Part shown: one piece after another, positions 1 through 64,000 of the stretch | Position numbering within the stretch: the stretch's first letter is position 1 | Layout: each line of letters begins with the position of its first letter | IMG/VR virus record: IMGVR_UViG_2740892439_000009 | DNA length: 64,000 bases | From: a virus | Lineage: Duplodnaviria > Heunggongvirae > Uroviricota > Caudoviricetes | Reading direction: 5' to 3' (one strand) | Position numbers and translations under genes: made by a program | The notes under the pieces: model-generated | The model's input: the letters and a program-made list of their open reading frames with translations, nothing else | Told to the model about the DNA's origin: nothing | The model's database searches: none

Positions 1-3000
1 GCCGGCAGTTACGTGATCGCGCATTACAAAGCCTTCGTGAAAGTCAATGCTGATACCACCATCACTATGGCACCAGGGTCTCGTGTTTTTGATGATACGG
101 GCGCCGTGTACGTGAACGGTGTTAGGGTTGCCTTTGGTAATGCGAGCTGGAATACGGTTAGCTTTGATCTGAAAGCTGGCTGGAGCACGGTTGAGTTCTT
201 GGTGAACCAATGGACTGGTCAGGCTTACATTAACCTCGGCTTTAAACTGTCCGAGAAGGTAGCCCAGCTGAATTCTGCTCTTGGGATGAACGCGCTTTCG
301 AATGCCATTAGCGCCGTCACCTCAAACGTCAGCACCGTAGGTGATCGCGTCACGAGCACCTCACAGAGCGTTACTGACCTGCGAAATAGCCTCGAACAGA
401 CCAACGCAAATCTAGCGAATAAGGCAGATGCACAGGCGCTGTCTACGCTGCAAAATACGGTCTCCAAGCAGGGGGATACGATTTCCAGCCAGGGTAACAG
501 CATCACGAACCTGAATAACACCCTGACCGCTGCCAGAAACGCCGGTGACAACCTGATCCCGAACTACGATTTCCTGCAGGGTGCAACTGCGTGGGATATC
601 CAGTATCCGGCGGGCGTCGCTTTTGGCAACTTCGGTGATGGTAAGGCTGGGGTTAAGCTGAACCGGACGACCACGACCAGCCCAGGCATCTTCTCCAACA
701 ACAACAAGCCGCTGCCGCTTAATGGTCAGCGCAAATATCGTGTTGTGGTTAAAGCCAAGGGCGTGTCCGGGGCGATGAACATGTTGATCCGGCGCCAGAA
801 CAAAATCGGCCAGACCGACAGCAATTATGAAGATAAAAACGTCACACTCACCAGTGAGTGGCAGACCATTACCTGGGAAACTGGGCTTACTGCCTCTAAC
901 GCTGATGGTCAGAACTTTAAGCTTTACGCGCACCCGGCTAATGCCGAAATCTGGGTTGATACCTTTAAGGTCTTTGATATCACGGATGAGGTGAAGATCA
1001 AGGCTAATAGCGATGCGCTGTCTACGTTGTCGAGCACGGTGACGCAGCAGGGTGACAAGATCACCAGTCAGGGCAACAGCATCACTAAGTTGACCAATGA
1101 CCTCGAAGTCGCTGACGCAAACATCGCGAAAAAGGCCGATCAGTCGGCAGTCACTACGCTGACAGGTCGGGTAGAGAAGACGGAGTCCGGTCTGACGGCG
1201 GCGAACAGCAACATTACGTCGCTCAGCAGCTCTCTGAACCAGCAATCCAAACGCGGCGCCAATCTGCTTCCTGATGGCACTTTTGAAAGCTACGCGGTTG
1301 GCCATAATCTATCAAATAATCGCGTTATCGTGACCACTGATGACTCGCATGGCGGTAGTAAGTGCATCCGTGTGACGCGTCCGAATGATTACAACGCTAA
1401 CGCAACTGATAACAGCGATAATCACATTTTCAGCGGGTTCCAGGTTCGCGATAACGCAGTCTTCTATATGGAATGCTGGGTTAAGCTGGATGCCAAGAGC
1501 ACCGCTATGGCCGAGAATGCGCAGATCTCCATTGGCTTGTCGCTCCAGTATCAGGATAACTCCTGGCAGTGGCCAGCAGTAACCAAAGCGGCGAAAGATC
1601 TGTCTACAGCTCAATGGACGAAGGTTTCTGGTTACCTGAAATCAACGAAGAGCGGTATTAAGCAGGCAATGGTGAGGATTTCTATTCCTAACGTTAGCAG
1701 CGTTAAGGCGGGAAACTCATTCCTCATTGATGACCTGGTCATTACCGAAGTGACTGATGCCTACAATGCGCAAAGTACAGCAGACGCTAATGCCAATGCG
1801 ATTTCGACACTGGACTCGACCGTCTCCCAACAGGGTGACCAGATCACCAGTCAGGGTAACAGCATCACCAAACTGACAAATGACCTGGCAACGACCAATA
1901 ACAACGTCAGTAAAAAAGCGGATCAGAGCGCTTTAAGCGTGTTGTCCGGGCGCGTCGATCAAACAGAATCGGGCTTATCCTCTGCGAATAGCAGTATCAC
2001 TGCGCTTAATTCATCTGTACGCGCAGGGAATGCGACAAGTGGCGATTTGATTAGCAACCCGACATTTGACCCAGAGTTTAGTCAGATGGGCTTCACTGTG
2101 GTTTCCAGCTCGTCTGAGGGCGTGCCAGCCAATTGCCCATACGCTTATGTTGCACGCATTGCGGCTCGCGACCATCACCCCAATTTTGCTGCTATTCCGG
2201 CGACATTGGGGGATGTCTATGAAATGTCTGCTCTCGTCGCGTGTGGCACCGGCTCCGCTGATTTCAACCTGTATCTCGGAACCGCAACACGGCCAAGCGG
2301 CAGCGTGGGCGCGCCTCTGTCATCCGGCGGCAACCGCAAGGCGTCGGCCACATGGCAGCGAGTAACCTGGCGATTCAAAATTACTCAGGGGATTGTCGAT
2401 CGCGGCTTCTTCCGTCCATTCCTGCAAATTAACCAGTCCAGCCCATTCGGCACCGTCTGGTATGTGACTGACTGGCATCTGCGGAACGTGACCGACTCCT
2501 CCAAAGTCCAGGATTCCCTCGACGCCACGGCGAAAGCGGTTGATTCGCTGACCTCTACGGTAAATCAGCAGGGGGAGAATATCTCCAGCATTGGTACACG
2601 TACTACCAATCTTGAGAATAATTTGAGAACAACAAATGCAAACGTTGCTCAAAAAGCGGACGCCAATGCTCTGACGGCACTGACCAACCGTGTTACCCAG
2701 ACCGAAAAAGACATTAACTCAACGAGTTCTTCTGTCACGAATCTGAACAACAAGGTTGATGCCATTTCTGTTGGCGGTACAAACCTGATTAAGAACTCTG
2801 GCGATATGACCGGCTGGTCGAACGTTACCAGCGACACGTATCGTGGTAACGCGGTAATTGGCGCAACTGTAAAAGCCGGCTCCGGCTACAAGGATCTGCG
2901 GGAAATCACGCTTGAGTCGCCGGTCGATGCAGGTGAGTACGTTTACAGCTTCTATGCAAAAGGCGGTGTTGCTGGCCAGATTATGACGGCGTTCTTCTAC

Positions 3001-5424
3001 AATCCGAACACTACAACGTCTATCGAGACCAGCCAGGGTGCGAAAGGTAACAACAGTGATGGCCGTGCGCAGTTCACGCTGACCACTTCATGGTCCCGCT
3101 ATTGGGTTAAGTGGAAACAGACACCTACCACGAGTACCAAGCGCCTGATTCTGTGTCGTATCGAGAGCAATACCTCCAAAGACCAGACGGTGTACATCAA
3201 CAGTCCGAAGTTTGAGGTAGGTAACGTTGTTTCCGACTGGAACGAGTCTCCGTCTGATAGTGCCAGTGCGTCGGCTGTGGACTCGCTGACAACGAAAGTG
3301 AATCAGCAGGGCACTTCCATTAGCTCTATCGGAAATCGCACCACATCGTTGGAAAACGGGTTATCGACAGCTCAAAACAATATTGCCAAGAAGGCTGATG
3401 CTTCTGCATTGCAGGATCTCCGGAACACGGTGACATCTCAGGGTGATGATTTAACTGCGGCGAACAGCAGCATTACCAGCCTGCATGCCTCGATGAACCG
3501 TCGCACTGTGTTTACTGTCACTGCACGGGGTAATGGCAACAGCGTTACCCATGGGGTGTTTGATGAAAGCGGCAAGAATCTGTTTACCCCTGGTCGCAGC
3601 TGGGCGCTGGTCACTTTTGCAAAACACAGCGACGGATCAACGGTGATTGCGACCTCCAAAACATACGATGTCTTTGGCAGCGCGAATAATGGCGCCACGA
3701 TGTCGGCTGATATCGAGGCACTGGCCAGTGGGACTTACGTTTGCGTCCTGACATTCGATGAGCCAACTGGCAACCGAGGTAAGGTGTTGTCTGCCCTGGA
3801 ATCTCTTGGTGGCACTTCCGAAGTCGTTAACTCTCTGCCGTATCGTGGCGCCTACATTCTCCTTGGCCGCAAAGGTATGAAGCCGGGCGATGGTCTGGAA
3901 CTGCGTGCGCCAACCGGTGGCGACGGCACCGCCCACATTTCGACCTCAGTCGAGTTTGTGAACGGGGTAATGATGGGGCTGGGCGCCGCTGGTGGTGTGA
4001 TGATGAAGGCTGATGCGAACGCATCTGCAATTACCACGCTCCAGAATACAGTGAAGACCCAAGGGGATAATATTGACTCCCTGAGCTCCTCGACAACAGC
4101 GCTGGAAAACAGCCTTGCGTCCAGTAACGTCAGCGTGGATGCAGCAAGCCAGATCCCCGGTAACCTGATCGTAAACCCGTCTTTTGAGCGTGGTACGGAG
4201 GGCTACACTGGTTGGAGCGGTATTGCCACGGTGGCAACGCTGCAGGTTCCACATCTTGGCACCAAAGCCGCCAAACTAGCGGCGGGTGGTTCTGCAGGCG
4301 TGGGCCAGAAGATCTCCTTCAAAAAGGATCGGTCGTACAAAATTGGTATTTGGGCAAAGCAGGACCCTAATACCACCATTCAGTCGACCGACAACACAAA
4401 ATTCCGTGTGGCTGACGGTACTGGCCTGATTGCAAGTAAGGTTTATGGTCCGTTCACCTCGAACTGGCAGGAGGTGTCATGGACATGGAAGGCGACAAAG
4501 GATGTCCTTGCTGACGTTCAGTTCACTGCTTTCTTGTCAGCCGGCGCGATGTACTTTGATGATTTTTACGTCGTCGATGTGACCGACTCAGTTGAAACTC
4601 AGGCGAACTCGAGTGCGATCACGAAGCTCGATAGTCGTGTGACCAAGACAGAGAATGACATCACCAGCCAGGGCAGCCAGGTTACGCAACTTAAGAATGA
4701 CCTTGCTACCACAAACACAAATGTTTCGAAGAAAGCGGATGCAGCTGCGTTAACGGCATTAACGAACCGCGTCACGCAGAATGAGAAAGAAATTGGAACC
4801 CAGAGCAGCCAGACAACTTCGCTCAAAAACTCTTTGAGCACTGTTCAGGCAATGGGAAGCAACCCGTGGTTTGATGGTTCTCTGGAGACGTACTCCGAAA
4901 ACCAGCAGATCAGCGGCTCGCGCGCGGTCGTCGTCAGCTCTCAGAAACGAAGCGGAACGAAGTCGTTGCGTGTTTCCCGCGGCGCCGGTGAGGGCGGAAA
5001 CAGCGATAAAACCATCGGTAAGTGGATTGCTCTGCGTGAAAATGCGGTATTCCGCATTGAACTCTGGGCGATGATGCCGGCAGATCAGTCGCCATCATCC
5101 GGGTGGTCAACGCTCGTTGGTTTGCAGACCCAAAACGCTGCCAACAACAATAACTGGCCGACGGCAATCACTATCAATGAAGCCGCATTGGGTGCAAGAG
5201 GCGCATGGAAGAAATTCACCGGTACGCTCCGTGTAGCCGCTGGCCACACTCGCGGCGCATTTTGGGTATCTACCGCGGCACAACTGGCACTGGTACACCG
5301 GGGTATGATCTGTATATCGATGACGTTGTTGTCACCGATATCACCGACGCAAAAGAGGCTCAAGATTCGGCTAATTCGAACGCATCCGCGCTCACCAGCC
5401 TTACCTCACGTGTTACCAATGTAG
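1..5424 (+). CDS. Lateral (L-shaped) tail fibre protein, LtfA-like; 5'-partial upstream segment, frame lost near 5270
   Basis: Frame open from base 1. About 8 diverged tandem modules, each with a coiled-coil stretch (QQGDxITSQGNSITKLTNDL..KKADQSAL) followed by a beta-rich domain ending in (F/Y)xDDxxVxDVTD. The last ~50 codons of this frame look like nonsense. Confidence 0.75.
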   Translation, partial: AGSYVIAHYKAFVKVNADTTITMAPGSRVFDDTGAVYVNGVRVAFGNASWNTVSFDLKAGWSTVEFLVNQWTGQAYINLGFKLSEKVAQLNSALGMNALSNAISAVTSNVSTVGDRVTSTSQSVTDLRNSLEQTNANLANKADAQALSTLQNTVSKQGDTISSQGNSITNLNNTLTAARNAGDNLIPNYDFLQGATAWDIQYPAGVAFGNFGDGKAGVKLNRTTTTSPGIFSNNNKPLPLNGQRKYRVVVKAKGVSGAMNMLIRRQNKIGQTDSNYEDKNVTLTSEWQTITWETGLTASNADGQNFKLYAHPANAEIWVDTFKVFDITDEVKIKANSDALSTLSSTVTQQGDKITSQGNSITKLTNDLEVADANIAKKADQSAVTTLTGRVEKTESGLTAANSNITSLSSSLNQQSKRGANLLPDGTFESYAVGHNLSNNRVIVTTDDSHGGSKCIRVTRPNDYNANATDNSDNHIFSGFQVRDNAVFYMECWVKLDAKSTAMAENAQISIGLSLQYQDNSWQWPAVTKAAKDLSTAQWTKVSGYLKSTKSGIKQAMVRISIPNVSSVKAGNSFLIDDLVITEVTDAYNAQSTADANANAISTLDSTVSQQGDQITSQGNSITKLTNDLATTNNNVSKKADQSALSVLSGRVDQTESGLSSANSSITALNSSVRAGNATSGDLISNPTFDPEFSQMGFTVVSSSSEGVPANCPYAYVARIAARDHHPNFAAIPATLGDVYEMSALVACGTGSADFNLYLGTATRPSGSVGAPLSSGGNRKASATWQRVTWRFKITQGIVDRGFFRPFLQINQSSPFGTVWYVTDWHLRNVTDSSKVQDSLDATAKAVDSLTSTVNQQGENISSIGTRTTNLENNLRTTNANVAQKADANALTALTNRVTQTEKDINSTSSSVTNLNNKVDAISVGGTNLIKNSGDMTGWSNVTSDTYRGNAVIGATVKAGSGYKDLREITLESPVDAGEYVYSFYAKGGVAGQIMTAFFYNPNTTTSIETSQGAKGNNSDGRAQFTLTTSWSRYWVKWKQTPTTSTKRLILCRIESNTSKDQTVYINSPKFEVGNVVSDWNESPSDSASASAVDSLTTKVNQQGTSISSIGNRTTSLENGLSTAQNNIAKKADASALQDLRNTVTSQGDDLTAANSSITSLHASMNRRTVFTVTARGNGNSVTHGVFDESGKNLFTPGRSWALVTFAKHSDGSTVIATSKTYDVFGSANNGATMSADIEALASGTYVCVLTFDEPTGNRGKVLSALESLGGTSEVVNSLPYRGAYILLGRKGMKPGDGLELRAPTGGDGTAHISTSVEFVNGVMMGLGAAGGVMMKADANASAITTLQNTVKTQGDNIDSLSSSTTALENSLASSNVSVDAASQIPGNLIVNPSFERGTEGYTGWSGIATVATLQVPHLGTKAAKLAAGGSAGVGQKISFKKDRSYKIGIWAKQDPNTTIQSTDNTKFRVADGTGLIASKVYGPFTSNWQEVSWTWKATKDVLADVQFTAFLSAGAMYFDDFYVVDVTDSVETQANSSAITKLDSRVTKTENDITSQGSQVTQLKNDLATTNTNVSKKADAAALTALTNRVTQNEKEIGTQSSQTTSLKNSLSTVQAMGSNPWFDGSLETYSENQQISGSRAVVVSSQKRSGTKSLRVSRGAGEGGNSDKTIGKWIALRENAVFRIELWAMMPADQSPSSGWSTLVGLQTQNAANNNNWPTAITINEAALGARGAWKKFTGTLRVAAGHTRGAFWVSTAAQLALVHRGMICISMTLLSPISPTQKRLKIRLIRTHPRSPALPHVLPM

Positions 5425-6581
5425 AAGGGCAGGTGACATCCCAGGCGTCTCAGCTGTCCTCTTTGACGTCCCAGGTGAATGATGCGTCTTCGAAGGTTGA
5501 TCAGATGGCGCAAACCATCACCAACAACGAGAAAACGCAGTCGTCGCTGAATACCAGCTTGCAGTCGCAAATTGATGCGCAGGCATCGGCAAACATCAAG
5601 AACCAGACGGAGTTGAATAACGCCACCACTTCGATGGCGGCAATTAAATCAACTCAGCAGACTCAGGCCACAACGATTAGTGCACTGTCTCAGCAGCAAA
5701 CGAATTTAACGGCCCAGGTAGGAGGCCAGTCAGCCGAGCTGCAGGAGCTGAAGAAAACGGTTGTTGAAAACGGCAACGTTAACAGCACCTGGATGGTCAA
5801 AATGGAAACCAACAGCAACGGTAAAAAGTATGCTGCTGGTATAGCTTTAGGTATCGATGGCAAAAATTTGCAGAGCCAGTTTCTGGTTCAGGCTGATCGC
5901 TTCGGCTTAATCAACACCTCTAACGGGAATACGACTACACCTTTCGTTATCGAAAATGGCGTTGCGTATATTAATGCCGCTGTCATTAAAGATGGCTCGA
6001 TCACCAATGCGAAAATTGGAGGCGAAATCCGTTCTGACAATTTCGTTAATGGTTCAAATGGCTGGAGAATTGGAAAAGACGGTAGTTCACAGTTCAACAA
6101 TGCGATATTCAGAGGTCATATTGAAGCGCGCAGTGGTACGTTCAAAGGAACCCTGGAAGCTCAAAACTTTATTGGTGATATCGCTGTAGCTCGGCGTTAT
6201 GCGGATTTATCGTTCCGTCGTAACAACACCGTACAGCGTGATGGTCGTTACCAGAACCGCGGATACGGTATGACTATTGTGCTAAGTTGTACCCTGATAT
6301 ATCAGGTTACTGGGGGGAATGAGGATCGTAACGGTTATATTGTTGAAATGACATTTAACGTTGGCGGTCAGGAGGTAACTCGCCGTTTCCCGATCAACCC
6401 GCGAATGAATATGGGCTCCTACTCGATGGAGTTTCGTTTTGCAGCGGATATTCCAGGCAACTATGACAACGTCCCGTTCTTTGTAAGAGCACGTGGTCGG
6501 GATGCTACTTGGGACTACCAGTGTTATGTAGAAAACATCACTGCCACTGCTTTCCGTACAAACAGCAACTCATTCAGCTAA
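5205..6581 (+). CDS. LtfA continuation in the -1 frame (C-terminal coiled-coil and distal tip domain)
   Basis: This frame carries the expected module end TGTGTPGYDLYIDDVVVTDITDA, then a further coiled-coil repeat and a beta-rich C-terminal domain. A hairpin GGCGCCCC..GGGGCGCC follows the stop. Confidence 0.7.
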   Translation: MEEIHRYAPCSRWPHSRRILGIYRGTTGTGTPGYDLYIDDVVVTDITDAKEAQDSANSNASALTSLTSRVTNVEGQVTSQASQLSSLTSQVNDASSKVDQMAQTITNNEKTQSSLNTSLQSQIDAQASANIKNQTELNNATTSMAAIKSTQQTQATTISALSQQQTNLTAQVGGQSAELQELKKTVVENGNVNSTWMVKMETNSNGKKYAAGIALGIDGKNLQSQFLVQADRFGLINTSNGNTTTPFVIENGVAYINAAVIKDGSITNAKIGGEIRSDNFVNGSNGWRIGKDGSSQFNNAIFRGHIEARSGTFKGTLEAQNFIGDIAVARRYADLSFRRNNTVQRDGRYQNRGYGMTIVLSCTLIYQVTGGNEDRNGYIVEMTFNVGGQEVTRRFPINPRMNMGSYSMEFRFAADIPGNYDNVPFFVRARGRDATWDYQCYVENITATAFRTNSNSFS

Positions 6582-6637
6582 CATGGCGCCCCTTTGGGGC
6601 GCCCACTAAACCGTATTAACTCAAGGAAGAGTAAATT

Positions 6638-6708
6638 ATGGCAATGTATGAAGTTGGCACCATAACGGGTGCTGCAAACCAGGCAAAGGTTACAGGTATT
6701 TCCACTAA
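6638..6708 (+). CDS. N-terminal segment of second tail fibre (LtfB-like), separated from the body by a -1 frame change
   Basis: ATG preceded by AAGGAAG; encodes MAMYEVGTITGAANQAKVTGISTK, a fibre-like N-terminus. The downstream ORF in the -1 frame opens exactly here. Confidence 0.45.
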
Positions 6709-8076
6709 GTGTCGGAGACCGCCCTGGGTATTCAAGAGGGTTCGATTCTTGTCATTTATCGCAATGGAAGTGCCGATCTGTATGCCATCAAATCCGTTAA
6801 TAACGACACTCAACTGACCCTGACGAGAAACATTACAACAGCTTTTTCTGGTGCGAAATATGGAATTATCACATCAGAAACAGCCAGCACATCGTCTTTT
6901 GCTAATCAACTCGCCAGTGCATTCACTCTGTGGCGTAATGTTGTCCAGGGGTGGTCTACAGCACTAACAGGTAGTGGCAATATTACAATAACAGACCCTT
7001 TAACGGGTGTATCTGTGACTGTTCCAGCAATTTCAGGAATGGCGAAAGCGTCCGATCTCACAGCACTTAGCAACTCGCTGAAAGATGTAGCGAAGACTAC
7101 AACGGCAAACACATGGACGCAGGCGCAGACGTGGAACGCAGCATCTACGTTTAAAAATAACCTTACGGTGAACGGCACTTTTACAGTAAATGGGAATTTC
7201 TACGGCAAGCAGCTTGCTGGAGGCCACATAGAGTTAACAGGGGCGACCCCTTATATCGACTTTCACCACGGCAACACCACAACAGACTACACACATCGAA
7301 TTATTACTGAGAATGGGGCATTGGCTGTTTATCCGGGCTTACGCGTCCGTGGTGGATTGGGGATTTATGGTGTAGCTACGCAATACGGAGATCAGTACGG
7401 GCAGGGATTTATCACCCGTCTTAACACAGATCCAGGTAACGTAGCTAACGGCACAATCATTGCCTCTCCACGCGTCACAACTAGGTTCAACACTCGCGGC
7501 AGTGACACAAATGTTGACGGCGGACAGGGGGCCATGTGGTTTGAGGAGCAGGTGGGGACGAACCATAGGCTGGTATTCATGCTTGGTGGTTTCAGTCAGC
7601 CTGTCCAATATTGGCAACACTTGCCTGATGGGCGGATCTATAGTAGTTCTCGCGGCGATGTTGCATTTAACGGGACGTCCGACGAACGGTTGAAACATAG
7701 TATAGAACCGACTGACGGCCATTTGTCAGTCGATCGCATTCGTCAGCTTGAGCTGGTGACGTTCGTCTATAACGATGACGAGCAGGAACGAGTACGCCGC
7801 GGGATTATTGCGCAGCAGGCTCAGCTGGTCGACAAACAGTATGTTAAGCAGATTAACACATCGTATATTCTCAACGGTGAGAAAGTGGACGATGACCGTC
7901 TGCAACTCGATAATAACGTTATTCTAATGGATACATTGGCGGCGGTTAAAGTACTGATTCAGCGAGTTGAAGAACTTGAGAATAAACTTAACTCATCAGA
8001 AGGGAGCGACGCCATAAATACAAACCAGAATACCTTCGATACAGGCGTGGCCATGAGAAGTGAGCAATCAAATTAA
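6709..8076 (+). CDS. Tail fibre protein with C-terminal intramolecular chaperone (peptidase S74-type) domain
   Basis: C-terminal SDERLKHSIEP..IRQLELVTFVYNDDEQERVRRGIIAQQAQ matches the autoproteolytic chaperone signature of phage fibres and endosialidases; glycine-rich beta region upstream. Confidence 0.8.
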   Translation: MSETALGIQEGSILVIYRNGSADLYAIKSVNNDTQLTLTRNITTAFSGAKYGIITSETASTSSFANQLASAFTLWRNVVQGWSTALTGSGNITITDPLTGVSVTVPAISGMAKASDLTALSNSLKDVAKTTTANTWTQAQTWNAASTFKNNLTVNGTFTVNGNFYGKQLAGGHIELTGATPYIDFHHGNTTTDYTHRIITENGALAVYPGLRVRGGLGIYGVATQYGDQYGQGFITRLNTDPGNVANGTIIASPRVTTRFNTRGSDTNVDGGQGAMWFEEQVGTNHRLVFMLGGFSQPVQYWQHLPDGRIYSSSRGDVAFNGTSDERLKHSIEPTDGHLSVDRIRQLELVTFVYNDDEQERVRRGIIAQQAQLVDKQYVKQINTSYILNGEKVDDDRLQLDNNVILMDTLAAVKVLIQRVEELENKLNSSEGSDAINTNQNTFDTGVAMRSEQSN

Positions 8077-8154
8077 TTCAATTCGTATGTAAGTGCTTAC
8101 CTACAATTAGTTTCTAATTTATGATATAAATCTGCCATCCGATTTGACTTATTC

Positions 8155-8490
8155 ATGGAGGAAGACATGTCAAACGAGATGGCAGGCGTGACGCCAGAGC
8201 AGGTGGAGCGCATTGCCGCAATTGTTGCGCGAGAAGTCGTAGGAAAATTAAGTAAGGAGCTTCGCGATGATATTGGCCAGGAGGTCAACGATCAGCTGCG
8301 AACCTACTTTGGCGATATGACTCCGGCGCAACATAGCATTCAGCATTCCAACCTGGACAAACTTCTTAATCGGCTCGACACGATTTCAAGCGGGTTCTTT
8401 GGAGGCATTATTTCCAAGATTACCTCGTTCCTGATCACCGTGCTGCTTTTGGGTTTGGCCGCTTATGGCGTGAAAAATGGACTGCAATAA
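8155..8490 (+). CDS. Small protein with one C-terminal TM helix; candidate holin or lysis-associated protein
   Basis: 111-aa ORF immediately upstream of the endolysin-like gene; hydrophobic C-terminus FFGGIISKITSFLITVLLLGLAAYG. Role inferred from position only. Confidence 0.35.
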   Translation: MEEDMSNEMAGVTPEQVERIAAIVAREVVGKLSKELRDDIGQEVNDQLRTYFGDMTPAQHSIQHSNLDKLLNRLDTISSGFFGGIISKITSFLITVLLLGLAAYGVKNGLQ

Positions 8491-8503
8491 CAGGAGAACA
8501 AGG

Positions 8504-9196
8504 ATGAGTACTCCAAGAGGCATTCGTAACAACAACCCTGGCAACCTGGATAAAGGGTCGCCGTGGCAAGGGTTAGTAAACAACCCGTCGGAACCGCGGT
8601 TCTGTACTTTTAAAGACCCCGTATGGGGGATTCGAGCACTGACAGTAACGCTCATCACCTACCATGATAAGCGCCGTGCAAAAGATGGCTCCAGCATCGA
8701 TACGATCCGCGAAGTCATCGAGCGTTGGGCGCCGCCACACGAAAACAACACCGCCGCCTATATCAATGAGGTTTCTAAAGCCGTTGGCGTGACGCCGGAC
8801 ATGATCATCGATCTGCATGACTACAATACTATGCGGCCGCTGGTGGAGGCGATTATTCGTCATGAGAACGGTCGTGGCCCTTTGAAAACACTCAACAGCT
8901 GGTATTCGGCCGAAGTTATTGACGAAGGTATGCGTCGCGCCGGCGTCGTTAAACCGGTAACTGCAGTGAAAGCCGTACCTGTCACGAAAGAAACTGCAGG
9001 CGCAACGGTGACTGCAGGTATCGGTATTGCGCAGCTGGCGGACGTAATGCCGCAGATCTCCGTTGCGATGGATAAGGCCCAGGGACATATTACCAGCGGT
9101 GATACCGTTCGCATTATCTTCGGTATTGCGACCATTGTTGTCGCCGGCTTTATTGCCTGGTCGCAAGTTCGTAAGCATCAGGCAGGAGTGGTGTAA
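8504..9196 (+). CDS. Endolysin-like peptidoglycan hydrolase (NNNPGN motif) with C-terminal hydrophobic segment
   Basis: ATG with AGGAG upstream; N-terminal GIRNNNPGNL motif as recalled from phage muramidase/lysozyme-like families; sits between candidate holin and spanins. Confidence 0.45.
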   Translation: MSTPRGIRNNNPGNLDKGSPWQGLVNNPSEPRFCTFKDPVWGIRALTVTLITYHDKRRAKDGSSIDTIREVIERWAPPHENNTAAYINEVSKAVGVTPDMIIDLHDYNTMRPLVEAIIRHENGRGPLKTLNSWYSAEVIDEGMRRAGVVKPVTAVKAVPVTKETAGATVTAGIGIAQLADVMPQISVAMDKAQGHITSGDTVRIIFGIATIVVAGFIAWSQVRKHQAGVV

Positions 9197-9198
9197 CC

Positions 9199-9450
9199 AT
9201 GAACGGCAGCCTGCTTTCAAAAGTCAAATCGACCATCATGACTTTGGCTGCCGTCTTCTCTGTGCTCGTTGGGGCGTACACCTGGGGTGGACGAGCTGCC
9301 CGGCGGGCCATGGAAGAAAAGGCGCAGAGAGAAACCAACAAACGGCTTCAAGGCACAGTGGATGTGAAAAATGAGACGATTAATGAAGTCAGGACTAAGG
9401 ATGCTTCTGCCGTTCATCGCGAGCTTCGCGATAAGTGGATGCGTGATTAA
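9199..9450 (+). CDS. i-spanin (Rz-like)
   Basis: N-terminal TM helix followed by a charged, coiled-coil-prone periplasmic region; the next gene is embedded in its 3' end. Confidence 0.55.
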   Translation: MNGSLLSKVKSTIMTLAAVFSVLVGAYTWGGRAARRAMEEKAQRETNKRLQGTVDVKNETINEVRTKDASAVHRELRDKWMRD

Positions 9451-9598
9451 ACCCCAGACCGTGGGCGTACAATTCTGCGATGGGGCTAACCCTATCTACA
9501 TCAGCAAGGACGACGCCCTGACAGAAGAAACTGAGAGGGAAATCCTGATCCACAACACGCTGGGTGAGCGAATCTGTGATTGGGGGAAAGGTACATAA
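9371..9598 (+). CDS. o-spanin lipoprotein (Rz1-like), overlapping the i-spanin gene
   Basis: Signal peptide with lipobox AISGC; short product; typical overlapped Rz/Rz1 arrangement. Confidence 0.55.
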   Translation: MRRLMKSGLRMLLPFIASFAISGCVIKPQTVGVQFCDGANPIYISKDDALTEETEREILIHNTLGERICDWGKGT

Positions 9599-9611
9599 GG
9601 AACTGACGTAA

Positions 9612-9650
9612 GATGCGCTTGCGTTGATGTGAGGCGCATCTGTTTCTTCT
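9612..9650 (+). terminator. Rho-independent terminator after the lysis cassette
   Basis: Hairpin GATGCGC..GCGCATC followed by a T-rich tract. Confidence 0.5.
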
Positions 9651-9841
9651 ATCTGTAATCGAGTAAATGCCGTCATCCAAGTTCACCGAACTTGATTATT
9701 CTTCACCGAACTTCACTCAAGGTAATCTTGAATCATCCTGCTTAATGATGTAGATTTAACCAACAGCTGACGATGTCGTCAGCCGTTAGACCTGAAAAGG
9801 TGCCGCAATGACATTCAATTGTTAACGGCTAAGGTGGAAAC

Positions 9842-10234
9842 ATGCACAACGCACTGAACGCATCCCGTTCTATACAAACGATCCGTGATTGCACGAGCGT
9901 TATTGAGACTCATGTGCTGGCTCAGCACAAGATTGAAGTCCGTAAGCTCAACAATGACGCGGTTGATCTAAAAGACACTCGCTTCATCATCACCTTTAAA
10001 AATGATGTTGAGAAGCCGTGTGCCAGCGTAAAGCCGTTAGCGGAAGCAATCTTCCTGAACGGACGTGTACGTTTTGTCGTAAAACCTGATAAGCAATACC
10101 CTGAATTTTTGCGTCATTTAAAAGAGTTTTCTGAGGTGATAGAACATTCTATTCGTCGCTTCGTACTTGGTCATGGTAGCATTAGTAGTCATGTAAAGGC
10201 TGATAGATCTGCTACCAAATGGCTCCTACACTAG
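9842..10234 (+). CDS. Hypothetical protein
   Basis: ORF with SD-like GGTGGAAACATG; no recognisable motifs. Confidence 0.45.
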   Translation: MHNALNASRSIQTIRDCTSVIETHVLAQHKIEVRKLNNDAVDLKDTRFIITFKNDVEKPCASVKPLAEAIFLNGRVRFVVKPDKQYPEFLRHLKEFSEVIEHSIRRFVLGHGSISSHVKADRSATKWLLH

Positions 10235-10971
10235 ATAGCTCATACTCTAAAGATCTTAGCGAGTTTCCTCATAAAGGGGAGACTCTTGTATCTCGTTTCG
10301 GTTACATAATCAACGAAGCCTCTCTCTTCAAAATTTCTGAAATCACCATTGTTGATCCCGAAGATGATATAGTTTTGTACACCCGGATAGAACGGGTTGG
10401 TGCGCTTGATCAGGATCAGTTGATGGAGTTCATCTTGGACAAGGCTGATGACGATATTCCTGAAGAGGATATCATCAGAGAACTTCTTCGCTCCGGTATA
10501 ATCGATGAAAGCAAAAATTCTATAGTAGGCAGAATTGCCTTGCGAGAATACAGCTTCGTTGAAGATGGAAATGAGGTTGAATGCTACCAAGTGGCAGGTG
10601 TTGAGACTGTGAAAGCTATTCGTCAGAGAGGGCTGTGCCATCGCACATACCTGTTCTTGCTTCACTGGTACGAACATCTAGTTTGTGACGATATGCAGAC
10701 AATCCCTGGTGCTAAGATCTGGGCAGGGCCTCTCATGCGAACCGGCGATGTGCGTATATACAATGCCAAAACAGAAACGTTCGAGGATGTGTTAGGTGAG
10801 TACGGGATGGGGAAAGAAACCGGATTTTTGCCGTGGAACAGAGGATTGTTGCTTGATGCAGAGTTAAGCTCTTGGCTCCCAAACAAAGTGCAAGTTAACG
10901 TTCAGAAATTTATCGTACTTATCATCTCCCGCAAAACAAGAACTCCAGTAGGTTTATACCTAAAAGATTAA
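10219..10971 (+). CDS. Hypothetical protein
   Basis: Overlaps the upstream ORF by 16 nt (probable operon); followed by a strong terminator. Confidence 0.5.
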   Translation: MAPTLDSSYSKDLSEFPHKGETLVSRFGYIINEASLFKISEITIVDPEDDIVLYTRIERVGALDQDQLMEFILDKADDDIPEEDIIRELLRSGIIDESKNSIVGRIALREYSFVEDGNEVECYQVAGVETVKAIRQRGLCHRTYLFLLHWYEHLVCDDMQTIPGAKIWAGPLMRTGDVRIYNAKTETFEDVLGEYGMGKETGFLPWNRGLLLDAELSSWLPNKVQVNVQKFIVLIISRKTRTPVGLYLKD

Positions 10972-10976
10972 AAATA

Positions 10977-11002
10977 AGGCGACTTTGGTCGCCTTTTTTG
11001 TT
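10977..11002 (+). terminator. Rho-independent terminator
   Basis: GGCGAC..GTCGCC hairpin followed by TTTTTT. Confidence 0.6.
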
Positions 11003-11147
11003 AACAGCCATTGATTCTCGCCTAAAAATTCTAAGGCAGCACCTACCATTTAACCTTTACACCACAGCCGTAGGCATTTAGGCTATATCACATATAAGAA
11101 AACAAGTTGTTTCAGACGATAATTATATACGCAAAGGGAACTCTCCA

Positions 11148-11816
11148 ATGACCAAGATCTTTGTGGTTGGCGGCACAAAGGGCGGGCCTGGCAAATCCAC
11201 CGTTGCCCAGCAAATTGCCGTTTGCCTGAAAGTCAAAAAGAAGAAGAAGGTTTATATCACCGATATAGATATTCAGCGCACGACAACGAGCTGGTGTGAA
11301 GACCGTCGACAGAACGAAGACCTTGAGCTGATTCCTTTTGCATACGTTCAGGATGACATCATTAAGCACCTAAAATCGCTTCAGGGTAGAGCTGAGTTTG
11401 TAGTGGTAGATGCTGGTGGCTTCGACTCCGAAATTCAGCGACAAGCGATGCTGATGGCTGACGTTATCATTATCCCGCTGCGTCCTAAGCGTCGTGATTT
11501 GAAATCTTTACGTGACATCGATCCTATTATCGACAATGTTCGCAATGTAAACGATAAAGTGAAGGTCCGCGCGGTCATGAACCAGTGCCCGGCTTTGCCA
11601 TCACAAGTGTCTCGCATTCTGGCGGCTAAAGAGATTGTCGAGACGTTTGGCATCGAGTCTGCGCCAGTCAATCTATATAACCGCAACGTCTACGATGATG
11701 CGGAAGAGTCTGGTCGTTCTATCTTCGAAATGACCGGTAGCGAGCGCGACAAAAAGGCGGAAGCCGAGTTTGAAGAATTTGTAGATTATCTGTTGAGTCT
11801 GGAGGAAGAAGAATAA
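11148..11816 (+). CDS. parA: ParA-family partition ATPase (small, type Ib)
   Basis: Deviant Walker A GGTKGGPGKST; size about 220 aa; followed by a small RHH-like gene. Confidence 0.8.
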   Translation: MTKIFVVGGTKGGPGKSTVAQQIAVCLKVKKKKKVYITDIDIQRTTTSWCEDRRQNEDLELIPFAYVQDDIIKHLKSLQGRAEFVVVDAGGFDSEIQRQAMLMADVIIIPLRPKRRDLKSLRDIDPIIDNVRNVNDKVKVRAVMNQCPALPSQVSRILAAKEIVETFGIESAPVNLYNRNVYDDAEESGRSIFEMTGSERDKKAEAEFEEFVDYLLSLEEEE

Positions 11817-12175
11817 TGTCCATGAAAATGGGTGACCTAGCAAAGCGCAAAGAGCCTGATGCACCGGCTAAGAACACAACTCCTTTGCGCCAACCAGTCA
11901 GACCACAAGGACGCCCGACTCGTGGCAAAGAGAAAATTAAAAGCCGCACCATGTCACTGGAAGACGAATACTTCGAGCTTCTGGAAATGATGAAGTTTAT
12001 CCCTCGTTTCGAGAAGTTCACCCGCTCTGATGTGATTCGTGCTGCTATTTTCCATCTGGCAGAGAAGTCGCCGCAGGAAATCGAGGATATCGTGAAACTT
12101 AACGAGGCGATCACTGCTGCCGACGTCACGATGCGTACCGATGAAATCAAACGCGAGTTGATGAAGAAAGGTTAA
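11816..12175 (+). CDS. ParG-like ribbon-helix-helix centromere-binding protein (candidate)
   Basis: Basic disordered N-terminus and C-terminal RHH-like segment; start overlaps the parA stop; terminator hairpin GAGGTGC..GCACCTC downstream. Confidence 0.5.
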   Translation: MSMKMGDLAKRKEPDAPAKNTTPLRQPVRPQGRPTRGKEKIKSRTMSLEDEYFELLEMMKFIPRFEKFTRSDVIRAAIFHLAEKSPQEIEDIVKLNEAITAADVTMRTDEIKRELMKKG

Positions 12176-12219
12176 TTTTATTGAGGTGCTGCTTGGCACC
12201 TCTTTCTATAGGTTCCCTA

Positions 12220-12939
12220 ATGCTCTACAAATATATTGGAAGTGAAGATTCGCAAAAAGTGTTACGTAACCTCAAACGGTTTGTAGAGGACGGCACTATC
12301 TCTGCTAGCGCACCTTCTTCATTCAACGACCCATCAGAGTTCAAAGTTTCGATAACGATGGGAGGTACAGAAGTGGAGCGCCGGAAACACTTTGAAGACA
12401 ATGGATGTAAGGATTTTTCCTTTGAAGACTGGGATGCTGTAGCTCCTGAAGCTGCAAAATCGTTGGCTGTGGATTTGCGGAAAGAATCATTAGGGGCTTT
12501 TGGTGTGGTGTGCTTGTCACCAAACGAAGATAACATCTTGATGTGGTCACATTACTCAGTGTCGCATAAAGGTTTCTGCATAGGCTTTGATGATGATTTT
12601 GTTACCTCTATTGAGGGGTATCACAGCTTTGATAATGTGAAATATATACCTTCTGTTCCCGTGTTCGATGAAGTTACAGATGAGTTTAAGGTACTTTTTG
12701 ATAAGCTCTTTTTCTACAAGCACGAATGCTGGAAATATGAGGAAGAACAAAGGGTTATTACTAAAAAAATAGGCGCTCAGGCATTTGATAAGAAATATAT
12801 TAGAGAGATCATTCTTGGACATAACGTTTCTCCTGAAGTAGAAGAATATGCCCGGACACAGCTAGACACGAGCATCGAGGTTTACAAAATGAGTACACCT
12901 GATGATGGTTATCTTCTTGTCAAAGAAAAGCTGAAGTAG
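12220..12939 (+). CDS. DUF2971-like protein
   Basis: N-terminal LYKY..FNDPSEF signature as recalled for DUF2971; AT-rich relative to flanking genes. Confidence 0.4.
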   Translation: MLYKYIGSEDSQKVLRNLKRFVEDGTISASAPSSFNDPSEFKVSITMGGTEVERRKHFEDNGCKDFSFEDWDAVAPEAAKSLAVDLRKESLGAFGVVCLSPNEDNILMWSHYSVSHKGFCIGFDDDFVTSIEGYHSFDNVKYIPSVPVFDEVTDEFKVLFDKLFFYKHECWKYEEEQRVITKKIGAQAFDKKYIREIILGHNVSPEVEEYARTQLDTSIEVYKMSTPDDGYLLVKEKLK

Positions 12940-13005
12940 CTCCAGACTTTCCTCAAATGATTATGTTGGGCGCTTTTCTTATTGAACTGGTTAGTGAGGC
13001 TAATA

Positions 13006-14178
13006 ATGGATTTGTTCTCAACCAAAATAGCAAAAAACAAGCTGCACGAATCTTTTAAACAGATTTATCAAGATAATACATATGCTCCAGTAAGAGAAGT
13101 GATACAGTCGTGGGGGCGTGGGTTACTGGAGCGTAGCGGTGAGCAGACTAAATTCGTTAAAGAGTTTCAGACAACCTTCAATTCCGCCTTATGGGAATTG
13201 TATCTGAACGAAATGTTTATTCGTCTCGATTATTCTGTCGACTACACAAAAGACAGTCCCGATTTCTGTGTTACTACACCGTCAGGCTACCAGTTTAACG
13301 TCGAAGCTGTGATATCAGATCGGCCACATAATCCACCTGCAGGTGCTCTTTTTAGCGAATCAAAATTCAAACATCAATCAACGCTAAAATTAATCGGAAA
13401 AATCAAAGACAAACATGATCTTTTTACAGGAGTTAATGGCAAAAAATTCCCGTACTCTACGATGTCTCATGTAGTTAATAAGCCGTTTGTTCTGGCGCTT
13501 GCACCCTTTGACTCCGATTTATCATTGTCTCAAAATAACACAATCATCAATCGAGTGTTGTTTGGCATTGAGGAACCTACCACCAGAAATTTGGTGACTG
13601 GCAGCCAAACTAAAGTTACCTCAATCAAAAAGAATGAAGACGTTGAAATTCCATTAGGTATATTTACTAACGACTCATATAAAGAAATAAGTGCGGTTAT
13701 TTTCTCCACCACCGGCACTTTTGGAAAAGCCGTGGTTCAAAGCGGTATCGGTAGATATGTAAGGTCAACACGATATCGAGCCATTGATGTGAATGATTTC
13801 ATCGCCAATGAAGGGATGAAAAACGAGGGAAAGCACACACAAAGGATAGGACCTGATCATTTCATCACTACATATCGGCATTTTTTAAATAACGAAGTCA
13901 CTGGTGCGGATATTGTAGTTTGCCATTCCACTGCTCATGAAGAGACGCACTTTGACGGCCTTCATATTTACTACAATCCTTTTGCGACAGTGCCACTGGA
14001 CAGAAATATTTTCTTCCCCCCAGAGATAACTCATAATTTTTACGATATGGAAAAAGAACAGTCTGTTCAGAATCATCCTGATGGAGCGCTGGTATCTAGA
14101 CAGGTTTTTGAACCAACTAGAGCACATTTTAGGTATATCATGAAACATTGGTTTCCAGGCTTTCTAAAAGATGTTTAA
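13006..14178 (+). CDS. Hypothetical protein (about 390 aa) in AT-rich island
   Basis: ATG with GAGG upstream; no recognisable motifs; low GC. Confidence 0.5.
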   Translation: MDLFSTKIAKNKLHESFKQIYQDNTYAPVREVIQSWGRGLLERSGEQTKFVKEFQTTFNSALWELYLNEMFIRLDYSVDYTKDSPDFCVTTPSGYQFNVEAVISDRPHNPPAGALFSESKFKHQSTLKLIGKIKDKHDLFTGVNGKKFPYSTMSHVVNKPFVLALAPFDSDLSLSQNNTIINRVLFGIEEPTTRNLVTGSQTKVTSIKKNEDVEIPLGIFTNDSYKEISAVIFSTTGTFGKAVVQSGIGRYVRSTRYRAIDVNDFIANEGMKNEGKHTQRIGPDHFITTYRHFLNNEVTGADIVVCHSTAHEETHFDGLHIYYNPFATVPLDRNIFFPPEITHNFYDMEKEQSVQNHPDGALVSRQVFEPTRAHFRYIMKHWFPGFLKDV

Positions 14179-14195
14179 GCATCCTGCTGGTTGAA

Positions 14196-14265
14196 TTTGG
14201 AACCTGCTTCTGTATATAAATACTAAGTTACTTATTATTATTTATACGGAAGCAGGTCTTTTTCT
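14196..14265. repeat. Palindromic element CTGCTTCTGTATATAAATA..TACGGAAGCAGG (second copy near 61041-61105)
   Basis: 9-bp inverted repeat arms around an AT-rich core containing TATAAATA; followed by a T tract. Confidence 0.6.
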
Positions 14266-14366
14266 ATGCCAACTTCCCAGACACATTCCCTTCCGTTTCC
14301 ACTTCCAAAAACTGCCACCAGTCGCTATCATCCGCTCATTGCAATAAGTAAGTAACTACCTATCGG

Positions 14367-15116
14367 GTGAGCCACATGAGCCAAATCTTTTTTGATACCA
14401 TTGACAACGACCAGTACGACTTCATGACAGAGTGGAATACCGCTGTTATGGACAAGTGGGTCGCTGAAAACATTGGTTTGTCGCGCTGCAAAGACGAGGC
14501 TGAACTCTTCGAGACGAAGTGGTTTGATTACCGCGATATGCATCCTCTCATGGCCACCTGTCTGTTTACGGAGGCGTACAAACGTCAGTACTCAAATATC
14601 ATGCTGACGCACGGTCGCGAACACTTTGAAACAGCTCCGTTCACCACCGGGTTAAAACGCCTGCCTTATCAGGAGTTGTCGACTGCCAATAAAACGTCGC
14701 TATGGAAAGCACGCCAGTTTGCTGATCGCTATTGCTGTTCATACGACTACTTTATCTCCACGGTTCTTTCCGCAGCTGCACGGCGTCTGTGGGACAAGTT
14801 GCCGCGCCCACAGCATTTATGGCAGCCAGAACTGATTGAGATATTCGAAGAGAAATTATCCAGACGCGCAACAACCCGTCTGGATGACTCTCTGGTTAGC
14901 TTTAAGCATATGGGAGACATGCAGTTCAACCCGATTCAGGAAAGCTATTTTGAGTGGATTCTGGAGCGTTTGCGCATCATCCCCCGCAGCAAGCGCATAC
15001 GCGCAATTTTCTCTGCTATCTGGCTAATGGAAATCGTTCCAGAGCGCCTTATTTCCGCCCACTTTCCAGAAGAACTGGAAGAAGCACGGCGGTTTATTGA
15101 TCCCCTATCTAATTAA
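14367..15116 (+). CDS. Hypothetical protein immediately upstream of the helicase
   Basis: ORF with GTG/ATG start following an intergenic inverted-repeat motif; no recognisable motifs. Confidence 0.5.
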   Translation: MSHMSQIFFDTIDNDQYDFMTEWNTAVMDKWVAENIGLSRCKDEAELFETKWFDYRDMHPLMATCLFTEAYKRQYSNIMLTHGREHFETAPFTTGLKRLPYQELSTANKTSLWKARQFADRYCCSYDYFISTVLSAAARRLWDKLPRPQHLWQPELIEIFEEKLSRRATTRLDDSLVSFKHMGDMQFNPIQESYFEWILERLRIIPRSKRIRAIFSAIWLMEIVPERLISAHFPEELEEARRFIDPLSN

Positions 15117-15159
15117 CTAATACTAGAAAACAATTTGTTTAAAAAACAAAGGAAAGCAC

Positions 15160-16098
15160 ATGACCGAACTTTGCCATACAGGACGCGGGCTGTCCGAAGA
15201 GTTTGATGAAGATTTCCAGAACAGACTGACGGCATATTTTTGTCGTGATCACGAGTTTCTTACTCGTGCGGGAGATCTGGTTGTGCCTAGCCAATTTGCC
15301 AATGCGGCCAATGCCATATTGGTTAATATGGTTTCGGGCTATTACCGTATGTACAAGAGCGCGCCTTCTTCATCTGCGATTCTGGATATGCTTAAGCGCG
15401 CGAAACGCGATAAGACCATCCGTGAGGAACTCTTCCCGGATGTTGTTGCTGCGTTTAAGCGCATCCTTGCAGAAAAATTGTCTGATACCTCGTACATGGT
15501 TGACCAGGTATCCACATTCGCAAAAAGTGTAGCGTTTGATGATGCTCTGATTAAAGCTGCTGAACTGAAAGAGAAGGGCGACTTTCAGGGGGCGATGGCA
15601 ATCATGGCCAAGGTTCAGCAGATAGGCTCGAACGAAGCGACCGGAATCTATGACTACTACACCTCCGCAAGTGAGCGATTGAAAGCGCGTGAATATGAGG
15701 CTTCAGAGGAGTATGTGCCAAACAGCATTACAACTGGACTCCCTCTGCTTGATAGATTGCTGTACCAAAAAGGCTGGGCGAAGCGTGAAATGGTGCTCTT
15801 CATGGGGTTCGCTAAATCCGGTAAATCGACCGCAATGGGTGAGTTTTCCATAAACGCAACACTTGCTGGCTACAATGTTCTGTATCTCTCGCTGGAGGTT
15901 CACACCACCATTTTATCCGACCGTTTTGATGCAAGATTGTCGGAGACAGAAATGTCCAGGCTGGTGGAACGGCGCGATGAGGTTCATCGTAAGTTGGCAG
16001 AGTTGGGAGCACGAAGGGGATTGGTAGTTTGTGGGTGGTTGAGCGTCCGTCAGGAAGTATGTCACCGGCAGATCTGGACCGTATGCTTAACAGCATGA
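15160..16098 (+). CDS. DnaB-like replicative helicase, N-terminal segment with Walker A (frame lost near 16020)
   Basis: ITTGLPLLDRLL..GFAKSGKST resembles the DnaB Walker A region; conserved start context AAAGGAAAGCACATG. Confidence 0.75.
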   Translation: MTELCHTGRGLSEEFDEDFQNRLTAYFCRDHEFLTRAGDLVVPSQFANAANAILVNMVSGYYRMYKSAPSSSAILDMLKRAKRDKTIREELFPDVVAAFKRILAEKLSDTSYMVDQVSTFAKSVAFDDALIKAAELKEKGDFQGAMAIMAKVQQIGSNEATGIYDYYTSASERLKAREYEASEEYVPNSITTGLPLLDRLLYQKGWAKREMVLFMGFAKSGKSTAMGEFSINATLAGYNVLYLSLEVHTTILSDRFDARLSETEMSRLVERRDEVHRKLAELGARRGLVVCGWLSVRQEVCHRQIWTVCLTA

Positions 16099-16499
16099 AA
16101 GCCAACGGCATGGTGCCTGATATGGTTGTTGTCGACTACGCAGATTTGATGCGTGCCAGTTATGACCTTCGTGATGATCGCGCCAACATTCGTAGTATCT
16201 ACACCGATTTACGTGCTCTTTATGACAAACATAACGTTGCTGGAATCACGGCATCGCAGACAAACCGTGAAGGTGGCGCGTCAGAAGTTGCCACAATGAT
16301 GCACGCCGCCGACAACATCGAAAAAGTACGTATTGCTGACCTGGTAATAACGATCAACAAAACCGAAGAAGAAGAAGCGAAAGGAGAGGCTCGTCTCTAC
16401 TTTGCTGGTTCACGTAACCAGCAGGGAGGGATCAGCATTCGTGTTAAACAAAACCTCGAACAAATGCGCTTCATTGAGCGAATCTTAGACGTTACCTAA
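16029..16499 (+). CDS. DnaB-like helicase C-terminal segment (-1 frame)
   Basis: DMVVVDYADLM and QTNREGG motifs typical of the DnaB C-terminal RecA-like domain. Confidence 0.7.
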   Translation: MWVVERPSGSMSPADLDRMLNSMKANGMVPDMVVVDYADLMRASYDLRDDRANIRSIYTDLRALYDKHNVAGITASQTNREGGASEVATMMHAADNIEKVRIADLVITINKTEEEEAKGEARLYFAGSRNQQGGISIRVKQNLEQMRFIERILDVT

Positions 16500-16504
16500 A
16501 AAAT

Positions 16505-16530
16505 AAGCGTGGAGAACACCTCCACGCTTG
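16505..16530 (+). terminator. Terminator hairpin after the helicase
   Basis: Perfect 9-bp inverted repeat AGCGTGGAG..CTCCACGCT with a 5-nt loop. Confidence 0.5.
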
Positions 16531-16577
16531 ATTCATTGGTGAAACAACTTTTCTTTTGCCAAACCACAAAAGAAAAA

Positions 16578-17762
16578 CACATGAACCTTTATATTATATC
16601 AACATTTAGGTTGGTCACAATATTGCCTGTTAAAAGTGGAATTATCGTGAGCGAGCTGAAAGAGCTAATTGCCGAATTAGATTTTGAACAATGGTTGGAT
16701 ACTGAAGGTATCGTTTATCGACGTGGAGGCGTGAGTGCTCGCGGTCGTGAAGTGAATATCAAAGAGTGTCCGGTATGCGGCAGCTCCAACTGGAAGGTAT
16801 ATTTCAATCTGACCAGTGGCGTCGGCAAATGCTTCGCTGGTGATCATCCCGAAGAGATTCAGTTCAATAAGCTGGTCTTCCTCAAGCACTACAGCAGTAA
16901 ATCACGACGACAGTTCGAGGAATATGTGCAGAACGCTCTTCTTTCCCAGGGGTGGGCACCAAAGAAAGAAGAGCTAGTGCTTGCAAGCACAGTCGAGTTA
17001 GAGGGGCCAGTTGCACTCCCTCGTCATTACGAACTTCCTATAGATGGCCGTCTTCCAGACTATCTGGTTGAACGAAACATATCACCTGAAATGGCAAAGT
17101 ATTTTGACCTACGATACTGCGTCGAAGGCAAGCACGCTTATGTAGATCCGTATACAGATCAGGTTAAAGGACAGATATTCGATATGCGAATACTGATACC
17201 GATTTACGATCTGGATGGGGTAATGAAGACATTTCAGGGACGAGACATTACCGGTACAGCAGAACGCCGCTACCTCTTTCCTATGCAGCTTCCAGCTTCA
17301 GGTAAATTTCTCTACAACGGCCATAATGCAGTCGGCAAACAGACTGTAGTTGTCTGTGAGGGTGCGTTCGATGTTATGGGGGTCAAACGAGCTATTTTCG
17401 ACGAAGAAACATTACGTGATTACGTGGAGCCAATAGGAACGTTCGGGATGCATCTATCTGGCAACACCACTCAGGATGCAGAAGATCAGTTGGGCGCGTT
17501 CCTGACGCTCAAGGCGCGTGGATTACGTAATGTGATCATGATGTGGGATAGTGAAAAGCAAGCTATACGCAACACTATGGCCGCAGCCAGGCGACTGACC
17601 AGTATCGGTCTTAATGTCAAAGTTGCGTGTTTGGGCGAGGAAGGACTCGACCCGGGCGGTGCAACGCCAGAACAAATTATCAAAGCCTATTATCGGGCAA
17701 AACCGTATACCAAACAGTTGGAGTTGCAAAGCAAGGTTTTGGGCATTAAGGCTCTATCGTAA
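16578..17762 (+). CDS. DnaG-like DNA primase (zinc-binding and TOPRIM domains)
   Basis: CPVCGSS..KCFAGDH zinc motif; TOPRIM-like VVVCEGAFDVMGV and MMWDSEKQ; conserved start context AAAGAAAAACACATG. Confidence 0.7.
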   Translation, partial: HMNLYIISTFRLVTILPVKSGIIVSELKELIAELDFEQWLDTEGIVYRRGGVSARGREVNIKECPVCGSSNWKVYFNLTSGVGKCFAGDHPEEIQFNKLVFLKHYSSKSRRQFEEYVQNALLSQGWAPKKEELVLASTVELEGPVALPRHYELPIDGRLPDYLVERNISPEMAKYFDLRYCVEGKHAYVDPYTDQVKGQIFDMRILIPIYDLDGVMKTFQGRDITGTAERRYLFPMQLPASGKFLYNGHNAVGKQTVVVCEGAFDVMGVKRAIFDEETLRDYVEPIGTFGMHLSGNTTQDAEDQLGAFLTLKARGLRNVIMMWDSEKQAIRNTMAAARRLTSIGLNVKVACLGEEGLDPGGATPEQIIKAYYRAKPYTKQLELQSKVLGIKALS

Positions 17763-17837
17763 CAAGTGCCGCCAAAATAAGTAGATGATTACTTATCTTT
17801 CTGTAAGAATACTTTCATCTGTTAGCTAGGAGTTGGT

Positions 17838-18620
17838 ATGAAAGACGAAATTCAGAAATTAGCCTGCGACATCATTGATAAAACTGGTTTAGAAATCAGC
17901 GAGAGCAATCGGCTAGACATCATTGAAAAAGCCGTAAAAACAGCAATGGATCATATCGCCACTCGTTTGGTCGAGATCCCGCTACCGGGGCTACCTTATC
18001 TGAAGGTTAAGTTACACGTATGGGGTGAACCTTCTTGTGCACGGCGTTCTGCATTAGTTGTTTTTATTAGCAAAGAAAACCCGATCAGTCTTAAAGTGCA
18101 GGTTGGGGCATGGATGGATGGCAAAGTGATCTACACAAATACCGTTTTTTGTGCGTCAAATGACAGTATTATTGAAGAGGCTATTCAAGAATCACTTCTA
18201 ACTATGCATAGCTTAGTTTTGCTGGAAGACAAGCAAAACTACGAAGAGTACTTACGGTCGATAAAAGGTGAGAGAACATTGTCACTTAAAGCAGATTTCG
18301 TTACCCCGACAAACCTGTTGGAAGTCTTGCTTAATAAAGGGGCTAATGATGCCGTAAATGTAATCAGAGAGAGTGAGTATGCGTCTCTTTGCGACATGTG
18401 CAAAAGCCAGTTGGATCTGGTGCATATCGTTATTGATGCTGGGAAGGCATGTGATGGCGTAATGGCGGAATTTGCTGGGAAGGTGGTCAGGATTGCTAAC
18501 GAATTACCGATGATAGAGCAAGAGGCTAAATCATACGCCACCAATCATGTCACAGAGCTTCTTGCCCCCTATCGCTTAGAAAGCAATCAGCGCAAGATGA
18601 TTAGCTGGGGAAGTTGGTAA
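17838..18620 (+). CDS. Hypothetical protein
   Basis: ORF with AGGAG upstream; no recognisable motifs. Confidence 0.5.
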   Translation: MKDEIQKLACDIIDKTGLEISESNRLDIIEKAVKTAMDHIATRLVEIPLPGLPYLKVKLHVWGEPSCARRSALVVFISKENPISLKVQVGAWMDGKVIYTNTVFCASNDSIIEEAIQESLLTMHSLVLLEDKQNYEEYLRSIKGERTLSLKADFVTPTNLLEVLLNKGANDAVNVIRESEYASLCDMCKSQLDLVHIVIDAGKACDGVMAEFAGKVVRIANELPMIEQEAKSYATNHVTELLAPYRLESNQRKMISWGSW

Positions 18621-18675
18621 TCTCTCAGTGTGTCGTTTTTTACGCAAAGAATGATAGGTAAGTACAAGATTATTT

Positions 18676-19158
18676 GTGGCGGTGGTTGTGAAAGCTGATT
18701 TGTCAAAAATCCCCTCTATTTCAGGAAATAATGGTTATTCACTTCGTTGTGAGGAAGTAAAGATAAACGGTGAGTCGGCATATTGCAGCTATTCCGTTTG
18801 CCAGCACACCATTCTTGCCTTCAAAGAAAACCGTCTTCCTCGAACTTCATTCCAGTCGTGCGCAACCGCTATCAAAGCAGGCAAATGCAAGGCGTTAAAA
18901 ATGATGGTTGAAGAGATTCGTAAAGGAGAATCTCTGTATTTCGAAGATATGACCGCACTCATTAAGGAGGTTGAAGAACGGAATAAACAAGCCAGAACTA
19001 TAAAACGAAAACGTGACAGTGTAACGATTAATAGCATGGTTAAGAAGAGCGCCATATCACAAACAGCGATCACTGACGTGTATGCGGCGTTGCTTGAAGA
19101 AACAACAAAAAAAACACATGAGCAAATCGATCAACATATGGAGGCAAAACAACAATGA
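18676..19158 (+). CDS. Hypothetical protein
   Basis: ORF from the track; start uncertain. Confidence 0.4.
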   Translation: MAVVVKADLSKIPSISGNNGYSLRCEEVKINGESAYCSYSVCQHTILAFKENRLPRTSFQSCATAIKAGKCKALKMMVEEIRKGESLYFEDMTALIKEVEERNKQARTIKRKRDSVTINSMVKKSAISQTAITDVYAALLEETTKKTHEQIDQHMEAKQQ

Positions 19159-27667: not shown

Positions 27668-29047
27668 ATGTCTAAAAAACGTTCCATCAAAGAGGTTCAG
27701 GACTTCCGTGACAGTGTAAAACGAGTAGTCGCTCTCCTTTCAGGTAAAAACATCCCTGTTGCAGAACGAGGGGACGACGCTTATGTACGCTATAACGATG
27801 ATGGAGAGCCAATTCTCGTAAACATCCCATCAATCCCGGATAACGCAACACCGGCATTGATGAATGCTGTGCGCGGATTTCTCGATCATGAGGTTGCTCA
27901 CATTTTGTTTACCGATATTCGTGTGTCCAACAAAATGAGAGAAAAAGGACGCGTTCCTTCCTGGTCGCTATGGAATGCCTTAGAAGACGTGTTCATCGAG
28001 CGAAAAATGGGGCAGGTCTTTAACGGAACAAGACGTAATCTGATGGCAACTCAGCGCCTTATAATCGAAAAAGTCTTTAAACCAAAGGCTTCAGAGGCTA
28101 TTGCTTATTGTGGCAAAGATCAGCGCGCGCTTTTTCTAAACTTCTTTCTCTGTCCGGTTGTAAGAGCCTGGGATGGCCAAGCACCGTTCGTAGATTTCAT
28201 GGATGAATATTGGCCTGTCATTGAGAAACCAATTTCATTATTAAAAGAACATGGTATCGATGTGGCCGTGCGTAACATGTCTTGCACCGAGGATTGTGTA
28301 AAGGTGGCTGCGACCATAGCTAAGATCCTCAAAGACACTGAAAGTGAAAGCAAAGGTAAGGAGTCAGCTCCGGGAAAAACTTCCGATCCTTCAGACGCTG
28401 ACCAGACGGATGCCTCTGGAGAAAACAATGAAGACAACGAAGATCATGAGACACCCTCATCGTTAGATAATCACAAATCTATCGAATCAGAATCACATAG
28501 TAAGCACAAACATGATAATAACGACAGCGATGATTCAGATAATTCTGAATCATCAGAAACAATATTCGATGATACAGAAAATGATAAAGAGGTATCAGAT
28601 TCTGATGCTTCTGATAACGCGGCGTCAGAATCATTAACCGCTGACCACGAAAAAAGAAAAACGACAGAAGACGGCTCTTCAGATATCCCAACTCCGTCAA
28701 AAATGAGTCTGGAAGAGGCTTTAGAGGAGCTGGATAGCATAGAAGATGAAGTCGGAGGCATGACAGAAGATGCTCTATCCGAAACGATTAAAAGCGAGTT
28801 AACAGAAAGCTCGAAAAGCGAATACAGGCCATACAATCGCTCATACGACTTCATCGGCTCGATTGATCAGGCAGAAGCCATATCAAACGGCTTATTAAAA
28901 CATTCTCCGATATTGATTTGGGAGGATATCCAATCAGCCGCTATCGCATCGTTCCTGAAGGCAACCAGCTCTTCGACAAATATATTGAAAAGCATCTTTC
29001 GTCAGGTGTTTCGTCGACGCTGGCAAAAGACCTGGAGCGAGCAATAG
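27668..29047 (+). CDS. CobT-like protein, N-terminal segment with acidic low-complexity linker (frame lost near 28915)
   Basis: Paired with a downstream vWA segment and a CobS-like AAA ATPase; highly acidic D/E/S-rich middle region. Confidence 0.5.
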   Translation: MSKKRSIKEVQDFRDSVKRVVALLSGKNIPVAERGDDAYVRYNDDGEPILVNIPSIPDNATPALMNAVRGFLDHEVAHILFTDIRVSNKMREKGRVPSWSLWNALEDVFIERKMGQVFNGTRRNLMATQRLIIEKVFKPKASEAIAYCGKDQRALFLNFFLCPVVRAWDGQAPFVDFMDEYWPVIEKPISLLKEHGIDVAVRNMSCTEDCVKVAATIAKILKDTESESKGKESAPGKTSDPSDADQTDASGENNEDNEDHETPSSLDNHKSIESESHSKHKHDNNDSDDSDNSESSETIFDDTENDKEVSDSDASDNAASESLTADHEKRKTTEDGSSDIPTPSKMSLEEALEELDSIEDEVGGMTEDALSETIKSELTESSKSEYRPYNRSYDFIGSIDQAEAISNGLLKHSPILIWEDIQSAAIASFLKATSSSTNILKSIFRQVFRRRWQKTWSEQ

Positions 29048-29775
29048 CAAGCAGAAACAGAGTTCAGTTTATACCGGGCCAGCGTCGGGGGCGCATTCAT
29101 GGTTCTAGTATCTACAGATTAGCAATGAATGATGATCGCGTGTTTCGTAAAAAAGAAGAATCTAAAGCCGTTAACGCCTGTGTTCAACAAGTGATTGATT
29201 TATCAGGTTCAATGAGTGGTATAACGATACAATTGGCTCTTGCAAGTGCATATACCATCGCCGATGCCCTTGATCGAATAAATGTTCCCAACATTATCAC
29301 CGGCTTCACTACATTTGGTAGTCATATGGCGGCAGGAGAACTTAAGGCTGTCAAGTATGAGTTCTCTCGCTTTGAATCTTTAATGCTACCTATCATCAAA
29401 AATTGGAATGAAAAGGTAAATTCTCGCGAAGTTCGCTCACGTATGGGGTGCGTAGGCTACACATTCCCACTTCTTAATAACGTGGATGGTGAAAGCATAG
29501 CCAGCCTTGCATCGTTATTTTCCGGTCGCATGGAGGACAGGAAGATCATGCTTGTTCTGAGTGACGGCGCGCCGTGGGCTGTTGGGAGAGGTTTTGACGC
29601 TCATTTGCGTTCGGTTGCGAAGCAAATTGAAACGCAGACTGACATTGATTTGATGGCAATTGGCATCATGACTGACGCACCGGAGAGATTTTACTCAAAT
29701 CATGCCCTGGTAACGAGCGTTGATAGTCTTGGTTCATCTGTAGTTACTGAACTATCTCGTATCATTTTGAAGTGA
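28918..29775 (+). CDS. von Willebrand factor A domain segment (CobT-like C-terminus, -1 frame)
   Basis: MIDAS motif VIDLSGSMSG. Confidence 0.65.
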   Translation: MGGYPISRYRIVPEGNQLFDKYIEKHLSSGVSSTLAKDLERAIASRNRVQFIPGQRRGRIHGSSIYRLAMNDDRVFRKKEESKAVNACVQQVIDLSGSMSGITIQLALASAYTIADALDRINVPNIITGFTTFGSHMAAGELKAVKYEFSRFESLMLPIIKNWNEKVNSREVRSRMGCVGYTFPLLNNVDGESIASLASLFSGRMEDRKIMLVLSDGAPWAVGRGFDAHLRSVAKQIETQTDIDLMAIGIMTDAPERFYSNHALVTSVDSLGSSVVTELSRIILK

Positions 29776-29870
29776 ATAAAACAGCCTTAATGATAAGTAA
29801 CCACTTACGATAGTTAATGGTATATTTATATAAGAAGTTGAACGCTCATTAGAGAACAAAGGAAAAACGC

Positions 29871-31106
29871 ATGACGACTACTGCACTGCAAAATGAAAAA
29901 AATCATTCTGATTACCTTGTTTGCAAGTGGTGCGGCAAATCATTTCACTATTTTAAGTCCCATGTAGCCAATGGTAATTGCGAGGGCATTCCTGAGTCAG
30001 TAAAAGATGCCGATCCTGACACCGTACTGAAAATGTACACAACGCAGTTTCCAGATGAACCAACGCTATCGAAAAAGGCACTTGATGCAATTCAAGCTAA
30101 ACGTGCCGAGCAAAAAAGCGAAATGGCCAAATCTTCTAGCTTGACCAGTAGCCCTGGCTACACAGGCACAGTTGAGTACAAGACAGATCTGGTCGCAGCT
30201 CACGAACTGCTAAACGTAACGGTGGAAGAACTCGGAACAAAACGTGGGACGCCGCTCATGGTTAGCGTCAACGTCAATACGCCGTATCCAGAGTTCGTTC
30301 CCGAAGTGAAGAAAGGCTACGTATATGGCGACTTCGAACTGATCAAAGATATTTTCATGATGCTTGAACTTGGCATACCTGGCTATTTGTGGGGTCATGC
30401 AGGAACAGGCAAATCGTCATTGCCTACACAGCTATGTGCTTTGCTCAATCGTCCGTTGATCCGTGCCCAACATACAGCATCAATGGAAGAGGCACATGTT
30501 ACGGGGCAAATTCTGGCGCGTGATGGCTCTACGTATTTCGAACCTGGCTTGCTTGCGCTCGCAATGAAGCATGGCTGGGTTTACCTCGCGGATGAATACG
30601 ACTTTGCGTTTCCACAAATTCTTGGCGTGTATCAGCCAGTGCTGGAAGGTGAAGCGTTAGTCATCAAAGAGGCGACTCCAGAATGGCGTCGCATTACTCC
30701 GCATGAACGGTTTGCTTTCATTGGCACTGGCAACACGAACGGATCTGGTGATGAAACCGGCTTGTACCAGGGTACAAACATCCAGAACGCCGCGAACTTT
30801 TCGCGTTTTGGCATCGTTTCGAATGTGAAATACATGAGCAAAGACGCAGAGATCAACATGTTGATAAATGCCGGTATCGTGGATGAATACGCAGAAAAGA
30901 TGGTTAAGTTTGCCGGTATCGTTCGCGATGGATACGAAGAACACCTTATCAGTCAGCCAATTGGCCCTCGTGAACTTTTGTTGTCGGCCAAGATTGGAAT
31001 GATGCGAGGCGACTTTGTGACAGGTATTGAGCGTTCTTTCATTAACAAACTCCCTTCAGCTTCTGCACAAGCGGCTCGTGAAGTTGTTCAAAAAATATTT
31101 GGTTGA
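29871..31106 (+). CDS. CobS/MoxR-like AAA+ ATPase
   Basis: Walker A GHAGTGKSS, Walker B VYLADEYD; conserved start context AAAGGAAAAACGCATG. Confidence 0.7.
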   Translation: MTTTALQNEKNHSDYLVCKWCGKSFHYFKSHVANGNCEGIPESVKDADPDTVLKMYTTQFPDEPTLSKKALDAIQAKRAEQKSEMAKSSSLTSSPGYTGTVEYKTDLVAAHELLNVTVEELGTKRGTPLMVSVNVNTPYPEFVPEVKKGYVYGDFELIKDIFMMLELGIPGYLWGHAGTGKSSLPTQLCALLNRPLIRAQHTASMEEAHVTGQILARDGSTYFEPGLLALAMKHGWVYLADEYDFAFPQILGVYQPVLEGEALVIKEATPEWRRITPHERFAFIGTGNTNGSGDETGLYQGTNIQNAANFSRFGIVSNVKYMSKDAEINMLINAGIVDEYAEKMVKFAGIVRDGYEEHLISQPIGPRELLLSAKIGMMRGDFVTGIERSFINKLPSASAQAAREVVQKIFG

Positions 31107-31285
31107 TCGTGCGTAAAGGATGTTTCGGCTCTCTTATCGCTGCTTCTGAAACTGGTAAGGCTTGTCTGGTGTGTCCAGACAAGCCCGATTGTCACCAATC
31201 AGCAAAAGAAGTTGCGATTTCGATGCATGGGAAGTTCGTAGCTTCCCCAATGACAAAATCAAAAAAACCAGAAAGGTAAAAACAC

Positions 31286-34200
31286 ATGAAGGCACTGATG
31301 GTTCGAACTGACTTCTCACTTGGGGAGTCGGCTTTAAAAGCAGAAAACGCGGTGAAGATTGCCAGAGAAGCTGGCTACACCGCTGTAATTTCAGCAGATA
31401 GCATGAATATTGCGAGCGTTATTCCACTACAACGTGCCGCTGGTGACGACATGGCGGTTATTTGTGGTGTGAAACTAAACATTGTTGATGATCCCACATA
31501 CGAGCACCGGGTTAAACTTGCTAAAGAATCTATGAGATGTATGGAATCATTAGAGCGGGGACGTAACTACTCGTTTACCGCTCTAATTAAAAATGAGCAA
31601 GGATATCGCGACATCTGCGAACTAATGACGGTGGCCAACACACGAGAACAGTTCTACTTTGTACCGCGTCTCTCGCTCGAACAGTTGGTTTCTACATATG
31701 CCAAAGGCAACATCATCCTGCTCACTTCCGACATCGGTAGCGTGTTCCAACGCAACGATTTTGCAAAAATCATAAGCTCACTGATTACAGCGGGCGGGAA
31801 AGACAACTTCTATAGCGTGGTTTATCCGCACCCTACCCCATTCTACGACCAGATTAACGTCCGGGCGATGAAAGTCGCCAGCGCATTGAAAATAGAGCCA
31901 GTGGCGTTCTATCCCGCTTATTACGAATCGATCGACGATGCAGACATTAAAGACATTGCGCACATGGTTACGAACAACATAAAAATCGACCAGCCGCATC
32001 GTCTGCGTATCCCCCACCAGCGAGATAACGCCATCAATGGTCGTCGCCATCTCCTTGAGGCGCTTAAAGCCTTCTCCGTTCGCATGGATGTGCCGGTAAC
32101 AGCTGCAATGGCCTCAACAACGCAGGACTCCATTATCGATGCCTGCACATGGCGCTGGCATGAATTGCCACCAGCACTGCCCAAGATGGCAGACGACGAA
32201 CCTGCAACGCTGATGAAACTGGCTGTTGCAGGGCTGCGTAAACGTCTTACCACAAAAGAGTTTGGATACACACCACCTGCTTCTGAGAACAGGGTTTATG
32301 TTGAGCGGCTAAAGTACGAAATGGACACGCTGACTCGCCTGGGATTCTGTGGTTACTTCCTGATGGTACGCGATCTGATGAATCACAGCCGTGAAACTGG
32401 CATTCCTGTCGGGCCTGGTCGTGGTTCCTCTGCCGGTTCTCTGGTGGCGTGGTGCATAGGCATAACCAACGTCGACCCAATCCGTCACGGTCTTCTGTTT
32501 GAGCGTTTCATCAACCCTGAGCGTCTCGACTTGCCGGATGCGGACTTGGACTTCAGCCAGGCACGTCGCCATGAGGTGATCGAGTATCTGAATGAACGCT
32601 ACGGCGAAGATTACGTTGCAGGCATTCCGAACTTCACCTATCTGGGCGCGGCATCTGCGCTGCGTGACACTGCACGTATTTACGGTGTCGATGCTGCGGA
32701 TATGGCGGTATCCAAAGAGTTCAAGAATATGGAGGACGACAGCCTGTCTCTGGAAGAGCTGCGCGAGCAACTGGCCAGCCTGGACAAATACGCCACGAAA
32801 AACCCGGAAGCGTTCAAAGCGGCGTGTAAGCTGCAAAGCCTGATGCGTGGTTTTGGTCGTCACGCTGCGGGGATGATCGTCGCTGGCGTTCCATTAGTAG
32901 AGCGCACGCCCGTCGAGCTGCGTGGCAATGCTCGATGTATTGCGTTCGATAAACGTTACTGCGAGGCGATGGGGCTGATTAAGTTGGACGTTCTCGGTCT
33001 GGCAACACTCGATCTTCTGGATAGCGCGAAACGCTACATCAAAGAGAGTACCGGTGAATACATCAATCTCGACGCTATCCCACTGGACGATCGCAAGGTT
33101 CTGGATGGGTTCGCTGCAGGGTACACGCAGGGCGTATTCCAGCTGGAGTCCGGCCCCATGCGTAAGCTGCTTAAAGATCTGGGCGGTGGCATCGAGCCAA
33201 TGAGTTTCAAAACCGTTGTCGCAACTACCGCCCTCTTCCGACCGGGACCGATTCAATCCGGCATGTTGGATGACTATGTTTCCGTTGCGAAAGGATTTAT
33301 GACGCCTACATCACTACATCCTGTCTTGGATGAACTGACCTCTGAAACAAATGGAGTGATTCTCTATCAGGAACAAACGATGAACGCAACAAGGCTTCTT
33401 GCTGGTTTCACAATGGCCGAGGCGGATGGTGTGCGTTCAGCAATCGGTAAGAAGAACATGGAAAAGATGAGGAGCATGGGTGAGAAATTTGTCATTCAGG
33501 CTCAAGCTGGGTGGATCGACGTAGAGCTTGAAAATGGCGCAATACAACGGATTCATCGCGCAGAACATTTTAAATGCGAGGACGGTACTCTGAGGACAGT
33601 TGAAGAGGCGTTGGAGCATGGAGTGAAGCTGCCAATGCCAGTTGTGCGCGTTACAACGTCACATCCAGGTCTGTCTGAGACGAAGGCAAAAGAGATATGG
33701 ACTGCATTTGAGAAAAACGGAGCCTATCAGTTCAATAAATCACACTCCGTTGCTTATTCTTTAATCAGTTATCAGTCTATGTGGCTAAAGACGCACTACC
33801 CTGCTGAGTTCTTCGCAGCTGCGCTCACCATTCTGGGCGAGGATAAGCATCAGGGGCTGGTGAAGGATGCGCTGACCTATGGCATTCGCGTATTGCCACC
33901 AGACGTTAATGTGTCATCTAACCGAATTGAGATCCGCACACTCGAAGACGGCAGTCAGGCACTGTATGCGCCATTCTCTGCTGTGAAAGGCTGTTCTGAA
34001 AATGGTTGTCAGGCAATTATGCGTGCGCGTGAGAAAGTTGGTGGCAAATTCGAGTCAGTGGCACAATTCGATGAAGCGGTCGAGAAGCGTGCATGTAACA
34101 GTCGTGTACGCGAGTCGCTTCATAAAGTAGGGGCTTTTGCGTCAATTGAGCCAGGCAGTCTGCCAGCAACTGATCCTGAACGACTGCGCGACCAGGCTGA

Positions 34201-34804
34201 GCTGATGGGCAATCTCATCATTGACGCTGTTAAAGCATCACGTCCGTTCGAAATGAATCCTAAGCGTTCTGCCGAAATCAACGTACTCATGACACGTATG
34301 GCGGCTGAAATGGGCTTGGGTGAGGAGTTGATACGCCCGACTATTGGTATTAAACCCAAAATCATGATCATTCTGGACAATGCGAACGGCAATGACGCTC
34401 GTACCGGCTACTTCATGGAGAACGGATACGACGACTTTAAGGCAAAACTACTGACAGTTGGAGATCTGCGCATGGGCGATCTTTATGTCACGGGTGTTTG
34501 TAAGAAGGTTAAGGACAAAGAGAAAGACTATACCAAAGACGAGATAGGCCAGTTCACAGACTTTATGCGGGAAGAAATTAATCTTGTACGACCAACCTAC
34601 ATTTTGACGTGTGGTAGTCGTTCAACCGCACTATTTAACAATAAGAGTAAACCATCAGATCTGATTGGTCGTAAGGAGTACTTCCCAGAGCTTGATGCAA
34701 CCGTCTTCTACGGATTTAACCCGAATATCCTGTACTTCCGACCGGAAGAAGGAGAGCGACTGGAGGCCATTCTGGCTGATATCGCGGAGACAATAAATAA
34801 GTAA
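31286..34804 (+). CDS. dnaE: DNA polymerase III alpha subunit (DnaE-type, family C) with extra internal and C-terminal segments
   Basis: PHP N-terminus; core motifs GFCGYFLMVRDL, GPGRGSSAGSLVAWCIGIT, ATTALFRPGP, AYQFNKSHSVAYSL; 1172 aa. Confidence 0.9.
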   Translation: MKALMVRTDFSLGESALKAENAVKIAREAGYTAVISADSMNIASVIPLQRAAGDDMAVICGVKLNIVDDPTYEHRVKLAKESMRCMESLERGRNYSFTALIKNEQGYRDICELMTVANTREQFYFVPRLSLEQLVSTYAKGNIILLTSDIGSVFQRNDFAKIISSLITAGGKDNFYSVVYPHPTPFYDQINVRAMKVASALKIEPVAFYPAYYESIDDADIKDIAHMVTNNIKIDQPHRLRIPHQRDNAINGRRHLLEALKAFSVRMDVPVTAAMASTTQDSIIDACTWRWHELPPALPKMADDEPATLMKLAVAGLRKRLTTKEFGYTPPASENRVYVERLKYEMDTLTRLGFCGYFLMVRDLMNHSRETGIPVGPGRGSSAGSLVAWCIGITNVDPIRHGLLFERFINPERLDLPDADLDFSQARRHEVIEYLNERYGEDYVAGIPNFTYLGAASALRDTARIYGVDAADMAVSKEFKNMEDDSLSLEELREQLASLDKYATKNPEAFKAACKLQSLMRGFGRHAAGMIVAGVPLVERTPVELRGNARCIAFDKRYCEAMGLIKLDVLGLATLDLLDSAKRYIKESTGEYINLDAIPLDDRKVLDGFAAGYTQGVFQLESGPMRKLLKDLGGGIEPMSFKTVVATTALFRPGPIQSGMLDDYVSVAKGFMTPTSLHPVLDELTSETNGVILYQEQTMNATRLLAGFTMAEADGVRSAIGKKNMEKMRSMGEKFVIQAQAGWIDVELENGAIQRIHRAEHFKCEDGTLRTVEEALEHGVKLPMPVVRVTTSHPGLSETKAKEIWTAFEKNGAYQFNKSHSVAYSLISYQSMWLKTHYPAEFFAAALTILGEDKHQGLVKDALTYGIRVLPPDVNVSSNRIEIRTLEDGSQALYAPFSAVKGCSENGCQAIMRAREKVGGKFESVAQFDEAVEKRACNSRVRESLHKVGAFASIEPGSLPATDPERLRDQAELMGNLIIDAVKASRPFEMNPKRSAEINVLMTRMAAEMGLGEELIRPTIGIKPKIMIILDNANGNDARTGYFMENGYDDFKAKLLTVGDLRMGDLYVTGVCKKVKDKEKDYTKDEIGQFTDFMREEINLVRPTYILTCGSRSTALFNNKSKPSDLIGRKEYFPELDATVFYGFNPNILYFRPEEGERLEAILADIAETINK

Positions 34805-34807
34805 TAA

Positions 34808-34836
34808 AGAAAACCCGCCTGTTGGCGGGTTTATAA
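34808..34836 (+). terminator. Rho-independent terminator
   Basis: AAACCCGCC..GGCGGGTTT hairpin. Confidence 0.6.
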
Positions 34837-35107
34837 AGAATTATGGCGCTTGTTGAGGAAGTCACTCCTCTTACGCACTTTGTTTTGCCATGCCGGCAGT
34901 TAGCTTCTGCCTTTGACTATTCATGCGGCAACCCCGCATTTCGCCACAATGGGCAATTCACTTTTATGGAATAAACTGGCCGTTGTGTCGATTTAATTAG
35001 CATGGCCTTACCATGCTAATTTATTCAACTTGTACAATCCTACAAATCTATCCACTCAGGCTTACACCGTCTTCGTTATTGTAGAAATGAGGATCATCAG
35101 CGTTGAA

Positions 35108-35323
35108 TCAGCTTAGAGCAACGACATTTGCTGCTGCTGGGCCTTTAGCCCCATTCTCGATAGAGAATTCGACCTGCTGGCCTTCTTCCAAAGTGCGGAA
35201 ATTATTACTCTGAATTGCCGAAAAATGTACAAAAACATCTTTACTGCCATCAGCAGGAGAAATAAAGCCAAAGCCTTTATCAGAGTTAAACCATTTTACT
35301 AAACCAGTCATTTTATTAGACAT
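35108..35323 (-). CDS. cspA: Cold-shock protein, CspA family
   Basis: [38 protein letters not shown] is near-identical in pattern to E. coli CspA; SD AAGAAGG; long upstream leader; terminator-like hairpin near 34995-35020. Confidence 0.85.
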
Positions 35324-35652
35324 AGATATTACCTTCTTAATTTTGTGAGCCACATAGTGCGGCGAGAATTTGATCTGTATAGATTGGGACTTACTTAGGC
35401 ACTTAAGGAGGAGACTCACGAAGAAGGGAAATCAGAAGATAACACTGAACTGAGACTGCTTTACTAAAACTGCTTACATAAGGTCTGTCTTGCAAACCAA
35501 CGATGCTATTAACGCATACCCCTTCTTTTCATGCAACCTTTATTTTTCAAAGATAACTAATTTTTGTCACCATTGGTTTAGTAAACGTTAACGAACCAGA
35601 CGATGCCAGACACCTTTACAGAGAACAGATGCCCGCCAATTGGCGGGCATCA

Positions 35653-36216
35653 TTATGCGCATTTCGCAATATCTTTGCGGCGTTTAATCAGTTTCTCCGC
35701 AATTTGCTCTATTTCGTTGAAATCTTTCGAGACGCTGTTTCGAAGCGCCAGATTCCATTTACTCAAAGTTCGGGCATTTTGGACAATTTGATCGCCCTCT
35801 TTAAGTCGTCCGTTATTCATGAGCCATTCAGCCACATCAGCCCAATCCCAGAGAGGAGACTGGCCTTTTATGCGTTGTACAGGGCAAGGGAAGTCGCCGC
35901 TTCCGCGCTTACCGTCTTTGAGCAACGCCACTGCCTGGCGAGACAGGTCTGTCAGTTCCGCGATATCGCTTAAGCCCACAAGAGCCGAGTCGACGGATTC
36001 AACAATTGCACCGATACCGGCTGATTCAATATTGTCGACCGCAGATGCGATAGCTGCATCAAGTGATTGTGCTTCGCGGTCAAATTCTACATAGACGGAG
36101 TTTCCATATGCGCAAATTAGCGCATCGTCACAGCCGTTTTGGTACAGCGCGTCTTCCAGTCCTTCCGTCTCATACGATACGCCTGAGAGCGTCAGAGTGA
36201 AGTTATAAAGCGCCAT
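35653..36216 (-). CDS. Hypothetical DNA-binding protein (C-terminal HTH-like region)
   Basis: ATG at 36216 with AAAGGAA SD; C-terminal segment LSRQAVALL..LWDWADVAEW resembles small phage HTH regulators. Confidence 0.4.
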   Translation of the reverse strand: MALYNFTLTLSGVSYETEGLEDALYQNGCDDALICAYGNSVYVEFDREAQSLDAAIASAVDNIESAGIGAIVESVDSALVGLSDIAELTDLSRQAVALLKDGKRGSGDFPCPVQRIKGQSPLWDWADVAEWLMNNGRLKEGDQIVQNARTLSKWNLALRNSVSKDFNEIEQIAEKLIKRRKDIAKCA

Positions 36217-36276
36217 AGTTTTCCTTTGAAGATAGTTGGACAGTTTCTGCAAAAGGCGGCTAATGCCGCCTTGAAA

Positions 36277-36501
36277 TCATTTACAACGATCAACCATTCG
36301 TTTGATCTGTTTGGCATGGTTTTCGGGATTACCCGGAGTCGACCATACGCTCATTTGGTGAGTTTTGTGTTCACCTTCTGGATTACCGCATCGCAGTCTG
36401 CAAAAACAATGTGCAGCACCACCAGCTGCTACCCAGATCCAGCCTTTACTTAATGCATAGTCAATGGCTGCTTGAATATGCTTATTCGGATGTTGCTTCA
36501 T
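36277..36501 (-). CDS. Hypothetical Cys/His-rich small protein
   Basis: 74-aa ORF with GGAGG SD. Confidence 0.45.
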   Translation of the reverse strand: MKQHPNKHIQAAIDYALSKGWIWVAAGGAAHCFCRLRCGNPEGEHKTHQMSVWSTPGNPENHAKQIKRMVDRCK

Positions 36502-36755
36502 TCGCCTCCGATAATAGTATTCTATTCACAGTGTTGACATCTGTCAACGGCGACTGAATTTCATCCGTTCATGCCACACCCCCATCCATCTCATGTATGT
36601 GACCTAAAGATGGTCAGCACAGCTTACCAAAATAAGACAACTAATTATCTTCGGTGATCTCAACATTTTCCCCTGAACAAAGTTGACATGACGCCATAAA
36701 CCCGTTCTCTGTTTGATATAATTGATACAGATTTTATAAGTAGGAACTTATTAGA

Positions 36756-37187
36756 ATGAACACTGATATTTTTTCTAAAATCATGGCTGATCTGGAGTTC
36801 GACCGCGACAACCTTGAGGAAGTATGGCGTAAGCAGCCACGGCTTTTAATGGAGTATGGGTCAAAACTAGCGCTGGCAGATCGAGATGTCGCAGAGGCAA
36901 AACTTAACCTTGAAGCTGTTGAAGCAAAGCTATACGACACAGAGCGTAAGAACTTGAGTATGAACGGCATTAAGTTCAACGAGTCTGTACTGGACGCTAA
37001 GGTTAAAACAAACCCACAGTATCTGTCTAAACGGCAGAAGTTGGATGAAGCACGGCACATCGCAGACATATACAAACATGCTGTCGCCGCCTTTTCGCAT
37101 CGCCGAGACATGATCGTTCAGGCGTCGAAGATGGCTATCGTTGAATTAGAGCGATTAGGCTCTGAACGCTTTATTTCTCCCCGTTGA
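36756..37187 (+). CDS. Hypothetical protein; possible UvsY-like recombination mediator (weak)
   Basis: About 140 aa, helical, sits next to the SSB and RecA-like genes; suggestion rests on size and context only. Confidence 0.3.
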   Translation: MNTDIFSKIMADLEFDRDNLEEVWRKQPRLLMEYGSKLALADRDVAEAKLNLEAVEAKLYDTERKNLSMNGIKFNESVLDAKVKTNPQYLSKRQKLDEARHIADIYKHAVAAFSHRRDMIVQASKMAIVELERLGSERFISPR

Positions 37188-37304
37188 TTTTTGATAGATA
37201 ATAAGTAAGTACTGATCTATCATTTAACAGCTCGAAAGAGCCACGAATGAACGAAAGCCCAACGCGCATAGCGCCATCGGCCAAATCACAACAAGGAGAA
37301 ACAC

Positions 37305-38333
37305 ATGTCTAAGACATTACTTGATTTGCTTAACAAAACTCGTGAAGACATTGCCGCCAAACGTGGCAACAACGTTGATCTGACTCGCTTAAAAGACGGC
37401 GTCAACTATATCCGCATCTTCCCGAATAAAGACGACCCAAACGGTAAGTTCTTCCAGACTTTCGGTATGCACTACGTTAAGTATCAGAACGAGGAAGGTA
37501 AAGAAGCAACCAACGCTTATATTTGTGAGCAACATACTCACGGTCGCGCTTGTCAGCTATGCGAAATGGTGATGGAAGGTCGCGCTCGTCACAAGGGTAA
37601 CAAAGCAATGGAAGAACGCATCGGTCAAATGCGTGCCACTCCTCGCTACCTGGTCAACGGCATTCTTTCTGCTCGTGAGGATTTCGCAGATGCTGAGAAA
37701 TGCCAGTTAATCGAGCTGCCGTCTACTGTATTCGATGATATCTGCAAAGCAATCACCGAAGACATCGCTGATGATATCGGCAATCCACTGAGCAAAGAGG
37801 AAGGCTACGCATTCCTGATTAAACGTACTGGCTCTGGTCGCGATACCAAATATGACGTCTCGCCTAAGCGTAAAGTCTACAAAGGCGATATCGAAGATAA
37901 ATTCTGGAACACCCAGCATGATCTGATCGCATACGCAAATCAGGCTGATGAAACTCGTCTTCTGTCGACAGTTCGCACTATGGGTCGTCTGATTGGCATC
38001 GCTGCACCAACTGCCGCAGCATCTGCACCAGCAATTTCCTCAACCGCGAAAACATCGGCTGCGGCACTACCTGGATTTGGCTCTGTCACTGGTCATACAG
38101 AAGGAGCGACGGCTGTAGCAACCGCGCACACACCGGCTTCTGAACCAACCAGTCTGGTTGATGAAGAAATCCTCCGTGCCGTTGAAACTGAATTTAAACC
38201 AGAGGCAAGTTCCGCTGCCGTTGCCGTATCAGTCAAAGAGTCTGAAGCAGTCGCAGCGACATCTGTAGCAACCGCATCTGCGACGGAAGATGAAGGTCTG
38301 GATGACCTACTGAGAGAACTGGACTCTCTGTAA
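37305..38333 (+). CDS. gp32-like single-stranded DNA-binding protein
   Basis: N-terminal IRIFPNKDDPNGKFF, Cys/His cluster CEQHTHGRACQLCE, acidic C-terminal tail DDLLRELDSL; layout as in T4 gp32. Confidence 0.7.
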   Translation: MSKTLLDLLNKTREDIAAKRGNNVDLTRLKDGVNYIRIFPNKDDPNGKFFQTFGMHYVKYQNEEGKEATNAYICEQHTHGRACQLCEMVMEGRARHKGNKAMEERIGQMRATPRYLVNGILSAREDFADAEKCQLIELPSTVFDDICKAITEDIADDIGNPLSKEEGYAFLIKRTGSGRDTKYDVSPKRKVYKGDIEDKFWNTQHDLIAYANQADETRLLSTVRTMGRLIGIAAPTAAASAPAISSTAKTSAAALPGFGSVTGHTEGATAVATAHTPASEPTSLVDEEILRAVETEFKPEASSAAVAVSVKESEAVAATSVATASATEDEGLDDLLRELDSL

Positions 38334-38350
38334 TCCCATTACGTGACCAG

Positions 38351-38378
38351 TAAGGCGTCTACGGACGCCTTACTTTTT
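38351..38378 (+). terminator. Rho-independent terminator
   Basis: GTAAGGCGTC..GACGCCTTAC hairpin followed by TTTTT. Confidence 0.6.
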
Positions 38379-38452
38379 GGAAGGAGTGTACCGGTGAATT
38401 ATCTCTTCGTAGATGGCAATAGCTGGGTTATTACCACCAACAATCTGACAAA

Positions 38453-39337
38453 TTGCACAACGGCGAAATGGAAGTACAGGCTGCTTTCGGCTTTGTTAAG
38501 AACGTCCGTCGTTATGCCTCCATCCTCCATGCCCGACCTATGATTCTTTGGGATGGATTTAGTGACAAGCGTCGCGACTTTTACCCGGACTACAAAGCAA
38601 ATCGCGACGACGATCCTGATATGAAAAAGATGAAGGAAGGCTTTGCTATCCAGAAGCCATACATCCTCAAAATGATGACCGCGCTTGGAGTTACCCAACT
38701 CATTGCAAAAGATGCAGAAGCGGATGATCTGGCCGGGCTGCTGGTATCCCGCATGGCACCGCAGCCAACCGTTGAACACATCTATCTGTTAACAGGCGAT
38801 AGCGACTGGCTTCAGTTAGTTCGCGAAAACGTAAGCTGGGTAAGCCTGCGCGAAGACGCCAAAAACAAGCAGGTTAATTTTGAGCAATTTGCGGAGCTGA
38901 CAGGATTCGCTACTCCTCGCGCATTTTTGGAAGCAAAAGCATTACAAGGCGATAAATCGGACAACATTAGCGGTGTTGGTGGCATTGGTGCTGGCGGTGC
39001 GAAAGAGCTGCTGCATGAATGGGGAAGTGTCGCAACGATGGTACGCGGCATCAACGACGGCTCAATCGTGGTTGACAAAGGACGCCATAAGACCGCCTTC
39101 AACAAACTAGCGAAGAATGCCTTCAACGAGAAAACAGGCTGTCGAATGCTCGAAGCGTTCAAGAGAAACATCACGCTAATGAACCTGATTGAGACGAAGT
39201 TTCCGCCTACCGAAATCGAAACAATCAAAGGCAATCGTGACGTGAAAGCATTCGAGCAACTGTGCTACGAGCTGAATTTCCGTTCGTTCCTTGAAGACCT
39301 TGAAGTGTTTGTTCTTCCATTCGAAAGGTATTGCTAA
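38453..39337 (+). CDS. 5'-3' exonuclease / flap endonuclease (FEN); N-terminal about 20 codons lie in another frame starting at GTG about 38394
   Basis: Matches the Pol I 5'-exonuclease domain pattern; the upstream frame encodes NYLFVDGNSW (FEN N-terminal motif) with AAGGAG SD. Confidence 0.8.
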   Translation: MHNGEMEVQAAFGFVKNVRRYASILHARPMILWDGFSDKRRDFYPDYKANRDDDPDMKKMKEGFAIQKPYILKMMTALGVTQLIAKDAEADDLAGLLVSRMAPQPTVEHIYLLTGDSDWLQLVRENVSWVSLREDAKNKQVNFEQFAELTGFATPRAFLEAKALQGDKSDNISGVGGIGAGGAKELLHEWGSVATMVRGINDGSIVVDKGRHKTAFNKLAKNAFNEKTGCRMLEAFKRNITLMNLIETKFPPTEIETIKGNRDVKAFEQLCYELNFRSFLEDLEVFVLPFERYC

Positions 39338-39603
39338 TGCTTAAATCGATTATTAATGGCGCTACAACCACCCCTACCCAACTGGCAAAAGAGATTGTCT
39401 TTTATCACGGTGAATACGCTGTCATCGCACTGCCGTCAATTCTGGGCGCTGCCGGAATGAAAGCGACAGATCGCGAGTTTGGATTAGTCAGCGAGCAGGT
39501 CGTAAAAATCCTCGCTCGTGTATCCAGACTCCTTAATCACGATGCGATTGTATTCGACGAATCCGCCGCTTTAAAACGAATCAACGAAACAAAAGGAGCC
39601 TGA
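39331..39603 (+). CDS. Hypothetical protein
   Basis: 90-aa ORF overlapping the FEN stop. Confidence 0.45.
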   Translation: MLMLKSIINGATTTPTQLAKEIVFYHGEYAVIALPSILGAAGMKATDREFGLVSEQVVKILARVSRLLNHDAIVFDESAALKRINETKGA

Positions 39604-39605
39604 TC

Positions 39606-40679
39606 ATGGCAAAAGGAAAATCCGCACTGGCACTTGCTCTGAAAAAGAAAATCGGTAGCAACGACGAAATTCAGAAAGTAACTCATTGGATTGACACAGG
39701 CTTTCCTCCGTTAAACAAAGCTATTTCTGGTCGTTACGATGGCGGCTTCCCATGTGGTCGTATCGTCGAAGTATTCGGTCCTCCAAGCGCGGGGAAAACG
39801 TTCCTTGCAACAGCAGCGATGATCTCCGCTCAAAAACAAGATGGTCTGGCGGTATTCCTCGATCATGAAAACAGTTTTGACGTTGGCCTGGCTGTAGCCA
39901 ATGGCCTGAACGCAGATGAGGATGACGGTCAGTGGGTATACAAGCAGCCAGATACCTTCGAAGACTCTGTAGAGTTGATCGGCACAATACTTAAATTGGT
40001 TCGTGATGAAGAGCTTATCCCCGAATCAGCACCTATCTGTATCGTGGCTGACTCTCTTGCGTCTATGGTTCCGAACTCCAAAGCCGAGAAGTTCGAAAAG
40101 ATGGCTGAAGGCACTGCCAAAGACAAAGATCAGCTAAACATGAACGACAATACGGCACTGGCTCGTGCGACGAGTGCGAACTTCCCTACTCTGGCTTTGT
40201 GGGCACGCAAATACAACGCCTGCATCATCTTCTTGAATCAGGTTCGCACAAAAATCGGTGTAATGTTTGGCGACCCTACTACGTCGCCAGGTGGAGATTC
40301 ACCGAAGTTCTACGCTTCTGTACGTATCCGTCTTGGTGCATCGGTGATGAAGGATGGTAAAGAGAAGATCGGCCAGGACGTAGGCGCAGAATGCATCAAA
40401 AACAAAGTTGCACCACCGTATGGCAAATGCACCTGGAAATTCTACTTCGATCCTACTCGTGGCCTCGACGTTATCGAATCGCTCGTCGAGTACATGCTGG
40501 AAGAAGGATACCTGCCAAAGAACGCCAGCGGGCGAGTTGAAATTGGTGACAAGAAATACACAAAATCGCAGATCGTCGAGATGTATCGGGAGAAGCCACT
40601 GGCTGAAATCATTGCGGCTTTGCAGGCAATCGACGACCGAAGAGCAAAAGACAACCCCACCGAGTCAGTAGAAGAGTAA
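39606..40679 (+). CDS. RecA/UvsX-like recombinase
   Basis: Walker A GPPSAGKT, RecA-like FLNQVR loop region; AAGGAG SD. Confidence 0.85.
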   Translation: MAKGKSALALALKKKIGSNDEIQKVTHWIDTGFPPLNKAISGRYDGGFPCGRIVEVFGPPSAGKTFLATAAMISAQKQDGLAVFLDHENSFDVGLAVANGLNADEDDGQWVYKQPDTFEDSVELIGTILKLVRDEELIPESAPICIVADSLASMVPNSKAEKFEKMAEGTAKDKDQLNMNDNTALARATSANFPTLALWARKYNACIIFLNQVRTKIGVMFGDPTTSPGGDSPKFYASVRIRLGASVMKDGKEKIGQDVGAECIKNKVAPPYGKCTWKFYFDPTRGLDVIESLVEYMLEEGYLPKNASGRVEIGDKKYTKSQIVEMYREKPLAEIIAALQAIDDRRAKDNPTESVEE

Positions 40680-40684
40680 ACACA

Positions 40685-40711
40685 AGGCGTCCACATGACG
40701 CCTTTTTTATC
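40685..40711 (+). terminator. Rho-independent terminator
   Basis: AGGCGTC..GACGCCT hairpin followed by TTTTTTAT. Confidence 0.6.
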
Positions 40712-40771
40712 TCTTGAAAATACATAAGTACTTACTTATTATTTTCGCATAACAACCACATAGGAAAACAC

Positions 40772-40972
40772 ATGATCAAAATCTATCTATTGGCAGTAGC
40801 CACAGGCCTTTCAGTGGCTCTCATCTACGGTTTACTGGTTCCATCGCTGATTTCTACCAAGAGTGATTTAGCCGTCATGTTTGGAGTTGTCGTTGGTTTT
40901 GGCGCTCCAGTAATCGGTCTTATTGGTGGTCGTAAGTTTATTAACTCATTAATCAAAGCAAAGGGGAAATAA
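40772..40972 (+). CDS. Small membrane protein
   Basis: Two hydrophobic segments; conserved start context. Confidence 0.45.
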   Translation: MIKIYLLAVATGLSVALIYGLLVPSLISTKSDLAVMFGVVVGFGAPVIGLIGGRKFINSLIKAKGK

Positions 40973-40975
40973 GTA

Positions 40976-41074
40976 ATGAAGAAAGGTTTACTTGCAGTTG
41001 CTCTGGCGGCTATTTGCACAATGGGTCTTACTGGCTGTGATCGCGTGGAGCTGGATACGTTGGCATCAAAGTAA
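40976..41074 (+). CDS. Lipoprotein signal-peptide segment, probably the true N-terminus of the SPFH protein
   Basis: MKKGLLAVALAAICTMGLTGC lipobox; the SPFH frame opens immediately downstream in the -1 frame. Confidence 0.4.
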   Translation: MKKGLLAVALAAICTMGLTGCDRVELDTLASK

Positions 41075-41106
41075 ACAAATTAGGTGAAGACAAAGGGATT
41101 GGTGAA

Positions 41107-41805
41107 GTGGTTGGCGTTGGTCGCCAATGGACAGGTCTTAACACCGAACTTTACGTATTCCCAACCTTCAAACAAATGAAGACCTACGACGAGCCGTTCA
41201 CATTCCAGATGAGTGACGGTACTGCTATTGGTCACAAAATTGGCGTTGCGTATCTGGTTAATCGTGACAAGGTAACGACGGTGTTCCAGACCTATCGCAA
41301 AGGCGTAGACGATATCACCGAATCAGATCTGCGTCAGAAAATTGCCGACTCTCTAAACCGTTTGGCCAGCCGTATGACCACTGATTCATTTATCGACGGT
41401 GGTAAGGCGCAATTGCTGGACAACGCACTTAAAGATATTCAGAAAGAGATGTCTCCGGTTGGTATTGAGGTACTGAGCCTGTCATGGGTTGGAAAACCTG
41501 ATTACCCAAAAACCGTCATTGAATCTATCAACGCCAAAGTAACGGCTAACCAGCGTACTCTGCAACGTCAGCAGGAAGTTGAACAGCGTAAAGCTGAGGC
41601 GAATATGCTACGTGAACAGGCTAATGGTGAAGCTGATGCTATCCGTGCTCGTGCGCAAGCAGAAGCAGACGCCATTCGTCTGCGCGGTGAAGCTCTGCGT
41701 CAAAACCCGAACGTTATGGAGCTGGAAGCCATCAATAAATGGAATGGCCAGTTACCGCAGTACATGACTCAAGGGGCTAACACTCCTTTCATTACAGTGA
41801 AATAA
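41107..41805 (+). CDS. SPFH/band-7 (stomatin/prohibitin-like) domain protein
   Basis: In-frame upstream GYVGIKVNKLGEDKGIGEVVGVGRQW is the canonical SPFH N-terminus; coiled-coil C-terminus. Confidence 0.7.
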   Translation: MVGVGRQWTGLNTELYVFPTFKQMKTYDEPFTFQMSDGTAIGHKIGVAYLVNRDKVTTVFQTYRKGVDDITESDLRQKIADSLNRLASRMTTDSFIDGGKAQLLDNALKDIQKEMSPVGIEVLSLSWVGKPDYPKTVIESINAKVTANQRTLQRQQEVEQRKAEANMLREQANGEADAIRARAQAEADAIRLRGEALRQNPNVMELEAINKWNGQLPQYMTQGANTPFITVK

Positions 41806-41821
41806 CTCCCCTTAAAAGTTC

Positions 41822-41848
41822 AGGCGTCCAGTTGGACGCCTTTTTTAT
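41822..41848 (+). terminator. Rho-independent terminator
   Basis: AGGCGTCC..GGACGCCT hairpin followed by TTTTTTAT. Confidence 0.6.
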
Positions 41849-41896
41849 CGCAATTATCTTATTAAGAAAACAATTTGTTTAAAGGGTCAAGAAAAT

Positions 41897-42322
41897 ATGA
41901 CAGCTATTAAGAAACTCTACGATGCTGCAAACGCGGCTCTGGATGTTATTGATGATGAAGTATCAAAAGGCTTTCCTGAACCTGATTGGGCGCATCAGCT
42001 ACGAAACGCTATCGCCGAAATGAATCCACCAGATCCAACCCCCGACGAGACAGACTGGCAGCGATTCATCCGTATGTACGCTCAGGAAATAGGTCCAACG
42101 CCAACGGCAGAGCAGGCAATGCTGCTGAAATACTTCAAAGAGGCGGGAGAGGATTTACCAATTGATGACTCAGCATATTGGTTCCACTGCGCATGGCGTA
42201 AGTATGACGTGATATTCACACAAGGCATGGGAAGCAAAGATATGGTTGTGTGGCATCTACTCCATATAGACACAGCCGTTGACAGAGTTATTGAACAGTT
42301 TTTACCTAAACAAGAAGATTGA
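41897..42322 (+). CDS. Hypothetical protein
   Basis: 141-aa ORF preceded by a TTGTTTAAA motif. Confidence 0.5.
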   Translation: MTAIKKLYDAANAALDVIDDEVSKGFPEPDWAHQLRNAIAEMNPPDPTPDETDWQRFIRMYAQEIGPTPTAEQAMLLKYFKEAGEDLPIDDSAYWFHCAWRKYDVIFTQGMGSKDMVVWHLLHIDTAVDRVIEQFLPKQED

Positions 42323-42377
42323 TCGCCTATTCATAACTAACAAAATAAGTAAACACTAACCACAAAAGGAAAAACAC

Positions 42378-42653
42378 ATGAGAGTTTTAGTTCGAATCGT
42401 TACCAGCACTGTCTATGACGTGTTTCCGCTTTTTATGGTCAAAGCCGATGGCCTTAACGACGAAGAAACTGACGCGCTGATCCAGCGTATTCTCGTTGAA
42501 TATACAGGTCATGACGCTGATTCAGTGATGGTTGATGATGATGGTGTTTGTTGGCATAACGGCAACTGTTGGTACGTAGAAGAGACTCAACAAATCAGTG
42601 ATGAAGATGCCGCACATCTTGAGCGTATTTTAAGCATCAGCACTTTTGAGTGA
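42378..42653 (+). CDS. Hypothetical protein
   Basis: Conserved start context AAAGGAAAAACACATG. Confidence 0.5.
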   Translation: MRVLVRIVTSTVYDVFPLFMVKADGLNDEETDALIQRILVEYTGHDADSVMVDDDGVCWHNGNCWYVEETQQISDEDAAHLERILSISTFE

Positions 42654-42692
42654 GTTTACAGTAAAATTTATATAAGTTAGTATCTACCTATC

Positions 42693-42872
42693 ATGAAGAT
42701 TTTTATTGAATACTTGTTACTCATCGTTTCAATAGCTTTTGTCATCGACTGCATTTTCACTGGTGTCATTCGTAAAGTCTTTTCCCCGGTGAACGACGTA
42801 GTCATAAACGCTTTGGCTATCGTGCTCGTATTTAATTCAGCATTTGATGTAATCAAAGAGGTGGCAGCATGA
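42693..42872 (+). CDS. Small membrane protein
   Basis: 59-aa ORF with two hydrophobic segments. Confidence 0.35.
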   Translation: MKIFIEYLLLIVSIAFVIDCIFTGVIRKVFSPVNDVVINALAIVLVFNSAFDVIKEVAA

Positions 42873-43204
42873 AGGCCATCCCATTCGCGCTGTTGTTCCT
42901 TTCTTCGATCGTTGTGGCCGACACCACTGTTTATCAGTGTGAAATGTCTGTAGCCGACGTTAAGAATGGCGCTCTTACCGACGTCATAAAAGCACCATAT
43001 GGAGCGATGGTCGTAGACAGCGGCGACCAGTTCTATGTTGTGCGTGACGATCGAGTATTGTCATCCCCATATCTCACAAACCGTAATGGCAAATTAACCG
43101 GCGTCGGAGAAGACCACTTCGTATACAATAAATACAAGGGCTTCTATGGCGTTCACGCTTCTCAGCAAAGCTACCTTTTCGATGACTGCAAGGAGGTTGG
43201 ATAA
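42869..43204 (+). CDS. Secreted/periplasmic protein, hypothetical
   Basis: N-terminal signal peptide MKAIPFALLFLSSIVVA. Confidence 0.5.
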   Translation: MKAIPFALLFLSSIVVADTTVYQCEMSVADVKNGALTDVIKAPYGAMVVDSGDQFYVVRDDRVLSSPYLTNRNGKLTGVGEDHFVYNKYKGFYGVHASQQSYLFDDCKEVG

Positions 43205-43461
43205 TGGCATTAACACTGGCAGGTCTGGAAATCGAGAAAACAAGCGGCTACTGGCGTGCTAAGGGTTTCAAGCAGCCTGGCATTCTTGAGCGTCTGGAAC
43301 GTGAAGATGGGTATATCGTCCACCAGCGGCGTGAATGGCGTATGTACGATCCAGAAACAGGAAACTGACTACAAAAGCCGGAACACTTTGGGGTCTGTTA
43401 AAGAAAATACACTAAATGCAAACTGACTGCGGCACGTTCCGCAGTCATATTTCATAGTCGT

Positions 43462-43996
43462 CACCGCTGACAGCATACACAATCAACTACCGCTGATAGC
43501 ATATCGAGAGTCTATCTCACCGCTCACAGCATACTTTACTCGATTTTTTACCGCTGACAGCATACTTAAGACATTGCATGAATAATGTGTACCGGTATGG
43601 GTATAACCAGAACAAAATTACCGCTGGCAGCATACGAAGGTCTGACATATGCCATTAATTACCGCTGATAGCATATCCAAACAAAAATTCCTCAATAAAA
43701 CACCGCTGACAGCATACATTCTATCAGAGAGTAGCAGGCAATAAATGCCTTTCACTACAAGCAATCAGCGCAATAGCAATAGAATGTTAGTGAGCGCAAA
43801 CCTATATGGAATGCACTCTTCGAGGTTAGTAACCACTGGGGAGGTATGACAGAGCATTGAGTGGTGATAGATGATTTACCGCTCACAGCATACGTTCATC
43901 TCACTATACCGCTGGTAGCATATCTTTAACCGTTCACAGCATACTTTTCAGAAAAATAGCCGCTGATAGCATACATTTCACCGCTGACAGCATATC
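43462..43996. repeat. Iteron array downstream of repA (incA-like): about 12 copies of ACCGCTGACAGCATAC
   Basis: Direct repeats with variants (CTGATAGCATAT, CTCACAGCATAC, CTGGCAGCATAC) at irregular 20-45 bp spacing, interrupted by a 150-bp repeat-free gap. Confidence 0.85.
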
Positions 43997-45089
43997 AAAG
44001 CAGTTTGAGACTATTGGAAAGGATCTCAATCATCTTGATATTTTCAGGCGTCAAATTCTGCGAAAGTTCAGTTATCTTGTTGATAATGTTCTGTTTGGCA
44101 TCAATTTCCCCGGCTTTCTCATCTGGTTTTTTGGGTTCGATGTCTTCAGGTTTTGGCGGTGCGACTTTGAGTTTTGGATTGCGGCTGTGAATCTGGATAT
44201 AGATCGACCGCCCACGCTTAATCTCGCTGTATTCGAGATAGCCCAAATCTTGGAGAGCTTTTAAGCCGTTACGTATAGTCTGATTCTGCGAGCTGACATT
44301 CCTGCTACTCAAATTGAGTCGCGCACGCAATCGAGCAAGCGATACCGGCGCAGGCTTGGTTGGAAGACTTTCGATGAAGGTGTACAGAGCCTGTGCTGTT
44401 TCTTTGCGTGGTAGCTTATTGATAACCTTTAACTGCAAAAGAACCTTATGGTCAAAGCGATATAGTTCGGCCAGCTTCGGTTCTGCATAGAACACCACCG
44501 TATCTTTCTGCTCGTTGTAGTCCACGCTATTGATGAGGTGCACCATCAGAAGCGAGATCTTGTTAGAGCCGTCGACGTTCTTTTCTTCATACGTTCTCTG
44601 GAAAGACAGAGTTGTACGCATGATCTTCAAAAGACTGTTTGTAAGCCGGTCGCGGAGTGTTTTGCGGATCTGTGACGATGGATAGCCACAAAACTTCGCA
44701 AATTTCGTGATGCTTAACTCGACACGACCATTAGGTTCGCCGTATTCTGCCAGCGAACGCACAACGCCCACCCACGTTTTGAAATCATGATCCATGTCCA
44801 GGCGAGGACCGGTTATCTTGATATCGGAATAGCCTTCAGAACGGGCTACTTCGAGCTGGACAAGCTCCTTTGAAGCATCGATCTCATTTGGCTTGTTACG
44901 TTTACTGTATTTTGTTCCCTTAAGCGTGGGGACGAACAACCCCAGTCGCATCAACGCAATTGGTTGGACTGTATTGTTGCTATTAGGGACAAGTTCCCCT
45001 GTGTACAATTCAAGGGAACCTTCTTCAAAGTTGTCGATGTTATCTTCTACTTCTTTGTTATTTTTACCTTTTTTATTTTTTGTGGACAT
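43995..45089 (-). CDS. repA: Iteron-binding replication initiator RepA (P1/RepFIB family)
   Basis: NSNNTVQPIALMRLGLFVP, GYSDIKITGPRLDMDHDFKTW and IHSRNPKLK match the P1 RepA pattern as recalled; flanked by iterons on both sides. Start placed at the internal ATG because the longer ORF would run across the origin iterons. Confidence 0.85.
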   Translation of the reverse strand: MSTKNKKGKNNKEVEDNIDNFEEGSLELYTGELVPNSNNTVQPIALMRLGLFVPTLKGTKYSKRNKPNEIDASKELVQLEVARSEGYSDIKITGPRLDMDHDFKTWVGVVRSLAEYGEPNGRVELSITKFAKFCGYPSSQIRKTLRDRLTNSLLKIMRTTLSFQRTYEEKNVDGSNKISLLMVHLINSVDYNEQKDTVVFYAEPKLAELYRFDHKVLLQLKVINKLPRKETAQALYTFIESLPTKPAPVSLARLRARLNLSSRNVSSQNQTIRNGLKALQDLGYLEYSEIKRGRSIYIQIHSRNPKLKVAPPKPEDIEPKKPDEKAGEIDAKQNIINKITELSQNLTPENIKMIEILSNSLKLL

Positions 45090-45109
45090 GTGGACACCTT
45101 TGTCATTCA

Positions 45110-45211
45110 ACCGCTGACAGCATACTTGATTTGCCGCTGACAGAATACCAAAAACAGTTGGCAGCATACGGTGAACCGCTGACAGACTATCAATTACCGC
45201 TGACAGCATAC
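45110..45211. repeat. Origin iterons upstream of repA (incC-like): 4-5 copies of ACCGCTGACAGCATAC
   Basis: Same 16-bp repeat family as the downstream array. Confidence 0.8.
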
Positions 45212-45249
45212 ATGAACATGGCTTCAGACCAGTCGTGGCGCGGCTTACA

Positions 45250-45325
45250 GCGATCGGGGATCTTATTTGATCTATACAAGGATCTATCTATGGATCTCTT
45301 TATTAGGATCTATCCTGTGGATATG
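45250..45325. other. Origin-associated region: six GATC sites within about 60 bp plus a DnaA-box-like TGTGGATAT
   Basis: GATC at about 45252, 45259, 45269, 45281, 45293 and 45307; layout resembles the P1 oriR arrangement. Confidence 0.6.
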
Positions 45326-45410
45326 TGAATAATTAAAACAGGCATTTACTACCTTCGGCGCACCTGGTGGGTTATCGTTGCCTCGGCTAACAATCACAGA
45401 AAAATGACAT

Positions 45411-46055
45411 ATGGATCTAAAACGCACGCGCTGGGTTCGTCGTCTTGAAGACGGCTCCTACACTATCGAATCAAATTCCAACCTGAATAAGCAGAAGTTG
45501 CTTTGTGACATCTGCGGTATAGCGGCGAAGTGCCCGATCTACGAAACCAGAATTAAACTTGATAAGGCTGGTGTGAATTTTCATTTAAACAGTTGCATCA
45601 GGTACGTTCCATTACTCGCATTTCGTAAACCGATCATCGGATTGGATGCTCCCTACTTCAACACACTCCGTTCAGGTGTGACGTGGCGAGATCGTTTATC
45701 ACCAGACAAGCTGATTTGCCTTGTATCCGCAGACACAGGGAAAATCATCCGTTTTGGGAAAGTAGACAAGGTTTACTCAGGTCCAGTAGACGAAATGTTA
45801 CGGAAACACAGCCGGTTTAATCATCTCTGTATGGGTGGTGAGAAAATCGAAAAGGTGGAAGAAGTGATCCGCAAATCCTACGGACACTTCCTGACCAAAG
45901 ATAGCCTGCTCACCGCAATCTACATCAGACATGTAAAACGTGAGTTCGACCTCGAATACCACAGTGAAGAAGAGCTTAACCTTGTTGACCCACGTCCAAA
46001 AGCTGGCGTCATAAGCATAAACGCAGCGCGTAAAAAGCCCACTGACGCGCTGTAA
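45411..46055 (+). CDS. Hypothetical protein
   Basis: 214-aa ORF next to the origin. Confidence 0.5.
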   Translation: MDLKRTRWVRRLEDGSYTIESNSNLNKQKLLCDICGIAAKCPIYETRIKLDKAGVNFHLNSCIRYVPLLAFRKPIIGLDAPYFNTLRSGVTWRDRLSPDKLICLVSADTGKIIRFGKVDKVYSGPVDEMLRKHSRFNHLCMGGEKIEKVEEVIRKSYGHFLTKDSLLTAIYIRHVKREFDLEYHSEEELNLVDPRPKAGVISINAARKKPTDAL

Positions 46056-46309
46056 CCCTCCAGATCGCATATTGGCGTAGATAAAATCTACGCCTCCTCA
46101 AAATAGCTCTCATAGCGTTCTACAGTGATCCTGTCTTATTTTTAGTCATACAGACAAGCAAAGTTGCACCACAACAAATAGGTATATACTTACTTATAAA
46201 TTTTGTATATTAAGTCGCTCGTTTCATTCCTAACATACCGTTATGCATAGTTGTTTACCTTCTCATTGCTCTTAGAATTTGTATCAAAATAACCACAAAG
46301 GAAAAACAC

Positions 46310-47395
46310 ATGACTTTGCCATACGGCGTCATTTCTGACTGCCACTACCACAAATGGGATGCGTTCTCCACGACGAACGCTGAGGGGCTTAACTCCAGAC
46401 TTGAAATACAGTTGGAAGCAACGAAAGAAGCAGCCATCGCCATGAAGAAGGCCGGTTGTAAGTACATGTTGGTTGCCGGTGATACATTTCACGTCCGAGG
46501 AACTGTGTCCCCTTCTGTTTTGCATTACGTAACTGAAACGTACAAGTGGATTATCAACGAGCTTGATCTGACAGTAGTAATGCTGGCCGGTAATCACGAT
46601 CTTGAAACCAACGATTCAGTATATAGCGCCAACGCAGCAGCATCGCTGAGTTCTATCGGCGTGGTAATCGTATGTGGTAAGCGCCCACACTCAATAAAAA
46701 TTGGTGATGTGACTGTCCACCTGATTAGCTGGCGTAACAATCATGCGGAGCTTATCAGCGATCTGAAAACATTACGTAAGAGCGTAGAAGGTGATAATCA
46801 TGACGTTGTTATCCATACATCCATTAACAAAGCCATTCCAACAATGCCTGACGTCGGTATCGATGCGCAGGAGTTAAAGGATATCGGCTTTCGTCTCGTG
46901 CTTAGTGGGCATTACCACAACCACAAAGAGGTCATTCCTGGAGTTATCAGTGTCGGTGCACTGACTCATCAAAATTGGGGAGATGTTGGATCTCTGGCTG
47001 GCTACATGATCGTAAACCCGGACGGCAGTTTCAGTCACTACGAAACCAGTGCGCCTAAATTCATTAACCTGGAAGATGATGTTGCTGATGACCAAATTCG
47101 CGGCAACTACGTGCGTTTCCGCGCCGTAATTGAGAACGATGAAGAAGGCATTAAGTACCAGAACATCCTCAAAACAATGGGTGCAAAAGGTGTCGTGTGC
47201 AACTTCATCCGTAAGTCATCAATGATGGAAGGGACAGCCAGCACAACTGAAACCAGCAAAATCGATAGCCTGGGAGAGTCGGTATCTGCTTATTGCAAGA
47301 TTGTCCACGATACTGACGGCGGATTTGATCTGAGCAAATTGGATATTTTGTGTCAGGAAATCCTCACCGAAGCGGAGAGTTCGGAGGCTGTGTGA
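46310..47395 (+). CDS. SbcD/Mre11-like nuclease (T4 gp47-like)
   Basis: Metallophosphoesterase motifs SDCHY, GDTFH, GNHD, GHYH; conserved start context. Confidence 0.8.
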   Translation: MTLPYGVISDCHYHKWDAFSTTNAEGLNSRLEIQLEATKEAAIAMKKAGCKYMLVAGDTFHVRGTVSPSVLHYVTETYKWIINELDLTVVMLAGNHDLETNDSVYSANAAASLSSIGVVIVCGKRPHSIKIGDVTVHLISWRNNHAELISDLKTLRKSVEGDNHDVVIHTSINKAIPTMPDVGIDAQELKDIGFRLVLSGHYHNHKEVIPGVISVGALTHQNWGDVGSLAGYMIVNPDGSFSHYETSAPKFINLEDDVADDQIRGNYVRFRAVIENDEEGIKYQNILKTMGAKGVVCNFIRKSSMMEGTASTTETSKIDSLGESVSAYCKIVHDTDGGFDLSKLDILCQEILTEAESSEAV

Positions 47396-47624
47396 AGCAA
47401 AGTCGTTATGGGAGCTTTCGAGACTTTGCCATCACGATGAAAAGACTTGAACGAGGCCAGACGGTGATGTTTCACAAGCCCTACCCGCCACAAGGAAATC
47501 CCGTAGCGTTTTATCTTGGAAGGTTAACCAGAAAAGGCGTATTGAGGCGCAGATCCTTCCCGGCGCATACGGAGTTCAGATTGAAAGAAGGCCAAAAGCT
47601 AACACACGGTATCAGAGGTGTTAT

Positions 47625-49541
47625 ATGAAGTTTTTAAAGCTCCAGGTTGAGAATTTTATGGCTATCGCCAGCGCGGAGGTCGAGTTAGATCAGCGTGGTT
47701 TAGTGCTTATTCAGGGTGTTAATAGTGATGATAGTTCCGCATCAAGTAATGGCTCTGGAAAGTCAACGCTAATGAATAGCCTGATGTGGTGTCTTTATGG
47801 CGAAACAGCTCATGGTGTGAAGGGTGACGATGTGTTGTCTACCGACCATGAAAAGAACTGTCGTGTTGCAGTAACCATCGAGGATGAAGGCAAGAGATAT
47901 GCGATCATTCGTCACCGTAAACACAAAGAGTTCAAAAATCGTCTTATCGTTCGTGGTGAAGATGGCGATATGACGAAAGGCAAAGATGCGCTGACGCAGG
48001 AGTTCGTCGAGCGTCTGATCGGTGCATCTAAAGAGGTTTTCATGGCTTCCATCTATGCGAGCCAAGAAGCTATGCCAGATCTACCTGGAATGTCCGACAA
48101 AAACCTCAAAACCATCGTAGAAGAAGCCGCTGGCGTTGACAGACTGACACGCGCCTACGCTATTGCTCGTGAACGAGCTAACGCAGCTGCCGCACGCATG
48201 GACGTGGTTAAAACCAAATTGGAGTCGACAATCTCGACCATTGAGGCAACACAGTCAGAAATTGAGTCCGCGAAAGCCTCCTCTGAATCATGGGAACAAG
48301 AGCGTTCTAAACGTTATGACGATGCCCTGGCTGGGCTGGCAAGTGCCGAAGTTGAGTTAACGGAAGTTGAACTTGAGATCCGCACTCTTCCCGAACAGAT
48401 CTGTGATACCGAGAAGGCAATCGAAAGTGAGCGCAAAAAGTTAGCCTCAAAAGAAGAACATAACGCCAAGTTGCTCAAAGTTCGTGGTGCGATAACTGAT
48501 ATTCGGGCAAGCATCAAAGCTACAGAAAATAGTCAGGCTGATGCAATGAACCGCGCGCGTAATTTTAAGACCAAAGCAGAAGAGGTTGGTACTAAAGTGG
48601 GATCACCATGCCCTACTTGTGGCAAAGCCTACTGCGAAGAAGATCTATCAACGGTGAAGGAGAATTTCATTGAACAAGCACGTCAGGAAATTGGTCAGGC
48701 GAAGACACTTGCAGAGGCAATGGCTAAACACAAAACGAATCTTGAGAAAGCGTTAAGCATTGAGTCTGCCCTTGTTAAAACGACACCTGATGTAACGGCT
48801 ATCATTGCCCGGATTGAAGAGCTTACGAAACAACTCTCATCTTTGCGTCATCGTGAGAAGGAGGTTGTTGCTATTGAGTCTCTTGTGACTCGTGCTCGTA
48901 CTGAGGTCGATCGTATATCAAAAGAGATTAATCCGTTTATTGCTCTTATCGCCAGACACGAAGATAACCTGGTATCCAGTAAGTCTACCTTCAAGTCCTT
49001 AAAAGATGAGTTGAAGGCTATTCAGGAACAAACGTTGCTATTGGAAAAAGCTCGTCAGGTCTACTCTCCTGCCGGGGTGCGTTCTCATATTTTGACGTCT
49101 GTTACGCCTTTCCTGAATACACGCACTGCCGAGTATCTCAATACGTTGTCTGACGGGAATATTACTGCTGAGTGGTCGACGATGGATGTCACTAAAAAAG
49201 GTGAGTATCGCGACAAATTCAACATTAGTGTGCAGAAGAAAGGTTCAAGTAAGTCGTTCCAAACCCTCTCTGGTGGTGAGAAGCGGAAGGTTCGCATTGC
49301 GTGTTCTTTGGCATTGCAGGATCTGGTTAGTAACCGGGCGAGTAAAAACATCGATTTGTTTATCGGCGACGAAATTGACGATGCACTCGATACAGCCGGT
49401 CTTGAACGCCTCATGGGTATTCTGGAGTCCAAAGCTCGCGAGCGAGGTACTGTGCTGATTATCTCCCATAAAGAGATGAAGTCATGGTTCCGGGAAACTA
49501 TTACGCTGGAAGTTAAAGAGGGGCGCAGCTATGTCGTTTAA
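47625..49541 (+). CDS. SbcC/Rad50-like ATPase (T4 gp46-like)
   Basis: Walker A GSGKST, zinc hook CPTCGK, ABC signature LSGGEKRKV, Walker B LFIGDEID. Confidence 0.85.
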   Translation: MKFLKLQVENFMAIASAEVELDQRGLVLIQGVNSDDSSASSNGSGKSTLMNSLMWCLYGETAHGVKGDDVLSTDHEKNCRVAVTIEDEGKRYAIIRHRKHKEFKNRLIVRGEDGDMTKGKDALTQEFVERLIGASKEVFMASIYASQEAMPDLPGMSDKNLKTIVEEAAGVDRLTRAYAIARERANAAAARMDVVKTKLESTISTIEATQSEIESAKASSESWEQERSKRYDDALAGLASAEVELTEVELEIRTLPEQICDTEKAIESERKKLASKEEHNAKLLKVRGAITDIRASIKATENSQADAMNRARNFKTKAEEVGTKVGSPCPTCGKAYCEEDLSTVKENFIEQARQEIGQAKTLAEAMAKHKTNLEKALSIESALVKTTPDVTAIIARIEELTKQLSSLRHREKEVVAIESLVTRARTEVDRISKEINPFIALIARHEDNLVSSKSTFKSLKDELKAIQEQTLLLEKARQVYSPAGVRSHILTSVTPFLNTRTAEYLNTLSDGNITAEWSTMDVTKKGEYRDKFNISVQKKGSSKSFQTLSGGEKRKVRIACSLALQDLVSNRASKNIDLFIGDEIDDALDTAGLERLMGILESKARERGTVLIISHKEMKSWFRETITLEVKEGRSYVV

Positions 49542-50274
49542 ATTAAGCCGCTCGCAGTTTTTGCAGGTATTTGCAGTGATGCAGTCGATAAAACTGATCA
49601 ATGGGCATACTTCCAATGGTGCGGCTCCACGTATTCTGTGGGGCAGCAACAATATTGACGGAGTACAATTCGCCGCGTTGCTTGGTCTAATATCCGAGAC
49701 ACCATTGATGCAAAGTTTGAAATCACTACCACCTGGATGTATTGCGCCGATCCTGATTAATCCTTTTGTTGAGGGGGGATATCTTCCCAACGTCGGGCCT
49801 GGGTTTATTGCATCTCATGAAACTGAAGATCTTAACATTAATAGCGAAGGGTTCTTTGGGGGAATGGGTGCGCATCACTGTATGGCTTTCACGAACCTTA
49901 TTCGACTTGCCAATAAGCGAGCGGATAGTTTGGCATCGCCAGGTGATGCTTTTACTGGTTTCCTTATCCAAAGGAGGGACAAAAAGTACAGTGCGGACAA
50001 ACTACAGTTTATTGGTAAGTATGGAGAAATGGTAGAAATCGAACTTCAGCTCCCTCATGTTTTAGCAAACGATAGTGCAGACAGTCGGAGGCTGTTGGGC
50101 ATCATGCGTCATTTCATAGCAAGTGGCGTTAAACATGCCGTAGATAAACGTGTCACGCAGGAAAATGAGTATTCAGACTTTGCAAACTATCCCCAACCAA
50201 CGTTGCAAACGGCAATAGTAACCAATTCGTTGGAGGCGAGATTATTGGAAAACCCTATATGGGGAACATGGTAA
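49531..50274 (+). CDS. Hypothetical protein
   Basis: 247-aa ORF overlapping the sbcC stop. Confidence 0.5.
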   Translation: MSFKLSRSQFLQVFAVMQSIKLINGHTSNGAAPRILWGSNNIDGVQFAALLGLISETPLMQSLKSLPPGCIAPILINPFVEGGYLPNVGPGFIASHETEDLNINSEGFFGGMGAHHCMAFTNLIRLANKRADSLASPGDAFTGFLIQRRDKKYSADKLQFIGKYGEMVEIELQLPHVLANDSADSRRLLGIMRHFIASGVKHAVDKRVTQENEYSDFANYPQPTLQTAIVTNSLEARLLENPIWGTW

Positions 50275-50283
50275 GGAGACTAT

Positions 50284-50853
50284 ATGAGTAAAAAAATCAG
50301 CGTAGTTGGTGTTGATCCCTCTATGAGCAACTTTGGGCTTGCTGTGGGCACTTTAGACCTTGAAACGGACGAACTTGAGATTCACGGCCTTACTCTTGTT
50401 GAGACTAAAGCGGGGAGTAACAAAAAGACCGTTCGTGTGAACAGTGACGATCTGCGCCGTGCCAGTGAAATATGGCGTGTTGCGAAGCCAATCATTGATA
50501 AGGCGAATATGGTTTTTTGTGAGCTACCGGTTGGGAGCCAAAACTCTCGTTCGCAGACGTCTTACGGTATTTGTATCGGTGTACTTGCGTGTGTGGATAA
50601 GCCATTGATCCAGGTTACTCCAAACGAAATTAAGCATTTTGTCGGCAATAAACTTACTACATCGAAAGAAGAGATTATCCAGTGGGCTACGAAAAAACAC
50701 CCTAAAGCACCGTGGCTGCGTCGTAAGCAATCTGGACAGGATGTTCTCGTGAACAAAAACGAACATTTGGCTGATGCGGTGGCTGCCATCCATACCGGTA
50801 TGCAAACAGATCAGTTCCGCCAGGTGCGCGATGTTCTTAAGTCTCTCATTTGA
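50284..50853 (+). CDS. RuvC-like Holliday junction resolvase (candidate)
   Basis: Acidic catalytic-type positions VGVDPS, ELP and EHLADA in an RNase H-like fold pattern. Confidence 0.55.
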   Translation: MSKKISVVGVDPSMSNFGLAVGTLDLETDELEIHGLTLVETKAGSNKKTVRVNSDDLRRASEIWRVAKPIIDKANMVFCELPVGSQNSRSQTSYGICIGVLACVDKPLIQVTPNEIKHFVGNKLTTSKEEIIQWATKKHPKAPWLRRKQSGQDVLVNKNEHLADAVAAIHTGMQTDQFRQVRDVLKSLI

Positions 50854-50926
50854 TTTCATTGATAGGTAAGTGCTTATCTATTAACATGGGCCACTATATT
50901 TAGTGGCCCTCTTTATTTGGTGATAC

Positions 50927-52135
50927 ATGATAAGCATCGTAAAACGTAACGGCCAAACAGAGCCGTTATCCGAAGAAAAATACAACCGCGTCGTAATGTA
51001 TGGCGTAGAAGGCATTCGTGGCGTAAGCGCATCCGCTGTAGCAATGGGAGCTGTGGCCAGCATTTTTGATGGGATGACCACCAGCCAGTTGCATGAGGCT
51101 TTGGTTAAATCTGCCGCTGATTTGATCTCACCAGAAGCACCAAATTACTCACAGGTGGCTGCCCGCCTGAACATTTTTAAAATCCGCAAAGATGCCTTCG
51201 GTCGTTACGACTATCCGAACTTCTACCAACACATTGTCAAGAACGTTAACAAGGGCGTTTATGACAAGGATTTGCTGACACATTATTCATTTGAAGAGAT
51301 CGAAGAACTCGGCAATTACATTAAGCCTAAACGTGACGATCTTTTTGGCTATGCGGCTACGGTGCAATTGCAAAGCAAATACCTCGTTCAAAACCGTGTT
51401 ACTGGTGAGATTCATGAGGGGCCGCAACATATCTATATGCTGGTGGGCATGTGTCTGTTCCAGAATTGGGAAGACGACTGCGCTGGCAAAACACGTATGG
51501 AGATGGTCAAAGGTTTCTATGACGTTACAAGTACGTTCAAACTGTCTCTGCCCACACCAATCATGGCCGGCGTCCGTACTCCAACCCGTCAGTTCTCCAG
51601 TTGTGTGCTGATTGAGTCTGGCGATAGTCTGAAAGGGATTAGTGCAGCTTCAGCCGCAATTATCGACTACGTTTCACGTCGTGCTGGAATTGGTATTGGT
51701 TTTGGCCGTATCCGTGCGCTGGGCAGCGAGATCCGCAATGGTGAAGCCACCCATACCGGAGTTATTCCATTCCTGAAGCATTTCCAGACTGCTGTTAAAT
51801 CTTGCTCGCAAGGTGGTGTCCGTGGTGGCGCAGCAACAGCGTTTTACCCGATCTGGCATCTTGAAGTTGAAAGTCTGCTGGTGGTGAAAAATAACCGTGG
51901 TATCGATGAAAACCGCGTTCGCCATCTTGATTACGGCGTCATGAGTAACCGTCTGATGTACCGTCGACTCGTCAGAAGCGAGAACATCACTCTGTTCAGC
52001 CGCATGATGTGCCTGATATGTACGAAGCCTTCTTCACAGACCAGGATCTGTTTGAAAAGCTGTACCATAAATACGAAGCCGATGATTCAATTCGCAAGAA
52101 GTCAGTACCTGCCATTGAGCTGTTCTCATCTCTGA
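50927..52135 (+). CDS. nrdA: Ribonucleotide reductase class Ia alpha subunit NrdA, N-terminal segment (frame lost near 51990)
   Basis: High similarity in pattern to E. coli NrdA through ENITLFS, then nonsense. Confidence 0.85.
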   Translation: MISIVKRNGQTEPLSEEKYNRVVMYGVEGIRGVSASAVAMGAVASIFDGMTTSQLHEALVKSAADLISPEAPNYSQVAARLNIFKIRKDAFGRYDYPNFYQHIVKNVNKGVYDKDLLTHYSFEEIEELGNYIKPKRDDLFGYAATVQLQSKYLVQNRVTGEIHEGPQHIYMLVGMCLFQNWEDDCAGKTRMEMVKGFYDVTSTFKLSLPTPIMAGVRTPTRQFSSCVLIESGDSLKGISAASAAIIDYVSRRAGIGIGFGRIRALGSEIRNGEATHTGVIPFLKHFQTAVKSCSQGGVRGGAATAFYPIWHLEVESLLVVKNNRGIDENRVRHLDYGVMSNRLMYRRLVRSENITLFSRMMCLICTKPSSQTRICLKSCTINTKPMIQFARSQYLPLSCSHL

Positions 52136-53241
52136 TGCAGGAACGAGCGTCCACGGGCCGAATTTATATTGCGAACGTCGATCATATTAACGAGCATGGC
52201 GCTTTCATTCCTGCTCTTGCACCTGTTCGCCAGTCAAACCTGTGTATGGAGATCACTTTACCTACTCGTCCACTGACATTTACCGACGACCCGAACGGTG
52301 AGATCGCGCTGTGCACTTTATCCGCTTTTAACCTCGGAGCCATTCGTTCACTGGAGTCTCTTAAAGAGGTGGCATTCTATGCCGTTGCTGCACTGGATTC
52401 GTTACTGGATTATCAAGACTATCCGATGGAGGCAGCCGAAGTGCCTGCCAAAGCTCGTCGTAGCTTGGGAATTGGTGTAACCAACTTTGCTTATTACCTG
52501 GCAAAGAATGGCGTTCGTTATTCTGATACCGCTGGCAATAAACTGGTGCATGAAACGTTCGAAGCTATCCAGTATTACCTTCTTGATGCCAGCTGCCGAC
52601 TTGCTGAAGCAAAAGGTGAGTGTGACTGGTTTGAGCAGACCAAGTACGCAATTGGTCAGTTGCCGATCGACCATTACCGTTCTTCATTAGACGAAAGTGG
52701 CGAAACCAACTTTGAGTTAAAGATGCCGTGGGAAGAACTGCGTGAACGTATTGCAAAATACGGCCTTCGCAACTCCACACTGACGGCACAAATGCCATGC
52801 GAGACTTCCAGCCAGATCACTAATTCCACCAACGGCATCGAACCGCCTCGTGGCCCGGTGTCGGTGAAATCTTCTAAGGACGGCATCGTTAAGATGGTCG
52901 TGCCTGAGTTTGAAAAACTGAAGGAACAGTATGAATACCTGTGGGATATGCCGGACAACCGCGGCTATCTGACAAAGGTGGCGATCATCCAGAAGTTCTT
53001 TGACCAGGCTATTTCAGCCAATACCAACTATGACCCTTCTCGCTTTGAAGGCGATAAAGTCCCAATGATGACGCTACTGTCAGATTTGCTTCTCGCCTAC
53101 AAGATGGGAGTTAAAACGCTTTACTACCACAACACCAGAGATGGGGCAGGAAAGCGTGATGACGACGAACCGCAAAATCCACTGACGCAAGCTGTAGCCG
53201 TCGAGCCAGAAGATGAGTGCGACGGAGCCTGCAAAATCTGA
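52009..53241 (+). CDS. nrdA: NrdA C-terminal segment (-1 frame)
   Basis: Continues the E. coli NrdA pattern from DVPDMYEAFF to the C-terminal CDGACKI. Confidence 0.85.
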   Translation: MPDMYEAFFTDQDLFEKLYHKYEADDSIRKKSVPAIELFSSLMQERASTGRIYIANVDHINEHGAFIPALAPVRQSNLCMEITLPTRPLTFTDDPNGEIALCTLSAFNLGAIRSLESLKEVAFYAVAALDSLLDYQDYPMEAAEVPAKARRSLGIGVTNFAYYLAKNGVRYSDTAGNKLVHETFEAIQYYLLDASCRLAEAKGECDWFEQTKYAIGQLPIDHYRSSLDESGETNFELKMPWEELRERIAKYGLRNSTLTAQMPCETSSQITNSTNGIEPPRGPVSVKSSKDGIVKMVVPEFEKLKEQYEYLWDMPDNRGYLTKVAIIQKFFDQAISANTNYDPSRFEGDKVPMMTLLSDLLLAYKMGVKTLYYHNTRDGAGKRDDDEPQNPLTQAVAVEPEDECDGACKI

Positions 53242-53346
53242 CATATGGTGGGGTGTATCCCCACCTTCTCTTTGATTTGTAAGCCTTGTTTAAACAAATA
53301 AGATAACAACTTGTTTAAACACATCAAAAAGCAAAAGGAAAAACAC

Positions 53347-54489
53347 ATGTCATATTCAACGTTCCGTTTGGGTGCTAATGATGCAACCAAAGAGCCTATG
53401 TTCCTCGGACAATCTGTCAACGTGGCACGTTACGATCAGCAAAAATACCGTGATTTTGAAAAGTTGATTGAACGTCAATTGTCTTTCTTCTGGCGGCCGG
53501 AAGAAGTTGATATTTCGAGCGATCGTATCGACTTCAACACGAAGCTGCGGGACCACGAACGTCACATTTTTCTGAGCAATCTCCGTTATCAAACGTTACT
53601 CGATTCAGTTCAGGGACGTAGCCCAAATGCAACGCTGCTGCCGCTTATCTCTATTCCTGAACTGGAAACGTGGGTTGAAACATGGTCTTTCTCTGAGACT
53701 ATCCATAGCCGCAGCTACACCCACATTATTCGTGGCATGGTGGACGATCCGAGCATTGTTTTTGACGGTATTGTTACGGATGAAGAAATCATCAACCGAG
53801 CGATCAGTATCTCTGCTGAATATGACAGGCTTTATGGGATGACCTGCGAGCGCCAGTCGTTAGGTGAGAAAGAGTTTGAACGTCTGTACGTAAATGAATA
53901 TGGCTGGGAGCCATACCCTTTGCACCGTCAGCTTTTCCGCACGTTGGTGTCCATTAATGCGCTTGAGGCGATCCGTTTCTATGTAAGTTTTGCATGTACG
54001 TTTGCCTTTGGCGAACGGAAGTTGCTTGAGGGTAACACCAAAATTATGCGCTTTATTGCCCGTGATGAAGCTCTGCATTGCGAAGGAACTGAACGCATGA
54101 TCCGTTTCATGCGTACCGGTCGCGAAGGTTTATTGTGGAAAGAGATTGCTGCTGATGAAGAAAACGTCATTTACGACACCATGAAATCAGTCGCCGAACA
54201 AGAAATGAACTGGGCAGACTATCTCTTCAAAGACGGTTCGATGATTGGTTTAAACGCGGATATTCTGAAGACCTATGTAAAATACCGAACCAATCTGGCT
54301 ATGAATCGTCTTGGCCTGAAGGCTTTATTTCCAGAAGTTACCACAGATCCGCTGGTCTGGATGAACAAGTGGTTGTTAACCGACACACTGCAAATTGCAC
54401 CACAAGAGGCAGAGCAAAGCACATATCTGGTAGGTCAGATCGATTCTACCGTGGACAAGGCTTCTCTAAGCCAGTTTGCAGACCTGTAA
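53347..54489 (+). CDS. nrdB: Ribonucleotide reductase beta subunit NrdB
   Basis: Near-colinear with E. coli NrdB, including the iron-centre/tyrosyl-radical region [30 protein letters not shown]. Confidence 0.9.
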
Positions 54490-54566
54490 ACCGATACAAA
54501 GCATTATGTGGCCTGGCAACGCTGGGCCACAATGGATCACAAGAATTAAGAAGGAACAAAACTAGC

Positions 54567-55436
54567 ATGAACTTTACCAAACTGACTGACCACCTGAAAC
54601 TTGCCACCGATCGCCTCATTGGATTTAAGCCAGAACCATATGAGTTGCATGAAGGTCATGGTGTAGCTACTGAAAGTATTTACAAGATGGTCGATCAGTT
54701 TCATGAACTCTTCCAGCATCCGAGACGCGTTGTGCCGACACCAGAGCTGCTTCGTCTCCGTGCAAGCCTGATTCATGAAGAAGCTGTAGTGGAAGGTATT
54801 CCAGCTGCAATGAATGGGGATATTGAGCAACTGCTGGATGCAATGGCCGACTTTTTATACGTTGGTGTTGGTACGATGGTCGCCATCAAAGGTGGTATTT
54901 CTACCGGCATGACCTATTACACGCAGGAACAGAGCATTGATCGCTTTATGCAGACAATTTTTGTGCCTGGTAACACTGTTTTCGATGATATGGCAATGCC
55001 ATTTCAGGAAGCTCGTGAGGCGTCATGTATGCTCGAAGAGCTGGCAGATAAACTTGAGAACAAGACTGTTAAGGATTCTGAGCTGATTCAGGAACTGCGC
55101 CGTGTAATGAACAAAATCTATGTGGCGTGCATGATGACCTATCGACTGGCTGATTTCCTCGGTATCAATGTTGTCGAGCTGGTTGGCGAAATTCATCGGT
55201 CCAACATGACAAAATTATGGCCTGCAGATGCCGAAGAGCGTCGCCATGCTGTGGCCAACTGCAAATACGACTCTTCTGACCTGGGATTTCGCCATGCTGA
55301 TGGCACCGATAAGATGATCGGTTTTCGAATTTCCGATGGAAAGATTCTGAAGTCTCCAACCTATAGTGATGTCGATTTATCCTCCTTTGTTGAGCAAGCT
55401 AAAGCCTCAGCAATGTACGGAATGATCAAAAAATAA
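54567..55436 (+). CDS. Putative all-alpha nucleotide pyrophosphohydrolase (MazG-like) (tentative)
   Basis: IHEEAVVEG..DIEQLLDAMADF resembles the acidic EExxE..D motifs of MazG-type NTP-PPases; lies between nrdB and thyA. Confidence 0.3.
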   Translation: MNFTKLTDHLKLATDRLIGFKPEPYELHEGHGVATESIYKMVDQFHELFQHPRRVVPTPELLRLRASLIHEEAVVEGIPAAMNGDIEQLLDAMADFLYVGVGTMVAIKGGISTGMTYYTQEQSIDRFMQTIFVPGNTVFDDMAMPFQEAREASCMLEELADKLENKTVKDSELIQELRRVMNKIYVACMMTYRLADFLGINVVELVGEIHRSNMTKLWPADAEERRHAVANCKYDSSDLGFRHADGTDKMIGFRISDGKILKSPTYSDVDLSSFVEQAKASAMYGMIKK

Positions 55437-55607
55437 TTGTAGGTAGTTGTCTATCTGTGTATATTGCATTTGCGCGTTAAATTTCTGAAACAACTATTCG
55501 TTTTTGGTGGCCTATGGCCACCATTTTTTTATCTATCTGGTCTTGTTCTCTCAATAAATGTAAACTCAAACAATGAATAAGTGGTTACTTATCTTTGTGA
55601 GGTTTTT

Positions 55608-56711
55608 GTGTCACTCCTTTTGAATCGTGAGCATACGAACGGTCAGGTAACAAACGCATCGTATGCAAAAGTTATTGAGACGGTGCTTAAAAGCGGCGTG
55701 CAGGCTGATGATCGCACAGGCACTGGTACTTTAAGCACCTGCTACGTTCCCTCTTACTACATGCTTACTGGTGGGACTGTGCCGCTTATTTCTGGAAAGG
55801 CGGTAAATCTTAAGCCACTACTTGTCGAACTTGAGTGGTATCTGAAAGGCACGGGCAACATCCAATTTCTCAAGGATAACGGCGTTAAGATTTGGGATGC
55901 ATGGGCCGATGAGAATGGCGATTTGGGGCCGGTTTACGGTAAGCAGTGGCGTCGATGGGAAGATACCCGCATCGTGAGCCATAGTGAATATCTGAGCAAG
56001 ATCGATACTTTCCGTGAACGCGGGTACAAAGTCGAGGGATACCTGGATATCAGTGAAGATCGCGTAGTGCTGTCCCGTGAAATCGATCAGCTACAGCGTA
56101 TTGTCGATACACTGCGCACGAACCCTACCGATCGTCGCATCATGCTTAACGCATGGAACGTAGGCGAGCTTGAGGATATGAAACTGCCACCTTGCCACTT
56201 TGTCTTCTCTTTGTGGAGTCGTGAGCTTGATTTTGAAACCCGTTTAACGATGGCAACTGACATTGGTCTTCAACACAGTCGCCTCGGTTATGAGTCTATC
56301 TACACCAAGATGCTATACGATCTGGAGATGGACGGCAGTGTTACTGAAACTGAACTGGATGAACTTGGAATCCCCAAACGCATCCTCAACTCCTGCCTCG
56401 TACAGCGTAGCGTAGACACTTTTGTTGGTATGCCATTCAATATTGCTGGCTATGGCATTCTCACTCATTTTCTCGCGAAGATTACGGGTCACATGGCCGG
56501 TGCATTTGTACATTTTGGCTTTGACGTGCATTTGTACAACAACCACATGGAAGGTGTGTGTGAGCTAATGAAACGACAGGCTCCAGAGCATTCAGATCCG
56601 GTCGTTATTTTCCCTCATGAATGGTCTGAGCTGGATGATTTCAAATGGGACGATATTCTGATTCTTGGCTATGACCCTCTACCGTGGATCAAGGTTCCAG
56701 TGGCGGTGTGA
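55608..56711 (+). CDS. thyA: Thymidylate synthase ThyA with insertions relative to E. coli
   Basis: DRTGTGTLS, WADENGDLGPVYGKQWR, PPCH, LGMPFNIA; GTG start with GAGG SD chosen. Confidence 0.85.
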   Translation: MSLLLNREHTNGQVTNASYAKVIETVLKSGVQADDRTGTGTLSTCYVPSYYMLTGGTVPLISGKAVNLKPLLVELEWYLKGTGNIQFLKDNGVKIWDAWADENGDLGPVYGKQWRRWEDTRIVSHSEYLSKIDTFRERGYKVEGYLDISEDRVVLSREIDQLQRIVDTLRTNPTDRRIMLNAWNVGELEDMKLPPCHFVFSLWSRELDFETRLTMATDIGLQHSRLGYESIYTKMLYDLEMDGSVTETELDELGIPKRILNSCLVQRSVDTFVGMPFNIAGYGILTHFLAKITGHMAGAFVHFGFDVHLYNNHMEGVCELMKRQAPEHSDPVVIFPHEWSELDDFKWDDILILGYDPLPWIKVPVAV

Positions 56712-56712
56712 T

Positions 56713-57126
56713 ATGGCAAGAGGTATGTATGTCTTATGCGAAATTGAAGGTGTGCTGGCAAATACCAGCCATCGTAAATCTGTATCTGACGCGGATGCAG
56801 GCCAGCTCATTGCCGGTGATGAACTCATTTTCCCCACCAGCCGTATGTTGCGTGGTTTTGCTCGCTCAGGGGCTGAAGTGGTGCTTATCAGTAGCCGCTC
56901 TGAAACTCTTGAAGCGCCCACTAAACGATGGCTGAAAGATTTTGGCGTTGATTACGACTGGCTTCATCTCGTACCGAATAGCACCAGTTATGAGAAGCAT
57001 ATTAAGCGCACATTAGCGGAGCATAAAGGCGATCTGCTTATCGCTGCGCTGGTGCACGATCCTCGACTCCGTGCCGCTTTAGCTGACTCTCATCATAGAC
57101 CGGTCATCTATGAGGTGAGCAAATGA
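56713..57126 (+). CDS. Hypothetical protein
   Basis: 137-aa ORF starting 2 nt after the thyA stop. Confidence 0.4.
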   Translation: MARGMYVLCEIEGVLANTSHRKSVSDADAGQLIAGDELIFPTSRMLRGFARSGAEVVLISSRSETLEAPTKRWLKDFGVDYDWLHLVPNSTSYEKHIKRTLAEHKGDLLIAALVHDPRLRAALADSHHRPVIYEVSK

Positions 57127-57599
57127 AGATGATAGCTGCTGTTGGCCGTAACTATGAGATCGGCATAGCGAACGAACTGCCCTGGCGTTGTTCTACCGAT
57201 CTGAAGCTATTTAAGAGACTCACCAAAAACGCCACTGTCGTTATGGGGCGTAAAACGATGGAAAGTCTCAAACGCCCTCTTCCAGAGCGTCATAACCTCG
57301 TTTTGACGCGCTCTCATGGCTTTGTACCAAATGGATTCTACCCTGCTGGTGTGGATGATGTGTTGCGATTACCAGAGCCTGTGTGGGTGATTGGCGGGGA
57401 ACAAATTTACTCGCTATTCATGCCGCATGTTGAAGAGATTTGGCTCTCCCACATCGGCGTTGATGTACCAAACGCCGATGCATTCTTCCCGGCAAGCATG
57501 ATGCGTAACTTAGGCTTTGTGCCTGTTGAAACAGCTTATACCCAACGAGCCAGCGAGGAAGAGCCTGGCTTTTCGCAGATCGTATACAGAAGGTCGTAA
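57123..57599 (+). CDS. folA: Dihydrofolate reductase
   Basis: IAAVGRNYEIG..LPW, VMGRKT, VIGG pattern of FolA. Confidence 0.85.
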   Translation: MKMIAAVGRNYEIGIANELPWRCSTDLKLFKRLTKNATVVMGRKTMESLKRPLPERHNLVLTRSHGFVPNGFYPAGVDDVLRLPEPVWVIGGEQIYSLFMPHVEEIWLSHIGVDVPNADAFFPASMMRNLGFVPVETAYTQRASEEEPGFSQIVYRRS

Positions 57600-58243
57600 T
57601 GGATTACCGGATTGGGATCACTGGTGCTCAGGGCAGTGGGAAAACAACCCTGGCTAAATATATCGACAAACATTACGGAATCCCTTACGTGGATGCTGGT
57701 GTCGGAAGTTTGATGAGCCGCCTCGGTGTTCGAGTAGGTGAGTCTATGCCTCTATATGAGCGGCTTCAGATTCAAATGGAAATAGCAAAGCATATAGAGC
57801 TACTTACACGTGGTGTTGAAGGCTTTGTTATCGATCGCACACCTGCTGATGTTATGGCCTACACGTTGGATTTGGTCGGCCATACAAATGAAGATCGGTG
57901 TATTGAGTTAGCCCTCGATATCGAAAAGTTTTGCCACAAAACTGCTATTTCAAACTTTAACGCCATTGCTGGCCTACGCCCGGGGGTCGCTCTCTCAGAG
58001 CGAGATTACTTGCGATCACAACGAGCATCATTAGACCGTCTGTATGTCGCTCGTATTGATGCGTTGATGTGCGGGGAACTGACAAAAATTCACCTGCATC
58101 CGCAAAGGGGAGATCTGCAAACCTTCGTCGTTTCCAACCGATATCGCACGGTTGAAGCAAGAGCCAGATCAGTGATGAGAATGCTAGATAACGCTGTAGA
58201 AAAGATAGAAAACCGGTTCTGTGGCCGAGTAACCGTTCATTAG
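57599..58243 (+). CDS. P-loop nucleotide/nucleoside kinase (candidate dNMP kinase)
   Basis: Walker A GAQGSGKTT; within the nucleotide-metabolism cluster. Confidence 0.5.
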   Translation: MDYRIGITGAQGSGKTTLAKYIDKHYGIPYVDAGVGSLMSRLGVRVGESMPLYERLQIQMEIAKHIELLTRGVEGFVIDRTPADVMAYTLDLVGHTNEDRCIELALDIEKFCHKTAISNFNAIAGLRPGVALSERDYLRSQRASLDRLYVARIDALMCGELTKIHLHPQRGDLQTFVVSNRYRTVEARARSVMRMLDNAVEKIENRFCGRVTVH

Positions 58244-58304
58244 AAATTGTTCGCCTCTTCGACATTGCGACAATAAAACTCTCAAAATGGGTTAAGGATA
58301 AAAA

Positions 58305-58724
58305 ATGTTTAGTGAAATGTTACTTGAAGATGAACTGGATCGGAAAACAACAGAGGCTTTGATTCGTGTAGCGGACGAACATTCCCGGTCGCTTATGAGC
58401 GATCGAGAGGCTCGTCTGGCTATTCGTACCGTATTCGAAATTGCGCAAGGGCTTGTTGGCGCACAAGTAGGTGAAGCCATTAACATCGCCATGTCTCAGT
58501 TCAGTGAAGACAGTAAAAAGCCTCTGTTTCCTATGCATTTGATGCTGGCTGGTGGCACGGTGCTTTATATCTCTGTTTGTCTGGATAGCAACCAAATCAA
58601 TATTCTCAACACTGCGTCAGGTAAGTGGAAAGATCCGATTGTCTGTGAAACCAGTGAAGAAACTTTGAAAAAAGCGGCTCAATTTGTACGTAGCGCACTA
58701 CTTAAGGGCGCTAAGAAGTTGTAA
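58305..58724 (+). CDS. Hypothetical protein
   Basis: 139-aa ORF. Confidence 0.45.
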   Translation: MFSEMLLEDELDRKTTEALIRVADEHSRSLMSDREARLAIRTVFEIAQGLVGAQVGEAINIAMSQFSEDSKKPLFPMHLMLAGGTVLYISVCLDSNQINILNTASGKWKDPIVCETSEETLKKAAQFVRSALLKGAKKL

Positions 58725-58733
58725 GGAGTTCTG

Positions 58734-59288
58734 ATGACAACGATTGTTGCAGGCATCGATATCGAGTCTACGGGACTGGATTTCCTTGCTGGTCATAAAA
58801 TTATTGAAATCGCAATTACCCGCTATGAACTGGAGACACAGACAATGGTTGATAGTTTTGTAATGCGGTTCAACCCGCGTCGCAGTATCGATCCGAAAGC
58901 GCAAGCGGTACACGGCATCAGTCTTGAAGATTTAGCCGCCGAGCCGTTACTAGCCGATCACGCTTCATCTGTCGCTTCGTACCTCTCTTCTTCCGATATT
59001 TGGATAGCCCACAACGGCGAAGCGTTCGATATTCCGTTTATTAGGCATGAGCTGAAAAGTTACGGTTTTTCGCTTCCAGACATCCCATTGATTGACACTC
59101 TATTTTCCCTGTGGGCCACAGAAGACGGTAAACGTCCTCGCCTTGAAGAATTGGCCTTCTCTCTTGGCTTTATATACGATCATGCCAAAGCACATAGTGC
59201 CTTATATGACACAAACTTAATGATGCAATGCTTCTTTAAGGCACGTAATAAATACGGATTTTTTAAATTACCCTCTGAAATTGTGTAA
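58734..59288 (+). CDS. DnaQ-like 3'-5' exonuclease (DEDDh)
   Basis: Exo I IDIESTGL, Exo II HNGEAFDIPFI, Exo III HSALYD. Confidence 0.75.
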   Translation: MTTIVAGIDIESTGLDFLAGHKIIEIAITRYELETQTMVDSFVMRFNPRRSIDPKAQAVHGISLEDLAAEPLLADHASSVASYLSSSDIWIAHNGEAFDIPFIRHELKSYGFSLPDIPLIDTLFSLWATEDGKRPRLEELAFSLGFIYDHAKAHSALYDTNLMMQCFFKARNKYGFFKLPSEIV

Positions 59289-59448
59289 AACAAAAGCCTG
59301 CTTTAAAGAGAGTTTGAAGCAGGCTTTCTTTTAAAGAACAGTCGCCTTTCAATCATTTCCTGCCTGTATTTAATACTTTTCCGCCTGATAGGTTTAGTCA
59401 AAATGTAGCCATCGAAACGCAAATGCAACTAAACAGAAGGAGACTTAC

Positions 59449-60258
59449 ATGAGTTCGGTTGAAAATGTAATGACAAATGATGATCTGGATGAGCTGACAG
59501 CCATGTTGCAATCACTTGATGAACCAGTAAAAAAAGCTGCACAGGTTGAAAATACTGATGATATTGACGATCTGCTGCTCGGCCTCGATGCTGGCGTAGC
59601 CATGAGTTCTGATGATGTTGCCGAAGAACTGTTCAATGAAGAAAAAGCAGGTGATTTCAGCTCTGCTTTAAATGAGTTGGAGTTAGCGCATGAGCCTATA
59701 AACGTAATTAACGCTGAAAGTGTTGAAGCTGCCGAAAACGAGCCAGAACAATTGGGATTGATTGAGGTTGAAGAGTGTGTTGATGTTAATGATGAATTAA
59801 AAGTTCAACAGTCAAATGATAGCAACACAAATAAAAAAGCGCGTACTGCAAGAGGTCCTCGTTTTACTTTAAGTGATAAAGATGATTCGTTTTTCAATAA
59901 CGCAGGCTTAGAAACAGATATTTTCTTAGACGCTTACGAAAACGCGCCTGTCAAAGCAAAGGATAAGATATTAAACCTTCTTAATTGGTTTAGCGGAGGT
60001 CCAGATATTAGTGTTTACACGGTAATTTCCATGAGACACCTTCTCACAGAAAAGAAGGCTACAAGTAATAGTATTAAGATTGCTTTAATGAGCAATCCAG
60101 AAAAACCGTATCCGCTTAACACTGCGTCAACTCAGGCTGGGCAAATGATGGCAGTATTTCCAGCTACAGGAATTGCCGTTAGAGACGGTGGAAATCTAAC
60201 ATTGAACGAAGAATCACCGATCGTTAAGAAGTTTGTCGCGGAGTACACTATTGGATGA
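59449..60258 (+). CDS. Acidic hypothetical protein
   Basis: 269 aa, D/E-rich N-terminal half; terminator hairpin downstream. Confidence 0.45.
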   Translation: MSSVENVMTNDDLDELTAMLQSLDEPVKKAAQVENTDDIDDLLLGLDAGVAMSSDDVAEELFNEEKAGDFSSALNELELAHEPINVINAESVEAAENEPEQLGLIEVEECVDVNDELKVQQSNDSNTNKKARTARGPRFTLSDKDDSFFNNAGLETDIFLDAYENAPVKAKDKILNLLNWFSGGPDISVYTVISMRHLLTEKKATSNSIKIALMSNPEKPYPLNTASTQAGQMMAVFPATGIAVRDGGNLTLNEESPIVKKFVAEYTIG

Positions 60259-60440
60259 CGTTCCCCTACTTAAAATAAAGCCCATAGAGAGCTTTATAGT
60301 GCTGGGTAAGCTAACCCATACCCAGCACCACAAAAACGCGCCAGAGAGCTTCTTGTTCGCATTTCTGGCGCGTTTTATTTGATTGCCATACATAAAATCA
60401 AATGCAAAAATAGGTAATCACTTACCTATCGAGAAAGAAG

Positions 60441-61034
60441 ATGATTGCAGCCGAAAAAATCAAACAGCGAAAGCGCGACAACTCTCTTCGTGACCTCTGG
60501 AGAACACCTGATTGGCTGTTTTCTGCCATTCAACGTTATCTTGGAGTGACATTTGATGTTGACGTTGCCTGCAACAAGGACAATGCAAAGCTGCCTAATT
60601 TCATAGGCGTTGAGCGCGATGCTTTGAAATCTGAATGGGGACAGCCAGGTACAATTGCCTTCCTCAATCCACCCTACTCCAAAATCTCCCCCTGGATTGA
60701 TGCTGCTATACGTGAGCAGGCTCGCGGAGTTACAACAGTGATGCTAATTCCTCAATCCCTCGATACAAAGTGGTATGAGCGTGCAACAGAGTATGCGAAT
60801 GAGACGATTATTCTGTCTGGTGGCCGCGTAGCGTTTGTCGAGCCTGACGTCAATTTGGGTCAGGTAGAAGTAAACATCAACCCCGGTGGCAGTATGCTCG
60901 TTGTTTTTCGAGGGTTTTGTCAGGACGCTGGGCACTCTATAAGCAAGATCCCTTTGGACGTCATGAAAAGTCTGGGAGGGTATGACCCTGCGAATGTGAT
61001 CAGGAAAAAAAGACCATCAAAGAAGGCTGCTTAG
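60441..61034 (+). CDS. DNA N6-adenine methyltransferase, phage Dam family
   Basis: WRTPDWLF and NPPYS motifs. Confidence 0.7.
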   Translation: MIAAEKIKQRKRDNSLRDLWRTPDWLFSAIQRYLGVTFDVDVACNKDNAKLPNFIGVERDALKSEWGQPGTIAFLNPPYSKISPWIDAAIREQARGVTTVMLIPQSLDTKWYERATEYANETIILSGGRVAFVEPDVNLGQVEVNINPGGSMLVVFRGFCQDAGHSISKIPLDVMKSLGGYDPANVIRKKRPSKKAA

Positions 61035-61219
61035 TTTGCTCTGGCGTCTGTAATTAGCTGCTTCTGTATATATAAATAACTACATATTAATTATTAATAT
61101 ACGGAAGCAGGCTGTTTTGTATCAGAGACTCCCAGACCTGAACATCACTACAGAATCCACTAGAACCCCTTCCCAGACGCTTTAAAATCGATTTTATGAA
61201 CCACTTTAAGGAAACCAAC

Positions 61220-61450
61220 ATGTCATACCCGACTAATGTCGTTGCGCTCGTAGAGAGCGATTTTCTGGCCCAGGCTCGTGAAATGATGAAAGATCGTGAG
61301 CAGGCTTTCAACTTGTACGAGTGGGCAATTAAGTGCTTGCATCTTGGCGAGCATCGCGAACTTGTTGAACAGCTTTTAGGTGAGTTGATCAATGAGGTGT
61401 TTGCCTTGAATGTTCAACTACATGGTCGAGAAAATAATCAATCACAATGA
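61220..61450 (+). CDS. Hypothetical small protein
   Basis: 77-aa ORF with AAGGAAACCAACATG context. Confidence 0.4.
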   Translation: MSYPTNVVALVESDFLAQAREMMKDREQAFNLYEWAIKCLHLGEHRELVEQLLGELINEVFALNVQLHGRENNQSQ

Positions 61451-62029
61451 TAGATAAGTACAAACTATTCATAAAGTGAATTGTAAGTGCTAAGATCTGA
61501 TAGTTTCCAGTCGTAGACTGGAGGCTCGACCTGATGGGTGGGGGTAAGCGTCACTGGCGTCAGGTTTAAAAAAGCTCACTACCAGCGTAGAACCGGTGCC
61601 GTATAGGTGTCGGGGAAGGGGGAACCAAAGTGAGCAGAGACAAGGGTCACTTTATGATTGTCGAGTCTGGGGTGTTTCGAGAGGTTGAATCCAGTACTCC
61701 CCTTCATAAAGTGTGGGAAGATCTCGGTTCTGGGGTGCTGTCATCCATAACTTCCCAAGTCTAAGCTGGCAGTAGACTTAGACCATAGCTTTTCAGGTTA
61801 TGAAACGACCAGGTTGGTGAGGAATTTTATACTCACCTCCCTGGGAGAGTATTACCTGAAAAGACAACCTCTCACTTCGTTCGAGGTGAACTTCACTCAC
61901 TTCGTTCGTTCAGTTCAGGTTTATAAAAACCTGTTCTGGGAAGTAATTTGTTTATTTTAATAATTATTAACACGCACGCGTGTGCGCACGCGCGAGGAAA
62001 AATCGGCGCGGCGCTTGATTCAGGAGTTT

Positions 62030-62622
62030 ATATGACGACGAAGACACCAGCCCGATCGCAAGCAAAAACTCGCAAAAAAGACAAAAACAAAAATTCTCCC
62101 CGCACCAATCCCACAACGTCTGTCGTAGAGTTCAATCCCCAGCTTAAAACCGTGAAAATCTTTAGTGATGGCTCTTGCCTTAAAAATCCGGGTGGCCCGG
62201 GCGGTTACGGTATCGTTCTCCAGTATCGTGGTGAGGAACGCGAGTTCTCAGATGGTTTTCATAGCACCACCAATAACCGCATGGAGATGATGGGGGCACT
62301 TATCGGGCTGGAGCGTTTGAAATATCCATGCAACGTTATTTTGCACTCTGATAGCCAGTATCTGAAAAACGGCATGACACAGTGGATGAAATGGTGGAAA
62401 CGCAATGGATGGATGACTTCTGACAAAAAACCGGTAAAGAATGTTGATCTGTGGAAGCGTCTGGATGAGGCCGCAAGTCGACATAATGTTCGCTGGAAGT
62501 GGGTTAAAGGTCACGCCGGGCATCGTGAAAATGAAATATGTGATCGACTCGCGAAGATCGCAGCTTTTTCAGCAGCAGATATGCCTCACAAGAAAGATAT
62601 TGGTTTTGTTTATAACAAATAG
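62030..62622 (+). CDS. rnhA: Ribonuclease HI
   Basis: [52 protein letters not shown]; CAGGAG SD. Confidence 0.85.
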
Positions 62623-62770
62623 TAAGTAAGTGTTTACCTATCATTTTAAATCATGTATCTTATCGGCGTCAGGATGACAATGTGTCGGTAAGACACAGTT
62701 CCAGGATGGAACGAGAAAGGCGGCTGGCGATTGCCAGCCGCAACTCTTTCTGACACTGGATGGAGTCCAC

Positions 62771-63265
62771 ATGGCACGTCAAACCTATTTCACTTCTGCA
62801 ACTAAACGTCCTCGTTCTTTACGTCAAATTTTGGCCGAATTATTTAGCGGTCGTGTTATGTCACGTCTTGATGAACTAGAGACTACCGTTCGGTTGCTGA
62901 ATGAACGTTTAGATAATCAAGCGTCAGTTGTTGCGAACGTGGGGGCGATTGTTGCCTCTGGTTCTTCACGCGAAGCGAAAAATGCACGGCCTTTAGTGAA
63001 GGAGAAAAACAACAAGGACAGTTCGAATGGAAAATTTTCAAAGAAAGAGGCTGAAACCAATGGCCTACGTTCTCATTATAGTTTCACTGGCGACGGTAGC
63101 CGTTCCAGCCGGTCAGAGCCTTTTGATGCCGGATTCATCCATCACCACACCTTCGTCGACGACAATTACCACCACTCCAGTGGAGCGTCCTGTCACTCTG
63201 GATGGGATGGCGGTGGATGCGATACCTCAAGTTCATCCAGTTACTCAGGATCATGCTGTGACTAA
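62771..63265 (+). CDS. Hypothetical protein; C-terminal third is low-complexity and overlaps another ORF
   Basis: Plausible coiled-coil N-terminus; 3' portion overlaps the more protein-like 63027-63278 frame. Confidence 0.3.
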   Translation: MARQTYFTSATKRPRSLRQILAELFSGRVMSRLDELETTVRLLNERLDNQASVVANVGAIVASGSSREAKNARPLVKEKNNKDSSNGKFSKKEAETNGLRSHYSFTGDGSRSSRSEPFDAGFIHHHTFVDDNYHHSSGASCHSGWDGGGCDTSSSSSYSGSCCD

Positions 63266-63274
63266 GGCGGTTGT

Positions 63275-63463
63275 ATGAACTGGTTTTCAAATCACTTTGG
63301 AAAAATTTGGCTGGCAATTCTTGCCCTCATGGCCGCCGGTTGGGTATCGAACATTATAAAACTTGTTTGCTCTGGCGATCTCCAGTTTCAGGCTGGTATG
63401 ACCTTGGCTCGTGTAGTTGGGATTTTTATTTTTCCAGTCGGTTCGGTACTTGGTTATTTCTGA
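63275..63463 (+). CDS. Small membrane protein
   Basis: 62-aa ORF with two hydrophobic segments. Confidence 0.4.
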   Translation: MNWFSNHFGKIWLAILALMAAGWVSNIIKLVCSGDLQFQAGMTLARVVGIFIFPVGSVLGYF

Positions 63464-63556
63464 CGGTTGTTAGTGCATATGCATTGACCGTCTTTGCGTA
63501 AGCAATTTGTTTAACTAGAAAACAACTTGTTTTGACAAATAACAAAAGGAAAACAC

Positions 63557-63982
63557 ATGTTAGGTTTCTTCAAAAAGAAAACTCGTAAAGCAGTTATCGA
63601 AGTCAAAAAAATGGAGAACCGTGATGCGGTTGAGGCCACCGTGTGGGGCGCGTACATGATCTCCTATGCCGACGGCACATGTGACGCAAAAGAAATTGCC
63701 ATTCTTGAGAAGACAATTGCAGCTCTGCCTGCGTTTTCTCCGTTTGCTGGTGAAATTGCCCAAATGAGCGCCAATATCCGTGCTCGTTACGAAGCGTCCC
63801 CTCGTTCTGCTAATGCACAGGCTATTCGTGAGCTGTCTGATATTGCGGGTACTCCAGAGGCGGTCGATGTTCTGTGTCTGTGCCTTGATATTGCCGATCA
63901 GGATGGCATTGGTGAACAAGAAGAGCAGGCACTGAAAAAGATCGCCCAGGCGCTTCAGTTGTCACTGGATGCTTATCTCTAA
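63557..63982 (+). CDS. TerB-like protein
   Basis: Resembles TerB-domain proteins (helical bundle); conserved start context AAAGGAAAACACATG preceded by TTGTTT palindromes. Confidence 0.45.
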   Translation: MLGFFKKKTRKAVIEVKKMENRDAVEATVWGAYMISYADGTCDAKEIAILEKTIAALPAFSPFAGEIAQMSANIRARYEASPRSANAQAIRELSDIAGTPEAVDVLCLCLDIADQDGIGEQEEQALKKIAQALQLSLDAYL

Positions 63983-64000
63983 TGCTTGAGAGATTCCGGC

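Follow-up and report, generated by a model that had tools for sequence, protein, structure and literature searches.

Enterobacteriaceae phage-plasmids of the SSU5/pHCM2/pLF82 type share a gene order that runs from tail genes, ParA, DnaB, primase, ligase, tRNAs, integrase, CobT and DnaE, through a gp32-like SSB, FEN, RecA, RepB and SbcCD, to NrdAB, ThyX and DHFR. The stretch of DNA that we analysed, called the window below (64,000 nt in full), has the same gene order; its identity to E. coli phage-plasmids and phage Cyrano is 98-99.9%, against about 77-82% for Salmonella phage SSU5. It differs from this type by ordinary allelic variation only (its tail-fibre allele, the insertion of a tRNA-Tyr and the lack of a RecA intein). 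The original prediction held that eight genes of the window are interrupted by -1 frame changes, and it attributed them to indel errors of sequencing or assembly, not to recoding. We found all eight breaks, seven in protein genes and one in tRNA-Thr, each being a one-base loss against the relatives with the downstream frame at -1 after it. Three further deletions had been missed, namely site 43361 in a gene for a 70-aa protein and the intergenic sites 31240 and 61057. As detailed below, the breaks are very probably Ion Torrent single-base sequencing errors in a draft E. coli phage-plasmid.

We traced the window to its source. Positions 26756-47187 match GenBank contig JUDV01000020.1 (GCA_001630855.1) at 100%, and by coordinates the end of the window corresponds to the end of that contig (81,989), the window being its final 64,000 nt. 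JUDV00000000 is E. coli RCE01, an isolate from a Crohn's patient, whose contig was termed pLF82-like in the source paper (PMC5517970); RCE02 and RCE04 of that study likewise harbour pLF82-like plasmids. The RCE01 reads were obtained on an Ion Torrent PGM (318 chip, 200-bp kit) and assembled with MIRA 4.0, and the GenBank assembly is a meta-assembly that pools reads of several (six) colonies from one patient (PMC5517970). Its authors reported artificial CDS frameshifts caused by homopolymer errors, and their correction lowered these errors about 2.5-fold, i.e. removed about 60% of them (PMC5517970). The contig match and the published platform together give the window the Ion Torrent origin that a homopolymer artefact of this kind calls for.

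Across the 64 kb, we counted 11 one-base deletions and one over-called A run, and the deletions hit eight protein genes and one tRNA. Each deletion site is named after the base just before the surviving run, and was compared with the relatives that cover it at 94% identity or more to the window. At 10 of the 11 sites every covering relative is intact (9 to 59 loci per site); the exception is nrdA site 51999, with 27 intact out of 28. As predicted, one extra base restores each product: the resulting protein is 100% identical to relatives in seven of the eight genes and 99.7% identical in the case of NrdA. Judging from the identity of the restored proteins, the downstream parts of the broken genes show none of the further degradation that would be expected of a pseudogene; no other lesion was seen in the broken genes either, whether a nonsense change, an IS element or a larger indel.

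All the broken genes lie on the + strand. The giant GpJ-like tail protein gene (1..6581; labelled LtfA in the original prediction), whose 5' end lies beyond the window, is split into ORFs 13-5424 and 5205-6581; in relatives it encodes a single GpJ-like protein of about 4052 aa. The window reads CC at 5273-5274 and 11/11 relatives read CCC (site 5272), and with the base restored a 2193-aa stretch is 100% identical to relative L137 across residues 75-2193. The tail fibre gene (6638..8076; predicted as LtfB; 479 aa, with a Peptidase_S74 domain in relatives) has a single G at 6711 in place of the GG present in 11/11 relatives (site 6710), and its restored product is 100% identical to those of L136, L137 and L139. 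The DnaB-like helicase gene (15160..16499; 446 aa in relatives) falls into the two ORFs 15160-16098 and 16029-16499 and has C at 16010 where 54/54 relatives have CC (GAG[C]CAC, with the missing base in brackets; site 16009). The base is carried by L232 (99.97% identity) and L230 (99.88%), and restoring it brings the ORF to 100% identity with relatives. An apparent deletion at 16009 in L150, like one at 41050 in L128, proved to be an alignment artefact from nearby substitutions, both loci being intact.

The CobT-like gene (27668..29775; 702 aa in relatives) is split into 27668-29047 and 28918-29775, with CC at 28878-28879 instead of the CCC (AAG[C]CCA) of 59/59 relatives (site 28877); once restored, the protein is 100% identical to that of L147. 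The gene for the 5'-3' exonuclease/FEN (38394..39337; 314 aa in relatives) is broken 29 nt into the gene, where C at 38423 replaces the CC (TAG[C]CTGG) of 43/43 relatives (site 38422), among them L147 (99.89% identity); with the base put back, the FEN ORF matches relatives at 100%. These two breaks exist as predicted, but had been placed about 38 nt (CobT) and 28 nt (FEN) too far downstream. In relatives, the predicted 'lipoprotein-SPFH' gene is a pair of genes, one coding for a membrane protein of 66 aa and the other for a Band_7 protein of 276 aa, of which the Band_7 gene alone (40976..41805) is broken: the window has C at 41051 and 41/41 relatives have CC (GAG[C]CTGG; site 41050), the restored ORF again being 100% identical to relatives. 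The 70-aa hypothetical protein (43204..43415) has a frameshifted C-terminus, with AAA at 43362-43364 against AAAA in 44/44 relatives (site 43361), and restoration makes it 100% identical to relatives. NrdA (50927..53241; 771 aa in relatives) is split into 50927-52135 and 52009-53241. Its missing base is one C of a CCC (CAG[C]CCG in 27/28 relatives; site 51999) that survives as CC at 52000-52001, exactly the AGCCG in which the original prediction had proposed to restore one C.

Three deletions lie outside protein genes. The tRNA-Thr(UGU) gene (22251..22325, + strand), whose break had only been called probable, is 75 nt long here and 76 nt in relatives according to ARAGORN, with C at 22277 where relatives have CC (GCG[C]CTGCC; site 22276). 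The intact 21-mer occurs in 28 loci, and no locus has the deleted 20-mer. The anticodon stem has 4 bp here vs 5 bp (CCTGC/GCAGG) in the intact form, and the Rfam tRNA model scores 62.6 bits here, compared with 76.5 bits in L230, which has the same Asn-Tyr-Thr tRNA arrangement with the C present. The remaining two sites are intergenic and have no strand. At 31241, upstream of dnaE, one G remains of GG (reverse complement AG[C]CTA; site 31240), and 41/41 relatives are intact; at 61058, following the N6-adenine methyltransferase gene, one C remains of CC (TAG[C]CTGC; site 61057), and 9/9 relatives are intact. The only probable over-call is an intergenic A10 run (25474..25483, no strand), which is A9 in 35/37 relatives.

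Compared with L232, L230 and L147, the window has indels only at the deletion sites and in two long A/T runs. These near-identical relatives (99.88-99.97% identity) were assembled elsewhere, and they are intact at every deletion site that they cover.

The deletions carry a pronounced context signature. All 11 fall in homopolymers of 2-4 bases (P ~1.5e-4 vs random placement), so that the predicted 'several' was an understatement, and 10 of the 11 are in C/G runs (P ~1e-3). Seven of these 10 are preceded by AG (AGCC -> AGC), compared with a 10% background (P ~9e-6), and the lone insertion sits in an A run. Homopolymer indels are what an artefact would leave. The Ion Torrent PGM is known to produce 'high frequency indel' (HFI) errors, which are tied to specific sites and mostly involve a single base (Bragg et al. 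2013, PMC3623719). Strand-asymmetric HFI errors occur mainly at 2-3-base homopolymers; HFI errors are possibly linked to motifs, are partly reproducible between runs and lead to frameshifts in assemblies (PMC3623719). The events in the window resemble them in being single-base indels at fixed positions in short homopolymers with partial reproducibility between assemblies. They differ from the PGM errors described by Bragg et al. (PMC3623719), among which insertions were commoner overall, in that 11 of the 12 events here are deletions; they also differ in their concentration at AG-CC(C), a bias measured on this window only. This bias may be a leftover of the authors' BLAST-guided polishing. A cause at Dcm sites (CCWGG), prompted by two AGCCTGG sites, was dropped since the other sites are not CCWGG.

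A second assembly allowed us to examine part of the window again. Logan contigs of run SRR1599274 cover 22608-35314 and 41051-62135, 33.8 kb in all, with 0 mismatches, compared with 17 mismatches in 20 kb for the nearest independent relative; this agreement suggests that SRR1599274 is an RCE01 run and the isolate the same. The two assemblies differ by one-base indels only, in both directions. Logan is intact at 31240 (contig L115), 43361 and 61057 (both L114), and has one A fewer than the window in the run at 25474 (A9 in L115), and it shares the deletions at CobT 28877 (L115) and nrdA 51999 (L114). Moreover, it has deletions of its own, all in C runs, at 26399 (TAG[C]CCAGG), where the integrase is interrupted, and at 49786 and 57341. 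Over the 33.8 kb, three deletions of the window are absent from Logan, two are shared and four are new, with one contig end at a site. Logan, the only second data set, apparently shares the window's error-prone source. Three lesions are contradicted by it, two agree, and it is uninformative at 5272, 6710, 16009, 22276, 38422 and 41050. Logan contig SRR1599274_80 terminates exactly at window position 41051, so site 41050 is represented there by a contig end only, and 5272, 6710, 16009, 22276 and 38422 lie outside the Logan contigs. We infer that these six sites share the error cause of the others.

Could the breaks nevertheless reflect biology? They are all present in the deposited sequence, and the NCBI record's gene calls are without product for CobT, FEN, Band_7 and the 70-aa gene, as would suit a decaying, defective phage-plasmid with many pseudogenes. 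We regard such decay as very unlikely. The second assembly, apparently of the same isolate, restores three sites and adds four indels (three C-run deletions and one A-run shortening); the broken genes show no other type of lesion, and their restored proteins match those of relatives. In addition, tRNA and intergenic DNA are affected at about the rate expected by chance, and the strong AG-CC bias indicates an artefact of chemistry or base calling. Pooling of several RCE01 colonies in the GenBank assembly (PMC5517970) would offer a different account, in which the seven sites of disagreement between window and Logan are real heterogeneity among the six colonies at phase-variable tracts. This too has very little to recommend it. 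Runs of 2-3 bases show no appreciable slipped-strand variation. No SNP heterogeneity appears across 33.8 kb, and the context bias of the events is platform-typical (PMC3623719).

Programmed -1 frameshifts are known from phages, tail assembly chaperones being one example, and the common -1 direction of the breaks would fit programmed ribosomal frameshifting or transcriptional slippage. Like the tail assembly chaperone genes G/GT, the split genes each consist of a pair of overlapping ORFs in a phage-like genome, the second ORF being shifted by -1. Unlike programmed frameshift genes, they have neither a slippery heptamer nor conservation, and non-coding DNA and a tRNA are hit by the lesion too. 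At the junctions, the sequence is cta^ccg, agt^gtc, gag^cac, aag^cca, tag^ctg, gag^ctg and cag^ccg; an X XXY YYZ heptamer or a long A/T run is found at 0 sites. Each gene occupies one frame in the relatives, with the one exception of a draft contig at nrdA, and since the same lesion is present in a tRNA and at two intergenic sites, translational recoding is inapplicable there. Recoding is refuted by the comparison of sequences, and we give it a vanishingly small chance.

Among the deletions, only those in CobT and nrdA keep a small chance of being real, and they are the one caveat to the attribution made by the original prediction, which is otherwise upheld by the platform, the disagreement of the second assembly, the hits in tRNA and intergenic DNA, the restored proteins and the intact near-identical relatives. 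Both deletions are found in the MIRA and Logan assemblies alike, and therefore cannot be assembler noise: they are either systematic errors at the level of the reads or real. If real, each would be a one-base deletion that turned a gene of the RCE01 plasmid into a pseudogene, and the CCC of nrdA would be a site of recurrent mutation. The E. coli host chromosome has its own nrdAB, which could make loss of the plasmid nrdA tolerable. The nrdA deletion is also present in an unrelated draft contig, IMG/VR 2617271087_000005 (98.7% identity), which differs by SNPs that lie 44 nt upstream of the deletion and 192 nt downstream of it. Against this, the deleted nrdA form occurs in 0 of 200 complete E. 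coli genomes and 0 of 172 PLSDB plasmids, in none of the JGI metagenome contigs compared with 15 matches for the intact form, and in 1 IMG/VR contig compared with 24 for the intact form. The deleted nrdA 40-mer was likewise not found in GTDB species representatives, and exact-junction scans of IMG/VR did not find the deleted 40-mers of FEN and SPFH. Furthermore, the CobT and nrdA sites have the same AG-CCC context as deletions shown to be artefactual, the parts downstream are undamaged (restored CobT-like protein and NrdA are as close to relatives as given above), and HFI errors of the PGM can recur, in part, from one run to the next (PMC3623719). We therefore consider it improbable that these two deletions are real. 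Were they so, this pLF82-like phage-plasmid of a Crohn's isolate would have lost its RNR large subunit (NrdA) and a CobT-like protein, and the AGCCCG run in nrdA, its deletion being shared with an unrelated draft contig, would be a recurrent deletion hotspot.

Sequencing error thus remains our preferred explanation, and its course may be pictured as follows. The PGM would have under-called short C/G homopolymers (CC -> C, CCC -> CC) at particular sites, preferentially after AG. Most reads at those sites would have carried the deletion, which would therefore have been retained in the consensus, and the BLAST-guided polishing by the authors would have cleared only part of such errors. The deletions are scattered regardless of coding, so that eight protein genes and one tRNA came to be broken.

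If the breaks are sequencing errors, as is very likely, there is no biology in them to explain, and the value of the finding is one of quality control only: the eight protein genes and the tRNA of this record should be read as intact. Taking the breaks for split genes, recoding sites or pseudogenes would lead any scan astray, and collections such as IMG/VR or Logan inherit such artefacts. The AG-CC(C) bias and the recurrence of the nrdA deletion are flags that could help to spot the same artefact in other drafts of the Ion Torrent era.

Alignment of the window with a panel of loci from annotated plasmids, IMG/VR contigs and NCBI/ENA/Logan contigs, eventually 229 in number, revealed eleven one-base deletions private to the window. 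Counted over relatives of at least 94% identity covering each site, the missing base is present in 11/11 relatives after positions 5272 (tail protein) and 6710 (tail fibre) alike, in 54/54 after 16009 (DnaB-like helicase), 59/59 after 28877 (CobT-like protein), 43/43 after 38422 (FEN), 41/41 after 41050 (SPFH (Band_7) protein), 44/44 after 43361 (a 70-aa gene, 43204-43415) and 27/28 after 51999 (NrdA). Two more deletions, after 31240 and 61057, are intergenic (intact in 41/41 and 9/9 relatives), and the one after 22276 lies in tRNA-Thr. All eight breaks of the original prediction, in seven protein genes and tRNA-Thr, are among these eleven, and in every coding case the alignment places the downstream frame at -1 relative to the upstream one. 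The predicted positions hold to within ~10 nt, except for CobT and FEN, whose breaks actually lie ~38 and ~28 nt upstream of where they had been put. Missed at that stage were the 70-aa gene at 43361, the intergenic sites at 31240 and 61057, and an A-run at 25474-25483, which has ten A in the window against nine in 35/37 relatives and in a contig of a second, Logan assembly (run SRR1599274), and is probably an error too. Two loci that had seemed to share deletions (L150 and L128) proved to be alignment artefacts, both being intact on checking. An exact k-mer census found the intact 21-mers in 8-69 loci and the deleted 20-mers confined to same-source contigs, the sole exception being the nrdA deletion, which also occurs in one IMG/VR contig.

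We then inserted one base per site, translated the stop-to-stop ORFs and compared them with independent relatives. The restored tail fibre, DnaB-like helicase, CobT-like, FEN, SPFH and 70-aa proteins showed 100% identity over their whole length. For the tail protein the identity was 100% over 2119 of its 2193 residues; for NrdA it was 99.7%. A single extra nucleotide per gene thus yields a continuous, homology-consistent product, as had been predicted, and the broken genes are therefore free of other damage.

The deletions share a sequence context. Short homopolymers, previously noted at several breaks, in fact hold all eleven deletions (runs of 2-4 bases; P ~1.5e-4 for random placement), and ten of the eleven are in C/G runs (P ~1e-3). 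In seven of these ten, AG precedes the C-run on the C strand, with AGCC becoming AGC or AGCCC becoming AGCC (at 16010, 28878, 31241 on the reverse complement, 38423, 41051, 52000 and 61058). The restored sequence has 5028 C-runs, of which only 10% show this context (binomial P ~9e-6). Only 7 of 501 AG-C-run sites are affected, so the process is a low-rate, context-biased one rather than an always-hit motif. The deletion junctions are all free of X XXY YYZ slippery heptamers and of long A/T runs.

A protein look-up with the window's own 143-aa protein led to the source assembly. Contig JUDV01000020.1 (81,989 bp; GCA_001630855.1) aligns to window 26756-47187 without a single mismatch or gap, and since window base 64000 falls by coordinates at its end, the window most probably represents its last 64,000 nt (17990-81989). 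Among its gene calls, CobT, FEN, Band_7 and the 70-aa gene have no listed product. The parent draft genome, JUDV00000000, belongs to E. coli RCE01 and pools six colonies isolated from a single patient with Crohn's disease; the reads came from an Ion Torrent PGM (318 chip, 200-bp kit v2), and MIRA 4.0 was the assembler (PMC5517970). Its authors stated that Ion Torrent homopolymer errors may produce artificial CDS frameshifts, reported that HomoHomo correction cut artificial indels by a factor of ~2.5, and described pLF82-like plasmid contigs in RCE01, RCE02 and RCE04 of the same study (PMC5517970). Besides flow under- and over-calls, the PGM makes "high frequency indel" errors, which are site-specific, for the most part single-base, possibly linked to sequence motifs and mostly, but not always, run-specific; of those that are strand-asymmetric, 82% occur in homopolymers of 2-3 bases, and in assemblies they cause "unresolvable differences or frame-shifts" (Bragg et al. 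2013, PMC3623719). Their rate, ~1 per kb of reference (PMC3623719), is compatible in order of magnitude with the ~1 per 5 kb remaining in the window after polishing.

A search of ~15 billion proteins found the fragments of frameshifted NrdA (402 aa) and CobT (459 aa) only in the Logan assembly of SRR1599274. Two of its contigs align to window 41051-62135 and 22608-35314 without mismatches, against 17 mismatches in 20 kb for the nearest independent relative, so the run would appear to come from the same isolate. One-base indels are the only differences. At 31240, 43361 and 61057 the Logan contigs retain the base that the window lacks, whereas at 28877 and 51999 they have the same deletions as the window. 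Their A-run at 25474 is one A shorter, and they carry deletions of their own at 49786, at 57341 in the dihydrofolate reductase gene, and at 26399, where TAG[C]CCAGG (bracketed base missing), in the same AG-C context, breaks the integrase. One of the contigs stops precisely at 41050/41051, as disagreement among the reads at this point would be expected to produce. Since indels in short homopolymers are all that separates two assemblies of one sample, and they go either way, these differences are read-level errors.

The nrdA deletion (51999-52001) is also present in IMG/VR contig IMGVR_UViG_2617271087_000005 (3531-3570), which has only 98.7% identity to the window. The nearest SNPs lie 44 nt upstream of the deletion and 192 nt downstream of it, and none of the other window deletions whose sites this contig covers is present in it. 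The deleted form was not found in 200 complete E. coli genomes or 172 PLSDB plasmids, and numbers 0 against 15 intact matches in JGI metagenome contigs and 1 against 24 in IMG/VR contigs. Most parsimoniously, the sequence context causes a systematic under-call each time a flow-based platform reads the nrdA or CobT sequence; that both deletions are real is quite improbable. Isolated split or frameshifted genes also occur in other assemblies of related plasmids: CobT is called split (272 + 357 aa) in a Logan contig of SRR9002277, and rnhA is annotated "frameshifted" in the finished plasmid NZ_AP022089.1 (31142-31802).

ARAGORN still calls tRNA-Thr, but with a length of 75 nt where four relatives have 76 nt. 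Its site reads GAGCGCTGCCTTGTAAGCAGG in the window and GAGCGCCTGCCTTGTAAGCAGG in relatives, and the missing C costs the CCTGC/GCAGG anticodon stem one pair. A relative with the same Asn-Tyr-Thr arrangement (L230; 99.88% identity over 20.5 kb) retains this C and scores 76.5 bits with the Rfam tRNA model, against 62.6 bits for the window. In these two, tRNA-Tyr(GTA) (22160-22246 in the window) lies between tRNA-Asn and tRNA-Thr; the close relatives L002, L005, L007 and L008 lack it, and only 2 nt separate Asn from Thr in them. tRNA-Thr also differs in its T-arm, by compensatory changes, GAGTCCGCT versus GATCCCGTT or GAATCCGTT.

By sequence comparison, the window can be assigned to the SSU5/pHCM2/pLF82-type phage-plasmids of Escherichia coli. 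It shows 98-99.4% identity to many E. coli plasmids (including pECAZ155_2, p503440_100 and pWP4-S18-ESBL-07_2) and phage Cyrano, and ~77-82% to Salmonella phage SSU5, with the same gene order throughout; no identical record was found in the phage, plasmid or complete-E. coli collections. RecA (39606-40679) is an intein-free 357-aa protein, in contrast to the 779-aa RecA of many relatives including Cyrano, whose intein bears a LAGLIDADG homing endonuclease. Upstream of the tRNA cluster, the intergenic segment 21497-21530 differs from most relatives by clustered small indels that make the window ~17 nt longer; as a minority of relatives have the same variant, it is a polymorphism and not an error. 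The dihydrofolate reductase (57123-57599) is annotated in the close relative NZ_AP022089.1 as trimethoprim-resistant DfrA51.

Could the breaks be genuine? Recoding is excluded: the junctions lack slippery sites, relatives do not conserve the two-frame arrangement, and a tRNA and intergenic DNA carry the same lesion. Wholesale pseudogenisation is contradicted by the disagreement of the second assembly, the absence of other lesion types and the AG-C context bias. Heterogeneity among the pooled colonies is an unlikely source of the indels, given runs of just 2-3 bases and no accompanying SNP heterogeneity.

The original observation thus holds and is slightly extended, and its attribution to sequencing or assembly indel error rather than programmed frameshifting is supported. 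The breaks are artefacts and not a real biological feature: they stem from a platform with a documented proneness to error, of which the authors of the source genome themselves gave warning. The AG-CC(C) bias could serve to recognise such artefacts in further drafts made with Ion Torrent.

Follow-up and report, generated by a model that had tools for sequence, protein, structure and literature searches.

The question raised by this locus is what kind of host-recognition apparatus is encoded by two successive fibre genes at the start of the window, the 64,000-nucleotide stretch of viral DNA analysed here (IMG/VR record IMGVR_UViG_2740892439_000009). A sequence-only reading of positions 1 to 8,076 took the giant protein encoded first for a lateral tail fibre, LtfA, and the S74 chaperone-bearing protein that follows it for its partner in a branched two-protein fibre. 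We consider it probable, taking all parts together, that the locus instead encodes a gpJ-type central fibre bearing CBMs and an S74 side fibre, that glycan binding precedes receptor binding, and that the frameshifts found in both genes are sequencing errors.

The 3′ part of a lambda gpJ-homologue gene

At the start of the window the forward-strand reading frame is open at base 1 and lacks a start codon, so that its translation is 5′-truncated, as the sequence-only reading had recognised in describing a modular host-recognition fibre cut at its 5′ end. Frame 1 covers bases 1-5274, coding for residues 1860 to approximately 3617 of 4,052, and ends at a stop at 5424; frame 3 takes over from approximately 5275 and continues to the stop codon at 6579-6581 (5275-6581, forward strand). 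The single ORF of more than 2100 aa described earlier is therefore not continuous in the window, and only restoring a base yields a product of 2,193 aa, which is 99.1% identical to residues 1860-4052 of the J protein of the E. coli plasmid pECAZ155_2. The window and this plasmid share 99.3% nucleotide identity, and the plasmid's J coding sequence, located after tail-tip assembly genes, is unbroken at 4,052 aa. The gene is likewise uninterrupted in four Klebsiella phage-plasmids (4,044-4,056 aa). The first 5.6 kb of the gene fall before the start of the window; in near-identical relatives the N-terminus of the ORF consists of FNIII-A_GpJ and Phage-tail_3 domains, and the ORF is directly 3′ of gpL, gpK and gpI homologues, the tail-tip gene set of the element being lambda-like (gpM/L/K/I homologues). 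The giant protein matches PHROG 31, 'central tail fiber J', with 1,146 bits and PHROG 2589 (a profile of 3,686 positions) with 4,491 bits. Bases 1-6581 hold the 3′ 54% of a gene whose product is a central tail fibre (tip attachment protein) homologous to lambda gpJ, and the element that carries it is an SSU5-supergroup ('pKpn'-type) phage-plasmid, of which the window copy is an E. coli variant.

The full 4,052-aa protein comprises a gpJ hub of approximately 830 aa, 11 repeat units, a last coiled coil, a Phage_Tail_Tip domain and a receptor-binding domain. The coiled coil (5349-5744, approximately 130 aa, heptad period 3.5) gives weak matches to the trimeric coiled coil of the P22 tail needle, gp26. 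It is followed by the Phage_Tail_Tip (DUF1983) domain of J-type central fibres (5748-6140; PF09327, E = 1.1e-42), a region that matches solved J-like proteins, best 23gd_D (E = 1.4e-28) and including lambda gpJ 8iyk (E = 4e-12), 9l9p_S and the F2 pyocin fibre. The gene closes with a predicted receptor-binding domain (6150-6578; AlphaFold2 pLDDT 80.7), whose best PDB folds are those of the lambda gpJ-LamB (8xcj) and A8 gpJ-OmpC (9wcb) complexes (E ~6e-6), a moderate match (TM 0.55) to what is a common jelly roll. This domain is 97-99% identical in E. coli phage-plasmids and approximately 80% identical in 50-kb Klebsiella phages, and among the close Klebsiella phage-plasmid relatives that were compared BLASTP matched it in none at E <= 1e-5. 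Judged by these comparisons, the putative receptor-binding domain, with its lambda-J-like fold, behaves as an exchangeable cassette that has been swapped relative to the Klebsiella phage-plasmid relatives.

A product of this size might alternatively be a polyprotein that is cut into several smaller virion proteins, as proposed in print for the 2,309- and 3,201-aa homologues of S8 phages (Beamud et al., PMC9989827), and the unit layout would permit cuts between modules. We regard this as very unlikely, since scans of the giant protein detected neither a protease domain nor a cleavage motif, and a J-type fibre needs its N-terminal hub joined to the Tail_Tip and receptor-binding domains, as in lambda.

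Repeat units and their variation among relatives

Each unit consists of an alpha-helical (coiled-coil-type) segment and one beta-domain. Seven of the 11 units (U1-U7) lie inside the window, preceded by the C-terminal part of a beta-domain that starts upstream (U0, 1-258; a weak Cadherin-like match, E = 0.007, below the cut-off). The tandem arrangement of coiled coils and beta-domains noticed at first reading is thus upheld, but the count is seven units and the final portion of an eighth beta-domain, rather than about eight units. The units are mutually similar, diverged tandem copies (pairwise BLASTP, E = 1e-8 to 1e-34), with between-unit identities of 37-57% for the helical halves and 26-33% for the beta-domains. 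Periodicity is 3.4-3.5 across the helical segments and the coiled coil (a hydrophobic period of 3.4 in U1), and glycine-rich breaks interrupt the helical segments, each of which has two sub-repeats.

A search for carbohydrate-binding folds, proposed as a check in the sequence-only reading, returned matches of the beta-domains to CBM_4_9/CBM16 and of the U4 model to CBM folds. Six of the seven beta-domains in the window have a jelly-roll fold of the CBM4/CBM16 type (one family supplies five, and U4 is of a second) and one is ILEI-type; the full protein has eight CBM-type domains (seven of CBM_4_9 type plus the U4 type) among its 11 beta-domains. Curated Pfam cut-offs are passed by two units only. 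These are U6 (4009-4587), in which a short helical segment (4009-4155) precedes a CBM_4_9/CBM16 domain (4156-4587; PF02018, E = 1.2e-9, 39.1 bits against a cut-off of 25.9) that matches the CBM16 structures 2zew/2zey over its full length (E = 2.6e-10), and U5 (3256-4008; helical 3256-3510), with an ILEI/PANDER-type domain at 3511-4008 (PF15711, E = 1.2e-10, 42.1 bits against 27). The CBM_4_9-like domains of U1 (259-987; helical 259-555, beta-domain 556-987; E = 5.1e-5, its 24.1 bits narrowly under the cut-off of 25.9), U2 (988-1758; helical 988-1284, beta-domain 1285-1758; E = 0.002) and U7 (4588-5348; helical 4588-4875, beta-domain 4876-5348; E = 3.5e-5, measured on the intact pECAZ155_2 copy, since the frameshift falls inside this domain) score below them. 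U2 closely resembles both U3 (E = 8e-34) and U7 (E = 2e-32), and the beta-domain of U3 (1759-2496; helical 1759-2070, beta-domain 2071-2496), which has no Pfam match of its own in the per-domain scan, is a putative member of the family assigned solely as a paralogue of U2. U4 (2497-3255; helical 2497-2805) carries a beta-domain of a distinct CBM-like family (2806-3255), matched by 666 representative clusters, often with several copies per protein; its AlphaFold2 model (pLDDT 95.3) retrieves by Foldseek a phi812 baseplate protein, Tuc2009 BppA, CBM4-2, CBM16, CBM30 and CBM61 (TM 0.5-0.63), and 12 of 45 relatives have a CBM_4_9 match. The motif D-D-x-x-V-x-D-V-T-D, described at first as a seam ending every unit, is present in five of the seven units and falls on the C-terminal strand when aligned to the CBM16 crystal structure 2zey (NLYVDDVYLVEV); it therefore belongs to the CBM fold as its final strand and is not an inter-module linker.

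Matches to the window sequence were found in 397 plasmids, 388 of them from Klebsiella. As the comparison of modules suggested at first reading revealed, whole J units are lost, replaced or reordered among relatives: U2 is missing from P0024 and P0110, whereas U3 is replaced in pJN2-26, P0012 and P0021 and deleted in P0027, P0092 and P0117. Unrelated Klebsiella phages of 45-52 kb share bases 1131-4115 at 93%, and the alternation of helical and CBM-type segments also occurs in phiKO2 gp21 and the EKq1 J protein. The CBM units show 91-100% identity between phage-plasmids from E. coli, several Klebsiella species and Raoultella, in contrast to the terminal domain and the distal part of the side fibre, which vary. 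Such near-invariance across hosts argues against the units setting capsule-type specificity, and fits a conserved glycan target and a purely structural role equally well.

The structural role, in which the beta-domains of a gpJ central fibre are inert nodes or spacers and the stalk merely carries the terminal domain through a thick layer with no glycan binding, has in its favour this constancy in hosts whose capsules and O-antigens are very different, the survival of the gene after loss of whole units, and the weak capsule-type dependence that Beamud et al. (PMC9989827) saw in phages with such a receptor-binding system. Nevertheless, three lectin-type folds (CBM4/16, the U4 fold shared with BppA, and ILEI) recur in this and related J proteins, which is hard to square with plain spacers, and the U4-type domain is retained in 666 protein clusters, often in multiple copies; we therefore judge inert spacers to be rather unlikely, and prefer glycan-binding units.

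The side fibre gene and the single-base deletions

A GC-rich inverted repeat, GGCGCCCCTTTGGGGCGCC, read from the sequence at 6583-6601 on the forward strand, separates the J and side fibre genes; no T-run follows it and it is absent from the terminator scan output. The side tail fibre gene (6638-8076, forward strand) starts at an ATG at 6638 (MAMYEVGT...) and encodes 479 aa once corrected. Because one G is missing at approximately 6711, only a GTG ORF from 6709 (6709-8076) was listed. The corrected protein is 100% identical to its pECAZ155_2 counterpart and matches PHROG 1980, 'tail fiber protein' (E = 7e-101). About 120 aa at its N-terminus are conserved and resemble an anchor, and the rest varies. 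The C-terminal Peptidase_S74 domain (7678-8073; Pfam match 7678-7845, PF13884, E = 1.8e-11, 44.6 bits against a cut-off of 22), in which the motif S348-D-E-R-L-K353 can be read, agrees with the S74 chaperone first noticed here, and the C-terminus matches T5 pb1 (8hqz_d residues 948-1072, E = 3.5e-16). Bases 6638-8076 thus encode a separate side fibre with a C-terminal S74 domain that is an intramolecular chaperone.

This chaperone domain, common to the downstream protein and pb1, and the succession of two fibre genes, superficially like ltfA-ltfB, are what would speak for a T5/DT57C-like branched lateral fibre with two receptor-binding tips, in which the giant protein is a collar-attached LtfA and the S74 fibre an LtfB joined to it. 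However, the likeness to pb1 is limited to the chaperone domain (query residues 313-430), no part of the giant protein matches pb1, the tail-tip genes are lambda-like and not T5-type, and the giant protein's Phage_Tail_Tip domain, matches to J structures, gene context and PHROG 31 assignment are those of J. Identification with LtfA is accordingly withdrawn and we consider the branched fibre extremely unlikely.

In the J gene the sequence at 5273-5274 reads CC, where eight of eight relatives have CCC or CCA, so that one base, a C of a CCC run, is missing; no slippery heptamer is present at this site. Over 55 kb, the window has 12 isolated single-base deletions relative to pECAZ155_2, six of them AGCC to AGC, and 10 of the 12 fall outside the sites at ~5274 in J and ~6711 in the side fibre gene, which makes sequencing error likely. 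Were the frameshifts genuine, the element would be in decay, a non-infectious phage-plasmid persisting only as a plasmid after losing both genes for host recognition. Both adsorption genes are indeed broken in the window sequence, the J gene is also split, into three ORFs, in another assembly (GCA_024651025), and defective phage-plasmids are reported in the literature. Against such decay, the same kind of one-base deletion recurs across the 55 kb, repeatedly as AGCC to AGC, and also breaks replication and DNA-metabolism genes (a DnaB-like helicase and a 5′-3′ exonuclease), and both fibre proteins are otherwise 99-100% identical to intact copies, with no further decay. We consider genuine frameshifts distinctly unlikely; judging from these sequence comparisons, the two are most likely sequencing errors.

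Proposed working and comparison with known systems

We propose that the giant protein, by analogy with other J proteins, trimerises, and that its helical segments would build a long stalk of up to ~190 nm when fully extended; given their glycine-rich breaks and sub-repeats, these segments could fold back and leave the fibre far shorter. Each level of the stalk would carry three copies of one lectin-like domain, and these domains may bind surface polysaccharide (capsule, O-antigen or LPS core) weakly, multivalently and reversibly, allowing the fibre to pass through the polysaccharide layer without a depolymerase. For S8 phages, Beamud et al. (PMC9989827) concluded that entry into some hosts probably does not depend on binding to capsular carbohydrate. 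The terminal domain would next bind an outer-membrane protein and, as in lambda, trigger infection. The S74 domain would aid folding of the side fibre and then cleave itself off at Ser348, and the side fibre, joined to the tail tip by its conserved N-terminal 120 residues, could add a second, exchangeable specificity. Recombination between similar helical segments may gain, lose or swap units.

With lambda gpJ (8iyk, 8xcj) the protein shares the Phage_Tail_Tip domain, the fold of the C-terminal receptor-binding domain and, as seen in the ORF of near-identical relatives, the FNIII-A_GpJ/Phage-tail_3 N-terminus and the place after gpL/K/I homologues. Lambda gpJ is 1,132 aa long, compared with 4,052 aa here, and ~2,900 residues of alternating helical and lectin-type segments are added between hub and Tail_Tip. 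This length, thought unusual at first, is comparable to that of other Klebsiella siphophage J proteins: gp21 of phiKO2, a linear plasmid-prophage of Klebsiella oxytoca, has 3,433 aa and is annotated 'similar to lambda J protein', the EKq1 J protein has 3,381 aa, and gp21 homologues in Klebsiella prophages reach ~4,200 aa (de Sousa et al. 2020, PMC7784688). In gp21, too, helical segments alternate with CBM-type and U4-type domains in a J homologue, one unit being 60% identical to U6, but there are six CBM-type domains and a recent internal block duplication, compared with 11 beta-domains here, and unit order differs. The phiKO2 backbone is that of an N15-like telomere phage, with no S74 side fibre gene after gp21.

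A giant J protein with CBMs and a second fibre with S74 has already been published for Klebsiella phages. In the broad-range S8 phages the first receptor-binding protein has 2,309-3,201 aa and 2-3 CBMs, the second has an endosialidase chaperone, and depolymerase folds were not found (PMC9989827). The gene pair of the broad-range siphophages VLCpiS8a-c and EKq1 (Beamud et al. 2023) is the one seen here, a giant CBM protein gene and then an S74-chaperone gene, with no depolymerase fold, and these phages have matches to parts of both genes in the window. They differ in being 48-kb lytic phages, in a side fibre whose N-terminus is unrelated and whose distal part is ~31% identical, and in the published 2-3 CBMs per protein, compared with eight CBM-type domains here.

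T5 pb1 and DT57C LtfA/LtfB have in common with this locus the C-terminal S74 intramolecular chaperone on the second fibre, whereas the giant protein has no relationship to pb1/LtfA of those L-shaped lateral fibres, and the set of tail-tip genes differs. The closest solved analogue of a J fibre with side fibres is Ur-lambda, in which the side fibres are attached by an N-terminal collar to gpV/gpM rather than the central fibre (PMC12617516); on this analogy, too, the branched two-protein fibre finds no support. Finally, Tuc2009 BppA (5e7t) and the phi812 baseplate (9euf) provide the best structural matches to the U4 beta-domain, and the adhesion devices of Gram-positive phages share the concept of lectin-like modules added to a tail-tip protein; there the modules lie in baseplate proteins or Tal/Dit extensions, whereas the protein described here carries them in a row along a coiled-coil central fibre.

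The giant protein as a central tail fibre

The giant protein, the 3′ 54% of whose gene occupies window positions 1-6581, is a central tail fibre of the lambda gpJ type (hereafter J) and not a lateral fibre. The sequence-only reading had recognised a real feature and placed it correctly, but the name it gave is partly wrong, since it took the protein for LtfA, the giant component of a T5/DT57C-like branched lateral fibre, and both the domains and the gene context are those of J. A Phage_Tail_Tip domain (DUF1983, PF09327) lies near the C-terminus (window 5748-6140; E = 1.1e-42, 145.5 bits against a cut-off of 22) and, over its last 430 residues, the protein resembles J-like tail-tip proteins of known structure, namely 23gd_D (at 1.4e-28), 9l9p_S, the F2 pyocin fibre and lambda gpJ itself. 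The hub-forming N-terminal domains, FNIII-A_GpJ and Phage-tail_3, fall outside the window and were found in the same ORF of the related phage-plasmid pJN2-26 (E = 3e-31 each). The intact protein of the E. coli plasmid pECAZ155_2, which shares 99.3% nucleotide identity with the window, matches PHROG 31, 'central tail fiber J', with 1,146 bits and the tail-protein family PHROG 2589 (profile of 3,686 positions) with 4,491 bits. In the relatives pJN2-26 and pECAZ155_2, the J gene directly follows the tail-tip assembly genes, in the order Phage_min_tail, Phage_tail_L, NLPC_P60/JAB and tail assembly protein I (homologues of gpM, L, K and I), an order shared by another assembly. No part of the giant protein matched the T5 lateral fibre protein pb1 at E ≤ 1. 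By analogy with this class, J would form a homotrimer at the tail tip.

The gene is carried by a phage-plasmid that belongs to the SSU5 supergroup and is akin to the 'pKpn' group of the literature; the lysis, partition and replication genes further downstream are similar to their SSU5 counterparts. The element also contains a cluster of four tRNA genes at 22080-22636 (Asn-GTT, Tyr-GTA, Thr-TGT and Ser-TGA), where the corresponding place in pJN2-26 has tRNA-Asn alone annotated. pECAZ155_2 carries an IS100 insertion (istA/istB, NZ_CP019002.1 100364-102165) that is missing from the window at about 37907, and window segments 9845-11041 and about 33470-36777 also differ between the two.

Reading frames and sequence quality

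An ORF scan of the + strand showed frame 1 open from base 1 to a stop at 5424, followed by a second ORF in frame 3 (5205-6581) and a third in frame 1 (6709-8076). The final stretch of the frame-1 product resembles out-of-frame text and the repeat pattern resumes in the frame-3 product ("...GYDLYIDDVVVTDITD..."). Alignment to relatives located the J frameshift to the absence of one C from a CCC run at 5273-5274; restoring this base gives a 2,193-aa product that is 99.1% identical to residues 1860-4052 of the intact 4,052-aa pECAZ155_2 protein, the 99.3% nucleotide match to this plasmid covering bases 1-8100 of the window. Likewise, the side fibre encoded by the third ORF starts in relatives at an ATG equivalent to position 6638 (MAMYEVGT...), the window lacking one G at about 6711, and sequence comparison showed the corrected 479-aa protein to be identical to that of pECAZ155_2.

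Across the 55 kb of the window that can be aligned to pECAZ155_2 at ≥97% identity, there are 12 isolated one-base deletions (at 5272, 6710, 16009, 28877, 31240, 31260, 38422, 41050, 43361, 51999, 53325 and 61057). Half of these take the form AGCC(C) to AGC(C), with two of the six inside CCTGG (Dcm) sites. In the window, the deletions disrupt at least four ORFs for which relatives have intact copies: J, the side fibre, a DnaB-like helicase gene (15154-16493, split across two frames by the deletion at about 16009) and a 5′-3′ exonuclease gene (38334-39334, similarly split at about 38422). A programmed frameshift at 5274 was considered and rejected, since a search for a slippery heptamer at this site found none, the ORF is intact in the relative with 99.3% nucleotide identity and in seven others, and the same type of deletion occurs elsewhere in the window. 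The broken frames could alternatively reflect real pseudogenisation of J and the side fibre in this copy, a reading we regard as improbable, as comparison with the intact copies revealed no further decay of either gene beyond the frameshifts. Given the recurrent one-base deletions, the lack of a slippery site at 5274 and the otherwise undecayed state of both genes, the frameshifts are probably systematic sequencing errors rather than biology. Since such deletions are systematic, any split gene in the window is suspect and should be distrusted.

Dozens of J homologues in the databases are 'partial' entries with lengths of about 2,260-2,300 aa. P0079, the one case that we examined, has its start at the end of a contig, 279 bases before the position corresponding to window base 1, and in another assembly (L005) the J gene is split into three ORFs. 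Assemblies may break preferentially inside this repetitive gene.

Tandem units, the terminal domain and their exchange

In the numbering of the corrected product, the window part of J opens with the tail end of one beta-domain (residues 1-86) and continues through seven tandem units, each a helical segment followed by a beta-domain: U1 (87-329), U2 (330-586), U3 (587-832), U4 (833-1085), U5 (1086-1336), U6 (1337-1529) and U7 (1530-1783). A final helical segment (1784-1915), the Tail_Tip domain (1917-2047) and a terminal domain (2051-2193) complete the protein. The helical halves of the units share 37-57% mutual identity and have a hydrophobic period of 3.4-3.5. Upstream of the window, a paralogue profile detects two further CBM_4_9-type domains in the full protein and two more beta-domains were noted by reading the sequence, bringing the total to 11 units. 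Repeats at the DNA level are weak, comprising one family of 101 nt with 68-75% identity, so the units are, judged on sequence, old rather than recent duplications.

The beta-domains are of several kinds. U6 matches the carbohydrate-binding family CBM_4_9 at 39.1 bits (cut-off 25.9) and CBM16 crystal structures over their full length (E = 2.6e-10), while U7 (24.6 bits), U1 (24.1) and U2 (18.9) all score below the CBM_4_9 cut-off of 25.9; U3 has no Pfam match and is a clear paralogue of U2 (E = 8e-34). U5 contains an ILEI/PANDER domain (PF15711; 42.1 bits against a cut-off of 27, E = 1.2e-10). U4, for which sequence annotation offered nothing usable, belongs to a separate family, and a scan of 1.84 billion representative proteins yielded 666 clusters, often with several copies per protein, and 12 of 45 U4 relatives match CBM_4_9 directly. 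U4 was the unit for which the jelly-roll fold was examined by structure prediction: its AlphaFold2 model, built on a 45-sequence alignment, has a pLDDT of 95.3, its closest folds are the phi812 baseplate protein and Tuc2009 BppA (TM up to 0.63 for CBM-bearing phage proteins), and it superimposes on CBM4-2, CBM16, CBM30 and CBM61 with TM of about 0.5. The fold search proposed for the modules by the sequence-only reading thus returned carbohydrate-binding folds for this unit, and the model predicts that the U4 beta-domain is a beta-jelly-roll of the CBM4/16/22/30/61 type. When U4, U5, the terminal domain and the upstream beta-domains were each compared by hhalign with the profile of the CBM paralogues, no signal emerged (probabilities below 1%). 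The motif xDDxxVxDVTD, which had been read as a 'seam' ending each module, is not a linker: it aligns with the last strand of CBM16 ("NLYVDDVYLVEV") and recurs because the CBM domain recurs.

With the 2,193-aa protein submitted to hmmscan as a whole, CBM_4_9 was not among the matches at E ≤ 0.1; with the same library, U6 alone gave E = 1.2e-9, indicating that long repetitive proteins need domain-by-domain scanning. Similarly, self-BLAST of the whole protein returned the diagonal match alone, the similarity between units being obtained after cutting the protein into units.

The AlphaFold2 model of the terminal 153 residues (pLDDT 80.7, alignment of 9 rows) has as its top PDB matches 8xcj, 8xck, 9wca and 9wcb (E = 6e-6 to 9e-6, TM 0.52-0.57), which are the receptor-binding domains of lambda gpJ bound to LamB and A8 gpJ bound to OmpC. 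Among viral models, matches were to J central-fibre proteins and to generic C1q/TNF-like jelly rolls. The terminal domain is therefore predicted to have the gpJ receptor-binding fold, the match being of moderate strength and to a common fold. A word-indexed search for its homologues gave seven short proteins, tblastn against phage and plasmid collections being far more informative. Identity of the domain is 97-99% across seven E. coli phage-plasmids and falls to about 80% in Klebsiella phages of 50 kb, KpV522 and PKP126 among them. BLASTP gave no match to it at E ≤ 1e-5 in the close phage-plasmid relatives from Klebsiella that were compared, even though the CBM units of these are 91-100% identical.

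Comparison of module number and order among relatives bore out the earlier expectation of a mosaic fibre, since units are replaced, lost and reordered. In pJN2-26, P0012 and P0021 another domain takes the place of the U3 beta-domain, U2 is absent in P0024 and P0110, U3 is absent in P0027, P0092 and P0117, and the unit order is shuffled in P0114. Moreover, bases 1131-4115 are present at 93% identity in unrelated Klebsiella phages of 45-52 kb. Host genus is tracked by the terminal domain and the side fibre, not by the CBM units. The near-invariance of these units across hosts, as seen in sequence comparisons, argues against capsule-type specificity and would be compatible either with a glycan target that is conserved or with a role that is purely structural.

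The side fibre, a possible mechanism and known systems

The second fibre gene (6638-8076) encodes a tail fibre of PHROG 1980. As had been proposed, it carries a C-terminal S74 chaperone: Peptidase_S74 (PF13884) matches residues 324-379 of the listed ORF with 44.6 bits against a cut-off of 22, and the C-terminus matches that of T5 pb1 (E = 3.5e-16). In the corrected protein, the S74 domain starts with S348-DERL-K353, placing Ser and Lys five residues apart, which we take to be the catalytic pair by comparison with Ser911/Lys916 of endosialidase; the domain would release itself autoproteolytically after trimer folding. The N-terminal ~120 residues are 95-100% conserved among phage-plasmids, the remainder being 27-82% identical, and the N-terminus of the fibre of phage EKq1 is unrelated. 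Such conservation is consistent with an anchor specific to the lineage and a distal part that can be exchanged. Side fibres of Ur-lambda attach via an N-terminal collar to gpV and gpM (PMC12617516), and docking of the side fibre onto the giant fibre, as in a branched two-protein arrangement, is unsupported here. A perfect GC-rich inverted repeat (GGCGCCCCTTTGGGGCGCC, 6583-6601) lies just past the J stop, 37 bases before the side-fibre start; it has no downstream T-run and its loop differs in relatives.

Alongside the domain identities, order, context and variability established here, a mechanism can be outlined. The helical segments would form a trimeric stalk, the ~1,290 helical residues reaching roughly 190 nm if fully extended, a maximum, given the glycine breaks within the segments. 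Glycan contacts made by the lectin-like domains would be multivalent and reversible, and the terminal domain would then engage an outer-membrane protein. We tentatively suggest, as a possibility we hold to be rather less than even, that this stalk with three kinds of lectin-like domain acts as a depolymerase-free multivalent glycan 'ratchet' through thick surface polysaccharide, possibly 100-200 nm, which lets temperate siphophages and phage-plasmids of Klebsiella and E. coli reach the outer-membrane receptor, with gain and loss of units tuning reach and glycan preference. The predicted CBM array could thereby explain depolymerase-independent infection of capsulated hosts and, if the ratchet is real, would answer a question that de Sousa et al. 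(2020, PMC7784688) left unanswered, namely in what way temperate Klebsiella phages with no recognisable depolymerase depend on the capsule.

About 400 sequenced plasmids from clinical Klebsiella and E. coli carry the gene pair. Since phage-plasmids of the SSU5 supergroup reportedly carry resistance genes (PMC9600943; bioRxiv 10.1101/2025.09.12.675607), their host range affects the spread of resistance. Naming the two proteins as central J fibre and side fibre indicates which parts to exchange in experiments: between the versions from E. coli and Klebsiella, the final 150 residues of J and the distal portion of the side fibre differ, and the CBM units do not.

Within the limits of our literature search, no description came up of the ILEI unit, of the lambda-like terminal domain or of the complete map of 11 units, and a directed-evolution paper that mentions EKq1 contained nothing on the giant protein. 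J and the side fibre belong to an already described class, and the exact sequence is in RefSeq under generic names. The annotation of the 3,433-aa phiKO2 protein gp21 notes similarity to lambda J, and homologues of gp21 in Klebsiella prophages reach about 4,200 aa (de Sousa et al., PMC7784688). Within gp21, residues 1411-1867 and 2621-3077 form a repeated block of U4-type domain, helical segment and CBM domain, and the near-identical profile scores of the two blocks suggest a recent duplication, about 1,200 residues long, within the protein. The S8 siphophages, which infect a broad range of Klebsiella, have a first receptor-binding protein of 2,309-3,201 aa with 2-3 CBMs and a second that carries an endosialidase chaperone domain, no depolymerase fold having been found (Beamud et al., PMC9989827). 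EKq1, a member of the S8 phage group, encodes a 'tail protein' of 3,381 aa, after whose gene comes one for a fibre, and profiles reveal that the alternation of helical segments and CBM domains in the J protein of the window also occurs in both phiKO2 gp21 and EKq1.

Follow-up and report, generated by a model that had tools for sequence, protein, structure and literature searches.

The stretch of DNA considered here (the window, 64,000 nucleotides in full) is an E. coli SSU5-like phage-plasmid in which a 20-bp dyad recurs, with about 19 copies in the window and about 28 per genome (Table 1). The dyad has a fixed length, ATARGTAAG-YR-CTTACYTAT, with 9-bp arms, a 2-bp centre and no variable spacer. 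A preliminary description had proposed an inverted repeat of variable spacing, ATAGGTAAGT-N2-7-ACTTACCTAT, at 16 positions. As written, that pattern has no match in the window, and the variable spacing was mistaken, arising because overlapping AAGT repeats were read. All 16 positions do share one motif, however, and align gap-free on the single dyad (the starts in Table 1 other than 28463, 42345 and 61450), such that the repeat is real, but in a different form, and its first description is partly confirmed. At three or fewer mismatches the consensus occurs at 13 sites in the window compared with 0.00 expected from 100 dinucleotide shuffles, and ATAAGTAAG..CTTACTTAT at no more than 4 mismatches in 18 occurs at 14 sites compared with 0.25 expected. 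The three additional sites are degenerate; orthologues in SSU5 or pJN2-26 that match the dyad more strongly support them. The repeat had been placed only between genes, which holds for 18 of the 19 dyads; the exception, at 28463, is within the CobT reading frame.

Table 1. Dyads in the window, with the candidate regulator and the half-sites in its divergent region
Position	Strand	Feature	Sequence	Location	Score and relatives
8085..8104		dyad	GTATGTAAGTGCTTACCTAC	gap between tail fibre gene and holin (8155)	PWM 21.0; orthologous copies SSU5 27474, pJN2-26 69442
14344..14363		dyad	ATAAGTAAGTAACTACCTAT	12 nt before ATG of gene upstream of helicase; large terminator-like hairpin ~90 nt before dyad
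17777..17796		dyad	ATAAGTAGATGATTACTTAT	between primase and next gene (17838)	orthologues SSU5 38178, pJN2-26 79844
18654..18673		weaker dyad, poor right arm	ATAGGTAAGTACAAGATTAT	directly before ORF 18676	PWM 15.6; weak orthologues
21299..21318		dyad	ATAAGTATTTACTTACTTAT	upstream of tRNA cluster
24951..24970		dyad	ATAGGTAAGCACTTACTTTT	between AbiGi-like cargo (-) and plus-strand genes	PWM 26.4
26719..27105	-	XRE-family HTH protein, 128 aa		candidate dyad-binding repressor
27134..27153		dyad, deviating outer positions	TCTGGTAAGTGCTTACCGAT	divergent XRE / 27357 region; 28 nt upstream of XRE start
27253..27261		isolated left half-site	ATAGGTAAG	XRE divergent region
27323..27331		isolated right half-site	CTTACCATA	XRE divergent region
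28463..28482		degenerate dyad	TTAGATAATCACAAATCTAT	inside CobT	SSU5 43661 (19.9), pJN2-26 91932 (23.2)
29793..29812		weak dyad	ATAAGTAACCACTTACGATA	between CobT and CobS
37201..37220		dyad	ATAAGTAAGTACTGATCTAT	between UvsY-like and gp32-like SSB genes
40720..40739		dyad	ATACATAAGTACTTACTTAT	fills spacer of TTGAAA-N17-TATTAT; directly past terminator 40684-40704
42345..42364		degenerate dyad	ATAAGTAAACACTAACCACA	before ORF 42378	SSU5 57746 scores 23.4
42672..42691		dyad	ATAAGTTAGTATCTACCTAT
46178..46197		dyad	ATAGGTATATACTTACTTAT	between ASCH and SbcD
50862..50881		dyad	ATAGGTAAGTGCTTATCTAT	between RuvC and RNR alpha; followed by terminator hairpin 50888-50909
55573..55592		dyad	ATGAATAAGTGGTTACTTAT	11 nt before ThyX GTG; past terminator 55505-55523
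60410..60429		dyad	ATAGGTAATCACTTACCTAT	11 nt before Dam ATG	PWM 27.5
61450..61469		degenerate dyad	ATAGATAAGTACAAACTATT		SSU5 78709 scores 20.0
62622..62641		dyad	GTAAGTAAGTGTTTACCTAT	between RNase H and next gene (62771)

The check for the motif in related genomes, which had been suggested at the outset, found it at orthologous intergenic positions in SSU5, in Klebsiella pJN2-26 and in the distantly related Rhizobium phage RHph_X66 (X66), which has 36-38 copies and proteins only 25-54% identical. Relatives from E. coli, Salmonella and Klebsiella conserve the dyads far better than their surroundings, at 86% identity compared with 50-54% in the flanks. In Cyrano, a close relative, 29 of 31 matches fall ahead of operons in non-coding DNA, which makes up roughly 13% of the genome, and the 85-105 kb region has no match. 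Rhizobium phage RHEph10 shares its gene order and host genus with X66, yet contains no copy of the canonical dyad and instead carries 11 copies of a different one, GTCAGTCAATATTGACTGAC, at matching junctions. Given this shared synteny and host genus, the change of dyad argues that the protein reading it is phage-encoded, and specificity classes exist, as with immunity groups. The motif had been called phage-specific; it is indeed absent from P1 and RHEph10 in its canonical form, but is common to a supergroup that reaches Rhizobium phages.

The arms of the dyad vary independently, with 460 of 666 possible pairs being Watson-Crick against a null of 462.5 +/- 6.8; at pair 4/17, for example, A-T and G-C (16 each) are hardly more frequent than A-C and G-T (14 each). 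Both the motif and its flanks are symmetric and the dyad hairpins are weak, and these features together point to a site for a dimeric protein. The absence of covariation and the weak hairpins indicate protein-binding DNA as opposed to an RNA structure, and the earlier proposal of stem-loops for processing or termination is unsupported on these grounds and on the separate GC-rich terminators nearby. Terminators in particular were rejected, since genuine GC-rich ones adjoin the dyads, which have no U-tract of their own. An RNA role for the dyads, be it in termination, in processing or as translational operators, is extremely improbable. In its favour, start codons are close by, some copies can fold into hairpins of 8-11 bp (-7 to -8 kcal/mol), and Cyrano encodes an FljA-like RNA-binding repressor; against this, several copies barely fold (-2 to -3 kcal/mol), none matches an Rfam family, and in X66 the predicted start is inside the left arm.

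Dyads sit at transcription-unit boundaries without an orientation signal or consistent sigma-70 elements, and most enteric copies have no recognisable -35/-10 partner. The idea of a family of promoters therefore stands as to placement, but not as to orientation or sigma-70 elements. The X66 dyads are directly preceded by a conserved promoter-like element (GCGCTATAAA or AAGCTTGCAA), and a Shine-Dalgarno sequence and ATG follow 8-17 nt past them. A protein bound between -35 and -10, which is the arrangement of the 40720 dyad, is known to repress (PMC3573117). In published lysogen RNA-seq, dyad-preceded genes are at background. The mean expression step in the B6 RNA-seq data was -0.88 across dyad junctions compared with +0.38 at other junctions, and expression falls from 10.05 to 4.05 log2 between CYRAN_30 and CYRAN_31, across the Cyrano counterpart of dyad 14344. 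Weaker dyads tend to be leakier, although this correlation is borderline (Spearman rho -0.41, p = 0.05) and CYRAN_34 is an exception, being expressed behind a good dyad. At the junction matching dyad 42672, Cyrano shows a step-up under macrophage stress.

The best candidate for the dyad-binding protein is the XRE-family regulator. It has a weak Pfam HTH_19 match and a predicted model with an XRE/Cro-type fold. Homologues are limited to SSU5-like plasmids and have a near-invariant HTH, with syntenic counterparts in X66 and RHEph10, and its expression in the Cyrano lysogen is approximately 10-fold above background. The gene is syntenic throughout these genomes with a dyad adjoining, and dyad 27134 has a counterpart at the same place in Cyrano (42603), pJN2-26 (90499) and L094. 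Of 11 phage records in the family, 9 contain the gene; those lacking it are SSU5, which was deposited not as a plasmid but as an isolated phage (host Salmonella LT2), and a partial record of 84 kb. Among genomes with the canonical dyad, the recognition helix of the protein reads YKNANN in the enteric phage-plasmids and YSNPNM in X66, compared with WTQSNM in RHEph10; between X66 and RHEph10 the XRE proteins are 40% identical, compared with 60-70% for replication proteins. Some observations count against this candidate. The X66 and enteric proteins are only 27-29% identical yet would both have to recognise the canonical 20-bp site, whereas the X66 and RHEph10 proteins, at 40%, would recognise different ones, such that the case depends on two positions of the recognition helix. 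Between X66 and RHEph10, a sigma-r2 protein (35%) and a CopG-like protein (27%) have diverged at least as much, and in the L094 lineage the XRE helix is altered although the dyad at the XRE promoter is still canonical.

Our preferred reading, to which we give a rough probability of 0.45, is that a phage-encoded repressor, the XRE protein, binds the dyad and thereby silences the virus in the plasmid state; both the binding and the sign of regulation (repression) are what we infer. The dyad would act as double-stranded DNA, as the operator of a symmetric, dimeric regulator, with one copy at or just downstream of nearly every start of a structural, lysis, replication or nucleotide-metabolism unit. 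In the plasmid prophage, the regulator, most likely the XRE-family repressor, may occupy about 28 sites and keep these units off, whilst the weaker dyad and half-sites in its own promoter region would permit autoregulation. Upon induction the dyads would be vacated and the units would fire. Of the options originally listed, operators for a phage regulator are the one best borne out, and the XRE protein put forward there is the best candidate for the binder.

The dyad could instead be an element of activator-dependent middle or late promoters, comparable to the -22 box of P1 Lpa promoters, with a phage-encoded dimeric activator recruiting host RNA polymerase to -35-less promoters after induction. 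We consider this rather unlikely. Most dyads do lack a -35 partner, the window has a deficit of sigma-70-like promoters, and positions 18-23 often read TATNNT (TATCAT, TATTAT, TACAAT), which would resemble a -10 if the dyad centre lay at about -22. TATNNT is equally mirrored on the other side, however (-10 match 3.89 vs 3.87), and therefore belongs to the palindrome rather than marking a directional -10. Genes behind dyads are silent in the lysogen, with some stepping up under stress precisely at a dyad, and RHEph10-type switching is also compatible with a co-evolving activator; yet better sites accompany lower expression, opposite to the trend for an activator site, and a single site class shared by replication and virion genes would leave their expression without temporal order. 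The X66 arrangement, with its asymmetric element upstream and a start codon shortly after the dyad, also speaks against activation, as do the ThyX and Dam dyads, where the proximity of the start codon leaves no room downstream for a -10 and a leader. The P1 late box, AAGTNACTT, has the same palindromic AAGT/ACTT half-sites and, together with a -10, likewise replaces the -35 at many operons of a phage-plasmid. P1 late promoters were nonetheless rejected as an identity for the dyads, since spacing (AAG-YR-CTT in the dyad, AAGT-N-ACTT in P1) and length (20 bp, 9 bp) differ, no directional -10 lies at a fixed distance, start codons are too close downstream and no Lpa homologue was found. MotA boxes were also rejected: a resemblance had been noted for a subset, and whilst copies with a TG centre bear it, they depart from the MotA consensus.

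A host protein could also be the reader. The dyad core satisfies the binding rule of SlmA, a TetR-family nucleoid-occlusion factor, and we hold it as a side hypothesis, quite improbable, that the approximately 28 dyads per copy are SlmA-binding sites (SBSs) in enteric hosts, where SlmA would silence phage promoters or link copy number and position to FtsZ-ring inhibition. The central 12 bp, GTAAGYRCTTAC, is compatible with the mutationally defined specificity GTRAGY|RCTYAC, in which G, T, A and G are essential at positions 1, 2, 4 and 5, position 3 may be any purine with Kd unchanged and position 6 any pyrimidine (PMC3020112). SlmA represses through an SBS lying between -35 and -10, and becomes toxic when SBSs are present on multicopy plasmids (PMC3573117). 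Three window cores are perfect and five have one mismatch, the phage genomes encode no TetR protein, and an identical 20-mer adjoins TetR-family genes with a SlmA-like 'GVSEA' recognition helix in at least nine unrelated bacteria. However, 11 of 19 window sites (8 of the 16 first cited) have at least two core mismatches, the conserved outer ATA/TAT and the invariant A at SBS position 3 fall outside the SlmA rule, and the natural SBS17 reaches only 8.9 bits under the phage matrix. The E. coli SBS, GTGAGTACTCAC, is also shorter than the phage dyad, and chromosomal SBSs do not lie in promoters (2 of 24 are intergenic). X66, whose hosts are alpha-proteobacteria, uses the same dyad, and RHEph10, from the same host genus, a different one, as expected of a phage-encoded reader. 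SlmA is not known from alpha-proteobacteria. Very improbable, in turn, is that two phage ParB-N-domain proteins use the dyads for loading or as operators, acting as a KorB-like global regulator or a partition system. The two are conserved from X66 to Cyrano (39% identity), a dyad also stands ahead of their operon, and there is a precedent in the ParB-family protein KorB of RK2 (IncP), an autoregulated global regulator that binds 12 dispersed palindromic OB operators. These ParB-like genes are, however, silent in the plasmid: their expression in the Cyrano lysogen is at the detection floor (5-9.5 vs a background of about 10), such that their products cannot occupy the dyads there; no HTH was detected beyond ParB_N.

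A phage-encoded repressor acting at scattered operators would have precedents. In the P1 plasmid prophage, C1 governs many operons through at least 15 operator copies, its own regulatory region included, and the P1 record annotates Oref, Omat, Ossb, Oc4, OrepL, Orlf, Odmt, Oban a/b, O26, Oppp, OpmgRa/b, OpmgT and Olpa. The P1 operator is, however, an asymmetric 17-bp site of unrelated sequence (the canonical dyad has no copy in P1), P1 late genes are controlled indirectly via Lpa whereas here the same dyad also precedes virion genes, and the candidate protein here is a 128-aa XRE-type HTH protein. Mycobacteriophage L5 reportedly has some 24-30 genome-wide copies of one gp71 repressor site, the 'stoperators', which lie in short intergenic gaps, often beside start codons, and silence the whole prophage. 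L5 sites are 13 bp, asymmetric and orientation-dependent and act on elongation, whereas the symmetric 20-bp dyad apparently coincides with promoters and unit boundaries. In both L5 and the present group many intergenic copies of one site lie near start codons and relatives have an altered consensus, which among L5-related phages goes together with altered immunity.

The 16 positions at which the preliminary description placed an inverted repeat with a spacer of variable length all carry a single motif, and they align without gaps on a 20-bp dyad, ATARGTAAG-YR-CTTACYTAT. The pattern as first written has no exact match in the window, and the apparent variation in spacing is an artefact of internal AAGT repeats, the length of the dyad being fixed. 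Thirteen sites fit the consensus at three mismatches or fewer (0.00 expected in shuffles of the window) and 14 fit with up to four of the 18 scored positions mismatched (0.25 expected); a matrix scan of the window added three degenerate sites, at 28463, 42345 and 61450, whose orthologues in relatives are good copies. The view that the motif occurs only between genes holds for all of the resulting 19 dyads but one, that at 28463, which lies within CobT. The window, extending from the tail J gene to a TciA-like gene, shares 98% identity with CMS-2020a and Cyrano, E. coli phage-plasmids of the SSU5 group, and the dyad is present in Cyrano, in SSU5 from Salmonella, in pJN2-26 from Klebsiella and in the Rhizobium phage RHph_X66 (X66). 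Matrix scanning of the whole Cyrano genome gave 31 hits, about 28 of them true dyads; 29 of the 31 are intergenic though some 87% of the genome is coding, none falls between 85 and 105 kb, and the dyads precede virion, lysis, replication, recombination and nucleotide-metabolism operons. SSU5 (29 hits) and pJN2-26 (28 hits), again almost all intergenic, have dyads at the same junctions as the window and Cyrano, and orthologous dyads are 86% identical compared with 50-54% in the adjoining 20 nt. The dyad is a genuine regulatory DNA site whose occurrence is strongly non-random and whose conservation is deep.

An RNA stem-loop used in processing or termination had been one of the readings offered for the repeat, and the alignments do not bear it out. 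Among 74 distinct copies, arm pairing stands at 460/666 against 462.5 +/- 6.8 when right arms are shuffled between sites, and the four combinations occur equally often at the polymorphic pair 4/17, so that the arms do not covary. An intrinsic terminator would combine a GC-rich stem with a U-tract, and can be rejected since the predicted dyad hairpins are weak (-2 to -8 kcal/mol), AT-rich and without a U-tract; the true terminators beside several dyads are distinct, GC-rich elements (-12 to -18 kcal/mol), and Rfam gave no match at the dyads themselves. The dyad and its flanks are mirror-symmetric to about +/-13 bp with no orientation signal, a pattern that reads as the signature of a symmetric dimeric DNA-binding protein. 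The Lpa-dependent late promoter of phage P1 has AAGT/ACTT half-sites as the dyad does. The P1 box, however, is a 9-bp palindrome, AAGTNACTT (annotated P1 boxes read AAGT[G/T]ACTT), whereas the dyad centre AAG-YR-CTT is one base shorter and sits inside a 20-bp palindrome; the P1 promoter is directional, with a -10 hexamer 4 bp downstream of the box, whereas the two dyad flanks match a -10 equally (3.89 vs 3.87). The Shine-Dalgarno sequence and ATG follow the dyad by 8-17 nt in X66, and ThyX and Dam start 11 nt past it in the window. A tblastn search with P1 Lpa (gp10) against the window and Cyrano found no homologue (E >= 0.46), and phrog_1704 was matched by P1 Lpa alone. Box spacing, flank symmetry, start-codon distance and the lack of an Lpa together dispose of a P1-type late promoter. 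The MotA box of T4 middle promoters, (a/t)3TGCTT(t/c)A, is centred at -30 and accompanied by a -10. The faint likeness to it suggested earlier is confined to dyads with a TG centre, in which TGCTTA is followed by C, and these are palindromes without a fixed downstream -10 and do not qualify as MotA boxes. Around the enteric dyads there is no directional -10/-35 signal beyond the palindrome itself, and most lack recognisable sigma-70 partners. Across window positions 7000-64000 as a whole, sigma-70-like promoter matches are rarer than in shuffles (21 vs 34.8, 22 vs 30.4 and 12 vs 28.7), a depletion that fits with avoidance of unregulated host promoters by the genome.

The distribution of the dyad outside the enteric phages bears on the origin of the protein that recognises it (the reader). 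GC-rich viral contigs with the same dyad are Rhizobium or Sinorhizobium phage-plasmids, and X66, which is syntenic with SSU5 with proteins 25-54% identical, has 36-38 copies, almost all intergenic. RHEph10, a Rhizobium phage sharing host genus and gene order with X66, has no canonical dyad and instead holds 11 copies of another perfect-palindrome family, GTCAGTCAATATTGACTGAC, at the same junctions, among them M/L, helicase, PhoH, XRE, CobT and CobS. The two classes are mutually exclusive by genome, bar one chance-level RHEph10-type match in pJN2-26 (1 observed, 0.39 expected), from which it follows that the reader is phage-encoded and that specificity classes, like those of immunity groups, exist within the supergroup. 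Enteric and rhizobial phages have retained one site although their proteins are only 25-40% identical, and a syntenic relative has switched cleanly to a second, making this group a good system for the co-evolution of a repressor with some 30 operators. In X66 the dyad is bordered directly on its left by one of two distinct conserved elements: DNA-metabolism genes have GCGCTATAAA and virion genes AAGCTTGCAA/TTGCTA, which suggests two promoter classes with one operator in common. X66 and RHEph10 each encode a sigma factor made up of region 2 alone (sigma-r2), which we rejected as the reader, there being no homologue in the SSU5 family.

Host proteins were considered for this role too. Scanning bacterial genomes for the exact pattern turned up the same 20-mer, ATARGTAAGYRCTTACYTAT, once per genome in 35 unrelated bacteria (L056-L090), including Planctomycetota, Acidobacteriota, Streptomyces, Nostoc and Chloroflexota. 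It lies in promoter context, typically CTTGAC-dyad-TATAAT, and in at least nine genomes adjoins a gene for a TetR-family protein with an SlmA-like recognition helix, GVSEAxIFxHF; the bacterial 20-mer has the look of an operator for a widespread TetR subgroup. A TetR operator with its cognate TetR on the element can nevertheless be dismissed, as an HMM of nine motif-adjacent TetRs run against six-frame ORFs of the window, Cyrano, SSU5 and pJN2-26 found none (best E 0.8). SlmA itself, a TetR-family nucleoid-occlusion factor of E. coli, is specific for a 12-bp palindrome made up of GTRAGY and RCTYAC (PMC3020112) and represses a promoter that has such a site in its spacer (PMC3573117); the SBS17 sequence was taken from PMC4117426, Table S7. 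The central 12 bp fit this published specificity (PMC3020112) in part of the dyads. The SlmA rule GTRAGYRCTYAC has 10 matches in the window at no more than one mismatch compared with 1.4 expected, eight of them at dyads and the other two at 16731 and 46677, and because the cores fit in this way SlmA may bind the phage-plasmid in E. coli. Two or more core mismatches occur in 11 of the 19 dyads (8 of the original 16). As a general reader, SlmA fails because X66, with all its copies, infects rhizobia, in which SlmA is not known to occur; Rhizobium phages share the dyad and RHEph10 uses another. We consider it improbable that in enteric hosts the dyads, about 28 per copy, also serve as high-affinity SlmA sites, with SlmA acting as a silencer or holding back division. 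If they did, then at about five copies per cell these sites would outnumber the chromosomal ones (24-52). SlmA might in that case be borrowed as a silencer, its titration by replication giving a copy-number-sensitive switch, or SBS-activated SlmA might delay cell division over unsegregated or replicating phage DNA. The coincidence with the SlmA rule does raise the question of whether a plasmid prophage interferes with host division control.

The sign of regulation could be addressed with published per-gene RNA-seq of the Cyrano lysogen (PMC9928086). The first genes after dyads have a median at background, and expression steps across dyad junctions are negative, as from CYRAN_30 to CYRAN_31 (10.05 to 4.05 log2); in condition B6 steps average -0.88 at dyads vs +0.38 at other junctions. 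Under macrophage stress, step-ups appear at some weak dyads, and the better the site, the lower the expression downstream tends to be (rho -0.41, p = 0.05, n = 23). At 40720 the dyad occupies the spacer of TTGAAA-N17-TATTAT. In X66 it would lie at about +1 to +20, because an asymmetric conserved element stands directly upstream and the Shine-Dalgarno sequence and ATG come so soon after it. The evidence from expression, site quality and site layout, all of it indirect, favours a repressor operator rather than an activator site, and with it the earlier suggestion of operators for a phage regulator. In our view the dyad most plausibly serves a phage-encoded global repressor as its dispersed operator; this repressor is probably XRE, our candidate reader.

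XRE is a 128-residue helix-turn-helix protein. Outside the Rhizobium phages its homologues are found in SSU5-like plasmids only, across many enteric genera, with an almost invariant helix-turn-helix; X66 and RHEph10 have syntenic homologues. The recognition helix begins YKNANN in the enteric phage-plasmids, YSNPNM in X66 and WTQSNM in RHEph10, the first two of these carrying the canonical dyad. Between X66 and RHEph10, XRE is 40% identical compared with 60-70% for replication proteins, with the caveat that sigma-r2 and CopG-like proteins are likewise strongly diverged in this pair; the 27-29% identity between X66 and enteric XRE is a further caveat for one reader of the same site. Upstream of the XRE gene lie the dyad at 27134, with deviant outer positions, and isolated half-sites. 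CYRAN_45 stands at 96 in the lysogen RNA-seq against a background of about 10 (PMC9928086), that is, XRE is about 10-fold above background; the genes for ParB-like proteins are at the floor in the same data, and these were rejected as readers. XRE occurs in 9 of 11 family records, and its absence from SSU5, which also lacks an integrase, is no bar because SSU5 is a virion isolate and the plasmid-derived relatives all have it. The structure model has an XRE/Cro-type domain and a helical tail, with Stl, controller proteins, SPC32H Rep, SinR and 434 Cro as the nearest folds, all weak matches. As a covariation test, the P0032/L094 lineage (L094 being E. coli contig ABZCOC010000014.1), with helix YKYQNQ, gave an ambiguous reading, and no record in PLSDB was sufficiently close to L094 for extending it. 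Several dyads in L094 have the left arm GTATGTATG (TAAG to TATG, twice) with canonical right arms, which may be an intermediate in operator/repressor drift. Separately, the XRE-proximal dyad lies between the arms of an inverted repeat, TTACAACCTTTG / CAAAGGTTagGGTTGTAA, which could mask the Shine-Dalgarno of the XRE gene in the minus-strand transcript; Cyrano, pJN2-26 and L094 have kept this repeat.

Phage-plasmids of the SSU5 type occur commonly in E. coli, Salmonella and Klebsiella; they are inducible and bear antibiotic-resistance genes, but to our knowledge their regulation is essentially undescribed, and we found no description of the dyad in the literature searched. The arrangement resembles the C1 network of P1 and the stoperators of L5 in having many copies of one site genome-wide at operon starts and in intergenic gaps, a copy at the gene of the candidate repressor (itself expressed in the lysogen), site-preceded genes that are off in the Cyrano lysogen, and altered sites accompanying an altered XRE helix in RHEph10, the L094 lineage being ambiguous. 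Its sequence, symmetry and protein family set it apart from both. With a conserved site at almost every unit boundary, transcription units can be mapped readily, and the dyad, with XRE as candidate master repressor, could provide a handle for derepressing or locking these elements.

Coordinates of dyad-associated and other features in the window and in other records
Feature	Record	Position	Strand	Remarks
XRE gene	window	26719-27105	-	
Perfect SlmA-rule cores	window	8089-8100, 24955-24966, 27138-27149		at dyads
One-mismatch SlmA-rule cores	window	29797, 40724, 50866, 60414, 62626		at dyads
20-mer ATARGTAAGYRCTTACYTAT, example loci	L065; L087; L086 (bacterial)	6628-6647; 2582-2601; 7599-7618		
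Dyad-abutting elements, examples	X66	79293-79304, 84004-84015, 20743-20754, 24527-24538		
Dyads with altered left arm, examples	L094	1354, 13167, 19904-19930		reverse-complement positions
Inverted repeat TTACAACCTTTG / CAAAGGTTagGGTTGTAA	window	27108-27119, 27161-27178		
AT-rich hairpin, about 55 bp	window	14202-14257, 61058-61110		
AT-rich hairpin, about 55 bp	Cyrano	31179, 78099, 108357		
RuvC/RNR junction	window	50862-50909		
Three tRNA genes	window	22080-22322		downstream of dyad 21299
Cargo module	window	22814-24918	-	not at this place in Cyrano; AbiGi-like protein and 403-aa partner
AbiGi-like protein	window	24052-24918	-	Pfam PF10899, 2e-24
CobT, split	window	27668-29775		two overlapping ORFs
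Ribonucleotide reductase alpha, split	window	50927-53241		two overlapping ORFs
cspA thermoregulator, full-length	window	35083-35501	-	Rfam, 185.7 bits; upstream of small cold-shock-like ORF
CYRAN_114, FljA homologue, full-length	Cyrano	100780-101301	-	outside window; PF03614, 1e-80

Several further elements deserve mention. A second repeat, kept in Cyrano, SSU5 and pJN2-26, is an AT-rich hairpin of about 55 bp that has a GC clamp (ACCTGCTTCTGTATA...TATACGGAAGCAGGT) and a T-run after it; its copies stand 90-350 nt ahead of dyads, the large fall in expression beyond CYRAN_30 coincides with it, and it is probably a family-specific terminator. At the RuvC/RNR junction a strong terminator hairpin, GGGCCACTATATTTAGTGGCCC, with a T-run (-17.8 kcal/mol) begins 6 nt after the dyad rather than before it, an order kept in SSU5 and pJN2-26. 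The tRNA region shares 93% identity with its tRNA-Asn/Thr counterpart in phages P7 and D6, and the AbiGi-like protein and its partner are likely an abortive-infection or defence pair. Both CobT and ribonucleotide reductase alpha, intact in Cyrano, change frame in the window (at about residues 459 and 402, respectively), and may be pseudogenes, programmed frameshifts or sequence errors. Where the window has the cspA thermoregulator and cold-shock-like ORF, Cyrano has HicAB. FljA is the translational repressor of phase-1 flagellin, and its homologue CYRAN_114, which has Hfq/LSM-like repeats, is kept in SSU5 and pJN2-26.

Follow-up and report, generated by a model that had tools for sequence, protein, structure and literature searches.

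The centromere of a classical type Ib system is an array of many repeats adjoining the partition operon. In two plasmid systems, delta-omega of pSM19035 and IncC-KorB of RK2, the centromere-binding protein (CBP) also regulates transcription globally, through sites at several replicon promoters; omega belongs to the ribbon-helix-helix (RHH) proteins and recognizes 7-bp units, which may be direct or inverted. Global repressors with many dispersed operators also occur in phage-plasmids, as exemplified by the C1 repressor of P1. In the ParF-ParG-parH system of TP228, the parH site is located upstream of the promoter and overlaps it, and ParG acts both in repression and in segregation (PMC3130281, PMC7308502). 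The ParG tetramer boxes with their 4-bp spacers represent the tandem 8-bp units that are typical of RHH sites (PMC3130281). In the phage-plasmid N15, the SopAB system uses sopC centromere sites that are scattered in the genome, and a connection between these sites and the expression of phage genes has been reported (Ravin, Rech and Lane 2008, cited by PMC11652158). The type Ib ParA-ParB pair of pCXC100 is of a different family from the pair studied here and comes from a Gram-positive host.

We analyzed a stretch of 64,000 nucleotides from a Caudoviricetes virus record (IMGVR_UViG_2740892439_000009), here called the window. Judged by its nearest records, the phages SSU5, Cyrano, PhiR41_1 and CMS-2020a, the window is an SSU5/pHCM2-type phage-plasmid. 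The nearest plasmid records were 774 circular, mostly non-mobilizable plasmids of ~105–120 kb, with a RepB initiator in addition to tail, capsid and terminase genes. The ParA/partner gene pair described below was present in ~790 PLSDB plasmids. Nearly every SSU5-like plasmid with the phage helicase also carried this pair; plasmids with the helicase but without the partner were sought and essentially none were found, and the counts per genus matched. The initial annotation had taken the pair as evidence for a plasmid prophage state, which agrees with the nearest records, the RepB initiator and the ~790 plasmid records. Among clinical Escherichia, Klebsiella, Salmonella (including S. Typhi), Enterobacter and Shigella, elements of the SSU5/pHCM2 type are common, and resistance genes can be part of their cargo. 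In the literature searched, we found no paper characterizing their partition genes or operators.

The two open reading frames reported for the locus were confirmed at 11148–11816 (222 aa) and 11816–12175 (119 aa), both on the plus strand. The first, parA, encodes an ATPase of the small (type Ib) class with the deviant Walker A motif that had been claimed for it, GGTKGGPGKST at residues 8–18, including the signature residues Lys11 and Lys16. The protein has no N-terminal extension or DNA-binding domain. It matched phrog_164, "ParA-like partition protein", with an E-value of 4e-51, and its best NCBIfam match was ParA_partition at 115.7 bits, which is below the 180-bit cut-off of that family. The best relative of solved structure was ParF of TP228 (E 1.2e-10, residues 9–199). 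Several homologues are named MipZ by PGAP, but this identity was rejected, as the match to Pfam MipZ was partial (residues 4–132, profile positions 2–150 of 262), whereas the full-length matches were to ParA_partition and ParF.

A Shine-Dalgarno-like AAAGGGA at 11133–11139 (plus strand) ends 8 nt before the parA start codon, and a GGAGGA ribosome-binding site for the partner gene, conserved in close relatives, lies inside the 3' end of parA at 11801–11806 (plus strand). The ParA stop codon TAA (11814–11816) overlaps the ATG at 11816–11818, in agreement with the proposed translational coupling. The true start of the partner is probably the ATG at 11822, 5 nt after the ParA stop, which would give a protein of 117 rather than 119 aa; the conserved N-terminus of the relatives begins with M-K-M-G-D-L, matching this codon, and PGAP selects the same start. 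In 11 of the 11 relatives read, the partner start ranged from a 13-nt overlap to 5 nt past the ParA stop (one further locus, L009, has a frameshifted parA and is not among these 11). Thus, the tight coupling is conserved whichever ATG is used. In all relatives examined, a small ParF-like ParA precedes a small partner to which it is tightly coupled, and the assignment to the type Ib layout stands. We conclude that the pair very probably constitutes a type Ib partition operon. As far as can be judged from its sequence, the operon is mostly ordinary, the exception being a promoter palindrome that recurs at ~14–18 other promoters of the phage.

The operon resembles ParF-ParG-parH of TP228 in several respects: the ParA is small and lacks a DNA-binding domain, a small partner is encoded downstream, and the site, a candidate in the window, is near the promoter of the operon in both. 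In ParG, a disordered tail at the N-terminus precedes a DNA-binding fold at the C-terminus, an architecture that is also predicted for the partner in the window. However, the partner comprises 117 aa as compared to 76 aa in ParG, with two extra C-terminal helices, and where parH/OF of TP228 contains 20 tetramer boxes, the window offers a single palindrome of 13 bp along with two TAGGC units.

The partner gene (11816–12175, plus strand) encodes a putative CBP, which matched phrog_5111 (E 4.5e-80). A search for a Pfam family for the partner gave none. The predicted layout starts with the N-terminal motif MKMGDLAKRK, followed by a disordered basic linker, a beta-strand (IKSRTMSL), helices at residues 48–60 and 70–84, and two more C-terminal helices. 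Likewise, the AF2 model displayed two helices after the conserved polar strand segment, with low confidence for the N-terminal 40 residues. The N-terminal peptide is conserved and is shared with the partners of related ParAs. Comparison with the partner of a Pseudomonas plasmid ParA gave an hhalign probability of 96.4% (E 1.2e-9). A profile search with the partner family retrieved 124 clusters, with source names including "Arc/MetJ-type RHH regulator" and "ribbon-helix-helix domain-containing protein". Thus, a formerly "hypothetical" partner has been given a family and tied to partners on Pseudomonas plasmids.

Several weak matches point to the same fold. Pfam RHH_1 was matched by 13 of 41 family members (best E 0.005), as compared to 2 of 41 for the next family, and the partner matched the NCBIfam RHH family aCcr1 with an E-value of 2.3e-4. 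Weak but in-register alignments of the family were also obtained to CopG and to ORF56 of pRN1. Structure searches with the partner gave no match, sequence and profile searches against the PDB (alignments A1, A5 and A8) gave nothing significant, and no signal was seen with hhalign against Arc. Based on the many weak in-register matches, and on the co-variation of the strand with the DNA repeats described below, the partner is likely to have the RHH fold. For ParG itself, no match to the Pfam family was found in 16 or 41 family members, even at E-values up to 10 or 0.1, and no match to the PDB ParG chains was found in profile searches; hhalign against an approximate ParG sequence gave a probability of 0.1%. 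Of the original description of the partner as a "ParG-like RHH" protein, the RHH part is thus in line with weak but convergent evidence, whereas membership in the ParG family is not, as sequence similarity to ParG was undetectable.

Related ParAs with 42–46% identity are encoded on Pseudomonas and Pseudoalteromonas plasmids in the same two-gene layout. These operons are flanked by repeats, and one of them adjoins a replicase gene. The Pseudomonas loci L020, L023, L024 and L026 contain true homologues of both proteins, the partner being linked by profile; their partners have the N-terminal motif and a predicted strand-helix-helix core in common with the partner in the window. L020 and L026 share the strand FVRTTFSL, and in both, TAAGTTA/TAACTTA heptamers at a spacing of 9 bp cluster around the operon. 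In L020, they are confined to its two ends; in L026, three clusters occur within ~560 nt upstream and a fourth directly follows the partner stop codon. The other loci differ in both strand and repeats, with TGCGCAAGT arrays in L023 (strand KRTNFSL), CGCAC arrays in L024 (KRVNFSL) and AT-rich palindromes in L025 (TPTTFSL). The strand sequence of the partner and the sequence of the DNA repeat thus change together. L020 and L023 also have a perfect, par-specific upstream palindrome centered 38.5–50 nt before the ATG, as compared to 42 nt in the window. The half-sites of the Pseudomonas operons are clustered and repeated on both sides of the operon (5–7 kb read), whereas the SSU5-type elements have a single adjacent copy, with the rest spread genome-wide.

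The region upstream of parA contains a strongly conserved promoter block of 58 nt (11041–11098, plus strand), which is 79–97% identical to six relatives, and 90–97% identical to five of the six. In the relatives with a conserved block, the third codon positions of ParA are only 48–64% identical. Within the block, we infer a –35 hexamer TTTACA (11056–11061) and a –10 hexamer TAGGCT (11079–11084) separated by a 17-nt spacer, neither of which was called by a consensus promoter scan. The invariant spacer holds GCCGTAGGC and two copies of TAGGC 8 bp apart (11071 and 11079). The helicase promoter belongs to the same class, but its equivalent region could not be aligned between two phages whose par block aligns, suggesting that the par promoter is constrained beyond shared promoter features. 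Another promoter-like match, at 11001–11029, was discounted because the DNA in this interval lacks conservation among relatives. By eye, 8-bp phased ACCW/GGCW "boxes" could be discerned in 11041–11090; they had no statistical support, and their left part varies among relatives.

No repeat families beyond chance were detected in 10900–12300, and no stretch of suppressed synonymous change, indicative of a hidden cis site, was found inside the two genes. Upstream of parA there is no repeat array but one 13-bp palindrome, AAACAAGTTGTTT (AAACAA-G-TTGTTT, 11100–11112), in addition to the two TAGGC units. The initial annotation had pointed to 11003–11147 as the place to look for the centromere; the upstream direction is supported, although conservation is confined to 11041–11147 and the candidate is a single shared palindrome rather than an array. 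The palindrome was identified from its conservation and position as a candidate operator/centromere site. It is centered 42 nt before the parA ATG, corresponding to approximately +9 to +21 of the inferred transcript. The 15-nt stretch around it (11099–11113) is invariant in the six relatives; the divergent loci L012, L013 and L015 retain 80% identity over this stretch. In the distant SSU5-like lineages L014 and L018, which have a similar strand, no clear palindrome was seen at the equivalent place. On the position of this element and on the palindromes of the homologous operons, we lean towards the view that it is the binding site of the partner. The single copy, where classical centromeres are arrays, and the lack of a clear counterpart in L014 and L018 count against this view.

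The same palindrome was found downstream of promoter-like sequences at ~14–18 sites across the phage, including those of the helicase, nrdB, cobT, the terminase and many unknown genes. The exact sequence AAACANNNTGTTT occurs 4 times in the window, as compared to 0.14–0.2 expected, and 11 times in a near-identical plasmid of 113 kb. These exact copies are intergenic, located 20–45 nt before start codons and oriented with the gene. A motif search of the window placed AAACAATTTGTTT at 15128–15140, 26 nt before the start of the DnaB-like helicase, and at 41868–41880, 23 nt before the open reading frame at 41897. Copies with one mismatch precede the cobT-like gene (AAATAATTTGTTT, 27636–27648) and nrdB (TAACAACTTGTTT, 53304–53316), and two adjacent copies, AAGCAATTTGTTT and AAACAACTTGTTT, lie at 63500–63532 before the open reading frame at 63557. 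The copy at 15128 is kept in a Klebsiella relative, but the surrounding promoter is not. No copy follows the partner stop codon, and the other copies are kilobases away.

The explanation that we slightly favor overall is a type Ib-style operon in which the partner would bind the promoter palindrome at 11100–11112. The partner would act as a dimeric RHH CBP. Its N-terminal peptide MKMGDLAKRK would make contact with ParA and stimulate it, in the way that the ParG tail acts on ParF, and its beta-ribbon (K/R-S-R-T-x-S) would recognize half-sites of the AAACA type. The primary site of the partner would be AAACAAGTTGTTT, just downstream of the promoter, where binding may both autoregulate the operon and nucleate a partition complex, which could then be moved by nucleoid-bound ParA-ATP.

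Since the same palindrome occurs in the same position at ~14–18 other promoters, the dispersed copies may also be CBP sites. We therefore tentatively raise the possibility that the partner is a partition protein as well as a phage-wide repressor, binding AAACAA-N-TTGTTT at its own and at the ~14–18 other promoters. If so, the centromere would be dispersed over the genome, and segregation and the prophage silencing of lytic and replication genes would be handled by one RHH protein. Such a system would correspond, in type Ib form and on a phage, to omega and KorB and to SopB-sopC in N15, although pSM19035 and RK2 are plasmids rather than phages, and a global role of the CBP is a hypothesis for the window. 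The N15 system is of type Ia, with four sites and a large ParB of the HTH class, as compared to a type Ib system with a putative RHH protein and ~14–18 candidate sites, all at promoters, in the window. Segregation would then be coupled to phage gene expression, which may provide a handle for curing these elements. With a repressor site at about +10 of lytic and replication promoters and a CBP that is needed in lysogeny, the CBP would have to be a lysogeny-maintenance factor, a large claim that weighs against this reading.

Being a phage-wide promoter element, the palindrome could also be owned by a separate phage repressor. It is possible, although we consider it doubtful, that the operon is of the local, classical type Ib kind, with a partner that binds only the block between the –35 and –10 hexamers (11067–11083, perhaps to 11098). 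GCCGTAGGC and the two TAGGC copies would then be operator and centromere both, and the AAACAA palindrome would belong to a different global repressor that also controls the par operon, for which P1 C1 provides a precedent among phage-plasmids. This would explain why 11041–11098, including a spacer that is normally free to vary, is more conserved than synonymous sites, whereas the helicase promoter is unconserved over the equivalent stretch. In addition, GCCGTAGGC is kept in the distant L014 promoter, and two TAGGC units 8 bp apart resemble tandem 8-bp RHH sites (PMC3130281). However, just two units are far below the known type Ib centromeres, and the block is missing from the divergent loci L013 and L015, in which both the strand residues of the partner and the palindrome are retained. 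The homologous Pseudomonas operons have a par-specific palindrome at the same distance from the ATG, and the control region of the one obvious repressor candidate, the HTH protein adjoining the integrase, contains a different palindrome, GGTAAGTGCTTACC, which argues weakly against this protein as the owner. If the dispersed copies are not bound by the CBP, the palindromes would represent the operator set of another global regulator of this phage group.

That the pair is involved in partition at all is questioned by an improbable alternative, in which a ParA-like ATPase and a small regulator serve, for example, to position or regulate phage replication or gene expression, and stable inheritance is ensured by copy number, toxin-antitoxin modules or other genes. 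The literature searched contains no stabilization data for any SSU5-like element, the NCBIfam ParA_partition score is under the cut-off, and a related ParA and small-partner pair is located between pilZ and hslVU on an Agarivorans chromosome, which is not an obvious plasmid context. On the other hand, these replicons are ~110 kb and presumably low-copy, they are plasmids in ~790 records, and no other partition ATPase (Walker, actin or tubulin type) is annotated in the complete relative. Moreover, the best structural relative of the ParA is the partition ATPase ParF, and its close relatives are on plasmids with flanking repeat arrays, in one case beside a replicase gene. That the partner is a RelE/ParE-type toxin in an addiction module, as implied solely by the depositor's label in OV696614.1 (phage Cyrano), is exceedingly unlikely, given that neither the partner nor its relatives match RelE/ParE in Pfam, NCBIfam or PADLOC, that the upstream gene encodes a Walker ATPase rather than an antitoxin, and that the recurring weak match of the partner family is to RHH proteins.

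The putative partition operon is kept as a cassette of ~1.14 kb, from ~11041 to 12177, with its own promoter and terminator. Similarity to the relatives begins at ~11038–11047 and stops at ~12171–12177, and no conserved sequence was found past the partner stop codon among the relatives compared. An intrinsic-terminator-like hairpin at 12183–12202 (plus strand) closes the operon, and a minimal partition cassette can be delimited to ~11041–12210. Another terminator-like hairpin, at 10976–10995 (plus strand), belongs to a variable upstream gene outside the conserved cassette. Within the cassette, the partner is slightly more conserved than ParA among close relatives and less conserved among distant ones.

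The two genes of the operon lie on the plus strand, parA at 11148-11816 (222 aa) and the ORF for its small partner at 11816-12175 (119 aa), with one base of TAATG (11814-11818) common to the ParA stop codon and an ATG. Residues 8-18 of ParA, GGTKGGPGKST, form a deviant Walker A motif, and the match to phrog_164, 'ParA-like partition protein' (E 4e-51), identifies a ParA/MinD-type ATPase. The top NCBIfam match was ParA_partition, with 115.7 bits (below the 180-bit cut-off). The closest solved relative is ParF of plasmid TP228, a type Ib ATPase (E 1.2e-10, residues 9-199), and ParA carries no N-terminal extension. Motif and matches bear out the small deviant-Walker-A ATPase of the initial annotation, and a ParF-like ParA tightly linked to a small downstream partner, in the same two ORFs, agrees with the type Ib plasmid partition layout described there. 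The pair itself is thereby confirmed, and its interpretation as a type Ib partition module is supported. Terminator-like hairpins end the preceding gene (10976-10995) and follow the partner gene (12183-12202), and parA and the partner gene therefore form their own transcription unit. We conclude that the pair is most likely a type Ib module within an already known phage-plasmid family. The ParA annotation was known from SSU5; the family link of the partner, the limits of the cassette and the candidate site are new.

Public labels for the pair disagree, among them those of phage Cyrano and several RefSeq plasmids. ParA goes under 'MipZ', under 'AAA family ATPase' and under 'plasmid stability protein'; the PGAP label 'MipZ' is unsupported by the Pfam and NCBIfam matches. 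The partner is a 'RelE/ParE putative toxin' in phage Cyrano (L002 6776-7135), a label equally unsupported in Pfam and NCBIfam, and 'hypothetical' elsewhere, and the SSU5 record sets its start 69 nt beyond the ParA stop. The conserved N-terminus of the partner maps to ATG 11822, 5 nt past the ParA stop, which is also the PGAP start, while the alternative ATG at 11816 overlaps that stop. Among relatives, the two genes overlap by up to 13 nt or stand up to 5 nt apart, and GGAGG is located within the 3' end of parA. The proposed translational coupling is plausible whichever start is used.

The partner matched no Pfam family; its phrog is phrog_5111, 'unknown function'. Only 15 partner clusters came out of a single-sequence search of 1.84 billion representatives, and every cluster whose genomic context was read had an SSU5-like context. 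ParA relatives with 42-46% identity were found on Pseudomonas and Pseudoalteromonas plasmids and on one Agarivorans chromosome, each with a small overlapping ORF downstream. On the Agarivorans chromosome (L021 4001-4979), a 43%-identical ParA and a small partner with a weak RHH_3 match are placed between a PilZ gene and hslVU, and plasmid or phage genes are absent from the 8.7 kb read. Aligned by hhalign, the window partner and the Pseudomonas syringae partner gave a probability of 96.4% (E 1.2e-9), and on this comparison we regard the latter as a true homologue. A profile including it enlarged the family to 124 clusters, chiefly Pseudomonas plasmid proteins. All members share one layout: an N-terminal motif (MGLKDLIRK; MKMGDLAKRK in the window) and a variable linker bearing a basic patch precede a short polar segment (RTTFSL; SRTMSL in the window), which is followed by a first helix, a loop with (T/S)RSD at its end and a second helix (DVIRAG/A).

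Convergent matches point weakly to a ribbon-helix-helix (RHH) protein. Pfam RHH_1 was matched by 13 of 41 family members (best E 0.005; the next family by only 2 of 41), the window partner matched the NCBIfam RHH family aCcr1 (E 2.3e-4), and profile alignments to CopG and pRN1 ORF56 were in register over strand, helix A, turn and helix B. Two annotation pipelines give RHH names to partner relatives. The AF2 model places helices at 48-60 and 70-84, behind the polar segment; its confidence is low over the N-terminal 40 residues. Structure searches gave no match, an outcome to be anticipated when an obligate dimer is modelled as a monomer. No sequence relation to ParG was found with Pfam ParG or hhalign. 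Thus, of the 'ParG-like RHH protein' first suggested, the RHH part is weakly upheld and membership of the ParG family by sequence is not.

Phages SSU5, Cyrano, PhiR41_1 and CMS-2020a carry matches to the cassette, in line with the SSU5/pHCM2-type phage-plasmid character of the window, as do 774 plasmid records, mainly non-mobilizable and of 105-120 kb, from Klebsiella, Escherichia, Enterobacter, Salmonella, Citrobacter, Cronobacter and Shigella. Plasmid pECAZ155_2, with 97-99.7% identity across most of the window, encodes a RepB initiator plus tail, capsid, portal and terminase genes. These records agree with the plasmid prophage state put forward in the initial annotation. The pair is always located between lysis genes and replication genes (helicase, primase, ligase), even at partner identities as low as 30-40%. 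In each genus, the partner and the phage helicase are carried by nearly equal numbers of plasmids, which marks the pair as a core feature of the phage group. The annotation of the complete relative lists no further partition-type ATPase. Two ParB_N-domain proteins of pECAZ155_2 (L003/L004 48904-50887, outside the window) have an ABC-type ATPase as their neighbour, next to the terminase genes, and look unlike a partition locus. The same plasmid encodes a FljA-like 'repressor of phase-1 flagellin' (L004 3582-4106, outside the window; Pfam E 5e-81).

Homology in hundreds of relatives starts at 11038-11047 and stops at 12171-12177, and the flanks differ, with toxin-antitoxin, HEPN, Abi or other genes. 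Any site next to the operon thus has to lie inside 11041-11147 or within the genes; third-codon-position conservation was flat, revealing no buried element in the latter. Of the region 11003-11147, suggested as the place to look for the centromere, 11041-11147 is conserved and contains a palindrome, whereas 11003-11040 is unconserved. Identity to six relatives was 79-97% at 11041-11098 (90-97% in five) and 100% at 11099-11113, as compared to 48-64% for ParA third positions and 59-85% for the 5' UTR. The invariant core (~11053-11113) takes in TTTACA, a 17-nt spacer, TAGGCT and the palindrome AAACAA-G-TTGTTT (11100-11112). The spacer holds GCCGTAGGC as well as TAGGC twice, at a distance of 8 bp; no repeat array was found beside the operon.

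The window contains 4 exact copies of AAACANNNTGTTT, where 0.14-0.2 would be expected, and the 113-kb relative contains 11. Approximately 14-18 sites fit (A/T)AGAAAACAA-N-TTGTTT, with one mismatch allowed and the common flank used. The sites are intergenic, 20-45 nt ahead of a start codon and in the orientation of the gene, which may be a DnaB-like helicase, parA, nrdB, cobT, a small DNA-binding protein preceding terminase or one of many unknown-function genes. Most operons, including those of helicase, nrdB, cobT and the terminase region, are preceded by a phage-wide promoter class in which a -35-like hexamer, frequently with GCC(T/G)T behind it, and a GATAAT-like -10 lead to the (A/T)AGAAAACAA-N-TTGTTT site ~15-20 nt on. 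Members of this class are located at 11100, 15128, 27636, 41868, 53304, 63500 and 63520 in the window, and at 9021, 47330/47355, 56974, 57476, 58418, 58902, 63399/63450, 73224, 73938, 74667, 84884, 96322 and 110681 in pECAZ155_2. Sites are retained in a Klebsiella relative and a remote relative; the Klebsiella helicase promoter keeps the palindrome, its remainder having diverged past alignment. Dispersal and retention argue that the palindrome is a shared, operator-like element, not a par-specific one, as judged from its distribution. This phage-wide palindrome is the part that merits an experiment.

The Pseudomonas operons have short half-sites concentrated at both ends. In L020, ATAACTTATGTAAGTTAT is centred 38.5 nt ahead of the ATG and TAACTTACGTAAGTTA directly follows the partner stop, with no further copies in the 6.6 kb read. 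L026 shares with L020 both the predicted strand FVRTTFSL and the TAAGTTA/TAACTTA units at 9-bp spacing, which it has upstream and behind the partner stop. In the Pseudomonas operon L023 (KRTNFSL) the arrays are of TGCGCAAGT, with GCGCAAGTTGCGC among them, centred 50 nt ahead of the ATG; L024 (KRVNFSL) has CGCAC arrays and the further homologous locus L025 (TPTTFSL) AT-rich palindromes. The repeat sequence therefore varies along with the predicted strand, which supports a role of the strand as the putative DNA-reading element and of the flanking repeats as candidate partner sites. The AAACAAGTTGTTT palindrome of the window lies at a comparable distance, 42 nt ahead of the ATG, and SSU5-type partners retaining (K/R)SRTxS also retain AAACA-type half-sites, even at 30-50% identity (L012, L013, L015).

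The pair is most likely a type Ib partition operon in which a partner dimer would bind the palindrome just past the promoter, repressing the operon and forming the partition complex. The N-terminal peptide would engage nucleoid-bound ParA-ATP and trigger hydrolysis, in the manner reported for ParG and ParF (PMC7308502, PMC3130281). Binding of the par palindrome by the partner would imply that the other copies are bound too, giving a dispersed centromere and a phage-wide repressor, with parallels in omega and KorB and, as cited in PMC11652158, in the scattered sopC sites of N15. In the main rival reading, the partner would instead recognise the par-specific block, GCCGTAGGC plus the TAGGC units, and the palindrome would belong to another phage regulator. 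The extra conservation of the par promoter, spacer included, needs a par-specific explanation. The HTH_19 regulator adjoining the integrase (26719-27105, minus strand) has a different perfect palindrome, GGTAAGTGCTTACC (27137-27150), in its own control region, which counts weakly against it as owner of the AAACAA palindrome; other regulators may be candidates. GGTAAG/CTTACC half-sites also occur at 27257 and 27323 within this region (27137-27330), and together with GGTAAGTGCTTACC are probably its operator set, distinct from the AAACAA palindrome.

Two defence-type genes directly follow the par operon (12220-12939 and 12982-14178); a DUF2971 protein matched the PADLOC candidate PDC-S31 (E 5e-38) and a 398-aa protein matched PD-T7-5 (E 1.5e-139). 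Relatives carry KacT toxin-antitoxin, HEPN/ApeA or Abi_2 genes at the same two flanks, and the cassette is therefore placed between two exchange hot spots. The two ORFs before it (9842-10971; phrog_2594 and phrog_3307, unknown-function families) are replaced by other genes in pECAZ155_2, with homology breaks at 9845 and 11041. In K. quasipneumoniae pM72-2-2 (L009), parA lacks 2 nt of its Walker A region (GGCC--GGCAAATC), which truncates the product to 48 aa as read; this reflects either decay to a pseudogene or an error of sequencing. In the window, the helicase, cobT-like, nrdA and tail protein genes are split into overlapping ORFs (15160-16499, 27668-29775, 50927-53241 and 13-6581, respectively), and many single-base gaps separate it from the near-identical plasmid, pointing to indel errors of the assembly or to early decay; both parA and the partner gene are intact.

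Follow-up and report, generated by a model that had tools for sequence, protein, structure and literature searches.

A DUF2971 gene and a PD-T7-5-family gene as probable defence cargo of a variable slot in an SSU5-like phage-plasmid

Among the anti-phage systems described so far, those closest to the locus considered here include PD-T7-5, one of the 21 that a functional selection in E. coli yielded (Vassallo et al., 2022, PMC9519451). PD-T7-5 is a single gene from strain UMB0934 that was selected with T7 and annotated as "Nuclease", HHpred having weakly seen Hjc, FokI and PDDEXK in the original protein; its P4-like satellite allele, expressed alone from the native promoter, protects E. coli K-12 (PMC9519451). 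A second comparison is offered by proteins with a DUF2971 domain. These are predicted ADP-ribosyltransferases (ARTs) resembling DarT and AbiGi, in which a Tyr and an ExE are conserved (PMC12522546), and one DUF2971 protein encoded by a lactococcal plasmid, Aristaios, was shown experimentally to be a single-gene system with an abortive infection phenotype (PMC11381338). As for where such genes are found, P2, at its old/tin locus, and P4 have defence hotspots (PMC9519451, citing Rousset et al., 2022), and a DefenseFinder survey of the SSU5 group reported PrrC, PD-T4-3, PD-T7-5 and RM systems in clade J (E. coli/Shigella), so that the presence of PD-T7-5 in SSU5-group phage-plasmids is already on record (bioRxiv 10.1101/2025.09.12.675607). 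The locus we describe carries a DUF2971 gene followed directly by a PD-T7-5-family gene, inserted between the partition and replication genes of one such element.

A variable slot between partition and replication genes

The window, by which we mean the whole 64,000-nt stretch of viral DNA analysed (IMGVR_UViG_2740892439_000009), comes from an SSU5-like phage-plasmid of E. coli, an assignment made because the flanks of the locus match Salmonella phage SSU5 and its relatives (Cyrano, CMS-2020a). Over the 4.2 kb around the locus, identity to E. coli plasmid pECAZ155_2 is 99.9%. The features of the locus are as follows.

11148-11816, ParA-type ATPase gene, upstream of the slot
11816-12175, 119-aa par-operon gene (stop codon 12173-12175), upstream of the slot
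12176-14201, no strand assigned, variable slot (cargo), set by homology breakpoints against relatives L002-L004 and L102-L104
12183-12202, + strand, hairpin and T-run at the left edge of the slot, from a terminator-like scan: GAGGTGCTGCTTGGCACCTC then TTTCT
12220-12939, + strand, ORF1, 239 aa, DUF2971 / PDC-S31, predicted ADP-ribosyltransferase (profiles, model)
12940-13005, + strand, 66-bp intergenic spacer with a GAGG ribosome-binding site at 12996-12999
13006-14178, + strand, ORF2, 390 aa, PD-T7-5-family protein (PADLOC profile)
14202-14266, + strand, long hairpin with an AT-rich loop (hairpin 14202-14258) and CTTTTTCT, terminator-like, part of the backbone

When the window is aligned with relatives that carry other cargo, homology breaks off where the 119-aa gene ends, at its stop codon, and returns at the hairpin near 14202. 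The slot thus delimited has the par operon on one side and, on the other, the phrog_2500 gene and DnaB-like helicase module, the order 3' of the slot being long hairpin, phrog_2500 gene, DnaB-like helicase and primase. The insert is about 2.0 kb long with both genes on the + strand, and an earlier note, made from the sequence alone, had correctly placed two genes at 12220-14178. No further ORF of useful size was found inside the slot. The 119-aa par-operon protein, labelled RHH in the note, matches phrog_5111, a family annotated as of unknown function; a Pfam search with it gave no match. Directly 3' of its stop codon sits the left hairpin, of which each cargo variant has its own version, in some cases with compensatory changes. 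The drop in GC content that the note had seen after this par terminator is real: GC is 0.402 in 12184-14201 vs 0.461 in the whole window (sd 0.033 among stretches of equal length), and only 3.9% of same-size windows have a value as low.

The cargo is uncommon and mobile. Among the 566 plasmids in PLSDB that match the flanks, 11 carry it (whole query covered), and it is present in 13 of 5426 complete E. coli genomes, every copy lying on a plasmid at no less than 99.8% identity. A Citrobacter freundii plasmid is particularly informative: its cargo is 99.3% identical to that of the window, whereas the full 4.2-kb region is just 91.7% identical, from which it follows that the cassette moved between diverged backbones. 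Together with the unrelated genes that relatives hold between the same flanks, this bears out the note's suggestion of horizontal acquisition, and on these alignments the content of the slot is swapped by recombination between related elements. At least nine types of cargo, PD-T7-5, PD-T4-3, PDC-S31 and PDC-S49 among them, are exchanged between conserved flanks:

SSU5 slot: three genes, one of them a different DUF2971 gene
Cyrano slot (L003): a DUF2971 gene alone
L004 slot: a KAP-type P-loop NTPase, matching the PADLOC candidate PDC-S49
Cronobacter pH322_1 slot (L102): a PD-T7-5 homologue alone
L114/L115 slot: a GIY-YIG protein matching PD-T4-3
Slots of other relatives: uncharacterised proteins of 225, about 355, 250+140 and 214+136 aa

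Because the same flanks hold differing cargo that includes known defence genes, the slot is, as judged from these comparisons, a mobile-element defence hotspot. In the literature searched we found no account of the SSU5 par-to-replication slot as a hotspot. The defence association proposed in the note is supported both by these slot contents and by the family matches presented below.

The right edge requires a different interpretation from the one first given to it. A palindrome of about 65 bp at 14196-14265 had been described as conserved and as the end of the island; it exists and is conserved, but it belongs to the backbone in 8/8 relatives and, since it is present whatever the cargo, it does not mark the island's edge. 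Its RNA is predicted to fold at -29.4 kcal/mol (z -5.9), its arms, ACCTG(C/T)TTCTGTATA, are kept in all eight relatives, and it is almost identical in SSU5 although the 4.2-kb match to SSU5 has only 85% identity. The element carries it again at 61056-61112, immediately 3' of a DNA methyltransferase gene, and both copies have a T-run followed by TCCCAGAC; matches to the arm number 4 vs 0.16 expected. Its conservation in the backbone and its second copy elsewhere in the element led us to reject the palindrome as a cargo boundary or mobile-element end. Most likely the hairpin terminates transcription leaving the slot and insulates the replication genes, and given its unusual conservation it may have a further role.

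The two genes and their families

ORF1 begins MLYKY...SSFNDPSEF. A mechanical ORF list lengthens both genes to upstream TTG codons (giving ORF2 a 398-aa form starting at TTG 12982); we take the ATG as the true start of each because the homologues begin at MLYKY and MDLF. The DUF2971 identity of ORF1, which the note had proposed from its N-terminal motif, held up in a profile search, with a match to Pfam PF11185 at E 1.3e-6 and 30.1 bits against a gathering cut-off of 22. Matches were also obtained to PADLOC PDC-S31 (E 4.7e-38, residues 2-234) and to phrog_1762 (E 3.6e-54). PDC-S31 is a computational candidate family in PADLOC, and the literature searched contained no mention and no published validation of it. 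Two motifs, W-S-H-Y (109-112) and Y-E-x-E-x-R (173-178), are among the residues invariant in the homologues, in keeping with a published account of DUF2971 as a DarT/AbiGi-like ART with a Tyr and ExE (PMC12522546). The predicted model of ORF1 has an ADP-ribosyltransferase fold closest to that of DarT, with the conserved Tyr and ExE present, which suggests that ORF1 is an ART of the DarT-like, nucleic-acid (DNA) type. The distance to DarT, a toxin that ADP-ribosylates thymidine or guanosine in ssDNA, is considerable: sequence identity is 9-16% and the two differ by large helical inserts. Aristaios (pUCCL641_199; 316 aa, Lactococcus) has in common with ORF1 (239 aa) the DUF2971 domain. We found no solved structures related by sequence to the family of either protein.

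Where else does ORF1 occur? Homologues at 52% identity stand alone in P2-like prophages, at both of the classic variable loci: the gap between tail-fibre assembly and sheath genes and the gap between gpA and portal genes, which are known defence hotspots (PMC9519451). This location supports an anti-phage role for ORF1 indirectly.

ORF2, the second gene, had been thought to be without recognisable motif, and this proved wrong. A Pfam search with ORF2 did return no match, yet the protein matches the PADLOC PD-T7-5 model (PDLC04110) over its full length at E 1.5e-139 and 462.9 bits, residues 9-379 of the 398-aa form aligning with positions 1-342 of the 346 in the model; the PADLOC PD-T7-1 model aligns with its first 240 residues. 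On these profiles ORF2 is a member of the PD-T7-5 family. Against P0037, the protein of the validated locus, which itself scores 456.5 bits with the PD-T7-5 model, ORF2 aligns gaplessly over 384 aa (76% identical, 88% similar), both proteins being 390 aa long and collinear. The description of the cargo as of unknown function therefore falls for this gene. The published primers PD-T7-5-F/-R (Table S8) match L021/L022 exactly; these are P4-like satellite loci adjoining smpB/ssrA, they encode P0037, and the cloned fragment is without a DUF2971 gene, so that this member of the family works alone. The primers, the gapless 76% identity and the solo clone together make ORF2 a close allele of a validated stand-alone system. 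That said, ORF2 has diverged by 24% from the validated protein, and specificity can change over such a distance.

We also considered that the validated clone had come from the same phage-plasmid context as ORF2, and rejected this since the published primers match L021/L022 and not the window. What had prompted the idea was the equal ORF length and a promoter-like hexamer from 12863, a position as far upstream of the ORF2 ATG as the published cloned region would span.

The AlphaFold model of ORF2 (pLDDT 88.9, pTM 0.89) suggests a PD-(D/E)xK-like nuclease fold in the N-terminal domain. Across 37 homologues, with identities as low as 48%, E64, D86 (in PDF) and E100 do not vary, and this conserved E...PD...E core is common to ORF2 and the validated PD-T7-5; the position of the canonical nuclease lysine is Val or Met across the family. 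For the β-rich C-terminal half we found no close or convincing structural match.

Linkage of the two genes and alternative readings

Are ORF1 and ORF2 one system or two? GAGG lies 6 nt 5' of the ORF2 ATG, and a scan revealed no terminator-like site on the + strand between ORF1 and ORF2. A promoter-like site immediately 5' of ORF1, whose start is 17 bp past the par terminator, was looked for and not seen, which makes expression of the cargo less certain. The exact ORF2 protein had the DUF2971 gene upstream in 10/10 contexts read. Moreover, at least four diverged versions of the pair exist (the window, L015-17, L018/19 and L109), some in further SSU5-like elements and some in another setting, adjoining a CbtA toxin gene. 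In the diverged copies PD-T7-5 stands at 76-80% and DUF2971 at 54-73% identity; order and orientation are kept and the spacers are 41-68 bp. Pairwise identities are congruent for both proteins, with the window and L018 in one group and L015, L109 and P0039/P0153 in another. In a Proteus prophage, an AbiGi gene precedes a PD-T7-5 homologue at 77% identity; AbiGi is a family related to DUF2971 within the ART superfamily. The window itself has a second pair at 22814-24918, comprising an AbiGi gene (24052-24918) and a 403-aa PD-ExK protein.

These observations speak for the pair forming one two-component, AbiG-like system, in which the ART-fold protein would mark phage DNA or RNA, or sense infection and regulate its partner, and the PD-T7-5-type nuclease would execute. 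We nevertheless regard this as unlikely. The validated PD-T7-5 works singly, without an ART neighbour, and an allele with 93-96% identity to the paired alleles stands alone in Cronobacter elements. More widely, 0 of 79 PD-T7-5 loci from diverse genomes have DUF2971 within 5 kb, in a collection that holds one genome per species and in which enterobacterial mobile elements are under-sampled. The upstream neighbours of these loci are mixed, the 29 co-directional ones falling into 15 unrelated Pfam families; on this variety and the 0/79 count we rejected a conserved partner gene for PD-T7-5 within that collection. Family members stand alone in the P4-like satellite, in Cronobacter elements and in the 79 diverse genomes, and DUF2971 homologues stand alone in P2 hotspots. 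Finally, unrelated defence genes are expected to cluster in hotspots in any case.

Is the pair, then, a form of AbiG? Lactococcal AbiG consists of AbiGi, about 240-290 aa, and AbiGii, about 400 aa, and it shares with ORF1/ORF2 a two-gene layout in which a protein of an ART-related superfamily is followed by one of roughly 400 aa. Membership was rejected on both genes with Pfam and PADLOC: ORF1 matches only DUF2971 / PDC-S31 and not AbiGi, and ORF2 matches only PD-T7-5 / PD-T7-1 and no AbiGii model. Homology of ORF2 to the 403-aa partner of AbiGi in the window was likewise rejected (hhalign probability 0.2-0.4%); that family, unrelated to PD-T7-5, is also found alone, in 186/P2-like prophages.

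Since each protein occurs alone elsewhere, neither can depend on the other as an obligate antidote or cofactor, and the most economical reading is that of two autonomous effectors travelling together as a cassette. The congruent, recurring pair and the Proteus AbiGi case do fit a functional link better than strict independence. One could imagine a coupled system in which the ART ADP-ribosylates phage DNA or senses infection and thereby licenses or directs the nuclease, as part of a wider class that joins an ART-superfamily protein to a PD-(D/E)xK protein of about 400 aa, and this we consider quite improbable. Candidate members of such a class are the DUF2971 and PD-T7-5 alleles, the AbiGi and PD-T7-5 pair of Proteus and the AbiGi and 403-aa pair at 22814-24918.

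A different view is that the cargo serves the lytic or competitive life of the phage-plasmid, the ART acting in host takeover or anti-defence and the nuclease degrading host or rival DNA or excluding superinfecting relatives. ARTs do serve phages as takeover enzymes, T4 Alt and Mod being examples, the slot adjoins replication genes, and close homologues of both genes are found almost exclusively on phages, satellites and phage-plasmids. Against this stand the protection that the P4-like satellite allele alone confers on E. coli K-12 (PMC9519451), the PD-T4-3 and other defence-type genes in the slots of relatives, and the dispensability of the cargo, which follows from its absence in most of the 566 relatives; we hold such a role to be very unlikely. 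Least credible of all is a toxin-antitoxin or addiction module stabilising the plasmid beside its par locus, for even though the genes lie directly 3' of parA/parB-like genes, ART and nuclease folds are frequent among toxins and AbiGi is labelled an antitoxin by Pfam, each gene occurs alone in many elements (the ground on which we rejected this reading), no DarG-like macrodomain (Pfam, ORF2 and par genes) or small antitoxin ORF was found, and about 98% of related plasmids with the same par genes are missing the cargo.

Proposed function and comparison with known hotspots

We conclude that the locus is probably defence-hotspot cargo of an SSU5-like phage-plasmid, consisting of two autonomous single-gene anti-phage effectors that are likely to be co-transcribed. 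By homology to the validated allele, ORF2 would restrict incoming T7-type phages, its N-terminal PD-(D/E)xK-like domain attacking phage nucleic acid and its C-terminal domain perhaps acting as sensor or regulator. ORF1, once infection is sensed, may use NAD+ to ADP-ribosylate nucleic acid or an essential factor and so block phage replication in the manner of abortive infection, a proposal made because of its DarT-like fold and the lactococcal DUF2971 system Aristaios. Acting in the same cell, the two would protect the lysogen from competing phages and, by that means, the phage-plasmid itself.

The cargo is thus a recognisable kind of defence cargo and not a new kind of system. The note had named as contrary to its own view the lack of a DUF2971 match together with a clear assignment of both proteins to replication or partition, and the profile matches show neither. 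Its modest novelty lies in how the slot is delimited, in the series of alleles and in the recurrence of DUF2971 and PD-T7-5 as a cassette. In its behaviour the par-to-replication slot of SSU5-like phage-plasmids resembles the P2 and P4 defence hotspots, and it therefore supplies a ready list of candidate defence genes, among them those encoding the 225-aa, 250+140-aa and roughly 355-aa proteins of relatives. It likewise provides a natural allele series for PD-T7-5 and for the enterobacterial DUF2971 ART, and cooperation between hotspot neighbours could be tested cheaply on the recurrent pair. Clinical E. coli, Shigella, Salmonella and Klebsiella commonly carry SSU5-like elements. The implication for phage therapy, and for the epidemiology of plasmids, is that cryptic "plasmids" of this type can alter the phage sensitivity of their hosts.

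How, finally, does the locus compare with what is already known? Relative to the validated PD-T7-5, ORF2 differs in its vehicle, a slot of an SSU5-like phage-plasmid and not a P4-like satellite, and in being preceded by a DUF2971 gene. In its setting the locus resembles the P2 old/tin and P4 hotspots, in which fixed flanks likewise surround exchangeable low-GC cargo of one to three genes. The cargo there, as in the slot described here, is a mixture of validated systems, such as PD-T7-5 and PD-T4-3, and unknowns, and homologues of both ORF1 and ORF2 are found in P2 and P4 hotspots. Unlike those hotspots, the one described here is carried by a phage-plasmid and lies between its partition and replication modules.

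A second nuclease-like pair and its relatives

The lowest-GC stretch of the whole window (GC about 0.34) is the site of a further two-gene locus, which is the element's second pair of an ADP-ribosyltransferase (ART)-superfamily gene and a nuclease-like gene of about 400 aa.

The AbiGi pair and adjoining gene
24918..24052, - strand: AbiGi gene, 288 aa (Pfam 2e-24, PADLOC 5.5e-47)
24025..22814, - strand: 403-aa protein gene, 3' of AbiGi, with a PD...ExK motif
22814-24918, - strand: the pair, whole span
25621-26724, + strand: tyrosine-integrase-like gene adjoining the pair

The 403-aa protein matched no Pfam or PADLOC profile. Its motif residues P80, D81, E96 and K98 are invariant among 28 homologues, and the family has no relationship to that of PD-T7-5 (hhalign probability 0.4%). 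A homologue with 44% identity occurs solo, adjoining the integrase in 186/P2-like prophages.

AbiGi also precedes a PD-T7-5 homologue, at 4187-6176 of a Proteus terrae prophage locus (L020), where the AbiGi gene (242 aa, Pfam 6.6e-49) is followed, after 85 bp, by the homologue (77% identical). This prophage is lambdoid; the pair is flanked in it by the lysis genes and by the region of antiterminator Q, with a Cap4-nuclease gene nearby. Homologues of the DUF2971 protein, 52% identical to that of the window, are found in both variable loci of P2-like prophages, one flanked by the genes for tail-fibre assembly and the sheath, the other by those for gpA and the portal (4001-4726 in L105-L108; 4001-4729 in L112). 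The L112 homologue sits next to a 324-aa unknown protein and a DUF4325 protein that weakly matches the DrmA model.

Hairpins and backbone genes

A long hairpin is present twice within the element, each copy directly 3' of a + strand gene and followed by a T-run and then the motif TCCCAGAC.

Copies of the long hairpin
14202-14258
61056-61112, 3' of a DNA methyltransferase gene (60441-61034)

Conservation of this hairpin exceeds that of the backbone around it, a hint that it may do more than terminate transcription. The terminator hairpin of the par operon (12183-12202; equivalents in L003 (phage Cyrano), L015 and L102) varies with the cargo while its pairing is kept (GAGGTGC...GCACCTC, GAGGCGC...GCGCCTC or AAGGCGT...ACGCCTT) and may therefore move with the cargo, not the backbone. 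Within that operon, the Cyrano homologue of the 119-aa gene (L003 1776-2135) is labelled "RelE/ParE putative toxin" in the phage's record; since the 119-aa protein has no Pfam match and matches phrog_5111 (unknown function), this label looks unsupported.

The DnaB-like helicase gene is intact (446 aa) in all relatives read. In the window a 1-bp deletion at about 16010 (GAGCCACG to GAG-CACG, with plasmid pECAZ155_2 as reference) breaks it up into a pair of overlapping ORFs, 15160-16098 and 16029-16499. Either this frameshift comes from a sequencing error, or the replication helicase is inactivated.

Other occupants of the slot

Several relatives carry slot proteins (250+140, about 355, 225 and 214+136 aa) that matched nothing in Pfam or PADLOC; because of their hotspot location we count them as candidates for new defence genes.

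Slot genes in relatives without a match
L103 1728-2895
L104 1737-2810, - strand
L113 1296-2354, - strand
L117 1271-1948, - strand
L116 1237-2278 / L002 2137-3181

In further E. coli SSU5-like plasmids the slot is filled by a 255-aa GIY-YIG protein (L114 1329-2096 and L115 1288-2055, both - strand) that matches PD-T4-3 (PADLOC E 1.3e-23), a system likewise validated by Vassallo et al. (PMC9519451).
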